Assembly: GCF_002571385.2 (NCBI RefSeq)
Contig: NW_019217788.1
Location: forward strand, 1,492,087-1,556,086
Source: Stylophora pistillata
Taxonomy: Eukaryota
Length of the DNA: 64,000 nucleotides
Direction: 5' to 3'
Below the pieces are notes generated by a model. It did no database searches. It had not been told where the DNA came from and saw only the letters and a list, made by a program, of their open reading frames with translations. Both the position numbers and the translations under genes were made by a program. The first letter of the stretch is position 1; every line of letters begins with the position of its first letter. Shown one piece after another: positions 1 to 64,000 of this stretch.

Positions 1-272
1 TGAAAAAACCTCGCTACAGTCCGATGTGGTTGATCGAGTGAGTTCAGTTGTGTTACTGACCTAAGGGTCACGCCAGAAGCTGTCACGCCAGTAGACTGCA
101 AGAGTCGACATTCCAACCATTCAGTGGTTTTCTCTCCTCCCAATTTGCCATTAACGAATCCTTTAACATTTAAATGAAGATAAACAGCAGTGTAGAGAAT
201 AACTCCTCAAAAGACAAAATTAAACATAGCTCTTCCAGCGAATCACACAAATTAGACCGAGCCCGTTGACTT

Positions 273-406
273 GGTTCTGTCCCGGTGTACCGGTTCACAA
301 GGGAATTACCATGGTTCTTTCTTTGTTTAGGAGTTATGGGTTAGCTATTGTGTATTGTTTGGTCTTTTGTATTGGCTCTTGTGAACCGGTACACGAGGAC
401 AGAACC
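273..406. mobile_element. 134-bp MITE with ~29-bp TIRs and 8-bp TSD
   Basis: Left end GGTTCTGTCCCGGTGTACCGGTTCACAAG is nearly the reverse complement of right end CTTGTGAACCGGTACACGAGGACAGAACC. GTTGACTT is duplicated at 265-272 and 407-414. Superfamily not determined (hAT or Merlin fit the TSD length). Confidence 0.85.
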
Positions 407-604
407 GTTGACTTGGATCGAGAAACGCGTGCAAGATACAGCTGAACAGCTCAAGAACTTCCAAAATTTGGTAACAAACAGTCCTTCAAAAACAATTCTT
501 CCCTTAGTAATCCAAAATTACTTTTAAAGCGAACCTTTGACGCAGCTCTGAGAAGAAAATTTCACTGCCCCTCAATCCCGAAAATGTGAAGCCACCAAGC
601 TCGA

Positions 605-731
605 CCAATCCTATGACGTCACCTCTTAGAGTGACATGTGGTGTAGAGCTCAAGCTGCTCGAGGCTAATCAAAATATGCGACACGTGAAAGGGACTTTCC
701 CTCACCAGTTTCAAAGCTTCTCAAACAACAG
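605..731 (+). promoter_or_regulatory. Putative promoter and non-coding first exon of the RRM gene
   Basis: CCAAT (605), CRE TGACGTCA (614-621), E-box CACGTG (682-687) and kB site GGGACTTTCC (691-700), followed by a possible donor CAG|GTACAC at ~731. The ATG at 1310 follows an acceptor (ctacag|ctgaaATG), which implies an upstream non-coding exon. Confidence 0.45.
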
Positions 732-1309
732 GTACACTAAGTAGCTGAATTATTGGTAGGACGTTGTAAGGCGGGAAAAGATTTTAATATCGTTAACCTA
801 GAGGCTTGCGAAAGGGTCGAACGAATTTGCAGGATCGTTCGCCATGTGGTGGAGTGTCTGTAAACTACATTTCAAGGAAAAGAAGGGCTGTTTTGAAAGA
901 CGGTTTTGACATTTGAAAACAACCCTAATCAACTTCTATAAAAAGAGCAAAACTGGTCATGGATAGAACTATTAAAATGCTCAAAATGGCACTTGGGTTG
1001 ATGGCAAATTATTTACTTGAAATTCCATGAAGAAATTCCTTCAGTTAAATTTTTGGGTTTATAGATATTGAAGAAGTGTATTTGATTTTCGATACTTGCC
1101 CATTTCAGTTTTGAGAAAAAAACTGAAAAGTGTTAGAAACACCAATTTAAGCTGCCAGACATCGAATCCCGTTCAGATATTTGTTTCATTAAGTACTTCC
1201 CGACATGGCGACAACTTGCATCGTCTTGATCATTCTTCGCTTTTCTTCTAAAGTTTAGGTTATGTATCGTCGATACTGAAAATCATTTTACCAAGTAACT
1301 ACAGCTGAA

Positions 1310-1923
1310 ATGCCAACTCTTGACGACATAGTTGAAGGCTCTGCTGATAAAAGCAAACAGCAACTGCAAGAAGCATTAGTGGAGCTACTCAGAGGGAATC
1401 CAGAGATTTTAGATTCAGTCACGAAATCTAAGTCAGAGACGCAACAGGATAAGAAGAAAGTTGTAAGTTTATTTTTAGATTTTTTACATAAAGATAAAAA
1501 AATACCAAACGCTAGCCTCAAGATAGCCTTGCACTGGAATTTTTACTAGGGTATATTCCTATTAACACTCTACACCCTAACATCAGTAGGCATATTCTCC
1601 ATACTTTTCTCCATATATTTCCTATGGTATTGACAAAGAGAGTTTGTTCAACAATCAAGAGCTTTTTGAGTTGGTGATCATTTCCTGTTTTCTCATAACC
1701 TTGATGTTTGATTTAGCTGTTATACTGTAAAGAGAAATTGGATGCTAGTCACTGTGAGGGGTGAACAGGTTACCCCACTGAACTTGCGAAGATATTGATA
1801 TGTAACTTCATATAGGTAATCGCATGGGGCTGAGTAAAATTAAGGATTAATATCACGATTGTTTTCGGAAGTTGCTGAAATTGCCCGAGTCGCGCAGCAA
1901 TGAGGGCAACTTCTGCAACTTCC

Positions 1924-1955
<32 letters not shown>

Positions 1956-4900
1956 TGAGGAACCATGTGATCACTTGTTTATAATATAAGGGACAAAATG
2001 TTTTCTTACTGATCTCATGCAAAATGGGACACCACTGTAACAAAACAAACAGAAATTTCTTTACCTTGGCAGCCGTTGCTAAGCGATTTTCAACCAATCA
2101 TTTTCAAGTAATTTTGCCCATAGCAATTACAATTTTGCCCCTTATGTGATAAAGTTTATTATCCAACTGTGCTTCATAGAGAGCAAATAACATGCAATAC
2201 AAGGACAAATATCACGTAATATTTGTACTCCAGAAATCTGCAAAATTTGCCCCCACTCAGTACAGAATTGTGCCCATTGAAAATGTCATATGGGCAAATG
2301 CAAATAAGCTAGAAAAGAGAAAGAGAGCATGCGTAACTTCACGCAGGCCTGTCAATCCGACTGTCAATCATGTAATCCCCATGTACACCGTGTTCGTAAG
2401 TATTGTTTCTTGCTCAGACAACCAAAACGTAGTGCTATTCATCGAAGAAGATTAGACGTAATTAGTAGTGTTATCCTGATTAGGCTATATTGTTAAAAAA
2501 TCAGTCAGATGTAAAATTAAATTACCTTTTAAATGTCAGGTTTTTAATTTGTATTAAGACTGAAATGCAGCAGTTTTACAAGGTTTGACCATCAATTTTG
2601 CCATGAAAGCAAAATAACATCACAGAAATATTCCTTTTTAGCCCGTTATTGCCATCAGTTGTAAATACTAATTGCTCCAATTGTCTCCATTGTCTCTAAA
2701 CAGACACAAAGCGAAATTTTATAACTCCCATTTGGGAATTCATCAATTCAGATCTTAAGAGAACAAAGCTGGCAGTGAGCTTTTGCAACCTCATTCCCAG
2801 GTCATTGTGCCCACAAAGCATCGTGGGTACCCCACTTTTCCCGCGTGACATTTTTCAATGGGTGTGATTCTGTAATGGAAATAATAATTTGGGGTGTTGG
2901 ATAATAAATCTCTTATGAGACATTGTTTGTATTTTGACTCACCCTATGGGCTCATCAAATGACAGCACAACTTTTAAAAATACTCAAACAGAGATACTAC
3001 ACAACAAAACATCCAATGAGATATATGACTTATTCAGTAGTTGTGTATCAGCTACTGTAAGTGCAATATCTCAATTGTCTATAACGAAACTCTATAACAG
3101 CTAGAAAGGAGAACTCCAAATCAAATCAGGGGAATTAAAGAGATAAGTCTTTGATTCTTGGAAGTTATCATTATCTTATTCTCTAATTGTTGTCAATCAA
3201 CCCCTCACTTGACAATGAGGATGACCTCTTCCCATCTTGTCAAAATGTCAGGGACAACTAGTGACAACAGCGCTTCTCAGGATTACTCTCACCTGGACAA
3301 TCAGACGATACAATCATTTTGTATTTGTAATTAAAGCCTGGTTCACATATAATCGCAGATGATCGCTGGCCGACACAAACTATCCCAGGTGATCGCACGA
3401 TTGCTGAAACCACTCAGCCGAAGATCGCTAATTGCATGTTCACATATGATGGCAGCCAATTGCAGGGATTTGTGACAACCGAGTCTATGGTTTACCATTC
3501 AGCGGCAATACAATGTAACTCCAGTAAAGACTTTATTTTACGAGGGTAACACATAATAGCATAGCTAATAAACTTGTGGCCCTCACTCAGAAATAATTAC
3601 AATATAAAAACTAGTATAATACAATATGAAAATAGAAACTAATATAATATAATATAATTACAAGATAAGTAAAGAAACTAATAAAATGTATGAATATATA
3701 CAATATAACTAGTAAGAATGACTAGTAACTAGTAGTAGTAACTAGTCAACCAACATAAAGGCAAAGGACGCTGAACTTTTAATTGGTGTCAACATTCTGC
3801 TTCTGTCGTCTTTACTTAAACGGAGAATCACTGCCTGATCAAAGAAGAAATGTTGCTTCTTGGTGCAGAAAGTCTTAACAAAGAGAGAATTCTTTGCTAA
3901 AGCAATTGAGCAAACAATCATATTTTCTAATTTCTTCCATAAACTGTTCGATGTCAATTTCACCTTCCATCTTGTCAAAACCCACGCACAAAAAGTTGAT
4001 AAAAAACTGGTTGTCATGGTATCATGCTGCTTGCATAGCATTATTGGACACATTCCTATTGCATGATCACAGAACTTTGTTCACAGATAATCGTACTCGA
4101 TCCCAGACGACCACAACCGATCGCACGAATAGGAAATGGTTCTATTCCTGCGATCGCACACGATCACAGAGCTGTTCACATATATTATAATGGCAGACGA
4201 TTGTTGGCAATTGAGTGCGATCGCCTGCAATCGTCTGTGATCATATGTGAACCAGGCTTAAAAAAAGGGTCACCCCTGTATTCTGTAGGAAATTCATTAC
4301 CTGACAAGGGAATTCCATGTTAAATTGCTTGTGAAAAGCAATGTTGCATGAATCACGAGGGGATGAGTGCACTATCGGTTTTCAAGTGCATTCTTGAATC
4401 AGGTTATGGATTTTCCATGAATATCCCATTTTTTAGCAGAAATAAAAAAGAAAAAGAAAACAGCAACAATGTTTGTTTTTATCCTGAGCATGAAACAAGA
4501 GATGGCAAACAATATTGCCTAGTGGCTTTTTTCAACTCACAATTCATCACTGAGTACCTTGCTTTGTTGACCAATCAGAATGTGAGATTTTATTCAATTA
4601 TGAAATCTGTAGACTGCAAGATGTGCAAATGAGCAAGATGGACAGATACAGAGAAGCTCATCAGTGTCCTACCCTGAACTTGAAAACCACCTTAACCAGT
4701 CCCAAAGACCCAGATATCAGTGGCAGTTGTCTGACAGCGGTGAGAATTATTGAAATTTGTAATCAATACATGTTTGCATTAAAGTCTGTACCTGATTCAG
4801 GTGGCCCATTTAGCCTGAGCTTAATATCCTGGTTTCCAAAAAGCACGAAGCAATTTAGAGTACAGTGGTACCTTGATTGAACGAAATGCCAAGGGACTGA

Positions 4901-7900
4901 GGAAATTGGTTTCTTATATCAAGGTTCTGTGGCATACATTTTACTGTAACTTTAACCGGGCTGAAACTGAAGTATGGTTTGTTATACCGAGGACTTCATT
5001 ATCTAGTAGTTCGTAAAATTAAGGTTCCGCTGTATTACTGCTCACCTAGATGGGATGCCAGTTCATCACATGGTAACCCCCCACCCCCCACCCCCAGCAT
5101 TTCATCAGGCTTACCTGACAAGTCACCAGTACCAATTTATACTCCTGGGTGGGGTGGAGAGAGGCACTGTGAAATTAAATTGTTTTGCCTGAGATCATGA
5201 CACAATGACCTGGCTAGGTCTTTAACCTGGACCTCCTAATCCCTTTTAACTCCCAAGATCTGTCTTGTAATTCTCTCCTCTAGCCACCACACATTTCCTC
5301 ATAAATAAGTTTTAAGAATTTGGTGTTAGATCAAGATTGTAATCTCAAACTGATAAGTTGGAGTATTCTCCTTAGCTGATTGTTGGATACTCAGTATGGC
5401 TATAATCTGGAGAAATTACCGTATTTGTCCATGTATAAGTCCACCTTTTATGACCAAAAAATCAGCCCAAAAAATCACCCCCTACTTATTCACAGGTCAT
5501 ATACAAAGACCTGACCCAAGCAATCCAAGAAATTAGCGTAACAATTGCCCGAAGTCCATTAGGTAAACCAGGTTTACAAAACCAGTTCTAATTGTGTTTG
5601 AGTTTCGTTGGTTTTTATCGCATTCTTCATCAACAAAAAAGTTTTAAATAATAAATTTTACATGGCTTAAACAGAAAACTACTGGAGCTGGCTGATTGCT
5701 ATTGTATCTTCTGATCTGTAGAGCAGACATTTTTCCTTTTAACTTTGCTTCTATTTATGCTGCAGAACTCTCATTTTCATTGAAGGCTTACAGTAGCTTA
5801 GTGACCTTGCTAATGCTGTTTTCTCACGCAGTCTTGTCTGATATGGCAGTGTTTTCATTAAGTGATCCTATGAAGCTTTTCTGTGTTCCTTTGGTCTACT
5901 AAATCTCCTTTCAAACTCAACATTAAGATAAAGGTTAGTTAAATGCATGGCAGTTTCATCTTCAAAGCGATTTACAAAATATGGTAAATTACTGCTCCTG
6001 TAAATCGCTTACTTAAATATGTTGCCAATGAATTGGCTAACCTTGTCTCTTGGTTATTTAATTTATCGTTTACATGGGCCATTGTCCTTCAACTATGGAA
6101 GCAAGCTAACATTTTCCCAATTCATAAGGATTGTGACACAGGTTCAGTTACTAATTATAGAGGGATTTCATTACTATCTGTTGTTGGGACATGTCAAGAA
6201 AGGATCATTCATACTGTTATATATGACCAGGTGTTTCAATATTTGCATGATTCCCATCATGGCTTTCTGAGAGGGAGGTCTACTGTTTCTCATTTAGTTT
6301 TAGTACACAATGATTGGGCCAAAGTTATGGATAATCATTAGGGAAAGTTGATGTTGTATTTCTGGATTTTTCTAAGGCTTTTGATTTAGTTATAATCATT
6401 CTCTCCTGATACAGAAGTTAAAATCAATATGGTGTTGGGGGGGGGTGGGGGCAACTTCTCAAATGGTGTAAAGATTATCTGAGAAACCAACAACAGAGGG
6501 TAGTTGTACGTGGAGGGACTTCTGATTGGCTGACAGTTACATTGGGTGTACCCCAAGGGTCAATTCTGGGACCGTTGTTTTTTATAATTTATATTATGAT
6601 TTGCCTGGTGTGGTTTCTGATGACAATAAGATAGTTCTTTATGCTGATGATAGTAAACTTTATAATGTTATTCACTCTGTTCATGATCAAGAGTGCTTCC
6701 GGCAGAACCTAAATAAGATCAATGAGTGGTGTGTAAATAATAAGATGAGGATCAATGCCAGTAAATGCAAGGTTATGAGAATTACCAAAGAGAGGTCCCC
6801 TTTTACCTACGACTATCACATTGATGGGACTAAACTCGATTCGGTTTCTTTGCATAGAGACCTGGGCTTGTTAACTAGTGATGTTCTCTCTTGGAATTAA
6901 TTACCTTATTGCCAATATTACAGCTAAGGCAAATAGTATTTTAGGCCTTATCAAAAGAACATGTCGGGATGTCAGTGATGTCACAACTCTTAAGACTCTG
7001 TATTGTAGTTTTGTGAGGCCCAAGGTTGAATATGCCTCTCAGCTGTGGAATCCTTCTACGAGGAGTCACTTTAGTCGTGTAGAGTCAATTCAAAGAACAG
7101 CAACCAAGTTTATTCTTAAAAGTGATGACAATTATTTGGTTAGGCTACGTGAAGTCCACTTGTTATCTTAAGAGGGTAGGAGATTTATTGCGGATGTTGT
7201 TTTCTTTTATAAGGTTGTTAATAATCATGTTTGCCTGACCCTTGATTCAAGGGTTCGGTTCTCTAGGGATGTTGACAGGGGATATGCATTGAGAAGTATG
7301 CATGGATACTCCAAACCTTTTAACCAGCTTTTCTAAGACTAATTTATTTAAATTTAGCTTTTTGAGGAGAATAGTTGGGGGAATGGAAAAGTCTCCCTCT
7401 TGATATTCGAGAGGCATCATCCGTGGCAGATTTTAAGTTGAAGGTTTCTACATTTTTAACTCGTTGAATTTCTGTATATACATTTTTTCTTTTTTTTCCT
7501 TTTATGTTTGTATAGTAGTAGGTCCTATAGATAGGTTGGAGTTTCCTCCTAGAATGGTTCTGCGGCACTCTTTGAGGATTCTTCCCATTTAAACACATCA
7601 CGTAAATATTTTTATTGTTGTTGTTGTTGAAATAAAGCTTAATACATATATGCTTCAAGTGTGAATCGTGGTCATGTAAACAAGTGCTACTAAACTTCAC
7701 AGCACACGGTTACATTTTGCTCAGCAGTTTCTTTTTAATTCACCGTGTTTTCAATACATTCTCAGAAGTAAGAGATCAACCATTGGGGAAAATTCTATCA
7801 GTGTGAATTTTTCTTTTTAAAACCAGAAATGATGAAAAATCGATTTTTGACCTTGAAAATGGGGGGTCGACTTATACATGGATAAATACGGTATGCGTTA

Positions 7901-10900
7901 AACACTTCTGGGAGTTACAGGGTTATCCTAGAGTCCAGCACACTTGTCATTAAGCCACCCATGATAAACTAACATGGACTGATTAAATCTGTAGTGACTG
8001 CGTGTGTTGTTCAAAGCCAGGAAAAGGCTTGAACAGTCTGCAAATTTCCAAGTCTTGGATTTTCATTCTGCAATCCCAAAATCTGAGCTTTTAAAATAGC
8101 TTCTAAAACACTACAAAAAAATTTCAGCTTAGTTTGTCCATTTGTTTAAAGTGATCAATTCAAAGAAAACACACCAGTGTTTTCCAAACCATTTGAATGT
8201 ACATGTAAGTAGTGTAAGTGTTAGGTGTTTTTAATTGGAGTTCAATGGACAAAAAATGTCACAAACTGCCTTTGCATTATTGTGGTCATTTATGAGCTAT
8301 CCTAGTGCTTTGAAAGGTTTTGAAAATTGTATTTGCCTTTTGCTCTTGCAATTTCAAATTCTTTTAAAACATCACTTTTTCAAAAATCATGGAGTGCACT
8401 CACATTCATTCATTTAGATGATGGCATAGACTCTGCATGGACTACTTCGACAAAACATATGTCACCTCGTGAACTTTGCAAATGGCGCAGTGGGCTTTAT
8501 TCTGTATACACAGGACATCTACCTCATGACATTACAAAGGTAATGGTTAAAAATGTGCTTTTTTGAACTTCTAGATTTAACGGCTTTGATTTGCAGTTAC
8601 AAGTGCCAAATGGTATCTTGGAAATCATAGGCCTTGGAGAGTTGTAAACTGATCGTAAGATCGTGCCAGCATTAAGTTGTAACTGGTCTTGAAGTCTGAG
8701 TTTTTTTCAAAGGTTTTTAGTTTGACATTTTCCCTCTTAAACCTAGGTCTACAGAGTAGAGTTCTGGTTGCAAACAACATAGTCTGTGTATCATATGCAC
8801 ATGCAATCCTATGAGAAGTCTTTGCATCTTGCAATTCCCAGATTAAGCCAATTGCTTTCCCTACACCCTACATGTGGTACTTTAAAGTGTTCTTTCTTCC
8901 ACAGAAAGAGCTAGTACGGCTGTTTGGGGAAGTTGGAAATGTACAGGATGTTCATTTACAGCCATCAAACCGTGACGGAAGAAGTTATACTTATGGGTTT
9001 GTATGTTTCATTCATCTTGGTAGACAGTTGATTCTTGTCTTTGGTCTGATGCATGTATTCTCAATCTCTCTCCTAAGCATTAGTTCTTAGAAATCACCAT
9101 GCACCAACAACATGGCCCAAAATTGATGACATCTCGTGGCAAGGAATGCAGAGGTTATTCATTCTGTCTGGGTTGCACATCCTCCCCCCCATGATTAAGA
9201 AATAAAAACAAAACCAGAGTATGTGCCTTTGTCTGAATGGAATTACCAACAAAACTCCTCTTTTTCTTTGCATAAAAACACTACTTCCACATTACTACGC
9301 ATATTCTTTATTCGCTGTGCCATTGAAAGAAAGGAAACTGAAAAATTAAGTCATTCTTGATTTTGTTGTAGGTGTATTTTTTAAGTTTTTCACTTTCTTT
9401 GACTCCATTGAATTGAATCCTCTCAATTCAGTACGCATAATATAGTGTCATTGCTTTTATTTAAAAAAGAAATCAATCAACGTACAGAATTAAAACAAAC
9501 AAGGACTTTGGAAAAGCCAGCAAAAGACATGGTTACTCCCCAAAACTTCTCTAAATTTTTTTAATTAATAAATTTTATACAAACTAATTGAAATTATAGT
9601 CCTGGGAAGGTGAAAACATCTATGTTCGTCAAGAGCAACAGTTTTTTTCCCTCCAGTCACTCACAGAGGGTCATACAGATTACTAAAATAATAGTTATTC
9701 ATATCATAACTGTTCAATTCAAGTGGGAAAAGCATTTCCTATCAATAAAAATGAAAAAGAACAATGGATCCCTTTCAGTTGATCTTGTTATTATTGCTGA
9801 TAGATCCAATAGGCCAGGGAACCTGCCCACTGTCAAACCATTTTATGTAATTCAAATATAGCTCACACTGCTGGTAGAGAGTTTAAAATTTTAAATTTTC
9901 CCATGGGTGCTCGCATACTGACACCCTGGTAGGGTATGTTACTTTGCAAAACACCATGTTGGCTATGAAAGCATAATTTAATTCAGCTGCCTATTAATTT
10001 TGCACACCTACTGTATTACAGTTTGTCACAACAACATGGCCCTGAATAGTTGGTCCTCAATTTTTTCAGTCATTCTTAATTAATTTCTTTGTCGCTGGAA
10101 ATAAAAGTCAACAAATTTTAGTTTGTATACTAATGATAAGCAATAATTGAATCAATTGAATAATGACAAGACAGTTGAAGTAATTAAAAGAAGGATTATT
10201 CAAACTGCTTTACCACACTGTTACAGAGTAAGACATGTTCCAAATGGAACAGTTTCAAAATAGTAAAAGATAGGTCTGTCTCAAACACACCTAGCTATCT
10301 TAAAATTTAAGTAAATGTTTACATATATACCTTCTCAAAATGTTTTGAAAATATCCATGAATTGGATTGATTTTATCTAAAATTGATTTTGTATTATGTG
10401 GATACCTAGAGCAGCCTGGCTGTTGGTGGGAAATAATTCGTTAGCAACTAAGAAAAAGTTGTTTAGATAATAGGACACATTAACTTGGAGTACAAGAACT
10501 TAACTGAACTTGATAGTGAAAAATGCTTTAAATATACACCTTGCACAACTTTACTGCACTCTTTGTAGGCAGAGAAGTTTACACTGTTGTTGTTACTAGA
10601 TAAAACTAAGCCCTTTTTTGATTGGAAATCAGGAAACTGTGTCTGTCTATTGTTTGTTGCCATTGTGCCATTTTCACAGAACTGCTTATAAAGGATTGAT
10701 GGCTATTATGTATTTCCTGCCTAAATAATGCAGGTTTACACAAGTTCATTGATTTACAGTGAGAAAAGGTCAATTCATGGCAAACCTGTCCTACAGTACT
10801 GCTCTAATCTGTAGCTGAATTGGTTTGTGTGGAAACTAAGGAAATAATACCAAATACACCACTGAAAGTGAAATACAGTGATTTGCCCACAAAACACTGG

Positions 10901-13900
10901 CTGCATGAAAGAAACCCACATTTTTAATAATAAAAAATTTAGATAATATACAAAAGCAAAAAGATATATGTCCACTTGAATAGTTGTTTCAAATTTAATC
11001 AGGGCCAGTCCTTTGAGAACAAAGCCTAACATTTATGACGTAAGAACAATTTCGTAAAACAAATTAAACATAAATTCTAATATGTTGAATATTGACAATA
11101 AATGTCTCTTTAAAATATTGTAACACTCTGAATTGTCTCTCTACAAGCTTATCGCTACCATGCCCCGGCCACTCCTCGCTAATTAGCTAAACTATATCAG
11201 ATGATTCAATTTGCGTGCGATACTTAGTAAATAAAGCAAGAAATTATTTGTTAGAGAAATGTTGCCAAATTTATTCTAAAACAAAGCACTCTTATTCAAT
11301 GCACCTTTTGCCATCCGCTTTGGTCGTCTGAGAAATTCGTCGATTGCTCGAACACAGTGCTTCCAAGTATTCACTTTATCATCAGATGCGATTGCGTACA
11401 CATCAAACACGGTTTCCTTTACAAAACGAAGGCGTTCTGGATCAACTGCTTCCTTCCCTCTCGTACCTGTGCAATTCCTTTTTTCCAATTCATTATTTTC
11501 GAAAATATGTCTCAGCAACTGGACTGCGAAGTTGCCGATTGAGCAACTTTTGCATTTGATCTGGGTAAGCTCATCCGCTGAGATGTACTGTTGCGGAAAG
11601 GAAGACGGACGTACAGGAGGCGCAACGTCTTGTTCGTTGTCGGTGTCGGGCGAAGAAGCTCCACTGGATGGAAGCGGTTTCACAGGGTTTGCAACCATCG
11701 ATGGCGTGCTTGAATTTAACGGCGCTTGAGGCCGTGTTGGGGTGTTAATAGGGGTTGTGTTTTCCACGCGCGGGGAGGGTGAAACGGAAGGTGGCGGTGC
11801 CCCACTTGGGAGTTGTGTGGCGGATGACACTGGTGGCTGCTCAACTCGCGAGTTTTCACTGCTGCCTAGATGGGCTGGTAGAGGGGCTACCGTCACTGTG
11901 CCGGGGATGGTGTTCTGGATCGGAAGCGAGCTCTGAAGCGCTGGGAAGAATGTAAACAGCTGCTCCATACCTCGCATGATCTTGTTCTGGTTGTGAAGGA
12001 TGGTCGCCTGATTCACCATTATGGCGCGTTGGTTTTCCAAGATGGCGGAGAAACGATCTTGATTCATTGATTCATTTGGTTCCATGGTCATATTTTGGAC
12101 TCTGTCACTCGCTAGAGCTGGTCAGTAAAATAATCCTATTGTGTGAGATGGACGTTGAGAGAGTTCACACCGGTTGGAAGCGTTTATAACTTTGTGTTTT
12201 GGACTACTGCGAGTAAAATGGCGTCCACGAAAGTGAATCGCGAGTAAACCCGCGTGACTCGATGCTGAGCAACCACGCATCTCACGTGGTAACGCGCAAA
12301 CGAGGGCGGAACATAACGTCACGCAATAGTGTAACTAAACCAAATGAAATTATGGATAAATACAATTTTTTTTTTTAATTTTATATTTATTCCATTTTCT
12401 GTCAAAGACTGTCAACTAAATTAGAAAGCAAGAGGAGTAATGTCTGTTTTTAAAGAAAAGTAGTCAGTGGTTTATAGTGACAAAAAATTTCAACATCACT
12501 CTTCTTTTATCATTCCTCATTGAAAGTTTTTCCGACTCCAAAATGCAACAATGATAGATTGGATATGATCTTGATTATCATTACATGCCAGAGAAATTGA
12601 AGTTATAAAAGTTATTGGGAAAAGGATAAAAAGAAATTAATGGTATTATATTATGTGCTGGAGTCTTTTAAAAAATGTGAATGTGTAATAGTTATTGGGA
12701 TACTGAAAAAAAAGAAAAAAGTTACCAGTATTACATTACATGCCATAGTCTTTTGGAAAGTGAAACTATAAAAGTTATTGGGAAACCAAAAAAAAATAGT
12801 TACCAGTATCATATTACATGCCAGAGTCTTCTGAAAATTGATGTTGTGTGAGTTATTGGGAAATGGAAAAAAGAAAAAAATAGGTACAGGTGTTGGAACC
12901 ACCTCATTCTTTCAAATTCCTTTATTTCTAATCATGCAATACTTGATTAACTTGGCCAGTATAGAAGAATTCACCCCACTAAAACAAAAATGGAAGCAAG
13001 CTAGCCAAAACAGCTAAACTAATAAATGTGATCCTAGTATGAATCAGATCACTCTAATCCTCGTGGTAAAATAATTGTGAGGTCCTGTTTGGGGGGTATA
13101 GATGTCGCCTGTCTGAATTTCAAACTTTGTCATGTGGCCATTTCAGAAGGTTCTGATGTCGCTTTTGCAATTTCATCATGTCGTGCTCAAAGTCGCATTT
13201 TCATTTCCCTGATGTTGCTGTTTCAACGCCATGTCGCCCTTCAGAATTTACCCTATCAGGGCCTCAATTGTAAGCCGTGGTTTGTTTCTCTACAGCTTCA
13301 TTAGATACTGTACACTCAGTGAGTGCCGTGATGCAATTGCAATGCTCCATGGCCGTCTCCTTGGCAACAGCACCATAACAGTAGAGTACGCATCTGAGAC
13401 TAAAGGGAGGTTATCATGTGACGACTCAGAGGATCTACCTCGTGGCAGTAAGTGATCTTTTAGATTGTTCTTTTCATGGACAAGATTGTTCTTTTCATTG
13501 ACAAGATTCACTCTGTGATCGGTAAACACTTCTCAACAGCCTATGGGGATACAAGCCTCCTCAAAGAAAGCCAATTCAGCATTCTAAAAAAGAGTGTCAT
13601 GGAAAATTTGACTGTCTTGGCTATGAGATGCTTTTCATCAAGCAGTGCAATCCTAGTCTCAACACGCAGACTGATTCCATTTGAGCAAAACTCTTTGTTT
13701 GAAAAGAACATTCCTCTACTTATTGTCTTTTTAGTATTTAAACATTTGTTATCTTTCATTCTCTGACTTGATAATGATGTTAGCCTAACATCAAAACGTC
13801 ATCTCCAAATTTTTAATATGCTTTTATGAAATGTTTTATTGCAATTTTTTATCGTTAAAAGATTCACTTGCAATTAAAAAACATCGCATGCAGTTACCTT

Positions 13901-14663
13901 AACCCTTTAACTGCCAAGATCTGACTGTTGATTCTCTCTTCCAGCTGCTACACATTTCCTTGTAAATGAGTAATAAGAATCTAGTGTTAGATCAAGAAAA
14001 TAACTTCCACCCAATAACTGAGTATATTTTCTTTGCCCATTTGTTGGATAATGTAAGGATATTATAGGGAGAAGTTAAGAGTTGGCTCTGCTCCGCTCCC
14101 CTGGCTCCGCTTTCCCCCTATGGTTATTCCAGGCTGCTAGTACTCCAGTTTTATTTCTAATAATTTCTTTCAATTTTGTAACTTTTTTGCTTCGAGCAAT
14201 TATGAACGCGAGCACTACTAGAGATTATCCGTTATCTGTTATCCGTTATCCGTTATCTGTTATCCGTTATCCGTTATCCGTTATTCGTTATCCATTATCT
14301 GCTATCCGTTATCCGTTATCTGAGTTAATCACTTCTGGGAGTTAACGGTTAAAGGACTTGATTGTTCTCTATTTTTTTTTTCAGTTGTCTTTTTGGAACA
14401 GACAAAATAAATGGAAGATTGGGGGAGGGAAACTGCAAAATGTTAGTTTGGTAAAAGAAACAAAATGGGAAGAATGAAGGAAATAGAAATGTTCAAAAAT
14501 GGTTGCACTTAGAAGTGATTAACATGGAACATCTCTTTATGATATCCATGTATTATCCAGCAAACAGGTTACGAGAGTACTCAAACTTATTAGGTAGAAG
14601 TTGTTCTCTTGATCTAAACCAAATTCTTACAACTTATTTGTATAGGTAATCACATGATTTCGA

Positions 14664-14699
<36 letters not shown>

Positions 14700-14768
14700 T
14701 CAAAGACTAACAAAATTGCATGAGCCCGTAGGGCGAGTGCAATTTGTGGTCTTTGAAAAAATTTACAA

Positions 14769-14799
<31 letters not shown>

Positions 14800-17700
14800 T
14801 CATGTGATTATCTATTAATAATATACATGAAAAAATACGAGGTGGCTTCTCATAACTACGCAGAAGAAAAGTGCGTGCATCACATGCAAAAATAATTTAT
14901 TCAAACCCTGCAAGTGACATTGACCATGACATTGACTTGACATTGACAGTGACCAATCATTCTGACCAATTAGAATGTCTGGTTTGTTTCTTTCTTTGCA
15001 CTGAATTAACCCTCTTCTGCACTGAATTAACTCTCTTCTGCACTGAATTAACTCTCTTCTGCACTGAATTAACTGAAAACTACATTCATCTTAACCAATC
15101 AGAACTGAGAAATTTTTTCATGTATATTATTAACAAGGAAATGTGCAGCAGCTAGAGAGGAGAATTCATAGTAAGTTTGTGGGAGTTTAAGGTTTAAATT
15201 GGAAAGGTGAAATCTAAATGTCATATGCAAGAACAGTTACAATAATTGTAAAGATAAGGTCGACATCAATTTCAAACGACCCTCCATAAGGGATACAATA
15301 GCACATTGGTTTGGCAATATAAAAAATAAATCAATTCAAAACAGAATATGAAAGAGTATTTAAAAAGGATTGGGCAAGAATGGTAACAATTGTATGGAGA
15401 AGATTGTCACAGATTTCAAAATTTAAGCTAAAAATTTTCAAGAGATACAAGCATTGAAGCCCAACTTTTAAGGGTGTCATTAAGAAAAAGTCTACAATTT
15501 AGTTAAGATTCTAAACCTGCAAACTCTCTTGCCTTTGATGCGATTCTCATGCCTGCCCTTCAAAAACTCTGATCTCTCTTTGGCTCATACCTGCTGCCCA
15601 ATTTCTCATGCTTAGCAGAAGCATGGAAATTATTAGTATGGGAATGTTCATTAATTTTATTTTGGTTATTAATTTTATTTGGTCATTAATTTTATTTGGT
15701 TATTAATATTATTTGGTCATCAATTTTATTTTCTTATTGATCTGCTACTTTCCTCGCAGAGAAGGACAGACTCTTGAGAGATGACTACCCGAGGCTAGAA
15801 CAATACCGCTCCATGTCTGATGCTGAATCTCAGGAGAAAAGGGTTCTTTGGAAATTGCGTTGTTCTGCCAGGAGGCAGAAGTCATCAATTACAGGAAATG
15901 CATTGGCTACACAAGGTATTTTTCCTTTTCACAGTGGAAAGATGGCTAAGACTAAGGGGCCAAGACCCCTAAAAAAAATACTTGTATGGCATGTCCACAA
16001 TCTGTGTAGCATGAGTTGACAATGGCAACTATGAGATACAATGAAATATATGAAGTTCATATATTTTGAACTGCGGTATTAGATACATATGATGTACGAT
16101 CCTCGCAGTAGATAGCGCTATTTAAGCAATAGCGAAAATCAGACCTGAAAAAAATCAGGCCTGTACGGGATTCGAACCACTGACCTCTGCGATACTAGTG
16201 CAGCGCTCTACCAATTGAGCTAACAAGCCAACTGGGAGCAGGCCGTTAAGTTGATTCGTAATAAACCCGTGAAAGTGATAAATCAGATACAATGAAATAT
16301 ATGAAGTTCATATATTTTGAACTGCGGTATTAGATACATATGATCGTGCATCATATGTATCTAATACCGCAGTACAAAATATATGAACTTCATATATTTC
16401 ATTGTATCTCATTTATCACTTTCACGGGTTTATTACGAATCAACTTAACGGCCTGCTCCCAGTTGGCTTGTTAGCTCAATTGGTAGAGCGCTGCACTAGT
16501 ATCGCAGAGGTCAGTGGTTCGAATCCCGTACAGGCCTGATTTTTTTCAGGTCTGATTTTCGCTATTGCTTAAATAGCGCTATCTACTGCGAGGATCGTAC
16601 ATCATATGTATCTAATACCGCAGTTCAAAATATATGAACTTCATATATTTCATTGTATCTGATTTATCACTTTCACGGGTTTATTACGAATCAACTTAAC
16701 GGCCTGCTCCCAGTTGGCTTGTTAGCTCAATTGGTAGAGCGCTGCACTAGTATCGCAGAGGTCAGTGGTTCGAATCCCGTACAGGCCTGATTTTTTTCAG
16801 GTCTGATTTTCGCTATTGCTTAAATAGCGCTATCTACTGCGAGGATCGTACATCATATGTAATGGCAACTATGTTGGCTACATGCATTTCTGGATGGGAT
16901 ACATGTCCACTGCAGTTAGGGATAAGACTTTTGACTATAGGAACCTGCTTTGTGTGGTTTACTTCAGCAAATTTCGATCATAAAGAGGTTTTCTTCGAGA
17001 TAGAAGATCCCATGTACATTAACTTCCAAAAGACAAAAGCATAAAGACATGGCTCTAAGTAAAAAAAAAAAACAAGAGACTCCTGGTCAACTGACATAAA
17101 CAGTAGGCATTTAGAGGTGCCTTGATAAGCACCTGTATCTATTCACAATTAGCTAAGAATCTTCAATTTATGTCTTCAACCTCTCAAAGAAGATAATTTG
17201 ATTATCTTCCTCAGAAGGTGACAAAGAAGAAGCTTTGATTAATGCTCTTCAGGAAGTAGTAAAGAAAGTAAGCAGTGTTCCAGCTAACACCTTAGCCCTG
17301 CCTTCTGGGTCTGAGGGCACTCCATGTTCACCTTGGGTTACGAAGGAGATAAATGGGTGAGCTAAAATATATACTTAGTGTTATTCAATTCAGTGGTGGA
17401 TCCAGGGGGGGTCTGGGTTATCCAGAACCCCCCGCCACACTACATCATATGTGTGGGTATTTTTAACACTTTTCTGAGGCCAAAATTTTCCAACAACAGA
17501 AATTTACTGCTGAACTTGGGGTATTAAAAATCCACTTATCTTGATGTATTCCTAGGCGTATTTAGCTCATCAAGAAATCTGTGTGTTTTCTGTATCTCAG
17601 GCAGTCGTGTCATTAACTCTATTCTTGGCTTTTTTATTAAGCTGCGATGAAAACCACATGTCCAACCAACATTCAGTCGCAACACAATCCACAGAAGAGG

Positions 17701-20700
17701 GTTTACAAAGGCGTAGGATATTTGAGGGCAACGTGAATGATGGGACGAATTCACAAAGCACAGAGTTGACAAATCGTCGGGAAATTCTTCAACACACGGC
17801 TAGCCAACGTATATCAAGAAGACCTTGTGAGGCTGATGCGCTGCATTTAAGAAACGCCACAGTTTCACCCTCTCCACCCAAACGCTATGAGTCAGCAGGC
17901 AGCCCTGATATGATAACCTCTCCGGGAGGATACTTCTCCCCAAGTAGCCCTGATGAAGCACCGTCTCCAGAGAGGTACACGTCCCCGATAAGCCAAGATG
18001 TCACTCCTTCTCCGACAGCATTTACATCTCCAAGCTCCCAAGATGCGACTCCTTCGCCAAGGCGAGGTGGTACCTCATTCAGTGAAGTAGAAACCAGTGA
18101 TCCTGTCAGTCACGACTCACTAGAGAGATTCCTCAGGCAAGATTGTAATAACTGCCATGAAGAGATCACTATGGGCATAGGGCAAGAGTCAAATTCGACA
18201 CAAGTGAGAAGCACAGCATCTTTTTGTCACTCCAGTGTGCCTTCTTTGAATAGCAAGGGACTCTGCTCTTTTGAATCTGATAGGAATTACAATGAACTAG
18301 GGCTACAGACTTCAGGAAAGTCGCCAGTGTCTTGTAAAGAACCCCATCAGGCTACCAGAAAGGGAGAGGTAGCACAAGATGTTAAGGGTGTATCACCACA
18401 ACATAATCAAATACATGATACCTTTGCTCAACAAAAGAAAGAAACAGATTCAGCACCGATTAAAACACAACCTTTGCAACGTCTTCCGGGAGACCATCCC
18501 CCTGAAGTTGAGAAGAACGGTTATCCAGCTTCTGTAAAGCTGCTGTCCTCTGATAGTGCAACGGCTCCTCTTTCAGCCGCTCCTGCTTTTCTCCCAAATG
18601 GACCGGTGTCTCCCTCAGACTCAAGCACAGTGAGTGCACGCGTACCGCTGCAAATCTCTCCTGGTAGTGGATCGGATCCTCCTAAAGGCGCTGCAGCTTC
18701 ACGCCTACCAGAACCTGTCTCCTCTTCAGACTCAAGCGTAGCAAGACCTCTCCTGGAACAACAATTATTCACTGACTCCTTCCAGGGGCCCCACGAGACC
18801 CATGCACCGGAGCTGATGCCGGTAAACATGGCTTCCAGATTCCAACACCCTGGCTTTCCGAGACAACAGTTGGGCAATCCGCCATTCTTGCCGCCTGGTG
18901 TCTTAAACCCAGGGATGTTTCCAGGATGGAATGCAATTGCCTTTCTTCAACAGCAGCTTTTAGCCTCAAGACTGCCATTTGGACTTCCTTTTTACGCAGG
19001 AATGCGTGGAATTCAACCAAACGATGGAGTACCATTGCCTTTTCAAGGTTTTCGAACTCCTTTGGGGAGATTCAACTGGGGTGCAGTAGGAAGGGGACGG
19101 TCATTTGCACCAAGATTTCCCAATGCAGGTCTTGGAAATACTAGAACTCGTGGCGAATTTGAGAGAAGTGAGCTGCCGTGGACGACAAACTTGAAGGAGA
19201 CCTCTTCTCTGAAGAACACTTCAGACACACCTAAAGATCGTACTTACAATTCATCCCAGAATCAGAAAACTAAACTTGGATCTGTAAGCAGCGACTCTTT
19301 GCCGCCTCTGAAGAGTACACCAGACAGTAGCTGTAACAAAATTGACGAGAAGACATCTGTGACTCAAAGTCCAGGAAGCAATAATTCTTCTCCGAACGGA
19401 AGCAGCTTTGATGGTTTGACAAAAGAGTCGGAGGAAGAGACTGAATGTCGACGCTTTGCACATGGCCATCAGGAGACTGGTGTTCAAGGAAGATTCAATG
19501 GTAAAGGTCTGAACCAAGCTACATCTTCAAGCAGCGCCTTAGAAAATGCGGAGAATGAGTTGGAAAACACTGAGGTGAAGAGCACCTCTCCGCGTAAAAT
19601 GACTCAGAGTGAAATGCATCTCAATTACCAAAAGGTAAGTTTTTGAGAGATGTTTTCATTCGTCAGTGTGTTTACAAAATGTCAGAGATGGATAGTCGGG
19701 GCTTTGGCTGGGAGGTAACTGTTGTGACCGATCTGGTCGGCAGATAACGGAGGATTACAACGGATTGAACCTTAAACGATAGCTTTATTCCACCTACACG
19801 ACTCGTGGTCCTCAACAACTACAGTCAGGCGTTACATGCAGTACTGCGGAGAGTCTGGGTCCTAATACACGGGAGTCTGGGTCCTAATACACTACAGTAA
19901 CCATTCCACTCAACTCTTTGCTGCCTAACGACAGTTGTCTGTACATTTCTTTTGGTACTGGCAGGGAGATTTTGTTTGACAATTGAGAGCTTCTCTAGTG
20001 GGCCATAATTTCCTAAACTCCCATGCTTTGAAGTCTGATTCAGCCCTAATGCTATAAGGAGAACTAAGATGCTAGTGATTTTAAAGAGTTGGAGGGTTTA
20101 GTTACTTTAAGTCTTAGAGGGAAACTCTATTTCCTCGGACGTTCCCACTATGAATTCTCGCCCAAGAATTACAACTTCCCTTCTTTTCCAAAGATTTTTT
20201 TTTTCCTCAAAACACAACTAAGTATTTTTTCGTTATGGTGGGAAAAAAACTCTCCTTGTAATAAAATTTCCCCCTACGTATAAATGGTGTTTTTTAAAGT
20301 GTGCGACAGAAGTCTTATTATAGATTGTGTTGTGAGTCGATGTTACTATTTTTGTGTCCCTTGCCGATAAGAGTTTTCTTTCGTTTAGAATGAATTGAAG
20401 AGGATTTTCCGTGAAAATGAAACAATGCGTCGGAACATAGAATGGAAGAAATCCAGAGGAATGGCGGGTAACAGGTATTCCAGGCAGAAATTGGAAAGAT
20501 TGCTCGTTTCTTTTGTTATTTCCTGTGATGTCATCGTTAAACAGCAAATTTGCAACAACCTAGAGCTGGAATCCTCAATTTTTTCTTGCCCCGCGCTCTG
20601 GACAAACCTTTAACATCTTTGTTTGTTTCCTTTTTGTTTTGTTTTGTTTTTTGTAATTAGAGCTATTTTCAATATAGTATTAAAAGTAGTTCGGATTGCA

Positions 20701-22134
20701 TTGGTTTTGCTTCACTTCACTCTGTGATTTGTGTACAAACCCACGCCGTTCACTCAACCAATCAGATGATAAACTGAAACCAATCACGACTTGGTCGCCC
20801 GCGATTTACCACGTTTTCCCGCGTTTTAAGCAGTTGGCTTTTTTTACTTTGAGCTCTCCGTCGCTCTTGAGGACATTTTTTCCTTTGTTGTAATCAGCCG
20901 TTGTGGTTATGTTGGTTTTGGCTTTACGACATTCAATCGAAAAGGCCTCGTTCTTATAAACTTTAGTTTTTCCTTGAGTCATTGCATTGATAGACTTTCA
21001 CCGAGACAGTCACTAAATACAGCGTTTGACGTTTTTTACAGTACAACTAATTGAATGTAATTATTGTGTGAACTTTCAGAGACAAAGAAAGTCAGCTCAA
21101 GAAAGAAATCAGTGCAAAAGAACTATTTTTACAAAAGGAAAAGGAAATATTCGTCTTAAGGTACAGTATTACAAGAACCACAACTGTGCTCTAGGCACTT
21201 TTGCTTGAGACTCTGATCCCTTTACACCGTAACATCACAATGGATATTCTCCATACTGTTCTTTATACATTTCCTAAGGCGCTGACAAGGGGAATTTGTT
21301 TAACAAGCAAGAGCTTCTTTAGTTATTGACCGTTTCCTTTACTCTTGTGACGCTAATGTTTGATTCAGGGATGATATAGCAAGGATGAGTTCTATGCTAG
21401 TCATTCTAAGTGCTCGAAGGGTCAAGAAGGACAATTGAATGTGCCCGCCATTGAGAGAGTTAAATCTCCTACTGTTCCACAGAAATCAAGAGCAAGAACT
21501 TTTGTTCGAACGAGAAAAGCTAGAAGCCGCCTTTGATCAACATCTAAAGAAACAGGTTGGTAGTTCAGGATTTAAAAGAACAAACTTTCACAGGCCCAGA
21601 CATCTGAATTCTCTGAAAATGATGTGGTGACTCTCTTTGACCCTTTACAACCTAATATTAGCATTCAAATTCGCGAGGAGATTTTGTTTAACAATCAGAG
21701 CTTCCTAGTTTGGTGATCATTTCCGTTATTGTGTTGATCTTAATGGATGGTCCAGCAGTTTTACTAAAATGAGAAAATACATGCTGGTCACTTCTCAAAG
21801 GGTTCTTGAATTGTACTAATTTGTCTAGTTGAACAACCGAAGTCGTCAAATTTTTGTGTTTAGTTCCGTCTCCTTTGAAAGAGTTTTATATAGATCGTCA
21901 CGCAACAAGGTTGTATCTCCATGCTTCAACCCCTGGACGTCACGAAACTTTACAGCGTGACAGTTCAACATAAGCGAGATACTTCAAAGTTGTACTGAAT
22001 TTATTTTTCTGTTTTAGCTCGAGACAGAACAGAAGATTGGTGAAACAGAGAACAGGATTCATCTGGCAAAATTGGAGAACGAGCTGTTGAGACTGTACCA
22101 GAATCTCTATGGATACAATACAGTTATCTATTAG
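1310..22134 (+). CDS. Multi-exon RRM-domain RNA-binding protein with long S/P-rich disordered region and C-terminal coiled coil (~1097 aa)
   Basis: Phase-consistent GT-AG exons: 1310-1462, 4613-4739, 8418-8539, 8905-8996, 13296-13447, 15760-15915, 17215-17356, 17642-19634, 20389-20474, 21080-21160, 21483-21555, 22018-22134 (sum 3294 nt). RRM reads LYSVYTGHLPHDITK-KELVRLFGEVGNVQDVHL...YTYG|FIRY...AIAMLHGRLLGNSTITVEYA (RNP2/RNP1). The 687-aa ORF at 17583 is the long exon. The C-terminal exons read as coiled coil (DKESQLKKEISAKELFLQKEKE, LETEQKIGETENRIHLAKLENELL). The two 5'-most exons are least certain. Confidence 0.8.
1562..1772 (+). mobile_element. piggyBac-like ~200-bp MITE (abundant family)
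   Basis: Matches the copies at 21219-21424, 29173-29352 and 45589-45792 (core ACACCCTAACATCAGTATGCATATTCTCCATAC...GGAGAAATTAGATGCTAGTCACT). Ends resemble TTAA-CCCTT...AAGGG-TTAA. Confidence 0.7.
1813..2153 (+). mobile_element. Non-autonomous element with an internal reverse complement of its joined ends (ICR-type)
   Basis: Left end TAGGTAATCGCATGG, long foldback 1813-1975, internal CCATGTGATCACTTG-TTTATAATATAAGGGACAAAAT, right end ATTTTGCCCCTTATGTGATAAA. Confidence 0.65.
2156..3026 (-). mobile_element. Degenerate ICR-type element in reverse orientation, abutting the previous one
   Basis: Terminus TTATTATCCAAC (2156-2167); internal GTTGGATAATAA-ATCTCTTAT (2896-2916); hairpin core TTTGACTCACCCTATGGGCTCATCAAA; other terminus ATGAGATATAT (3016-3026). 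Confidence 0.5.
3335..4258. mobile_element. Internally deleted PIF/Harbinger DNA transposon
   Basis: TIR AGCCTGGTTCACATAT(A/G)ATC(G/A)CAGA at both ends and TAA TSD (3332-3334, 4259-4261). Minus-strand remnant EIDIEQFMEEIRKYDCLLNCFSKEF resembles a MADF/Myb N-terminus. Plus-strand remnant LLLSSLLKRRITA*SKKKCCFLVQKVLTKRE resembles a Harbinger transposase N-terminus. Confidence 0.85.
4863..5032. mobile_element. Tc1/mariner-type MITE
   Basis: TA-CAGTGGTACCTTGATTGAACGAA...TTCGTAAAATTAAGGTTCCGCTG-TA, imperfect TIRs with TA TSD. Confidence 0.65.
5419..7891. mobile_element. Non-autonomous pogo/Tc1-type DNA transposon carrying a LINE insertion
   Basis: Left TIR CCGTATTTGTCCATGTATAAGTCCACC; right GGTCGACTTATACATGGATAAATACGG; TA on both flanks (5417-5418, 7892-7893). 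Confidence 0.8.
6030..7640 (+). mobile_element. 5'-truncated, decayed non-LTR retrotransposon (CR1/L2-group reverse transcriptase pseudogene)
   Basis: RT motifs in order across broken frames: WKQANIFPIHK, NYRGISLLS, HGFLRGRST, FLDFSKAFD, VPQGSILGP, LYADD, RDLG, LYCSFVRPKVEYASQLWNP. Several stops and frameshifts. 3' end has (TTG)n and AATAAA near 7630. Confidence 0.9.
11276..12091 (-). CDS. Uninterrupted-ORF BEN-domain protein (coiled coil, Pro/Ser linker, BEN), 271 aa, nested antisense in RRM gene intron
   Basis: Intact GC-richer ORF. N-terminal heptads ILENQRAIMVNQATILHNQNKIMRGMEQL. C-terminus SIGNFAVQLLRHIFENNELEKRNCTGTRGKEAVDPERLRFVKETVF...WKHCVRAIDEFLRR fits the BEN domain pattern. CpG-rich region upstream at ~12100-12330. 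Confidence 0.85.
   Translation of the reverse strand: MTMEPNESMNQDRFSAILENQRAIMVNQATILHNQNKIMRGMEQLFTFFPALQSSLPIQNTIPGTVTVAPLPAHLGSSENSRVEQPPVSSATQLPSGAPPPSVSPSPRVENTTPINTPTRPQAPLNSSTPSMVANPVKPLPSSGASSPDTDNEQDVAPPVRPSSFPQQYISADELTQIKCKSCSIGNFAVQLLRHIFENNELEKRNCTGTRGKEAVDPERLRFVKETVFDVYAIASDDKVNTWKHCVRAIDEFLRRPKRMAKGALNKSALF
12575..12875. repeat. Degenerate ~70-80-bp tandem repeat, ~4 copies
   Basis: Recurring ATTACATGCCA(G/T)AG...AGTTATTGGGA(A/T)A units. Confidence 0.6.
13079..13265. mobile_element. Non-autonomous DNA element with GAGG..CCTC ends and 6-bp TSD
   Basis: Ends GAGGTCCTG and CAGGGCCTC; AATTGT duplicated at 13073-13078 and 13266-13271; internal same-strand TGTCG(C) repeats. Confidence 0.75.
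13899..14352. mobile_element. piggyBac-like MITE with a secondary insertion ending in a (TTATCCG)n microsatellite
   Basis: TTAACCCTTTAACTGCCAAGATC...CTTCTGGGAGTTAACGGTTAA. Insert ~14084-14321 is flanked by GAGTT; 7-mer repeat at ~14225-14320. Confidence 0.65.
14643..15133 (+). mobile_element. ICR-type non-autonomous element inserted in a piggyBac-like MITE
   Basis: Left TAGGTAATCACATG; internal CATGTGATTATCTA-TTAATAATATACATG (14801-14829); right CATGTATATTATTAA. Contains 4 x 21-bp TGCACTGAATTAACTCTCTTC. Same family as 26689-27267. Confidence 0.8.
16034..16860. mobile_element. Young inverted-plus-tandem insertion of a 251-bp tRNA-containing unit, 13-bp TSD
   Basis: AATGGCAACTATG at 16021-16033 and 16861-16873. 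About 1.2 units on the minus strand (16034-16344) then about 2.1 near-identical units on the plus strand (16342-16860). Each unit contains GGCTTGTTAGCTCAATTGGTAGAGC...GGTTCGAATCCCGTACAGGCC followed by T7. Confidence 0.9.
19720..19896 (-). mobile_element. Solo LTR (177 bp)
   Basis: TGTTGTG...CACTACA ends, 5-bp TSD GTAAC (19715-19719, 19897-19901), AATAAA on the minus strand near 19784, and a ~21-bp internal tandem duplication. Confidence 0.75.
21219..21424 (+). mobile_element. piggyBac-like MITE copy
   Basis: CCCTTTACACCGTAACATCA...GAAGGGTCAA, same family as 45589-45792. More decayed copies at ~19910-20099 and ~21638-21805. Confidence 0.65.
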
Positions 22135-22199
22135 CTAAATATTTGTTGCGTTTTGTATCGTAGTGCGTTTATTGCATCATCATCATCTGACACTCCATT

Positions 22200-22627
22200 G
22201 GAAATATTTTATGCTTAAAAAGATTTAATGGTTTGATATAAGTTTTCCATCGAAAATAGAAACGCGCAATATTGTTGTTTTCACTTGAGTTTTCTGGTTT
22301 ATTTTCTTTTGCTTCTCTCTAGGTTTGTTTGTTTGTTTGTTTGTTTGTTAGTTTTTTGTCCGTTTTGTTTTGTTTATTTTTCTTTTCTTTACTTTTCTTT
22401 TGTCTTTGTTGACTTGATGGAAATATTTTGCGTTTAAAAAAATTTAATGGTTTGATGCAAGTTTTCATTAGAAAATAGAAACGAGAAACTTTGTTGTTTC
22501 CACTTGAGTTTTCTGATTTTAAATTTCATTTTGCTTGTCTTTAGGTTTTTTTTTTTTGTCCGTTTCTTTTTTTGTTTATTTTTTCTTTCATTTTCTTCCT
22601 TTTCTTTTGTCTTTGTTGACTTGATGC
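22200..22627 (+). repeat. Two-copy ~215-bp tandem duplication in the RRM gene 3' region
   Basis: GAAATATTTT...TTTAATGGTTTGAT...CACTTGAGTTTTCTG...TTTGTCTTTGTTGACTTGATG occurs from ~22200 and again from ~22420. Confidence 0.75.
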
Positions 22628-23844
22628 GATATTTAGCACCTGTGCATGTAATTTATTCGTTTGAGTACTGTCTCAGTACTGGAAATTAATCACCTTATTA
22701 GGAAGACAGTTTTTCGCGTATCATTTTCGACGTGTTATCACGATGCAGTCGTGACCGGAGTGTTTAGTAAGTTACGACATGGTTCTTTTATCTTTAAACC
22801 CAAGGCCAAAATTTTTCAAGCCGGTCTGTAGTAATTCATCTTAATAATTTCACTCCAAAACAGCCTGTATCGCTTTTGGGTTACCCCTTCTTCTTTGTTG
22901 TCTGTTGAGCCTGGGGATGAGCTTTATCATTTAGAACAGAGATTATAAAGTTATTAATCGTTGTTGAAGCTTGAAAAATTTCTCGAAGAATACGTTCGAA
23001 AATTGTACATTCTATGGGAATCAAGAAAGTCAGAGCGTTTGAGACTATTTTGGCAGAATAAATCTATTTTGGGGACCCAGTGTTATATGAAGTTTATGGT
23101 TGTTAAAGTTTAAAAAAATTTACGTTTGCTTGGAACTAAGGAAAGTTAAGAAAGATTATTATGTGAAGAGTACTTTTGGCAGAATAAAATATTTTTGTAG
23201 GATGGTATTTTCTTGATTGATTTCAATGTTGTCGTTATGGAGGACTAAAGTATTTTAGTCTCGGTTAATTTTTTCTCTCTCTCCTATTTTTACGGTAGAG
23301 AGAACAATTGACCTTTTTGGAAAGGTTTTTCTAGCTCTCTAGTTTCTCCACGGGTGAAACAACAGACGCTCTAGCCGGAAGGTGCCAATCCTTTCCTGAG
23401 TCATTACTTCGTGACTGTCTTAATGACGAGGACGCCTTGACTCAGCAAATCTGACTTTGTACCAAGTTCTAGCATGTGCTCTTCTTGCAAGCAACACTGG
23501 CTGGGGCGTTCGTAGCGCCTGTCAATGCCTGCCAGTTTTGGATATTATCATAGGCAATAGCCCCCAAGGGTTCACGTCAGTAATGGACACGTAATAGATT
23601 TGTGTTTGGTTAGTTTCCACAATCAATCAAAGATATGGTCAATTTGATTTTATCAACTGGGTTCTTAATGTAAATTGGCCACCATAAATAATTTGTAACT
23701 CGGCTGATAAAGAGACAAAGTTTGCCTTGTTTTCTTTGTTCTCATAGGTTGATTAAAAAAAAAAAATTAACTTTAGTAGCTAACACAATTATTGATAACC
23801 CAGTAGTTTACATTGTGGGCTGTAAACAAATAATTCAAAATGAA

Positions 23845-24026
23845 CATAATTTTGTTAAGAATCCCAACTGGCTGGAGGCAAACCAGTTTGCTATTCACAA
23901 GCATGGCCGAGGATTTGAACTCGGAGCTACCGTGAAACAAATCCTGGTAGTGGTCAGAGCGGGACTTGAACCCGGGACGACGGATTGCGAGTCCGACACG
24001 CTGACCACTCGGCCATGCTGCCTCCC
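23845..24026 (-). mobile_element. tRNA-derived SINE
   Basis: Minus strand reads GGAGGCAGCATGGCCGAGTGGTCAGCGTG...GGGTTCAAGTCCCGC (A and B boxes). Related to the plus-strand copy at 51767-51940. Confidence 0.75.
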
Positions 24027-25390
24027 ATTACCCCCTCTTTACCGGCATGGCCCAATTGTTCGAAGGCCGATTAGCGCAAACCCAAGGTTAAATTGAAATC
24101 CGGGCTTCTTTATTCCTTTGTTCAAAAGCGTTTTCCGGATAAGTTTCTCAGTTAGAATTAAAGCACTCAGTCACCACTGTAGACAAATATAATTATTCTG
24201 AATTTTCTTTTAAAGCCTTCAGATCTGAAAGCAGATTTCACACTTAACCCTGTGAACAACCCAGCCCAGGGCTTTATCCCTCCCGTCTCTCTCCCCCCCC
24301 CAAAATTCTCGAATGGAAGACCACACGAGTCCCCTCAGGGTAGAGGGGAGAAAAATTGCCTGTCTTTAGTTATTCAACATCTCACCCGGATATTTAATCA
24401 AGAGCATCGGCGTTTCTAAGTCTCGAATTTTACTAATCTCCACCCATGCTTCACGCAATATCATCGATCGATAATCGCGTTGATTTCATTCCTTCGAGTC
24501 AGTGTTCTTACCAAGGCGATGTGATTCCGTAACATCCACAAGAAATGTAGACGTGATGTAAACAATCGCTTCGATCGTCTTTTTAGAACAAAGAAGAGAA
24601 ATTTGAAATAATTCCGTGATCAATAAGGTTTCATGATATTTTCTTGACGCGTGGATTTCTCTTGTTTCCTGAACCCCCGTTTCCGCTGCTCGTTAGAGAG
24701 AATTTGATACGCTGGCACAGATAAGTCACCCTTACGCAGTAATTTTCAATTCCTGACAAACGATGTCCTTGTACGTGCACGAGGCTGGTTTTCAGAGACG
24801 AGGAGGAACGAAAGGTCAATGGAGAGAGAAGTGGCTTTCAAAAGGAACACTTGGCTAAAAAAAAAAAAAAAAACGATTCATTTATTATCTTATGTTTATT
24901 ACTTTGGCGCTTTAGAACTGTAAAATTTCTACTCAATAACTGGAAGAAAAACTGAAAATTGCCGAGTCACATGGGATTGTCGATAATTCAATCCAAATCA
25001 ATGTATCCGCAGGAAATTCGTATCGCCTATAAAAAAACGGGAAGAATAGGATCGGGATAAAAATATATTCCCTCCGTTCTCTTAACTTCACAGGCAATAT
25101 TGTCGAGGCGTGTAACAATCTTCCAATTGCTAAACAAACATTATTGCTAAACAAACATTATTGCTCAACGGTAAGGAAACCCTTTCAACAGGCGACCCAC
25201 TGAAAAGCGCATTACCATCGCGCGTTTCTTTTTTTTTGACAGCTGTTTTATTTTTGTTGTTATTTGGGTACGTGGAGTCAATTACGCAAAACGACAGAGA
25301 CACTTAAAAGTAAGTCTTGCTCTGTCTGTGCACTGCATTGGCAGACATCACCAATAGTTGGGAGCATAACATCATTAAGTACTGACTGAA

Positions 25391-28300
25391 ATGGGCGTTC
25401 CTAAATTATTTACCTGCTTTACAAAGCCCGAAAACCCTTCGAAGCGGAAGGATCGTACTCCTCTGCGCCAAAGAGTCTCTTACTCCACGGGCCATATCTT
25501 CAACGACTTGTGCTCCGCTGTTTGGTTGACCTACTTCATCGTGTACTTCAACAAAGTCGTTGGACTTTCCACCACGGACACTGGGCTTCTCTTCCTCATC
25601 GCTCAAGGCGCTGATGCTATTCTGACACCGTTTATGGGCATCGGTTGTGATCGACTCGTCATTAAACGCTTCGCGCCTTACGGTAAGAGGAAAATTTGGC
25701 ATTTGTTTGGCACGATTTTCGTGGCGATTGCGTGGCCGTTCATCTTGAGCCCTTGCTTGGCGTGCTCAGAAGATAGCCCTAGCTGGTTCCCACTGCTTTA
25801 CTATTCAATAACGGTGGTAATTTTCCACGTCGGTTGGGCAGGGGTGCAAATTGCGCATCTTTCGCTTATTCCAGAGATCGCTAGACGACCCAGTGAAATT
25901 GTTGAGTTGAACGCCATCAGGTAAGCGTCATATTAAGCAGGTCTTAACAAGCTGACCATTGACCTTTATTTTATAAGCTTTATCGGAAAAGGTTTTTTTT
26001 CTTGACGTTGTATCTGTCATTTTTTTGGGAGAAAAATAAACTAACATCAAAAGTTCCACTCAAAAAATATAATCAAAGTAAACATTTTTCCTCTGTCTTT
26101 TTAAGTTTTCATACTAGAGAAGTTTTCGTACCTGTGATTTGTAAAAAGTTTTTTTTTTTTTTTAACTTCATTGCCCTTGTTTCGCACATCAAATTTCACA
26201 ATCAAACGTGATTCAGTCTAAAGGCTTTCACTGAAATTTTTATTGGACACCGCCCACAATAAGTGCTGTTTATAAACAAACAACCCTCCAAGCCTTTGCT
26301 TTCAGAGTATACAAGTTAACAAAAATTAAGATTAAAACAAACAACTAAGAGCCAATGTTACCGACGTAGATAATTTGCCTGTCTCGAAAATTATTATCCA
26401 GGAGATATCTAGTTCACCATGCTAACTGTTGTTTGTTACTTCAGCGGGTAGATAATCTAGGGGAGTCTTTGTATTCTAAATTTGTGAACTAACTTCTGTT
26501 TTCAGATCTGGTTTGACTTTTGTATGTGGCATCTTCATCTACTCGGTAACATGGATTCTGTTGGGGCAAGCGAGCGAGGAAGGCATCAGCCATGGCTTAT
26601 GGAAAGAATTCACGGTACCAATGCGTTAATGTTCACTTTGTGTCACTAACTTTTCACCAAAACATTTCTAACAATATGTGTTTTTTACTTAGTAATATAC
26701 ATGAAAAAATCACTCAGTTCTGATTGGTTAAGATAAATGCAGTTTTCAGGTAATTCAGTGCAGAAAAGTTAATCAGAGCAAAAGAGGGTTAATTCAGTGC
26801 AAAGAAAGTAACAAACCAGACATTCTGATTGGTCAATAATCAAAAAAACCCACAGAATTACCAAACTCGCTGAACAATTCCTTGAACTGTTTGGTCAGAC
26901 TTTGAATTTTTTTTGTGCCTTTAAGATGTGAAAATTTCATTTTATCTTATTGTTTTGATCGTGCGCGGTTGTTTTGAGCGAACGCACAATGTCACTAGCA
27001 GGGTTTGAATAAATTATTTTTACACGTGATGCACGCGCTTTTCCTCTGCATAATTATGATAAGCAACCTCGTATTTTTTCATGTATATTATTAAGACATA
27101 ATCACATGATTTTTCTCGTGCAGTTTGGAATAAATAAACTCTTGTAAATTTTTTCAAAGACCACAAATTGCACTCGCCCTACAGGCTCATGAATTTTTGT
27201 CAGTCTTTGAAAAAATTTGCTTGTGCTTGTTTATTCCAAATTGCACTTGAAATCATGTGATTACCTATTAAAAACACCCTGGAAGCTTGCGTTCAGTGCA
27301 AATTTTCAACTACATGTGCCGAGCTTAAGAATGAGAATGTGCCGTAAAAGGCGTCCTTCCTCTTTGATTGTTTATTCCAACTTTGTACGCTGTAGCAACA
27401 TCCAGTTTTAACCCCTGATTTGAAATATTTCTTTTTGTTTTTATTGCTCAAGTCTTATGGTTTGTGATATGTGAGAAGTTCGTAAGAAATTTTGATAAAA
27501 TAAACTTATGTCAACATTTGACAGAGCTGAAAAAGTCATAAAGAAGCATGTTATATTTATTGCGTTTCTATCTGATTTTAGCAACTCAGCTTAATTGTTG
27601 TAGCGATTGGGTTCATGTTTTCTTTCGTGTTTCACTGGGGAACAATTGAACCAGCTTCTTCCACAACTTGTAAAAGGGAGGAACTCACACAAGGTAGCCG
27701 AGTTGTATCAAATTTTACTTTTAAGTTACTACTTTGCAAAAGGGAGATTTCCCCTCTTTGATAAGAAACCACTTTTTGATCATTTTAATTTCGCTCAGTT
27801 AAGTTTTGTTTTCCATGATTGAAATTCTCAGCGATTTGTGAGAAATTTTCATGAAAGTCTGTGGATTAGAAGAGTTTCATTCTAGTCGAACTAAGTTTTA
27901 CGTCAGCCGGATCTTTCAGCATAAAGGAGCTAATTGTTAAGTTCTGAATCTGAAATATTTCGCCAAATTTTCTTGTTGGTCATTTTCCATCTGTCTCGCT
28001 CTTCCCTTTCCTTAGACATCTTCGTTCCCTTTTAATATTGGTTTGCCATTCCCATATTTTCGCTTTTACCATCTTATCAACTCGATATTTTCTCTCTCAA
28101 ACGTCAATTTCACATACCCCGCCACAGAAATGCTTTATATTATAACAGTGTATTTTTTGTTCTCACATTCACATTTTTCCTTAGAACCGCTGGACGAACA
28201 TTCCTCTGATCAAAGCCCCTGTGTGGAGATTGTGGAGAGAGATACCCCATCACACAAACCCAAAACATGGCGGCAGTGGTTCAAAGATCCTCGATTTTAC

Positions 28301-31300
28301 GTGGTGAGATGAAGCTTCTTCTACCTCTCCGTAATTGGCTAATGGAACTCACACCTGCACATATTCAGCCAATAGCGCGCTGGACAATAAAATCAGTGCA
28401 ACGTGGTTGTACGCGTTTTCGCGCGCTCTCGCATATGGCGGGAAAAGTGTGCGAATCCTTTGAGTTCATCTCTTGTCTACCTGAAAAAACGACTGACACG
28501 ATTTGCCTTAATGAATTTCAAAAGTCGAGGTCTTTCGTGAAATATGTCAGCATTAATTGTTTAAGCTGTATTCACCCACTGACCGGCTGATCTGTGCTTT
28601 TAATTTCTTTCAGATGGGCGTCGTTTACACCTGCAGTCGTATCACAGTGAACGTTTCCCAATCATATTTTCCATTCTACTTAACGGAAACGCTTCGCTTT
28701 CAGAAAGTATGTTTAACTGAACATCTTTAATAATTCCATGGTTCAACTGAAGATGTCCTATCAAAAAGATTCACTCACTAAAAAGTTGCCATAAGTGTTC
28801 ATTTACTCCGGGACTTCACCTGTGGGAACATTACTCGAATAAAGCTTTCAGTGTTTTCTACAAAACGTTAAGAACATTTTTCGGTCGACGATAAACTTTT
28901 ATTTTTGATGGACATCTTTCCCACAAATGCCGAAGACGGACTTCAAAAACTCTAAACTTGGAGTATTTAGTTTTCCCCATGCAGGGCTTTCATACATGTC
29001 ATCGTTTCTTTTATAATTTTTTCCTTTCATTTTTAACTGCATTTCGACTTTCTTCCAATTTCGTTTTGCAGGAGGCCATTGCGTATTTTCCTTTGGTCAT
29101 TTTGATCAGTGGTGCCATGTCAAGTGTTCTCGTAAAGGGAATCAGCAAAAGCCTGGGTACCAAGGTGAAAACTTAGCCCTTTACACCCTAACATCAGTAT
29201 GCATATTCTCCATACTGTTCTCTATACATTCCTAAGGTGCCGACAAGGAGAATTTGTTTAACAATCAACAGCTTCTTTATTTGGCGATCATTTCAATAGC
29301 GATATTGTAAGGAGAAATTATATGCCAGTCTCTCTTAGGGATAAAAAGGTGAAATCAAGGTCTGTCTAAGTTTATTGCTGGTTAAAATTAACAAACTTTG
29401 AGAGAAATCCGACCTTGACACACAGTGATCAGTGCTCAATCACGAATGAAACTAAGGAGGGAATATTCTTCATTTCGTTTTCAACCAAAGGTGTGGCGCA
29501 ATTTCTGCGAATGAAAGGGGAACTAACGGTGCAGTGTAATATCCTAATTGATAACGGTCGATAACAAGAAAAATCTCGCTTCACTTACTTGACAGAGAAT
29601 ATTATTTTCATGCAGTTTCTTTGTCTTTTTTTTTTCAGTGGACCTTCTGTTTAGCTTGCGCAGCTGTCCTTGGCGCGTGCACTTGGTTTTATTTTCAGAC
29701 TGTCTCAGGTCGGGTGGCTGTGTACGCGGCGGCCTTCATTATGGGAAGCGGTAATTCTGTCATGCTCGTGACTGTGCTGTCTATGACCGCTGACATGATT
29801 GGAATCGATAAGGTAAGAGAACCGAGATCTCCATTGTACTTGAACAAGAGATTATAAACAGTCGATATCCTATTGACCGGAAGTGTAATCTTGCACATCT
29901 CACATGCAAAATAAAAAAAATGAAAAAAAAAAACAAAAAAACAAAAAAAAAACCAGAGAAAGAGGCTTTAGAGAAGAATCTCTTTCACACAAGATGTTAG
30001 ATTAAGTAACAGGTTCTAGTCTAAACAAGTTTTTGTCGCTTTACTTCTAGGCCTCTGGAGGCTTCGTTTACTCAGTGATGGGTTTCTTGGACAAAGGATT
30101 CGTGGGGGTAGTGGTACTTGTCATTCAGACATTTTATCCTGACAGTCCTGACGGGTATGAACATGAAGAACATGAAGAACATGTTGTATGTAGCTCGCGG
30201 GCAGGTCTTCGTTTTAGCGCTACGGCACAAGCGTTTCTGCGCTCGAGAGAAAGTTTAACGCCTAGAGCCGGCGAGAGGTCTACGAGGGGTCTGGCACTAA
30301 TGAAACCATATACTAATCTCGTACCCAGATCCCACCCATCCTTGGCCGCGGAAGGTCTGGGTACAAGACGAACTTTTTACACCCCTTGAAGACCCTTCAC
30401 CAGTTCGCGTTTCTGGAGGCCTAAAACTTTCTTGCGAGAAAAACTCCCTCCTATTTGTACTTATCACGTAATTTTAACTCAGGGTTCGTCTGCGCGAAAC
30501 CCTATATATATATGGTGAAATCAGTTCAGAGCTGAGGGTTCGATTGTGAGTGTAAGTTTAAGTCACCAGACAGTCATGAGACCAGTTATCAATAAACGTC
30601 CAACTTATCGCACAACAAAGGCTCATGGGACACGAACATCTTTCCAGAGATCTAAATCACTGAAGAAGAATTTATTTTGTTTTTTCGTTTTTCATTTTCA
30701 GGGTGACATGCGAACAGTGCAGCAATTATGTGCGTATTGTATTTACCCTGGCACCTGGAATATCAGCTGTCATTTCCCTGGTAATCGTTGGACTTTGTTT
30801 TAAGTCAAAATTTGTCCTGTCCTGTCGGCCGAGAAGTAAGTTATGACCCATTACACTTAAGCATTGGGCTTTCATTTTCTCTTAAATGCACTGATGGTTA
30901 ATTCTTCGCATTTTCATGAGAATTTTTTTAGCTTAAAGATATTTAACAATTCTTGGCCGAATAACTGTTCTAGTATAATTGCTCAGGTGCTTCCGAATTC
31001 TCTTTTAAACTCTGTAGACAAAAGAAAGCATTGCGCATATTTTGTTACAACCGTTGTAATTACTCGTATTTAAGATAGATAAGCAAGAAGTTTCAGCAGG
31101 TTTAATTGATTCAATCAGAAAAAATTCATATGTTACTTTTGAAAAGTGTTACGCTTAACTTGGTAGCATCTATTGTACTCATCAGAATTGTATTTTCTTC
31201 TTTCGCGTTTATCATTTCCTGCATAACATCTATAAACGTTTGGCAGCCATTTTTTGAAATTTATCGCCCCTGTTATAATCACCTCGCGCGTGCTGATTAG

Positions 31301-31846
31301 AGCATGATATGAAGCAATCCTCGACCAATCACAGCGCGCCCATCTCTATAATCACCGGAGCAATCATACTAATGATTATTTATTACCCATCATCATGTTG
31401 ATTGGATAGGATCTTAGATTGCAATTTGTTTACGTTACCAATATATTTTATCAATTAGCCATTGTTTGTTATCACGCGACCCACAGCTGAGGTTTAATCC
31501 CAATGGTGTCATTGTTTACCTGCTGGGGCGGGGGGAGGGGGATTTGGAGGACAGAGATCCACCTATAGGGCCTTGTCATATTCTTAACCTCCCTTATTAG
31601 CAGTTGATTGACCACCAACTTTCAGCTAGTGACGACTGATCCCTGTGCGTCCCCCCTGAAAATTATGTGATCCCCAAAATCCTCCATCCCCTTCCCCCCC
31701 TTATGACTAGTCCCTTGAACAAAGGTTTTACTTACTATCAACTTTTCACAGTTGAAAAAGCAGATCAGAGCACGCAGACAACAACCATGGAATACCTTGA
31801 AGACCTTTACGAGAAGATCTGTGAGCTCCCTAGTTCTAACGTTTGA
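25391..31846 (+). CDS. MFSD12: MFSD12-like major facilitator superfamily transporter, paralog A (~520 aa, 10 coding exons)
   Basis: Exons 25391-25920, 26506-26614, 27582-27693, 28185-28303, 28614-28706, 29072-29164, 29639-29812, 30051-30154, 30702-30835, 31752-31846 (1563 nt, phases consistent). MFSD12-type motifs YSTGHIFNDLCSAVWLTY, YGKRKIWHLFGT, GWAGVQIAHLSLIPE, GFVYSVMGFLDK. Confidence 0.9.
26689..27267 (-). mobile_element. ICR-type element, reverse-orientation copy of the 14643-15133 family
   Basis: Ends TTAGTAATATACATG and CATGTGATTACCTA; internal junction CATGTATATTATTAA-GACATAATCACATG (27080-27108). Confidence 0.8.
29173..29352 (+). mobile_element. piggyBac-like MITE copy just after MFSD12-A exon 6 donor
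   Basis: TTAGCCCTTTACACCCTAACATCAGTATGCATATTCTCC... with an internal deletion relative to 45589-45792. Confidence 0.7.
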
Positions 31847-34628
31847 ATCGGAAGTGGCTACAGGAGGTGCAGGTGCAAAACACCCTTATGACGGCCTGCC
31901 ATAGGGTTACCTCAAAAAAAATGAAACGGAGCAGTGATGATGGAACATGTTAAAAAGACCTAATGTCAAAATTGTTGATGATGGTACGCTATCAATTGCA
32001 TAAGCTGAAATGAATATGCAGATGGAGAGCAAGATTGAATTTTAGCATCACTGGGGCCATACTACAAGAATTTGAGGTTTCGATTAACTTTCTTTTTATA
32101 AATGTTTGGTTGTGGTTATGTAGATAAGGAAACGCAATTTAGCTGACTTGGGACTTAATTTATATATCTTAGATACGCACTGAGGTATTGTTATTTAGTG
32201 TAAAACTGAGTTAAAGCTTTCCAATTTGTATATGTTATATCATTAATATCGTAAAACTACTAAAAGTTGAGAACATCGTCGTTTTTTCATCGCATAAATT
32301 ATATTTTAACCCCTCAGTTGCACTACCTTGGAAGGCCAAAATAGGGCTGAACGGTGAACCTAGGCGGCTGGAGAGGGAGTAGGACATTGTTATAGAAAAA
32401 AAACGATCTGGGGTTCCAAGAATTAATCTCCTTTTATTAAGCAGTGATAGAAAATTCTCAGCACGTGCACCTTCCACGTGCGCGATCCCGCATCACATCC
32501 GTCAAACCCTTAAAATATTTGGTAACGTTACCAGAAACATAAAAAGCATGATGTATTCCAGAACCTTGTGACAGTTAAAAGCTTGCGTGTTTTTCCGAGA
32601 AAAGAAAAGAAAAAAGAAAGAAAAATAGTGTCCGTGCAACCTTTTAAAGGATCTCGGGTTCCTATTTTCCGAAAAACCTTTCATTTTCTTTATCCATTTC
32701 GTTTAGAGCATCTCCTATTACCCACACAAAGTGATCCCCGTAGCAGAATTTCTATCCATTCTACAGATTCTCCTTGCGTTTATAGATGTAACAAAATTAT
32801 GACGAATTTTCGGCGGGCTATCATAGTGCTAAACAAATTTTAGTTGAACCTTTCCTGTGAATAAAAATGTAAATCTGGTAGTTGAATTAAAAACGTGTTG
32901 TTACTGCGTAAGTTTATTTAAGTCTCCCATTACTTCTTTATTTGTTTACCTGATGCAGAAGCTATTTCGGTCTACATAAATCTTAATGCTTTTTTTCTAT
33001 AATGGTTCGATTTGTCTTTCTCTTACAAAATTGGAATCTTCCCTTCATTATCCAGACCCCGCCTGGCCTCATTATTACAACAGGGGTGAGGACGATTCGT
33101 TCGCAGATTATTATTGTTCTCGTGGGGCACACGACGTTCACATCGCCGTTGGAATTTCTAACGTCAGTCACACCTTATTTACAACCCTTATGAAAGATAA
33201 AGCCCAGTCTCCCAGACAAACCGCAGTCGGTATCTTTTAGTCGTGTACATCCGGTTGAATGAAGTGGTTTCCGCAGCCGAAAAACTATAAAAATGTTCAT
33301 GGGCAATGATTGTAGCCAGGAGCTCTTGCTGAAGCTTATGACGAAAAATGGAAACGAAAGAGATCCTATTTCCGCTCACACTGCAGGATACCTTCCCGTT
33401 CTTACGTAATGATATGATCACCCTGCCTCTCATCACGTGAAAGCACCATGATTGACCCAGAGGTCCAATCGGCTTAATGTAAATGTGAAACTGTTTTTCC
33501 GGCCGGGTTAGCTTTCTCATTAAGAACTCGGCATGAGCACAATACTTAGTGACAAGGAAACCACTGGATTTCAAAATTAAAATTAGAGGAAGCTTTGGAA
33601 AATTTATGACCGGCTATTGAACTTTACCTGATCGGATCACCGTCCACCCTCCACTCAATGCGATTTTTCGTTGGATCCTATTTCTCCAAAAATATTATTT
33701 TTGTCAACAGAGCGAATCATCCGAGCAAATCAGTTTTTTTTTTTTACCTTGTTCCGTTTGACCTTAAAAATCCTCGTGATTGTAAAGAAAATGAATAGCG
33801 GAAAACCAGCACTTGTGGTTTTCGGAAACTCGTCTCTAGAAACTACGGAATTCCCAAAGGATTATAATTACAGGACAAAATAACAAGGCCTTCCCTGTTC
33901 TACACGGCATGTTGTACATGTTAATTTGAAATGCACCTCTTAAATCATGCACTTGACGTTAACACTCATCGTGGGATCTCTGATTTACGGGAACCCGTAT
34001 TAATTGTTCTACTGGAAACTGAAAATTTTTCTAGCCTCTAGCCTTATTCTGTGGAGTCGAGATTTTAACGTTGTAAATACAGTAAAAGAACTAAGAAGTC
34101 CATCATTGTCCGTTGTCGAGAGCTCTTTGATCTTCAAGTAAATATAGAATAATCTTTGTAATTTCGCCTCGGTGATGTAAATAACTTAAAAGCCAATAAG
34201 CTAAAGGAGATAATAATTGCAAGTTCAAAAATCATGGCGTGTAGATGTCTCGGGCGAAAATATTCAAAGTAATTTCGAAAAAACACTCTGCGAGAGAATT
34301 GTTAAACGGGCTTTCGATATCACAAAAGTTTAGCACATGCACTTCAGACTTGCATGTAGATTAACGCTACCCTAGGATCCGCAACACAATTGGTTGAGAT
34401 CTGACGTTGCTCTGACAGCTGTCAAACTTTTGATCAGAGAACAATCATATTGTGACGAATGTTTCCAAATTTAAACGATGAAATTGGAAACGGCTTTCCT
34501 CGCTGGAAGATAAATGTCACATCTAGGTATGCCGGCTTTGTAGTTGCTCCCTTGTAAGTTCAAAGTTAAAGATCGCACGAGAACGGCTTTCATCTTCCAT
34601 TTTGAGAGTAAAGTGGGAAATATCTAAA

Positions 34629-37600
34629 ATGGTGTGGATTTGCGGACGAAGTAAACCGAGCGAAAAGCTTGTACACAAGGAGGAGAGAACTTCACTGAAA
34701 CAAAAGATCTGTTATGGAGTAGGACATGTATTCAACGATCTTTGCATTCAAGCATGGTTTACCTATCTTATCATCTTTTTTAACAAAATCGTTAAAATCT
34801 CCGCAAAGGGAACCGGTCTGATTTTCCTCGCGTCTCAAATCGCGGATGCGATTTCCACGCCATTCATCGGTTATGGCTGCGACAAAAGCCTCTCAAAGAC
34901 TATCACCAAGAAATTCGGCAATAGAAAGATCTGGCACTTAATGGGCAGTGTTGGAATCGCGTTGATCTGGCCATTTGTGTTCAGCCCGTGTTTAGCTTGC
35001 AACGAAGATAGCCCTGACTGGGTTCCAGTGGCATACTATGGAGCTTTCGCAGCTTTGTTCAGCGTTTGTTGGCCAATGGTGGAAATAAGTCATTTATCAC
35101 TTATGCCTCATGTTGCCAAACGGCCGAAAGATGCGGTGGAATTGAGCGCTATTAGGTATGTAAATCTGCAGTTCTTTCTAGGTCTAAAAAATTGCTCGCA
35201 AAAACAGCAGGATTCCTAGGATATCCGTCGTTGGTGGTGTTACATGATGCGATATTGCTTGTCTGGCTTGTTTCCAAGCGTCATTGTGACTCGGGTCGGT
35301 AACACGAAAAATATTTTTTTCACCAACGCTGTTTCCAAGTTTTGAAAACAAACAGCGTTGCCGTCATTTCAAAGTTCCTTGAGGAAATCTCAAAGCCCAA
35401 GAAAGAAATGTATACTAAGCAATTCGTTCTCTTAATTCCTTGATTTTAGTCGCGTGGCGATTCAAAAATAATTTTTTCGTTATTGCATCATCCACTGCGG
35501 TGGGTTTTCCTTTAGCTCGGCAACTGATCAGGAGAAGGAAACAATAAAATCAGGTGATCGATGTCTTGTGACTTCCGATAAATTTAAATTTGAAAGCAAA
35601 CGAAAACTTGTTTTCAGCGTGACCGAAAATGCATTTTATACACAGACGTTTGAATTTGTTTCGATTTCCTGCGAAATATTTTGAACTTGTTGTTTTCACC
35701 CGAAGTACCTTGAACTTGAAGCCAATATTCATGATGTAACCTTTGAAACAGACAAACAATTTTCAGTACATTGGGCAGCCAATTAGAATACAATTCCGCT
35801 TTAAACTGGTCGGTAATGCTAAAAGATTTTATTTGCATATTCAAATCCTGTAAAAATTTCTTTCAAGGAAAACAATTCACTTAGCGTTCTTGTTGTTCGT
35901 GCGCGAGGCTGAAGTTTCGTTCATTAAAAATGCATTGAAAGCGGGTTTCAAGCAAACATGTTTACTTTGGCCTAAGCAGAAAATGAACCCATCTTTCGTA
36001 CTCAAAATTCTATCCAAAGGTTTACATTTTTTAAGATGCAGTACAGCGTCTTGCAAACCTTCATTGACGCTTCCGTGCAGTCTGCAGGGAGATGAGTGAA
36101 ACGCGTTCAAATCGGAAGAACGACAGGATCATGAAATGTGATCTCCATTTCCTTTTTTTTTTTTTTTTTTGCGTCATTTGATTTATTCATCTTTACAGTT
36201 TGTAGTGAGAATGATTTCGTGTTGTACCAGAATAAAACATACTCCTTACTGAGAGGAGGGTGGAATCTGGCCTTTTTAAAGAAGATGAAAGGTGTCAGAA
36301 CAAGCCAGATTATATTTCGGTTGTAATTTTATGCGAGTTGCGGGAATATTGCATGAACTATATCTATCTCGGTGCACTGCATCAGCCCTTTGAATCATCA
36401 ATCCACTGAATTTGCATAATCACTGCGCGCTAGAGGTAATATACTTGACACCCAAGAGACAATTTGCCGTCGTCGATAAGCGAATGGTCAGAAAGTGTCC
36501 TGACAACTGTGAGCGTTTGATAATAATTCTTTAGATTTCCCTGCAGCTCATTAACAGATGTGAGTTTCTTTCTCGTAAGCGAAATTGTGATCCTTTTATT
36601 TCAGCGATAAGGTTGAACAAAGCTTTGTGCTTGATATTCAAAAGATAGAAAGCCAAACTGTTTTCATTTTCAAAAAAAATCGAAAATTAAGGACTAGTAT
36701 AGTTTAATTTAATTGAATCGCTAGATGCTCACAGGTTAATGTGTTAATCCAACCAACAGTGGGGCTCTTTAGACCCATCCTTAGCTGTGCCGGTATAGAA
36801 TTATCCACCTCAAAATGAAACGATCAACATGATTTCCCCCATTTTTTCAGTGAAACCTTTGTTTTAAGTCATGTGAGCCTTCAAGCGGCATGAATATGTC
36901 ACCCCAATATAGTTTCAGGCAAACAATTTTTCGCCGGGGGGCTCTTTGTGTAATTTGCCATGACGTGATATCCGAAATTTCCAGCAATCAACACGGCTAC
37001 ATGCCGCCTTGTGATATATATGGAATATTTCGTTTCAATTGTTAGATTACACCTTTGCAGTGTCATGGATAATGAAAAGTAACTTCATTTACGGTATAGA
37101 CAATCAATATATTTGTCCAAACAGAAATAGAAAATTCATTGAATTGCATAATCGCGATATATTTTAAATTGTGCCTTTTTAAATAAAAAAATTGAGCGCT
37201 TCTTTAACCCGGTCTTAACCTCAAAAAGGAATCATCCATAATATCCTAATACATAAGAATATTTCTCTATTTTTGCTGATCAGCCTTAGATACATTGATG
37301 CGATTTACTTCAAAATCGTGGGTTGCAAACCCTTCTTGGGGGTGTTCTACACGTATTTCGGAATTTGCAGTATGACGCCATTTCCGGACAGTTCATTTTC
37401 CAAGGGTTTTTACCCTTTTTATGTATATGAATATCTTAAGTAATAAAGAGGGGCTTTCAAAGAAAACTTGTCAATTTTCCAGTCTATTTTGTGTATACAT
37501 GTTCTCGGGTATGCTAAGAGTTGCCTCTTCTTCTGGGCCGTGTCTGATTAATCCATTGATGCACAGGCGTGATAAATAAGGAACCCTTTTTCCAACTACA

Positions 37601-40600
37601 CTCAATGAAAAATTACAAACTTATCTGCAAGAGAGGGATTTTTGCTGTTCTGAAGCACCAAATTCTTCTAAGTTAGTTTCAAGGAAACATATATGCCCTG
37701 TGGAAACGAAAATGAGGAGAGAGATCGTAGAGGTTCTATAAAGGATTGAATTGCGGTTGTTTTCCCAACGTGAGAGAAAGAAGTTCGACGGAAGTACTTC
37801 ACGGTAACCTTTTGAACTCTATAAGCCTAAAAGCATTTTTACCCATCGGAGGATCACAAAAGTCAGTGCGATTCGTGACTACAGCTGCATTGCGTATTTG
37901 CTTCCCCTGCGCTTACTGCACATTTTAAAGCGAGATTAACAATTTAAAACAGATGATATGAAAATGCGTAATTAAATCAGTGCCACTCGAAGGTGTTTGA
38001 ATGCGATAAAATCTCTAGAGAAAAAAACCAATGAATACACGTGGTGATAGAATTTAAAAGATTGCTTTTAATATGTGGTATGATTTCTGAGGAAATCCGG
38101 TGACTGCATACTCTTTGTGACAAAAACCTGACACACGGTAGTGGAGACACGTGTGCGTGTTGGAAACATGGTTCAGTAAAATCACTTTGTTTACCTTGTC
38201 ATACACATTTCATAGGTCCTCATTTGCAGAATACACCAGAAATCCATTTTTTTTATTTGCGTAACATCAGTAAGCTACCACCCTAGTAGTTTTCGTCAGG
38301 TGATATTTCCGAAAGCTATCTGTTCATTCTGTACGTTTTGTGATGCACGAAACACTGAATTCTTCAAATTAAATTCAATACTGTTCCATTCATTTGTTGA
38401 TACGTTTTTTCAGTTGCGGGTATCTTTAAACGTACAGGATATTGTGCAGTTACTGAATAAAAGATAAAAATGCATTCAAATTTTCTTCGTTCTCATGTTT
38501 TGGTTTTCGTAGCTCAGTTGGAGATTACATCTAGTTGGTATGGTTTCAGTCGATCTCCGTTGCATCATTTACCCATTTAAACCCATGAGTGACCAAGACA
38601 GAATTTTTGCTTATGATATCAAGCAGATCAGTGACAGAAATAAACGAGAAAATCGATTAGTAGATTGATCGAACACCAAAGTCTCAGAACTGATTTCTTA
38701 ACAATTGTATGGCAGAAATCAAGGAGAATTACTAATGAGATATTTGAGGTGAAAGGGTTCAGTGTTCTTTTTAAAGACTCTTCTTTCACCAATTTTAAAC
38801 AGCCGACGGCTCGCTAGTGGCGATCTGTTGGTCGCTTTGTCATTCATACAGTGAGCTTCGTTGGCTGTAATAGATTGGATATGGTTTTGGCTTTCGGAAA
38901 TCTCGGAAATTCCAGTGAAATTAATTATAGGCTAACACTCTTTGTGTTAACTCCAGCTGGGCACAAACATAACAAATTGTGTCCCGGCTAAAATTACATA
39001 CCTGAGAGAAAATTAATATATCTGGTTAGGAATAGTTATTATTATTTTATAGGTACTTGCTGGCTAAAACATGTTTTTTCCTTGATATCTCAGTGTTAGA
39101 CCTTCCCAGTTGAATATCAAAACAACATTCTGTACTTTCGGGCATTTACCAACATTAGTTCAGGCCCTGGTTAATTTGAAGGGTGAATGGTATAACGATA
39201 TCCACCGAATTAATTTGCATCCAGTTGATAATGCAGGACCCTTTGTCGGCACTTATCCGTTAGGGAGCGGTTTATCGGTTGAAATAGCGTCATTAGCCCT
39301 TCGATCAACTTTGTGTTGAGTCTTCTTTAAAATAAAAACATTCCATTTCATCAAGTTTTTTCGAGAATTACTAGTCTGGTTGTTTTGTGTGTGTGCTATC
39401 AGCGACAGTATTTTTGTCGTCGTTTTCGGTGCCATTTTTAATTTTGTGTCATGGTTGTAGTAGGTTTTTTTTTTTTTTTAGAGAAACGGGCAGACTTGAG
39501 AAATAAAAAAAGCATTGTAAATTTGAAAGAAAGGACGGCGATTGTCATACTCTAGATGGAGGGGTGGGGGAAGGCGCAAGCTGCCGGGAAATTTAGACTA
39601 GGGTTGGGCCGCCAATGCCTTATAAACCTGTCAAAGAAAAAACGCTATTATAGAGTATGACTTATTCAGCACATTCTGACTGAATATTTCGAATAGGTTT
39701 TAAAAAGATGATTATTATTGCTCATGCAGACTGCGCATCGCCAACGCTAATACCTTTTGAAGGCCTTCAGTCTAAAGAAAGATACCTGTTCGAGAGCCCT
39801 GATAACAGGTTGTGTTCCCTGTTATACACTCAAGGCTCGGAGAACCATACCCTGTTTGGCGGCACAAATCATAAACGAAACAAAGGAGTGCCTCACCCCT
39901 CCCCACACCTCCCTCCCCCCTTCCCCTTATCCCTCTCTCAAGGTGAATATCTCGTTATCACGGCGTATCTTTACAATTGCTGCTCTTTTATTTACTTATG
40001 ATGTCACTTAAGACGGACGAATTTCGCACAATTAGTTGTTTATAAGTCAACTCATTCTCAAATTATGAAGGAAGAGCCTGGGAACGAAATTGCGGTGGAC
40101 TTTCAGGAGCGGCTTGATTGACGTTAATATTTTTCCTTTGTTTTTATTTTTCAGATCAGCACTCAAGCTAGGGTGCGGCGTTTTTGTATTTGTAGTTACT
40201 TGGATCCTTCTTGGACAAAATAGTGAAGAAACTGTGAACGAATCTGCAAAGAGACAGTTTACGGTAAGATTCAAAATTGAATTTCATTAAATCAAATGTC
40301 CAATGTGGTTTCCACTTCCACAGAACAAACACAGAACCTTAAAATGAAAATGTTCTTGTTTTTTTTTTTTGTTTTCTTGTTTTTTACTCGCTTTTGTTTC
40401 GTTTTCAGTATCAATCCATAATCGTCATGATTACCGGAAGCTTTTTCGCCTTTATTTTCCATTGGGGAGTGGAGGACGTCGATAACGCTACAGGTACTTC
40501 CGGTTCTCTTTCACATCGACTTCCGTTAACCTTACCTCCAGCTATCAAATGTTACGACTTAAAGTTCTTTTTGTTCTTTCGGACTACCACGTTTTAAGGC

Positions 40601-43600
40601 TGCAATCTGTTTGTGTTTGTTAGACATGTTTGTAACTTTAAGTTACTTCCCACCTTCGATGGTGCCCTTCGGGAAAAAATTCGTACGCGCGCTAGTTTCA
40701 AGAAAACCTTAACAAACTATACATCGAAAGAAAGCTTAATAAATGCTATTTACGATAAAAATGTAAGGCGATTTTTTCATTAAGGGAATGTCAGGAGCCG
40801 GTAAGGCGTGAAACGACCGAGGGTCCTTCTATTGAATTTATCAGGTATCGGATCCCGCACCACGAGCAAGATGGCTGCACAGTCTTATTCACTAGGCATC
40901 AATCAACAAAAGTGTGTGAGACATTTCCGATATTCTGATTGGTCTTCTACATATCCCCATCTAGAATTAGAGTAGCGTAAAATGTAACACTACGTAAATG
41001 AACACTCGGTAAATGAACACTACGTAAAAAAGTATTTCAAATATCAAAATTTCCTGACATTTTTCTAGTTTGTCATTATCCCTGGAATGTTTTGGCGAAA
41101 TTTCACGGAAATCGGTCAAATCTACATACCCTAGAAAGTCGCTTAAAGTGGATGTGTTCCTCTCAAAATCAAATGCGAGGTTTTGGCTCCTAAAGGTTTT
41201 TAAACAACTAGCGCCACACCAAGAGATTCTCTCGCCTCCTGAAACCGCGAACCAATGGGAAGACGGGACCTACTGGTGTCAATGACAATGATGGATCGAG
41301 TTTTTTCCGGGAAAAGTATCGCATAGCACTCATGTTTTTTATCTCGCTCTGTTGAACGTTGATTCATGGGAAAAATTGGCGAAGGAAAAACCTGCGGCAA
41401 AAAAGGTAAAGCTGGAGAAACTGCTGAAAAGCAAAACAGCGAAACGACAGACAGCTTAAGTAATACCCTTATCGCTGAAATGACTTCCCTCGGTTAGGTT
41501 TATTCATGATTTCATACGATTCGAGGCGATTGCCTATGTTTTGTAGCAAGGCCGGTACTTGCTTATTAAAGGAATCTTCGTTTTTAACCTCATGTACGAC
41601 AAATGTAGATTTGATGACGACTTCTTTGTTCGCAGTTTGGGTGCCAGAGTGGAGAGGAGTTCCAAGACTGTGTTTTTTTTTCCTGACAAAATGGTGCCAT
41701 TTCTCTCTTCTTTGAGCCTGTTTTTTTCTTTTTCTTTGCCCTGGGTCTCCTCTCTGATTTTGATTTCTGTTTTTTATCGATGGGAAAAGACTTAACGCTA
41801 GCAAAGAACTTCTTCGTGTGAATTTGATTAACTGCGCGATGTAAACAAAAATTAGAAATAACACGAAATTGCTGCAAATATCCCCTAAGGGATTTGCCCA
41901 TTTACGTGATTTTGACACCTTCCTGATTTATTAACTTTTATTTGAAAATGCGTTTTCCTAACTAAGTCGGGCGCTTTCTGAGATTTTAAAATTTTTATTT
42001 TTGTAAACGTTAGTTAAAATGTCTAACTTTAATCTAGTCCAATAAAAGAAAAAACGACTTTTTTCGGCCTCTGAAGGTTGGAAGTAACCTTAATGTGGTG
42101 AGCACTATTCGTTGTTCTTCCAAATAAGGAAATTTATCCTAAGTGTGACCTCTCGTTTCAGTGGAAGCTAAAGAAAATGAAAAACATTCGCAAACATCTT
42201 CAGCCAACGTCCCAATATGTGAGGACTTGGAAAAAAAAGCCCTCGAGATCGAGCTTCATAAGCAGGAAGAACAGGAACAGAACCAGAATGACGAAAAGAA
42301 AAACTGGATGAAATGGCTTAAAAATCCTGACTTTTATAAGGTATGAACGTTTTACTTAACCCTGTATGTAGTTATGGTTTTGAAAATCAACGCAAAGATA
42401 GTCTCCATGAATGGAAATCGGGGCATTTTCAGCGGTTAACAAACCCGAAGACAAGTTAAGACGAAGCGTTGGGTAATGAAAACGCTTTTGACAGAAAATG
42501 GACTCGGAGCTTGTTTTCTGATTGAAGAAGTTGTTGGAAGGAACATCACTCAGGGCGTTTTCCTTGTTGATGTTCCCAAGGAGAGTTTGTGCTGTTAGGT
42601 TATCGACACTTGGAGCTGCATATGTGACGTGAGATTCATGGCCGGGGTGAAGGCCATTCGTTTTCTGAGACTAAGACCCTTGTTTGTTTTAGTCTCGCCG
42701 ACACCAAGGTTTACTTATCAAGTAAATATATCTTATTAACCAAGCGCGAGGGCCGTACTGGGAGAATATCGGCCCGAGGTCTTGACAGTACGGACCGAGC
42801 GCAGCGAGGTCCGTACAAAAAAGACCGAGGGCCGATATTCTTCCCGTACGGTCCCGAGCAAGCTTGGTTAATAAGAGATTTATGATACGACTGAAGTTCA
42901 AAGGGACACAAGAGCGGTGTCATTCGGGACAGTGCCCGGTCCAATACTGAGAGAATATTGGACCGGCAATACAGCATTTTGATTGGTTGATTTTAGTTTT
43001 TGGCCCTCTGACTGCCCGAGTCGTGTAATAAGTTTTCTTATCCTTTGCAGATTGTTATAATATACATGACGACACAGAATGTGGTTAATTTGAATCAGTC
43101 GTACTTTCCCATGTATCTAACGGAAACTCTTCACTTCCGGAAGGTAAAATAATCATGAGATCTGAAACTGTGACTGGAAAAAAAGGAAAAAGTCAGTCAG
43201 CACTTGTCAGGCTGTTCGAAATTATTGTAATACTAGCTTATTAAGCGTTGTGTACGGTGAGACTAAAGCAATCTGTTGGATTTTCCAACCATTTACCTTA
43301 ATCCTTTAATTCCTAGAAGTGATTAACATGTAACTTCTCCTTATAATATCAATACATGATCCAGCATAAAGGTAGTGAGAATACTCAAACTAATCAGGTA
43401 GAAGAGAAGGGATGTGGGAGGGGGTCAATAATCGACCGACACTCCCGCAGTACTCTTCGCGGCTTGCTTCACGCTACAGAACGCGGTATAAGATCCAGTG
43501 ATATAGGTCATTCAACCCGAGTGCAAGACTTGAACTTTAGTGGCAAAGTTAACTTTTTTGTCTTTTATTCTCAACAGGAAGCCATTGCATATTTTCCATT

Positions 43601-45952
43601 AATGATCCTGATTAGTGGAATTCTCATGAGCACAGTGATGAAGAGATTAAACAGGAGCTTCTCAAACAGGGTAAGTTGACGATTGAGATTATCTTCGCTC
43701 ATCTTTATTGGTTGGTGTTATTACTTTTGGGAGAATACGATCATCCATCTCCTGTTGTGATCTTTGAGCTCGGGTCACAAGAGTTTCTGCTTCCTTACCA
43801 TCTAGGTAAACATTCGACGAAATATCTTCGGTGAGAATTCAAGCCGACTGCCAACGAAATCTCGTCAGGAAAGATTTAGTGAACTCTCAGCGGAAGTGCG
43901 TCTCTTCTCAAAGGAAGCAACAGAAGAAACCTGTTTCACCCCGTAGAACGTTAATATAGGAGCCCTGGAAACTCCTAGCCACGCCCTTAGTTTTCAGTTA
44001 TTTCTTGCTAACTCGCTTTACCAACCCCACCCCCCCCTCCCTTGTTCTTGTTAGACGCCAGTGAATGAATGTCACTAGTACAGAACGTAGGATCTTACAT
44101 CCACTCGCATGTATGTACAGACAAGTAACACTGCTTAATCATGGTTGCCCCTCAGGTTTTGTTTTGTGTTGGTGCGGTCATTGTTATTGGCTGTGCCACT
44201 TGGTTCTACTTCACACCTCAGTCAAAGAGACAAATGATCTACGCACCCACAATCATCATGGGCTGTGGAAACTCTATGATGCTTGTGACTTCATTAGCCA
44301 TGGTAGCAGAGATCATTGGTGACGATAAAGTAAGTGTGTGATCTGCCATTTCTTTTCACTTCCCTGTTTGTACACATGGCACTACACCTCCCCTCGGATC
44401 TCTCAGCTTCAGAAACGTGGAATAGTTCCCGTGGGAATTTCCGTTGGTTTTGCACAGAGTAGCCAGGTCTCGACGGAGTAAACCCTATGGATGCCTGACT
44501 CCATCTGCGCATGCTTTATGTGTTATCGCATTCTGGGATAAGAAAAAAGCCTTTTAAAGCCAATCTGGTGAATTTTCCTCTTGATATCGGGATGTTTCGC
44601 CCAACTTCGCTTCCACCGCAACTAGGTGCCCTATCAAAGTTTACAATTTCGCTTCCACCCTGACCAAATCGCCCACAAAGCTGTTGTATTTAATCGGAGC
44701 GTCTTTGGTTCGATTTAGTATGGAGAGAAAAGTACCTAAACCTTCACTGCTGTGTTCAGAAGGGGACTGGGTGTGAGCCTTCGTATTCATTCCAACTTAA
44801 GAGGAGCACACATAGTTCTTCCATGGTGTGCTGTGGTACGTGTTTTTCTGACATACCCTTTCTTTCGTCTACAGAAATCTAGTGGTTTTGTGTATGGTGT
44901 GTGTGCTCTAATGGATAAAGCATCGCTTGGTTTTATAGTTCTCGCCCTGCAAGAAAATTATCCCGAGACAGAAGGGTGAGTTGATTTGGTGACCCTTATA
45001 GATCTGATTCCTTAAACTTCCTTCGAGCAGCTATATATTCCCTCGAAAACTGTTGAAGAGAATTTGGTGTGTTATCAAGATAACCTCCTGTAAGAAACAC
45101 TTGACTCGTTACATTTTTATTCATGGTGCATATTTTAACACAGTTTCTGATATTATCCAGGGCATGTGGCGAGCCTTGTGCCCAGTACCTCAGAGGCGCC
45201 TTCTCGGTATTCCCTGGGATTGAAGCGCTGCTTGCTTTCCTGATTGTGGCTCTTTTGTACCGTAAACCTGCCACAGACACTAAACGACGAATGACAAGTA
45301 AGTATAGGGAATAAATGTCCTTTTAACAGTTAGCTGCTGCGCATCTTAAAGGGTGTTCGATGAATGAGACGAGGAGAGAGGCTCTCATATAACGTAAGAT
45401 AGATCGTCAAGGAGCAGTTTTTGGGACATGTTCTGTCATTTAGGGGTGTCATAGTGTATTATAATGACGAGTTATGGTTAGCGTAACCATGAGGGGTGTA
45501 ACATTTTAGTTCTCTCTTAGGCCACACCCTTGACCACAGTCAGCACCTTTAAGGTTCCACGGCATACCAACTGATTGTTTGGATTTAACCCTTCACAACC
45601 TAACATCAGTATGCATATTCTCCATACTGTTCTCTATACATTTCTTAAGGTGCCGACAAGGAGAATTTGTTTAACAATCAAGAGCTTCCACAGTTGGTGA
45701 TCGTTCCCTTTATTCACCTGACCTTAATGTGTGATTCACGGGTGATATTGTAAGGAGAAATTAGATGTTAATCACTCTAAGGAGTCAAAGAGTTAAGAAT
45801 ACACAATTCCCCTTCATAGAGCTATATTTCAAAATTTCGTTTTATAGGTTTCTAATCTTTTTTTTTTTTTTTTTTCAGTCTTAGCTAAAGACTTCTACAC
45901 GGATGATATCGACCTAGAACAATTGCCTTATCTAAAAGCCACTGAAGTATAA
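34629..45952 (+). CDS. MFSD12: MFSD12-like MFS transporter, paralog B (~523 aa, 10 coding exons)
   Basis: Exons 34629-35155, 40155-40263, 40409-40493, 42162-42340, 43051-43143, 43578-43670, 44156-44329, 44875-44975, 45161-45297, 45879-45952 (1572 nt). Intron phases are the same as paralog A and the 109/93/93/174-nt exon lengths are identical. Motifs YGVGHVFNDLCIQAWFTY, FGNRKIWHLMGS, SGFVYGVCALMDK. Confidence 0.9.
40641..42089. mobile_element. ~1.45-kb non-autonomous TIR element (Kolobok-like) in MFSD12-B intron 3
   Basis: Left AGTTACTTCCCACCTTC and right GAAGGTTGGAAGTAACC, with TTTA/TTAA flanks. No intact ORF recognised. Confidence 0.6.
42728..43031 (+). mobile_element. ICR-type non-autonomous element (separate, GC-rich family)
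   Basis: Left ATATCTTATTAACCAAGC; near-perfect foldback around GGACCGAGCGCAGCGAGGTCC; internal GCTTGGTTAATAAGAGAT-TTATGATACGACT (42862-42892); right AGTCGTGTAATAA. Confidence 0.8.
45589..45792 (+). mobile_element. piggyBac-like MITE, best preserved copy
   Basis: TTAA (45585-88)-CCCTTC...AAAGAG-TTAA (45793-96). Confidence 0.8.
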
Positions 45953-46734
45953 CGCTGCAACTATCGACTTTACTTCCGGTTCACGTGATAAGTGTTTGTT
46001 AGAATATGATAAACTCGTGCGACTAGCAAAGCGGGAAGTGATTGTGAGTAGCTTAGCCGAGGACCCAAGCAGAGCCCTCTTTACTGACCAGCGAGAGAAC
46101 TGAGAACTAGTTTCGGGAAAACAATTGAACTGTCAATGGTGACTTTGTTGGTTTTTCGTTGTAGAAGAACCATAATCATAGTTATTTTTAAAATTCATAA
46201 ACAAGATCGTTTTAAAAAAATTATTATGAAGTTTATTTATACAATGCAGAGAACTTATAGCAAAATAGTGACATCCACTTTCTGAAAGAAAGTAATTTTT
46301 TAGATTCCATTAATCCCTGAAAATATTTATACCATGGGAATTGAAATCATACTCGACGTGGTTAGGAAATTTTAAACTCTAAAGGGTTTTAGCTTAATAA
46401 ATGCCTACATCAATCAAATACAAAATAATATAATTATTTTTTAATCCAAACCATTATCTCACGGGGCATTCGGTCATAACGATGTTATTTCTTCGGTTTG
46501 TTTTCATGCCATTTAAACTATCTTTTTATTTTGAAAACACTTTTTAGAACACGTCTGTTAATAAACTGGAGCGGGTTCTACTATCAGAGTGTTTAATTTC
46601 TTGTCGATATGATAGCCTTTTTTCGATGTAACACACAAAACTTTTGGTGGAACTTCAATGTTAACGTGTCGTGTAGGCCTTCTCTCCCATTCAATCTCGA
46701 AAAGAGACGAAGAGTCGGTTATACTCTCAACCCC

Positions 46735-49700
46735 TTCGGAGCCACTCTTTGAAGTGACTCTTGCATAGAGTACACAACAGAATTCAAAGAACAGTAAAAG
46801 GCATAGGTCATGGTCAAACTTTACCATCCATTCTTATCTGGCCAAACACTGCCTTGATCAAACAATTACTTTTCTCAAAGGGATTATTCTTATAGGAGCT
46901 TTAAAAAAAAATACATAACACTTTTTATGCATAAAAAAGGTTTCAGTAACTTGTCAATCACACTTATATAACGGCTCAAGTCGCACCGTGCGACTCGAGC
47001 AATGTTTAGCACGCCAACAAAATATCTTTGATCAATTAGTTTGCTTTGAGGCTTTTCTCTTGGCCGAGAGCTTAGCCGCACTTTCCAAACGCCCTGAGAA
47101 GCAGGAAGTTTGTGTCTCGTTTGGACTCGATAAAAGTTAAGTGAAAACTGAAGTCATTCTTAACCTAAAGAAGTTGTCTTGCTCTGCAAGTCCTATGACT
47201 TGAATTACCTTACATACTGAGATCAACATACGTGGACCTTTACCCACTGTGGATTGGCGACACGCATCTTATCATTGATATCGGTCAAAGATATCAGTTC
47301 AATTAATCAATAACTGTCCAAACCAGTTGCAGGTTCCGACTCATAATAGGCACCTTAAGCAAACCACGACGGCGACGGCAATGAGGACATGGAAAAACAA
47401 AAGATCTAATTGGCAGAACAATAGCTCAGCATGTGCGTTTTAAAACTTTGTACTTAAGAATAATTGGTCCCTAATAATTTATCCTTAGCACTGTACGAAG
47501 CTGAACTTATGCTAGGAACAATTGACAAAAATAACAGGAATACTTAGGAGTGTAGTCGGCCATCATCAGTTCGCGTAAACGTCAGAGCGAATGACAAGTG
47601 GCTATCGCTCGAAACGTCAGATTTTAACTCTTTACGTTGGCCAATTTATAATTTCAATTTTATAATTTTTTTGGCACTTTTTTTTTTTTGATAAAACCAA
47701 ATTATCCAGCATAGTAGTTGACGATATATTAAAATTTTTGTTTAGTTTTACAGTATAGAATATGGAATTTCCAATAGGATTAAGATTTAAAGAACGGATA
47801 ACGGCCAAGGTTTTATATCAGTGTTCTACATTGTCTTCTCACAACTTTCCACCCATTTTTATTTGGTATTACCTTGCCATATCTCGAAAACCAATACTGT
47901 AATCAATTTCATGTAACGGCATAACTTGCACGAAACGTTTATCGCGCCATCAAAATCAGGCTCTTCTATCGACCTGTTTTGTACCTTTTTTGTACGACCG
48001 CTTTGCACAATAGCGAGCTAAGCCATAAACTCTCCAAAAAGCTGAAATCTAGTATCTCTTTTTGACTCGCTAAAGGTCACAGTACTATTAGTGTTGCAAT
48101 AAGCAACGCTTTTTTTTCTTTTTTAAGACATTCCTCGTTCAATTTGTGAAGTGATCAGTCTTAAAATCCGCAACTCCTAGTCCTTGATTACCTTATATAG
48201 ATCAACTAAAAAGTTAGCGCAAACTTGCGAATTTGGTCTCCAACCAGAGTATCGGAAATCGTTACTATGACAACTTAAGGTTTCAGACGAAGAAAAAAAA
48301 AATGCCTGAACAACACGCTACAAGGAAGACTAGTTCGAACTTTAGCTCAATGTTTTGGTTTCCTTCTTGGATAAAATGATCTACACGTTGATTTTCCCAG
48401 GTTTGTCTTTCGGGACCCAGTTTTCGAAGCCATTAAACACCTCTTAACGCCAGACATTCACCCACCCATCAAGTAAAAACTTGACTATGTAGAAGGAAAG
48501 ACACAGAAATATGAGATTTGATCCCTCTTTCACTGTCTTGTATGCAAAGGTACAATGAGTGGTAAAAATCTTGGCTCACTCTAGTACTTTTTGAATTTTT
48601 TATAACTTTCATTTATTTCCCCCTTTTCTCTCCATACAATGTTACCTGGTGTTAACAGAACGTTCACCAATTTACACCCCAAGTATTCCTGTTATTTTCC
48701 GTCAATCATCCGAAGCATAAGTTCAGCTTCGTTTAGTGACAAAGATAACTTAGTATCAGTACCTGTAAATCAGCTAATTAGGACAATCATTGATTAATTG
48801 AACTGATATCTTGGATCGATATTGATAAGATACATGTTGCGAAACTACGGCGTGTAAAGAGTCACGTACATGCAAGTATCCTATCATCAAAAATCGGTTA
48901 GCATCGTTAGCAACGTTAAACGATATGAATGATAAGACTGGTGTCGCCAATGCACGTCAGGCAAGGATGCACGAACATACAATGAGTGAGGGAGTGGAAT
49001 GGAAGAGGGAGGTGTAATGGAAGAGGGAGGTAAGGCAACTGCATTTGCGAGTAAACAGAAACCGTGTAATTCATCGACTACATGTATTCAGAATTCTCGT
49101 TAGCGTTCTTATTTGATAACAATAGAAATGTTTACCCTTTTCCTTGCTATGGATTTAAGGAAGTAATGTTGACCAGTTTCATCCCTAGGTACTCCTGTTT
49201 TTTTTTGTTTTTTGTTTTTGTTTTTTTTTGTCAATTGTTCGTAGAATAATTTCAGCTTCGTACAGCGTCAAGGTTAAGTTATGTATCGGGGCCTGTAAAC
49301 CAGCTGTTGGAACAGTTATTGATTAATTGAACTGATATCTTAAACTGATATCAATAATGAGATACGTGTTGCCCATCCATAGTGAAAAAGAGTCACGTAG
49401 GTTTTATCAACGAGTTTGCGCAGAACTACTTAGTTGATCTATATAAGGTAATTCAAATCATAGCACTTGCATATCTGAAAGCAGACAACTACACAAACAG
49501 AACAAGACAACTTCTCTAGGTAAGGAATGTCGTTTTTTAAATAACGTTTAACTTAATTACCCGTTGTAACATCAATAGTTCAATGGCTGTAATTGCCCGT
49601 TTTCACTCCAACTCGGTTTAGCAAGTTGAAGAAACAAGATTTCTACTTCTCAGAGCGATTAGAAAGTACGGCTCAGTTTTCTCAGTTGTCTAAACTTCCG

Positions 49701-49965
49701 AGAATAAAGCTTCAAAGCAAATTGATAGATTGAAGAGATTTTGTTGGCGTGCTAAACATTTCTAAACATAGTTAAACATTGCTTAACAATGACCTGCTTT
49801 CTTGATCAAGGCAGTGTTTGGCCAGATAAGAATGAACGGAAGACTTCTGAGAAAAATTAAAACTGAATACCGTGTCGAACATAGACCTTTTCTGCTGTTC
49901 TTTGAGTCTTTATCCTATTGTATACTCTATGCAAGAGTCACCTCAAAGAGAGGCTGCGAAGGAGG
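46735..49965. repeat. Diverged inverted segmental duplication (arms ~46735-47550 and ~49185-49965) plus a partial direct copy at ~48680-48870
   Basis: CATTCTTATCTGGCCAAACACTGCCTTGATCAA (~46829) is the reverse complement of TTGATCAAGGCAGTGTTTGGCCAGATAAGAATG (~49802). Several more collinear blocks are visible. Confidence 0.8.
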
Positions 49966-50344
49966 TGATTTCATTATGCCATAATTTTTTCAACTTTGTG
50001 CCCTATTTATAAATAGAAAGTAGTGCCTCTGTTTATCTCTAGAAACTTGTGAAAGATCTTGGCCCTCAAACCGTCCTTTTCTAGACGATAAAAAAAGAAA
50101 TGAGATCAATTTCGCGTTTGATTTTTTAGCATGTAAATAAAAATTGAAATGTTGTTGTTCGGTTGATTTCGTTTGCTTACTTATCTTTGCAGAAGTCTCC
50201 TTTCGGTCCTATCATTGAAATGATTATTATCATTATTATTAGTATTATCACCATCATCATAATGGTTGTTTTATATCATTATATTATTATGGGAGAAGGG
50301 AGGAAAATTGCTAATAATTTATTCTGTAATACAGGACAGTTATC

Positions 50345-51308
50345 ATGGCTTCCATACTCCATTATATGACACTGTTGTTGTGCGCTGTGGCCCTAAGTGA
50401 AGGATGTTCGTGCAGGCCGACATCCCCACCAGCACAAGAAATCTGCATTGCAGACTTCGGTGAGATAATTCTTTGGAACTGTTGTGTTTCAAGTAGACTT
50501 TATTCCCTTAGTCTGTAAAGACTTCCTATTTAATCCTCAGACCTCCTCGCACACTACAACAATACGAATTCAACTTAGAAATTTTCTGAGAGTCTTTGCG
50601 AACCTCGCTGAATAAGTAGGTCCAAGAAACCTTATCTTCTTCGCGAACCTCGCGCGCTCAACCGTCTCAAGGACCTCGAGTAAGATCGTACAGATTATAG
50701 AATAGCGTATAACCTAAGCGAAAGCCTCAGTTGAGATTCAAAATTTTCGAACGTTATGTTGCTAAAATCAATAACGCGTATCATCATATGACCCGTTCGG
50801 CCCCGTTCGCGCAATCACATGGAAAACCATAATGAAAGCTGACGTGTGCAGGGCGGGACAGGTGGACGTAAGACGGTCCAGAAGAAGCCGTCCGGCCCTG
50901 CTGCCGTCACTTCTGTCGCCTTGCTAAGTACTTTCTGAGTGTGTTTTACTCGTACAAAGTTGTGCTACGTACACGTCATTATTATGGTACTTGATTCTTT
51001 CAACAGGTATCAAAGGCAAGGTTTTGTTGAAGCACCAACCACAGATAACTGATACTGCTTACCCGTCTGGCCTAGTGACTTACAGAGTCAAAGTTTTGAA
51101 AACCTTCAAAGGATCGGCTAAAGTGAACGGGTTTGTTAATGTCACAACTCCAGCCACTGACAACCTCTGTGGGGTGAAACTTGAACCCAATGAAACTTAC
51201 GTCCTGGTCGGTAGAAAACATTTGCAAATCGGCTTGTGCGACTGGCATAAACCATGGAAACATGATATGGAGAAACAAATCCAGGACGCTCAAAAGAAAT
51301 GTGATTAA
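50345..51308 (+). CDS. Secreted single-domain TIMP-like (NTR domain) metalloproteinase inhibitor, 138 aa
   Basis: Exons 50345-50459 and 51007-51308. Signal peptide MASILHYMTLLLCAVALSEG then mature CSC... C(IADF)...YRVKVLKTFKG...LCGVKLEPNETYVLVG...IGLCDW...KKCD, giving the six-Cys N-TIMP pattern. AATAAA at ~51396. Confidence 0.88.
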
Positions 51309-51766
51309 TTGTTGTTATTGTCAGTTAAGTTCGCTCGGTCAGTTGTAAACCAATGATGGGAAATATTGTAACCCTCTTTAATTTCAGGTGTTGGGAATAA
51401 AGTGTGTATTCACCTAAAAGGCTCTTTATCGTCTCTTGTGGTGAAAAATATAAAGGGGAGGATCGGTGTATTTCAAGTGAAAAATCAAGTCTGCCTCAAA
51501 GTGTGTCAGAGTTCATTACGTAGGGACAAGATTTCGCGCCGAGATATTAGACACAGAGCTGAACTTAATGCATGGTAGCAATTTTAGTAAATTAAATTCT
51601 TAGTAAGATAACGGTTTTTAGTCAAATCTTTCAGCAGTGGAAAATCTGTTTTTCTTTCGCTCAGAGTGCGAGAGCATTTCCAAGTATGAGTTCATTTGGT
51701 AGTTGCCTTCTTATTTTCAAATCCAAATGAAACATTGGTCGGAAAAATGGATTGACCAAGAGTACA

Positions 51767-51940
51767 GGAGGCGTGGCCGAGATGGTTGGGGTCCTGGAAT
51801 TGTAGTCTGGTGTACATCTGGTTCAAGTCCTCCACTCTGCCACTCACTGGATTTGTTCTCGGTTGCCCCGAGTTCAACTCCTCGGCTGCTCTGTTTAGTA
51901 AATAGGCCAGCGGTCTCCCTCCTACCAGTAATGATTTTCA
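51767..51940 (+). mobile_element. tRNA-derived SINE
   Basis: GGAGGCGTGGCCGAGATGGTT...GGTTCAAGTCC...GGATTTGTTCTCGGTTGCCCCGAGTTCAACTCCTCGGC; same group as 23845-24026. Confidence 0.7.
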
Positions 51941-52974
51941 AGCACTTGCAGTCTCAGCTCGAAGATATTAGCTCGTTAGCTACTCTAAAATTCGAGTATG
52001 AATAAAGTTTATGTTGTGTTATGTTACTGTGCGTTGGACCGCCGCGCAGATATGAAATAAACAAATATACAAGCAAACAAACAACAAGCTGCCCTTTGTA
52101 GTTACTATGAGGACAAGAAGGGTTTTAGCACTTGTTTGCTTTTACGACGGCCAATCAGAGCAAAGTCGAAAATTATTTCAAGGTGAACTTACCGTCCTTA
52201 CTTGGTCTTTGGGGCTTTGACCCAACTGATAAACGAAGATGGATATCAGGTACTGTTATGAAACCAAGTCGCCACACATTAGGCCTGATAATATGCTGGA
52301 ATATGCAGTTTCCCATTGGCTGTCGATGATACGTTTACCTTTTCAATTTGCGTTATTTTTTAAACTATTTTTTACACTTTTGAATTTTAAGTAATTATTT
52401 ATTTATTCGGCATGAGACCTGTTCATATTTCCAGTTTCCATTCCTCCGACATAAAGGCCCCATGTCGTTAAAAGATCAATTTCCTTTCATTTTGCGATTC
52501 AATGCCCCTTTTTTCTCGCATGACATCTCTCTGTTTCTCTTTCCAGTGGAACCTGATTTTTCTACTGAAGTGCGCCCTATCTTTAGTTTCATCAGTTTCA
52601 AGTAAAACAGACAATAGGGACCTTAAGCAAACCACAACGGCGACAGCAACGAGGACGCGGCAAAACAAAAGATCTAATGGGTAGAACAGTACCTAACAAG
52701 TGTGTTGTAAGACTTTATACATTTCTTAACCGTCCCCTGCAAAACAACAATGTAGAATCACATAACAGAAGCCCCGACGGCAAGTTATTGAAAGCTTCAT
52801 TTAAACAGCCTTTAGGTCAGGGTGTTATACACGCTTTATTCCTAACATTTGACAAAATCATGAAAAGGTTTTACAAACCGTATCAAGGGCTATTGAACCA
52901 TCAAAGAAAATAATATCCCATCGTTCGCTTACAACCGATCTAGCAAACTTAACTAACAATAACATATTGAATAA

Positions 52975-54117
52975 TCAACATTTCTTCTTGGCCTTGCGGA
53001 TTTTTTCCCTCGTTTCATCTTCTACAGCTCATACCAGTCGCACTTCTCGATTTCCAACTAACCGCTGCTGCTTCTACCGGCCAGGAGGTAAGTTTTTTCG
53101 AGGTTAAGGTGCACCCCACAGATACCTTCCTTCATTGGCTGGGGTTCTTAGCTCAATAGTTTCTTTATCATCAAACGATCCTTTAAAGGTTTTCAAAACT
53201 TTGATTTTGTAGTTCACTGGGCCAACCATCTGAAGGTCATCCGCATCAAACGTCGCTGGTTCGGACTTCTTCGAAACCTTGGCTTTGATAGCTGTTGTAA
53301 AGAAATTAAAAATACTTTAATGAAAATGTAGCAGAGAATGTGACTTTCTAAAATCGCAGCCCCACTGATTGATAGATGACGTAACGTGTTGCAACTGACC
53401 CAGGAAAACTTGGCAAGATTCAATTGTACTGTGCAAATGAGATAACGTAACTATAACGAAAATCAACCGATAGACATAAACCGTCAAAAATGATTAATTG
53501 AAAACTTGAAAAGAAGAGTGAAAGTGACACAGAAAATGGTTCTATGAATAAATGCATCTCAGGAGGTGCTTGGCAAAAGGAACAATGGAAAACAATGATC
53601 CCTGCATAATTTTGGCGGTGCCAGAAAATTTGAGAACTTGCCGCGTATCATCTGAAATCAGATTCGTGTCAACCTTGAATGATTTTGTACATTTTTAAGC
53701 CGTCTGAGAAACTTTTGTTCCACAAAAAAAAGAGTACTGAGGCTTTTTTAAAACGCAAAAGTTGCCAGGGTATCGAAATTGTGTTGTCGGCGTATGTAAG
53801 GTTGCTCTTTAAAATCCTCAAAAGCTCTTTAATTGCTGCGGTAAAGATTGTATGGTTTCTGGAGCAAGCTCTTCCTCTGTGAAACGTAAAGTAGGTTACT
53901 GCACATGCTAAGCCGACCGAGTAAATGAATTAGATTTGAAACTAAAAAATTTCAAAGTAGATGATCTCGCCATAGTCTGCAGCGCAGAAAAGTAGCTTGT
54001 GTAAGTGCTTCTGAGGATCTTCCCAGCCTTCCGATAGCGGTGGCAATAGGCACGGGCACTTCTCACTTAAGGCCACAGCATATAGCAACAGCATCATTAA
54101 CAGAGTATGGAAGTCAT
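52975..54117 (-). pseudogene. TIMP-like (NTR) pseudogene
   Basis: Exons 54117-53971 and ~53291-52975 align to the neighbouring paralogs. Lesions: 1-bp deletion at codon 7 giving TAA, GC instead of GT donor, GAAG duplication before ICGV (frameshift), and further TAG stops. Confidence 0.85.
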
Positions 54118-55189
54118 GATAACTCTCTTGTATTACAGAAAAAAATATTAGCAAGCTTTGGAATGCTTCACACAAATGCTCACCATTATGAGGAAGATTG
54201 CAGTGCAAGTTTTCAGTTTTGGTCCTGATTTTTGAGATCAGTAATTGCCGTCCAAAATCCACGCTTTTTTGTGTGTGGGGGGCAAAAGGTTCTTTTGTTT
54301 TTCATTATTTATTTCTTTGGATTATATTATCCTCAGAAATTTAAGAGTAAGGTAGCAGCGATATTTAATCCGGTATTTGGACCAATTGCAACCCCAAACT
54401 CTAACCGAGTAGGCCATGAGCTGATCATTGTGCCCTGGTCAATGCAAGAGGATACTTTAGCCGCATCTCACGTTTGTGATAGGCCCTATTCAGAGGAGGG
54501 GTGGCCATCGGCCCACAATCCTTTGCGAAACCTAATATATTATCGTTTTTCCTGACGTCATCATTCGCTTGTAGCTGGTGTGTTGTAAACATGCCGAACA
54601 TGTAAACATGGCGTCGTTTCAAAGCGTATCTAAGAATTTGGCGGAGAGTTTGCAAAATTCACGTCACGTTTTGAATATTCACTGCCTTTCTAAAGATGAC
54701 TATATAATTCGTCTGACTAGTCTGATGTGTTTAGACCTCGTAAGCATAGATTTAGCTCACTAGACCGAGATCAGTGTGTGAAAACGCGGCCGCCATTTTG
54801 CAAATTGACACCGCAAGGTAGTGTGGGACATACACCACTCCTCCTCTGGCCTCTCCTATGGTACATTTCCTCCCAAAAGTATTCTCCGGCGGTGAAGAAA
54901 GGGTCTCAGAGGGGCAATGGTTTTTACGGCTAAAGGTTAAAATTTTAGCCATTTCAAGGCTAACAGTTAACTTTCTTTCGACTATCGATCAAAACGTTGT
55001 CAAATTTTACGCCTAGCGGTTAACGCTTGACCCCATGGAGACCTTCAGAAGGAAATAAATATGCAAACTATCAAATTTTCTCTTCTAGATCATGTAAGAT
55101 TATCTAGACTCGAAGCTGACCATGTTTCAAGGTGGACTTACCTGATCTGGTAAGGTAAATTTGGCGATGTGACTCAACTAATCAACGAT

Positions 55190-55210
55190 NNNNNNNNNNN
55201 NNNNNNNNNN
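55190..55210. other. Assembly gap (21 N) between the head-to-head TIMP paralogs
   Basis: Run of n in the sequence. Confidence 1.
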
Positions 55211-57750
55211 AGTAAAATTGTTGTTTCATATTTCCTACCCCATCGAGATCGACGCCCAATGAGATCATCATTTTTTCTTGCTTGACTTCTCGGTTTCTGT
55301 TATCATTTGTCTTACCTCATTTTTCTTGCATGACTTCTCAGTCGGCTTCTCTCACCATTTTCCTTACCTCGTTTATCTGCTGAGGTATATTCTACCCTTA
55401 ATTGTCTTTGCATGGGTTTGTCTTCACTGATTAATCACATTTAATCAGTTTTAAGTAAAGGAGACCTTAAGCAAACCACGAGGGCATCGGTAAAGAGGAC
55501 GCGGCCAAACAAAATATGTAGGGTCTCAATAGTCATTAGGATGATAGTTTTTACGGCTAAACTGGTCAAATTTAATCAGTCGGTGAGTAAAAACCCATCC
55601 AAAGCCAGTTAACAGTATAATCCACCCCAGAAGAAAAAAAATGGGGTTCCACTGATAGAAGAAACAGAGAGATGTAACGATAAATGGGCCTTAAATTTCA
55701 AAACGACAATTTTAAACTTAATCCTAATCTGTTAAAGGGCATGGATCTTCTCGCCAGGTCGGGAGTGCGAACGATGAAACACTGGTATTACAAATTTTAC
55801 TATATTTGCCTGAAGTGGGCATGGGAGGAATGAGAAGTTGTTATTGGAAAAATCTGATCATAATGAATTAGTCTCATGAAATATAATTAAATACCTAAAA
55901 ATATATTAATTTTCTATAAAAGACGGTAATGAAAAAGTAAAGGTATCATTGACAGCCAATAGGGAGCCGCATATTCCAGCTCATTTAATAAGGCCTCCTG
56001 TGACTTAGTCTTATTACTGGACCTGATATCGTATCCCGGCATCCTTGTTGAGTCAGGCCGCCAGATTCACCACAACAGATCAGGTAAGTTGCCCTTGGAA
56101 CAGGCTTAGCTTTGACTTTTGATAATCTCATTTGATCTCAAACAGAAAATTGAGATAACCAGCATGTTTATTCTCTTCTGTTCCGGGGGTTTGATTGGTC
56201 GTCAGTGTGAAGTGGCTACCTAGAGGAAGAACACTTTTCGGAGGAAGGCAGGTTCGTAGCTTGGCTCTCTTCGTTCAGCACTATTCAGTTTGTACAGTTA
56301 AATGTAACCTTTCTTTTTCTTAACTCCAGTGTAACATCAAATGAAACTAAAGGAGGAGTAAAGGGGGCCATTACAAACTGGGAAGGGGGCTAAAGTTTCC
56401 ACTCGCTTAAACCAGGGGAAAATTATTAGCTCATAGTCTTCTTCCAACAACGGATTAAATTTTCAGTTATAACTTACTCTTAAATTTCCAAAGATAACAA
56501 TCGAATCGGAGGGAAAGAGTGAGCTCGAGGTTCTATCAAAGAAATAAGTGATAAAAAATAACTACTAACAGACAAAAAAACGTAGATTCTCAACGGCAAT
56601 GACTGATCTCAAAACTCAGGACCAAAACTGAAAAACGCAATGCCATCTTCCTCAGAATGGTAAGCATACGTACGAAGTTTTCTAAAATAAAATCACAGAC
56701 GGTTAAAAAAGATAAGAAGGCGCTTGAAAAGAATTAGGTTTGTCCAAAATAACTTCAAGTTCGTTCAGCACCAAGATGTTGAATTTGATATTAGGGTCAG
56801 TGGAGAGAAAAGAACAAGAACCGTCGATTCTAGACCACTCAACCTTGAGTTGGTAAAAGTATTTAAGGAAACGTCAACACCTTAAAGTGTTGTCTCTAAG
56901 TATTGATCATGTCGTAAGCGTTCAACTCAGAAGTGCTTCTTTGTAAAATACGACCGCAACTGATAATCTTTACATTAGTCAGAATGTTGCAAATAGCTAA
57001 CGTTCAACGGTATTCTCGAGATTTTTAACCTAAATAATGTAACATCGGGATTCCAGCACAAATCGGACATTCGTGATAAGATGAAGAAACATCATTCTTC
57101 ATTGCATCTTCAGTTCTTATCCTATTTGAGACCGGGCTGGTCTTTAGTTTTTCCTCCGAAAATTCAGGTACTGGAATGTTTATTAGATTGTACATGTACT
57201 CTCAGTCGAATAAACACATTATGTAAAGCTAATTTGGCCTTCCACAGATGTAGACGACCGTTGTCATAGCTGCCATAATTGAAAAGGCTTTCCTTCAAAG
57301 TGTGCGCTGTCATACAGTGACTCTAACATTTCGTGGGTTATTCATTTTAACGCCTTTGCGATTGAAGAAACGTTTAGTTCTTCCTGAACTGTTTCGTCAG
57401 TTTCTCTCTCCTGTTTGTCTCGAATGAAGCAAAACGTGTTAAACGAAGTGATATCCAAGAGACGAGATCCCTTTTCTTGCTTAAAAAAATAACAAAACAC
57501 AAACAAAAACACACAAAAAGACTAACAATTAGTTTCTTCGCGGGAGTAAAATAATTTATTTGAGGTAAGACGCCGGTAGTATTTTGACCAGTCGTTATTT
57601 GATAAGAAGCTCAGTCAAACAGCAAAATTGATTTTCACGATCATAACAAGTAATAATGTCATTTTTATCCTTATCATTGTCGTTATAATCATTATTTATG
57701 GGAAAAAAGAAAAACTCTCCGACATTTTTCTGTAATTTAAAACAGTTATC

Positions 57751-58671
57751 ATGGCTTCCATACTCTGTTATATGGCGCTGTTTTTGTGTGCTGTGGCCTC
57801 AAGTGAGGGATGCTCGTGCTTTGTGCCGACACCACCACCATCGGAAAACTGGAAAGGAAATCATTTTGAATACTGGAACAAGAAACGGTTTTGCGCCGCA
57901 GACTTTGGTGAGATTCTTCTTTGAAATTGTTAAGTTTCAAATCTACCTCATTGAGTTGGTCGGCTTGGCAGTAATTTAGCCGGCCTACATTTCATAGGGA
58001 AGAAGCATGCTCCAAAAACCATAAATGTGTTTGCAGCAGCCATTAAAAAAGCTTTTCACAGATTCCGAGGGGTAACCTAACATTCGCGGACGCTACCAGT
58101 TTTAAACTTACTCAGTAGATATTCTCGATGTTTGGGTTGTTCACAAGTTTCCATCGCCAGCTTTATTGCGGATTATTTTCTATTGCTTCGTTCCCTTTTC
58201 TAAGCGGTGTATTTACCTCTAATTTACTTACAACAGCTATCAAAGCTAAGGTTTTGAAGAGGTCTAGACCAGAGATTTCTGGTGAGGATGACTTTTGGTC
58301 GGTCGGCCCTGTGATCTAAATTTTTTATAACCGGGTACTTTTAATTTTCTTACAACAGCTATCAAAGCCGAGGTTTGAAACGATCCGAACCAGATAATTC
58401 TGATGAAGATGACTTTTGGTCGGCGATGATTACTTACAAAATCAAAGTTTTGAAAACCTTTAAAGGATCGTTTCATAAAAAAGAAATTGTTGAGCAAAAA
58501 ACCCCAGCCGGTGAGGGTATCTGTGGGGTGGACCTTTACCTCAAAGAAACTTACCTCCTGACTAATAGACTGAGCAGCAACCGTCAGTTGGAAATCTACC
58601 TGTGCAGCTGGCATGAGCTGTGGGGAGATGAGACGACAAAAAATATCCGCAAGGCCAAGAAGAAATGTTGA
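57751..58671 (+). CDS. TIMP-like (NTR) gene with tandemly duplicated exon-2 start; possibly pseudogene or splice-rescued
   Basis: Exon 57751-57907: MASILCYMALFLCAVASSEG|CSCFVPTPPPSENWKGNHFEYWNKKRFCAADF. The first exon-2 copy (from 58237) is in frame but stops at 58319. The second (from 58359) is full length to ...KAKKKC* (58671) but lacks one T in GTTTTG. A leader exon donor CAG|GTAAG sits at ~56082. Confidence 0.7.
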
Positions 58672-59825
58672 TCATTGTTACTGTTGGTCAAGTTCGCGAG
58701 ATCGGTTATAAGCGAATACTGGGAGAGTATCATAGAATGGTTTATTGGCCCTTTGAAGCGGCTTGTAATCCCATTTATTTGTCAGGTGTTGGAAATAAAG
58801 AGTGTATAACGCGTAAGAGCTCTTTATCGTTTCTTGACATGTAGCTGGGGGGGAATGGGACTGGAAGTACCTCATGTGAAAATTGAAGTCCGCCATGGAG
58901 CGTGTTAACGAGTTGCATGCTCAGTCTTCATTGGGCAATTTATTCTCTCGTCAACACATCTGGTGGTGATGTTTTAAAGCCGTCTGTTGCCATTACCAGT
59001 TAATGAACCAACTCCTATCTTAGATCTCCTCGGACCAATGTTTTGCGAAAGAAATATCAATAGTGATGGCTACACTACATAACTCTGATTAACGTAATAA
59101 CTCGTTCCGCTAAGCACCCTTTCTTTGTGATAAGCACTCCCTCAAATTTGTTATTGTGAATAACAATAAGCGCCCCTACTCCGTTTACATGATAGCACTG
59201 TGAGGTTACATGTGCATTGAAATCAACCATTAGGTAGTTCATCTTCCTTTAATTGCTCACTTAGAGCCTCATTACCAAAACAGTGGTCCCTGTGCGTGCA
59301 TAGTTCCTTCAAACGAATTATGTAGTCTTTAAAATTTTGCGGTGTTTGTATGGCTGGTCTTTCCAGACCGAAAGGATCCAGAGAAAATTAGTCTATTCTC
59401 CAGTCTTCTTGTTCTTTTTTAAAATTAAACACCACAGCTTTGTTTCGCTCATTCTGCTGTTTCTCAAAAAAGGGATAGGAAAAAAAAAGCGCCCTTGTCC
59501 CTAATAAGCCCTCTCGCTTGAGGTACCAAATCGATACAAAAAAGTTTACAAGTGCCTTGGGCCCTAAATCAAATCATTACGGCAATTGATAAAGAGGCTT
59601 CTGTAGGAATTGAGTATTGCAGATGTCTACCTAAACCATCCAATGGAAAGATAAATTTATATAATTAAGGCTATATAACGAGGAAATCCCAACCTACTTG
59701 ATAAGCGGTAAAAGCAGGGTATCCTAATCCATATTAAGTGACAAACACCTTGTGTATCAGGACCGATGATTCACTTAATCGCGTTTAAAAATCAAGGTGC
59801 CGTATTAACCAACAATTTTTTTTTT

Positions 59826-60191
59826 AGGGACCCTTAGAAACCCCGACGGCGACGCCAAGGAAGACTTCGATTAAAAATGAATTTCTACTCTTAGTTAGAA
59901 TTTCAAAAATGGCTGCAGGAGCTTACTGTTTCATACAGCGCCACAGCTCAACTTCAGCGTGACGCATAAAATAGCCGTTGAGTTCCAAATGGAAATTAAA
60001 ATAATTTGTCGTCACGGTTTCGGTTCGCAGATGACGCAAATTTTGGCGATTTCACGTTGTTGTTTTGCATAGGACGGCTAAGAAATGTACAAAGTTTCAA
60101 AACGCACGTGCTGAGCTATTGTTCTGCCAATTAGATCTCTTGTTTTTCCACTTCCTCGTTGCCGTCGCCGTCGTGGTTTCTTAAGGTCCCC
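59826..60191. mobile_element. Harbinger-like MITE
   Basis: AGGGACCCTTAGAAACCCCGACGGCGACG...CGTCGCCGTCGTGGTTTCTTAAGGTCCCC TIRs. One-ended fragments of the family at ~47348-47455, ~52616-52755 and ~55460-55515. Confidence 0.75.
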
Positions 60192-60376
60192 AATGACATA
60201 GTTTCCTGGCAGCTGCCAAATCAGCAACGTCATTGTACTTTAGTGAAGTTTTCAACATGTGTTTCAAGCGAGAGCTGGTCGCTAGCCATTGGCAGGAATC
60301 AACAAAGCGTGAGTCTAGTTTAAAATGGTCAATCCAGTAACCAGACCAGGCAGCTTTAAGTGAACAACTTCAGTAC

Positions 60377-60377
<1 letters not shown>

Positions 60378-60415
<38 letters not shown>
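60378..60415 (+). repeat. (CAA)n microsatellite
   Basis: About 12 CAA units. Confidence 0.95.
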
Positions 60416-60416
<1 letters not shown>

Positions 60417-60655
60417 ACAGCTTTATTTCTTCCCGGCGACTGTCTAATCTAACCGCCATTTATGAAATATTTAATCTTGAAAAACATTAAGAAAGACGAC
60501 TGTTAACCTGGAATAACCAAGACGATAAAGTGATCAACACACTTGCAAATGTATTTACTATCATTAATGCTAGTTCCAGGAAACAGCCAATCGATGTAAC
60601 AATTAAAGTTTTGAATTTTCAGAAAAAGTTGTTGAGCAGCGATGTTAAGCAAAGT

Positions 60656-61540
60656 GAGGCCCTGTTAGGGGTTTTCGGGATACGGGAAATTCGCGGAAAA
60701 AAGTTACCGGGATAAGGGATATTTGAGGAAAAAGTTATTCGGATACAGGATATTGAGAAGTAGTTTCAGGGATACGGGATATTCGCAAAAAATTGTAACT
60801 ATCAGATGTTTGATGAGAAACGTTCTTGGATTACTAAAAATACATCCCTTTTTCTGTACTTTTGTTGATGATTAGATATAAATGAAAAATATATAAGTGT
60901 AAAACAAACCGTTTTTCATTTTCTTGACCAGTCATCGGCTCATCATGGACACTATGTAAGGGTAACGTGAAGTACTAAAAATACCGCGCCAGCACTCGAT
61001 CGAGGCAGCGCCACCTGATCGAGGCAAGACCTCTGTAATCGCGCAGGTCAAAGTCATTCATGACGTTACGGCGTGTATTTATAAAATCAACTGCGACAAA
61101 CCAGTCTCCAAATGGTCCTTTCAGACAAAACTTGAAGAGCAACAAAAGGGTAAACTTGTTGAACGTTTAAAAGTGTCATCCGGCCTGGTGAAGCCAACGA
61201 AGGAGCTCGGAATTTTTAACTTCAAAGTAAAACTTCATTCAGTACAAGCGAAATGTGCCCGAGGCTGAGTTTCCGAAGGGACGAATATTTGCAATTGATA
61301 GTCAAGATCAGTTCGAAGTTGTCAGACCTCTTCTCCAAGCTACTTGAAAACGATACTTTTCCAGTTTACGTTTCAATGCCAGTGAACGAATATTATAAAA
61401 TATATCGTAGCAAGTAACATATGAAAAATCGCGATACTTTAATTTCCGGGATATTTGTAACCGGAATTTATGGGGTACGGGATATTTGGTCAAAAAATTA
61501 CAGGGATACGGGATATTAAGACCCCCCCAAATGGGGCCTC
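60656..61540. mobile_element. 885-bp non-autonomous DNA element with GAGGCCC/GGGCCTC ends and 6-bp TSD
   Basis: CAAAGT duplicated at 60650-60655 and 61541-61546. GGGATACGGGATATT repeats near both ends are on the same strand. Confidence 0.8.
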
Positions 61541-62219
61541 CAAAGTCTCAAATAATAAATTTTTGGAGATTTTTTTTTTATGATAATAAAATATTCAAAA
61601 GTATCTGCATTTTACTCTTTATTGTTATATTTTTCTTGGTTAATTCCAGAGCATTCAATGATATGAACTGTTACCTCTCTAAAACTACCAGCACTCTATA
61701 CAACAGACACTTTTCTTTCTCCTCAAGGTGGTCGTTGTAGAAAGTTCATATTGTATAAATTATGTTCACCAAGCAGTGCACCAACTTCCAGTTACAGGTG
61801 TTAAAGGTATATCAAGCGTGTAACTATCACCAACATAATTTATAACTACTCTACAAACAGTTCGGGCCTTGTAACAGAACATTCGATCGAAGGTTTAGCA
61901 GCTTCAGTTCAGAGCTTAAGAATTTACAGAGAATTTAAGGTAATGGCCTTGAACTACTCAAGTTACAAGTTTTATTACTTCCTTGGAATGTAAACATTAA
62001 AAGGCAGAATCAGATGCAAACTGAGAGATAGACTTGTGTTGCTTTTAATAAATAGATGATTTTTTAAATTTCTATAGGAAAATTCCTTACCTGACGAGGG
62101 AATTCCGCGTTAAATTGCACGCGAAAACCGATGTCGCACGAATCACGAAAAAAAAGCATATAAAAAGCATATATAAAAAAACAGCATATATTTCTGGTGT
62201 TAAAATTCCTTTCTTCCAG

Positions 62220-62557
62220 GGCAGAGTGGTTCCTCAGCACCATGTAGTGCACACAATGCCCGAGTCCTCCCCTCTGAGAACGACAGAACGGCCGACGGTA
62301 ACAAATGGGAATACGTGGGCTCTGTGTCAAAGAATCTGAACGAGGAAGTAAGAAAACAAGATTGCAGAAATAGATGCGAACAAATCTGTGTGTAAGAGAG
62401 TGAGGGTAGACCGAGCTTCAACAGCTGGCCCAGTTACGTAGCTTTCTCGTCCTGTCGATACTCTGGAGGGGGTACGTGCGATTGCTATGGATGGGACCAC
62501 AAGCCCGAATGGTGTGCCAGATCAAGGTACCACTCTGGTCGGTGCGAGGGACAATAA
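62220..62557 (+). pseudogene. Cysteine-rich peptide exon with a single premature stop
   Basis: Acceptor ttcctttcttccag|. Frame reads QSGSSAPCSAHNARVLPSENDRTADGNKWEYVGSVSKNLNEEVRKQDCRNRCEQICV*ESEGRPSFNSWPSYVAFSSCRYSGGGTCDCYGWDHKPEWCARSRYHSGRCEGQ**. GC-rich island in AT-rich DNA; AATAAA at ~62614. Confidence 0.55.
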
Positions 62558-63249
62558 TAACTGTCAAAGCGTACAAGTATCCGATTTCCCCCTACAAGGC
62601 TTTCGGCCAGTGTAATAAATATTTTATGATGCGATATGATATCAAACCTATTTTATTTGCCTGGCCTACGAGATAAACTCATTAAAAGGAATAAGAATGC
62701 AGCACTTTTGTTTGCCTGTGACTTCATTGTATTGGTTAAAATATTTATTTTTAAGTCTGAAGATGTTTGTCAAATGGGTGACCTATTTCGTGATATATAT
62801 ATTTTTTTGCCTTTCTTTTTCTTCCCTTTTCTCTATTCATTTCTTTCCTTTCAATTTACGTTATCCTCTTAGGGATATGTTAGAAATGTTCAGAATAAAA
62901 CGCACATTGACAACGTTTGATGACGTAGCTCTTAAGTTCAAATCGATAACAAGTCGAAATGCAGAGGTGAGATCCTGAACAAACATCGAACTAAACCCGA
63001 ACAAAACTAAAATGAAACCGAACAGATTCGTTCAACGATGGCCAGAGTCGAAGCTGAACCAGATTACACGAGTCGAGCCAAGTCATACGAGACCTCATGA
63101 GTTTCTCACAATAGTCCACCATACGTAAACCGTGAGGGGTTTAGGGGAAGGTTTACGTACGGAGATCCACTGCACAGCCACCTGTCCCTGTCATCACTAC
63201 AGTTTGCCGCTGAGAGTCACCTCGCAGGCTCGGTACGATTATGTGGTTA

Positions 63250-63500
63250 GTGCACCCATTAGCCTTTACAGGTGCGCTTAAAACTGTGTCAGGCGTACAC
63301 TACTGGATTCAATAATTTAAAACTTCATTATAAACAGTTTGGCCTCATTAACAAAGCATTTAATCTCAGGCTTAGTAGCTTCAGTTCAGAGCTAAAGAAC
63401 TCTTCAGAAATTTTAAGGTAAGTGCCTTTAGGTTTTCCACAATTATATTATTTATTATTTCCTTGGAATCTAAATTTTGGGAGGCGGGTCAGGAAAAAAA
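63250..63500 (+). promoter_or_regulatory. Paralogous copy of the ~61780-62010 promoter/leader-exon block
   Basis: TTACAGGTG...AAACAGTT...GCTTCAGTTCAGAGCT.AAGAA...TTTAAG|GTAA occurs at both places and ends in a splice donor. Confidence 0.55.
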
Positions 63501-64000
63501 CTAAAAACTTAAACCTTTGAGAGTTGGGTCGCTTTATTTTTTATTGTTTTGATTTTCATGAACATCTCTGAATTTTTTTACTGTTCCGTGCTTTAGATTT
63601 CGTTGTGTACCCTCGAAGATCTAAGATTAATCAATGAATTACAAATACTGATTGATCACTTTCTTCTTTTCGAAAAAGGAATCATTTTTTTGCATTTTGT
63701 TCCCAAAACGTAGAAACTATCTCAAAAATACATCACCCGTTCCTTGAATGTGTTTTCATTCCAATTGATTCTAAATTATCAAACAATTCTTTAAGTAATG
63801 GTCCGTATAAGAAGTAGGTATAAAACAATAGGCCCGATCCAAATACGGCCGTTAAACATTGAGGTGTTAATCCCTTAATTCAATAAAAATCCTTGAGGCT
63901 CATCGGCGGTTTATCGATTGAGCGCGAAATTCATGCTTAACTTGGATGTAAAAACGTAGGAAATGCATTTTTGATGGCTTTGACGATATTAACCTGTTGG

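What the first reader, a model, noticed from the sequence alone, without database searches (positions are those of the whole stretch)
1813..43031. Small elements of different sequence share one design: an internal reverse complement of their own circle junction (DIRS-ICR-like)
Seen: five elements from four sequence families (1813-2153 +, 2156-3026 -, 14643-15133 +, 26689-27267 -, 42728-43031 +) have layout A...a'b'...B. The internal a'b' block matches the reverse complement of right end joined to left end. Example: right CATGTATATTATTAA + left TAGGTAATCACATG versus internal CATGTGATTATCTATTAATAATATACATG. Second example: right AGTCGTGTAATAA + left ATATCTTATTAACCAAGC versus internal GCTTGGTTAATAAGAGATTTATGATACGACT. 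All have a long foldback with a GC-rich core (GAGCCCGTAGGGCGAG, CGAGCGCAGCGAG or similar), most have a CCAATCA box in the second arm, and none has mutual TIRs, an extended TSD or an ORF. Known: DIRS retrotransposons use an internal complementary region to splint their ends into a circle that a tyrosine recombinase integrates without a true TSD; Cryptons also use tyrosine recombinases. Inference: these are miniature self-splinting, circle-forming non-autonomous elements whose structure is conserved while sequence is not. They may already sit in repeat libraries under Crypton or unknown labels; I cannot check that here.
Basis: partly seen in the sequence, partly recalled or inferred. Interest (0 to 1): 0.8.

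Follow-up and report, generated by a model that had tools for sequence, protein, structure and literature searches.

The report
Coral rolling-circle transposons with self-pairing ends
The five small repeats are real, high-copy, non-coding passengers of Helitron-type (Helitron2/Helentron) rolling-circle transposons of a stony coral, and their "internal copy of the circle junction" is that group's known end layout in an extreme form that would hold the two ends together on a folded single strand.

Summary
All five elements, plus at least five more unrelated families I found, share one layout. Read with the hairpin first ("R orientation"), it is: a 2-3 nt tail; a 100-190 nt hairpin; after 0-3 nt a 13-30 nt block (b'); then an interior with a CCAAT box; then the exact complement of b' (B) at the far end. 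Folding puts the 3'-terminal base next to the hairpin foot in 9 of 11 elements.

Each unit moves as a whole. The families have hundreds to thousands of copies, near-identical copies at different loci, no target-site duplication, head-to-tail tandems, and insertion after a T/A-rich motif that mimics the element's own right end.

The DIRS / tyrosine-recombinase reading is not supported. The layout is the asymmetric terminal inverted repeat plus stem-loop of Helitron2/Helentron elements. A related cnidarian-type contig carries a full Rep-helicase element with the same geometry. Its 27-nt repeat abuts a 145-nt hairpin that is homologous to the hairpin at window 42728.

In Stylophora itself no enzyme-coding partner is firmly tied to these elements. 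The self-splint function is inferred, not shown.

Three earlier notes of this scan (s1-779107, s1-775555, s1-777798) already described these hairpin-capped elements on other DNA of this genome. New here are the end geometry, the family-specific target rule and the cross-species link to an enzyme.

The parts
1810..2132 (+). Element 1 (family 1) as defined by other genome copies: (G)TATAGGTAATCGCATG left end, hairpin, b' block, CCAAT box, right end ...GCAATTACAA
   Evidence: 39-40 other copies match window 1811-2132 and then diverge. One search gives the left-end motif.
1816..1974 (+). Element 1 long hairpin (71-nt arms, 82% complementary)
1975..2000 (+). Element 1 internal b' block, directly after the hairpin
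   Evidence: It pairs with 2132-2153 (19/22) and more weakly with 2110-2132.
2133..2154 (+). Orphan 22-nt segment between the right ends of elements 1 and 2. It complements b' of element 1 but is absent from other family-1 copies.
   Evidence: Unresolved.
2155..3027 (-). Element 2 (family 2, about 253 nt of its own sequence), left end CATATATCTCATT, decayed hairpin with a TGAG-CCC-ATA-GGG-TGAG apex, b' TTATTATCCAAC, right end GTTGGATAATAAA
   Evidence: other copies join query 203 directly to query 824.
2258..2877 (-). Nested unrelated 620-bp MITE with about 42-nt terminal inverted repeats, inserted in element 2
   Evidence: separate family hits, with termini matching each other in inverted orientation.
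14640..15132 (+). Element 3 (family 3), complete young copy: GTA tail, hairpin, b', interior, B
   Evidence: A 99.6% identical copy lies at another locus (L002).
14642..14815 (+). Element 3 hairpin with apex GAGCCC-GTA-GGGCGAG
14816..14836 (+). Element 3 b' block (TAATAATATACATGAAAAAA), 0 nt after the hairpin foot
14998..15075 (+). Element 3 internal tandem repeat (about 21-nt unit, about 4 copies)
   Evidence: Read directly
15095..15099 (+). Element 3 CCAAT box (AACCAATCAGA), 38 nt from the right end
15112..15132 (+). Element 3 right end B, the exact complement of b'
26690..27270 (-). Element 4 (older, longer family-3 variant) preceded by host TTTT. Hairpin about 27099-27263, b' from about 27090, B at 26690-26710.
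42726..43031 (+). Element 5 (family 5): AT tail, hairpin 42728-42879 with apex CGAGC-GCA-GCGAG, b' 42880-42893, inverted CCAAT box at 42981, B 43018-43031

Best explanation
These are non-autonomous derivatives of Helitron-like elements of group 2 (HLE2: Helitron2/Helentron, the group that includes DINE-1 and HINE elements), mobilised in trans by a Rep-helicase (HUH) transposase. Here the stem-loop is very long and the repeat partner abuts its foot.

Inferred mechanism: one strand is nicked at the junction between a T/A-rich flank and the left end, then peeled off. The hairpin folds. When the far end is unwound, B pairs with b'. The 3' end then sits beside the 5' end on a continuous internal splint, with only a 2-5 nt unpaired linker at the nick. 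This would help the transposase join the ends into a circle, or recognise the joined form, which is one long palindrome with the junction inside its stem. The circle then integrates without a target-site duplication, next to a short motif that resembles the element's own right end.

Shown: the architecture, unit mobility, absence of target-site duplication, target motifs, tandems, and an enzyme-coding relative with the same ends. Inferred: which strand folds, and that the splint is functional.
For: Architecture in at least 10 unrelated families, with a 0-3 nt gap between hairpin and b'.

Unit mobility: at least 40 full-length copies of family 3, and a 99.6% identical copy at a different locus. 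The left-end 21-mer has 507 hits against 0 control. The a'b' junction 21-mer has 307 against 4, mostly at the same 166-nt spacing.

No target-site duplication. Three paralogous empty sites show insertion after host TTT/TTA.

The left flank mimics the element's own right end in a family-specific way: AATAA^ for the family ending in TAATAA, and ATT(T/A)^ for the family ending in ATTA.

Head-to-tail tandems exist (C730; L063).

Autonomous relative L063: a 27-nt TIR (24/27 matching) lies 3 nt from a 145-nt hairpin. Together they enclose OTU/DUF6570, Helitron_like_N+PIF1 and a 361-aa ORF. A CCAAT box lies about 50 nt from the TIR end, and the hairpin is 76% identical to the family-5 hairpin.

The Stylophora genome encodes HLE2-type RepHel carrying the DUF6570 marker.

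Literature: HLE2 has short TIRs, a stem-loop after one TIR, and T-rich insertion sites (PMC11417382, PMC4067079). Fusarium Helitron2 has GAA-looped terminal hairpins, a TNAT^ target and joined ends (PMC5148889). Helraiser makes and cleaves precise end-to-end junctions on one strand only (PMC5876387).
Against: No autonomous copy with these termini was secured in Stylophora itself. The candidate on contig C174 rests on a weak 12-nt match (about p 0.004) and on boundaries that may be assembly artefacts.

L063 is a single example from an unnamed assembly. Three other RepHel loci (L064-L066) showed no such ends within 10 kb.

The insertion sites are not the plain T|T described for HLE2.

In L063 the purine-mismatch / GNA-loop code lies on the strand antisense to RepHel, whereas in Helraiser the plus (top) strand of the transposon is the active one.

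No circle or junction reads were obtained. Pairing in single-stranded DNA cannot be told apart from two copies of one duplex protein-binding site.
Confidence: 0.82

Rival explanations
1. Same family (HLE2 passengers), but the repeat and hairpin work as duplex or cruciform protein-binding sites. The two ends carry the same site in inverted orientation, and the single-strand splint never forms or does not matter.
For: Helraiser needs double-stranded donors and circles (PMC5876387). Any terminal inverted repeat shows cross-family 'covariation' if one protein site must be present at both ends. The joined form is a long perfect palindrome that could extrude as a cruciform.
Against: The 0-3 nt abutment of b' to the hairpin foot in 10 families is not required by two independent binding sites. 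The interruptions of the hairpins (CGAG opposite CGAG, GNA triloops) are stabilising on one strand only (earlier notes s1-779107 and s1-777798).
Confidence: 0.3
2. Small elements mobilised by a tyrosine recombinase through a circle.
For: The internal complement of both ends formally resembles a DIRS ICR. There is no target-site duplication. The target resembles the element's own junction half, as in site-specific recombination. Phage_integrase-type domains exist in the genome.
Against: No inverted or split direct terminal repeats. No RT/YR partner linked. A homologous hairpin and the same layout bound a RepHel element. RNA reads cover both strands equally, with no defined ends. Several of the integrase hits are on tiny contigs.
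Confidence: 0.04
3. Passengers of a different single-strand HUH system (Y1 Rep, Replitron-like or IS200/IS605-like) rather than RepHel.
For: The family-specific short target 5' of the left end resembles the right end, as in IS200/IS605 and IS91 logic. Replitrons have short direct repeats at their ends (PMC10288648).
Against: Replitrons are reported from plants, algae and protists (PMC10288648). The only coding element found with this layout is RepHel (L063).
Confidence: 0.06
4. Two ordinary MITEs that happen to abut: a foldback plus an inverted-repeat element.
For: Each half is on its own an inverted repeat. TA and TTAA lie near the inner junction of family 3.
Against: All 40 best copies carry both halves with the same spacing. 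No target-site duplication flanks either half. The pairing recurs in 10 families and in an 11.9-kb coding element.
Confidence: 0.01

Closest known systems
HLE2 non-autonomous elements: HINE / DINE-1 (Helentron-associated interspersed elements), PMC4067079, PMC7492417
   Same: Non-coding. One terminal and one subterminal inverted repeat. A stem-loop outside the subterminal repeat. Central tandem repeats (family 3). T-rich insertion sites, no target-site duplication, very high copy number, tandem arrays.
   Different: The hairpin is 100-190 nt instead of a 5-10 bp palindrome. The repeat is 13-30 nt and directly abuts the hairpin foot, whereas mite HINEs have it 38-60 bp from the end with spacers. 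A conserved CCAAT box lies 38-60 nt from the TIR end. Target motifs are family-specific rather than a plain TT.
Fusarium Helitron2 elements FoHeli1-5 and 'HLE2-reverse' / proto-Helentron (PMC5148889, PMC11417382)
   Same: Asymmetric terminal inverted repeats. A terminal hairpin with a GAA (GNA) triloop. A short T/A-rich target 5' of the hairpin end (TNAT^). ORF orientation relative to the ends can be either way. Joined-end products have been detected.
   Different: The fungal hairpins are about 15 nt. No CCAAT box is reported, and no abutment of the TIR to the hairpin.
Helraiser / canonical Helitron (HLE1), PMC4778049, PMC5876387
   Same: RepHel enzyme, one-strand transfer, precise end-to-end junction made and re-cut by the transposase, a hairpin near one end, no target-site duplication.
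   Different: 5'-TC / CTRR-3' ends, a 16-20 nt hairpin, A|T target, no TIRs. These defining features are not met here.
DIRS1 internal complementary region
   Same: An internal block complementary to both termini that could splint them into a circle.
   Different: DIRS elements are retroelements with RT and a tyrosine recombinase and with ITRs or split direct repeats. None of these features is present or linked here.
IS200/IS605 and IS91 (bacterial HUH insertion sequences)
   Same: No target-site duplication. Insertion 3' of a short specific motif. Hairpins read on one strand.
   Different: Different enzymes (Y1 TnpA or IS91 Rep), prokaryotic, subterminal hairpins at both ends. Here this is a resemblance in logic only.

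Membership tests
HLE2 (Helitron2/Helentron) non-autonomous element | Short inverted repeat between one terminus and a subterminal site at the other end (asymmetric TIR) | tested here: met
   13-30 nt, 86-100% complementary, in 10 families
HLE2 (Helitron2/Helentron) non-autonomous element | Stem-loop between the subterminal repeat and that terminus | tested here: met
   100-190 nt hairpins, 2-7 nt from the end. They are far longer than those described.
HLE2 (Helitron2/Helentron) non-autonomous element | No target-site duplication | tested here: met
   Flank profiles and three paralogous empty sites
HLE2 (Helitron2/Helentron) non-autonomous element | Insertion between T and T / in T-rich DNA | tested here: inconclusive
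   Family 3 inserts after ATT(T/A) and family 5 after AATAA. The base on the other side is variable. This is closer to the Helitron2 'TTTT^' and FoHeli 'TNAT^' targets than to a plain T|T.
HLE2 (Helitron2/Helentron) non-autonomous element | Autonomous partner encoding RepHel with the same termini | tested here: inconclusive
   Met in a related assembly: L063 has the same geometry, a hairpin homologous to family 5, and a DUF6570 marker. Not secured in Stylophora, where there is only a weak candidate on C174.
HLE2 (Helitron2/Helentron) non-autonomous element | HLE2-type RepHel present in the same genome | tested here: met
   42 Helitron_like_N loci. C174 has a 2013-aa ORF with OTU + DUF6570 + Rep + PIF1.
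DIRS retrotransposon derivative | Inverted terminal repeats or split direct repeats | tested here: not met
   The two termini are unrelated to each other in either orientation
DIRS retrotransposon derivative | Internal region complementary to both termini | tested here: met
   The a'b' block. A formal resemblance only.
DIRS retrotransposon derivative | Partner encoding RT/RNase H and tyrosine recombinase with the same ends | tested here: inconclusive
   Integrase-type domains exist in the genome, but none could be examined for these ends. The only coding element with the layout is RepHel.
Crypton | Tyrosine recombinase gene; no terminal structure; short microhomology at the junction | tested here: not met
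   The elements have elaborate terminal structure, and no YR is linked to them
Canonical Helitron (HLE1) | 5'-TC, CTRR-3', A|T target | tested here: not met
   The ends are GTATAGG... / ...ATTATTA and ATATATC... / ...GTAATAA
Classical TIR MITE | Terminal inverted repeats at both extreme ends flanked by a target-site duplication | tested here: not met
   By contrast, the 620-bp insert nested in element 2 has about 42-nt terminal inverted repeats; its TSD was not examined.

The most novel reading that the evidence does not exclude
The abutting repeat-plus-hairpin is a functional self-splint. The folded transferred strand forms a nicked duplex in which the 3'-OH is held against the 5' end, with the cleavage site in a 2-5 nt unpaired linker. 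The short sequence 5' of that site doubles as the family-specific target code. This would give the first structural rationale for the asymmetric TIRs of all Helitron2/Helentron elements. It would also show that these eukaryotic transposons choose their targets by mimicry of their own junction, as IS91 and IS200/IS605 do.
Probability: 0.3. Interest if true: 0.65.

Novelty: new variant of a known kind. Interest (0 to 1): 0.45.

Why it matters
The transposition chemistry of Helitron2/Helentron elements has never been reconstituted, and the role of their asymmetric inverted repeats is unknown. These coral families are young and abundant, and they exaggerate the terminal structure. This makes three things testable with oligonucleotides and one recombinant RepHel: the geometry (ends meeting on an internal splint), the strand that folds, and a family-specific target code. 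On the practical side, the elements make up a noticeable share of coral non-coding DNA. They carry CCAAT boxes into new sites and break short-read assemblies at their ends.

Tried and rejected
(1) Finding the Stylophora autonomous partner. The RepHel locus on C174 was fetched as 20 kb. Its repeat boundaries (L061:3434-3445, L062:9102-9105) and a 12-nt match to the block next to a nearby hairpin are only suggestive: 7 comparable matches occur in 20 kb. No hairpin lies at the ORF-distal end.

(2) Reads. Multi-copy noise dominated. Family edges were confirmed at 14637 and 15132/3. No clean empty allele and no back-joined reads were listed. RNA covers both strands with no defined starts or ends, so there is no evidence for or against circles.

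(3) Other cnidarian RepHel loci. L064 has an 80-nt hairpin with the same strand code but no partner repeat. L065 and L066 have none within 10 kb. P0030 and P0025 gave no DNA.

(4) Resemblance of the right flank to the left end was tested and is not significant (4.35 against 4.18 matches).

(5) Rfam shows no known RNA family on any of the elements, so a hammerhead / retrozyme idea was dropped.

(6) The two-MITE idea and a piggyBac TTAA reading of the inner junction were rejected by family-level unit structure.

(7) Within-family compensatory changes were not pursued. Decaying dead copies are not expected to covary, so the cross-family comparison was used instead.
Full report
WHAT IS THERE. The window is contig C5:1492087-1556086 of the stony coral Stylophora pistillata. 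I read the five elements, and both quoted examples are exact.

I call the strand on which the hairpin comes first the R orientation. On it every element reads as follows: a short tail; a long hairpin (A with a'); after 0-3 nt a block b'; an interior; and at the extreme right end B, the complement of b'.

For 14640-15132 the predicted single-strand DNA fold is -110 kcal/mol, against -44 +/- 3.5 for shuffles (z = -19). Two nucleotides are unpaired, helix 1 spans nt 3-176, and helix 2 opens at nt 177 and closes on the last nucleotide.

A scan of everything I held found the same geometry in further unrelated families: L062:8705-9102, two in L026, and one each in L008 and L029. In 9 of 11 elements folded, helix 2 starts 0-3 nt (8 nt in one old copy) after the hairpin and ends on the 3'-terminal base.

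The hairpin apices share a design and not a sequence: CGAG opposite CGAG around a short G+C stem with a GNA triloop, on the R strand only. Three earlier notes of this scan (s1-779107, s1-775555, s1-777798) had already described this strand-specific code on other DNA of this genome and read it as Helitron2/Helentron-like. I reached the same reading before I saw them.

IT IS ONE MOBILE UNIT. Family 3 has at least 40 full-length copies at 88-100% identity out of 998 candidates. These include a 99.6% identical copy with different flanks, so the family is young. Family 5 has 2421 candidates and family 1 has 508.

The family-3 left-end 21-mer occurs 507 times (control 0). The 21-mer spanning a'|b' occurs 307 times (control 4). 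In the listed subset the two mostly lie 166 nt apart on the same strand.

CORRECTED ENDS.
- Flank profiles, and the loose ends of contigs from three other read sets, put the left edge of family 3 at 14637-14640 and the right edge at 15132. Family 5 starts two bases earlier than stated.
- The family of element 1 ends at 2132 in all 39 other copies, followed by unrelated flanks. I could not explain it.
- Element 2 is 2155-3027 (minus strand). It carries a nested, unrelated 620-bp MITE with about 42-nt TIRs at 2258-2877.

INSERTION BEHAVIOUR. There is no target-site duplication. Three paralogous empty sites show insertion after host T-runs:
- CTTATTT^ACAAGG;
- GCAATTTT^GGTCTG, inside the stem of another long hairpin repeat;
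- GTTTTAGTA^TATAC, inside the a'|b' block of another family.

The 4-5 host bases before the left end are strongly constrained and family-specific, and they copy the element's own right end. Family 3 ends in ...ATTA and sits after A-T-T-(T/A), with T in 25/25 and 23/25 flanks at the two central positions. Family 5 ends in ...TAATAA and sits after AATAA. Matches to the family's own right end are 4.2-4.4 of 8, against 2.3-2.6 at a control offset. A similar resemblance of the right flank to the left end is not significant.

Head-to-tail tandems occur, with right end joined to left end: C730 has three units with the junction GTAATAA|ATATATC.

WHAT IT IS. The published structure of Helitron-like elements of group 2 is this: short (12-16 nt) inverted repeats, one terminal and one subterminal; a stem-loop beyond the subterminal one; T-rich targets; no target-site duplication; often central tandem repeats in the non-autonomous HINE/DINE-1 forms; and ORFs in either orientation (PMC4067079, PMC11417382). 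Fusarium Helitron2 elements have terminal hairpins with GAA loops, a TNAT^ target and joined-end products (PMC5148889). Read on the opposite strand, the coral elements are exactly this layout.

LINK TO AN ENZYME. The genome has 42 Helitron_like_N loci. On contig C174 a 2013-aa open frame carries OTU, DUF6570 (the HLE2 marker according to PMC11417382), Rep and a PIF1 helicase.

Its closest relatives are cnidarian proteins. One of them (72% identical, ENA assembly ERZ25067879, locus L063) lies in an element with the full architecture:
- A 27-nt terminal repeat at 5396-5422 pairs (24/27) with 17118-17144.
- That site lies 3 nt before a 145-nt hairpin at 17148-17292.
- The pair encloses OTU/DUF6570, Rep+PIF1 and a 361-aa ORF.
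- A CCAAT box sits about 50 nt from the TIR end.
- The hairpin aligns with the family-5 hairpin of the window at about 76% and shares the ATATAT-(C/G)TTATT end.

Inside L063 the coding unit is followed head-to-tail by a short unit with a 91% identical copy of the same 5' end. At that natural junction the subterminal repeat, the hairpin, a 5-nt linker and the next unit's terminal repeat form one long palindrome. In a circle or a tandem, therefore, the end-to-end junction lies inside the stem of an extended hairpin.

Caveats:
- This is one locus from an unnamed organism.
- Three other RepHel loci showed no such ends within 10 kb.
- In Stylophora the only candidate (L061:3434 to L062:9102) rests on weak evidence.
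- In L063 the purine-mismatch / GNA code lies on the strand antisense to RepHel.

CCAAT BOX. A box of the form RRCCAATCAGA lies 38-60 nt from the right end, in one orientation, in 8 of the 11 small elements folded (7 of 9 distinct families) and in L063. Family 5 has it inverted. Background is 0.26 per 120 nt on both strands. I infer that it is the promoter-proximal NF-Y site of the coding elements, retained in the deletion derivatives. This is not tested.

MECHANISM (inferred). By analogy with Helraiser, whose transposase makes and re-cuts precise end-to-end junctions on one strand only (PMC5876387), I propose four steps:
1. A nick between the right-end-like host motif and the left end.
2. Peeling of that strand and folding of the hairpin.
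3. Capture of the far end by b'-B pairing, so that both termini meet with a 2-5 nt unpaired linker at the nick.
4. Joining into a circle, followed by integration next to a motif that mimics the right end.

I cannot say whether pairing happens in single-stranded DNA or whether the repeats are duplex or cruciform protein sites.

WHAT FAILED. Read laying gave no clean empty allele, no back-joints in the listed rows, and RNA on both strands without defined ends. Rfam gave nothing on the elements. Integrase-type domains exist in the genome, but nothing links them to these ends.

VERDICT. The tyrosine-recombinase interpretation is replaced by Helitron2/Helentron passengers. The "self-splint" idea survives as a reasonable, untested rationale for that group's asymmetric repeats. 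This is a new variant of a known kind, already met by this scan elsewhere in the genome.

Noticed in passing
window 16031-16663 (and on to about 16873): A 314-nt, 99% perfect inverted repeat with a 5-nt spacer that contains tRNA-like genes (Rfam tRNA at 16157-16229 minus, 16465-16537 plus, 16716-16788 plus). Read depth there is 10^6-10^7 word-depth, so it is an extremely abundant tRNA-derived repeat. Already flagged as s1-787367.
   Followed up: partly
window 2258-2877: A 620-bp repeat with about 42-nt terminal inverted repeats (family with dozens of copies), nested inside the hairpin element at 2155-3027.
   Followed up: partly
window 2133-2154: A 22-nt segment between two right ends that belongs to neither family consensus, yet complements the b' block of element 1 at 19 of 22 positions. 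It may be the relic of an alternative or older right end (end bypass?).
   Followed up: partly
window 13904-14017 and 5245-5336; L005:693-789: Uninterrupted paralogues (77-82% identical) of the repeat into which the 14640-15132 copy inserted. A further interspersed family of unknown type.
   Followed up: no
L005/L006/L015/L024/L028 flanks of family-3 copies: Another very long palindromic repeat (arms of 130 nt or more, apex CGAGCGCGCAGCGCGAG) repeatedly carries a family-3 insertion at the same TTT^GG site in its left arm. Either a hotspot or a composite that was itself amplified.
   Followed up: partly
G000:C39:581897-582373: Three family-1-type left-end motifs at an exact 230-bp spacing on one strand: a tandem array of a shortened unit.
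   Followed up: no
L062:6809-8629 (G000 contig C174): An intact 607-aa DUF6589 ORF lies between the HLE2 RepHel gene and a hairpin element. Diverged paralogues (about 71%) lie on C14, C25 and C21. It may be a captured or unrelated transposon-derived gene.
   Followed up: no
L064 (NCBI GCA_949826985.1, CATKWK010002009.1): A cnidarian-type HLE2 RepHel that carries a Herpes_teg_N-type cysteine protease domain in place of OTU. An 80-nt hairpin with the same CGAG strand code lies 1.7 kb downstream.
   Followed up: partly
G000 small contigs C1491, C3385, C3014, C3087 and others: The best Phage_integrase hits lie on contigs of a few kb, probably bacterial sequences within the assembly.
   Followed up: no
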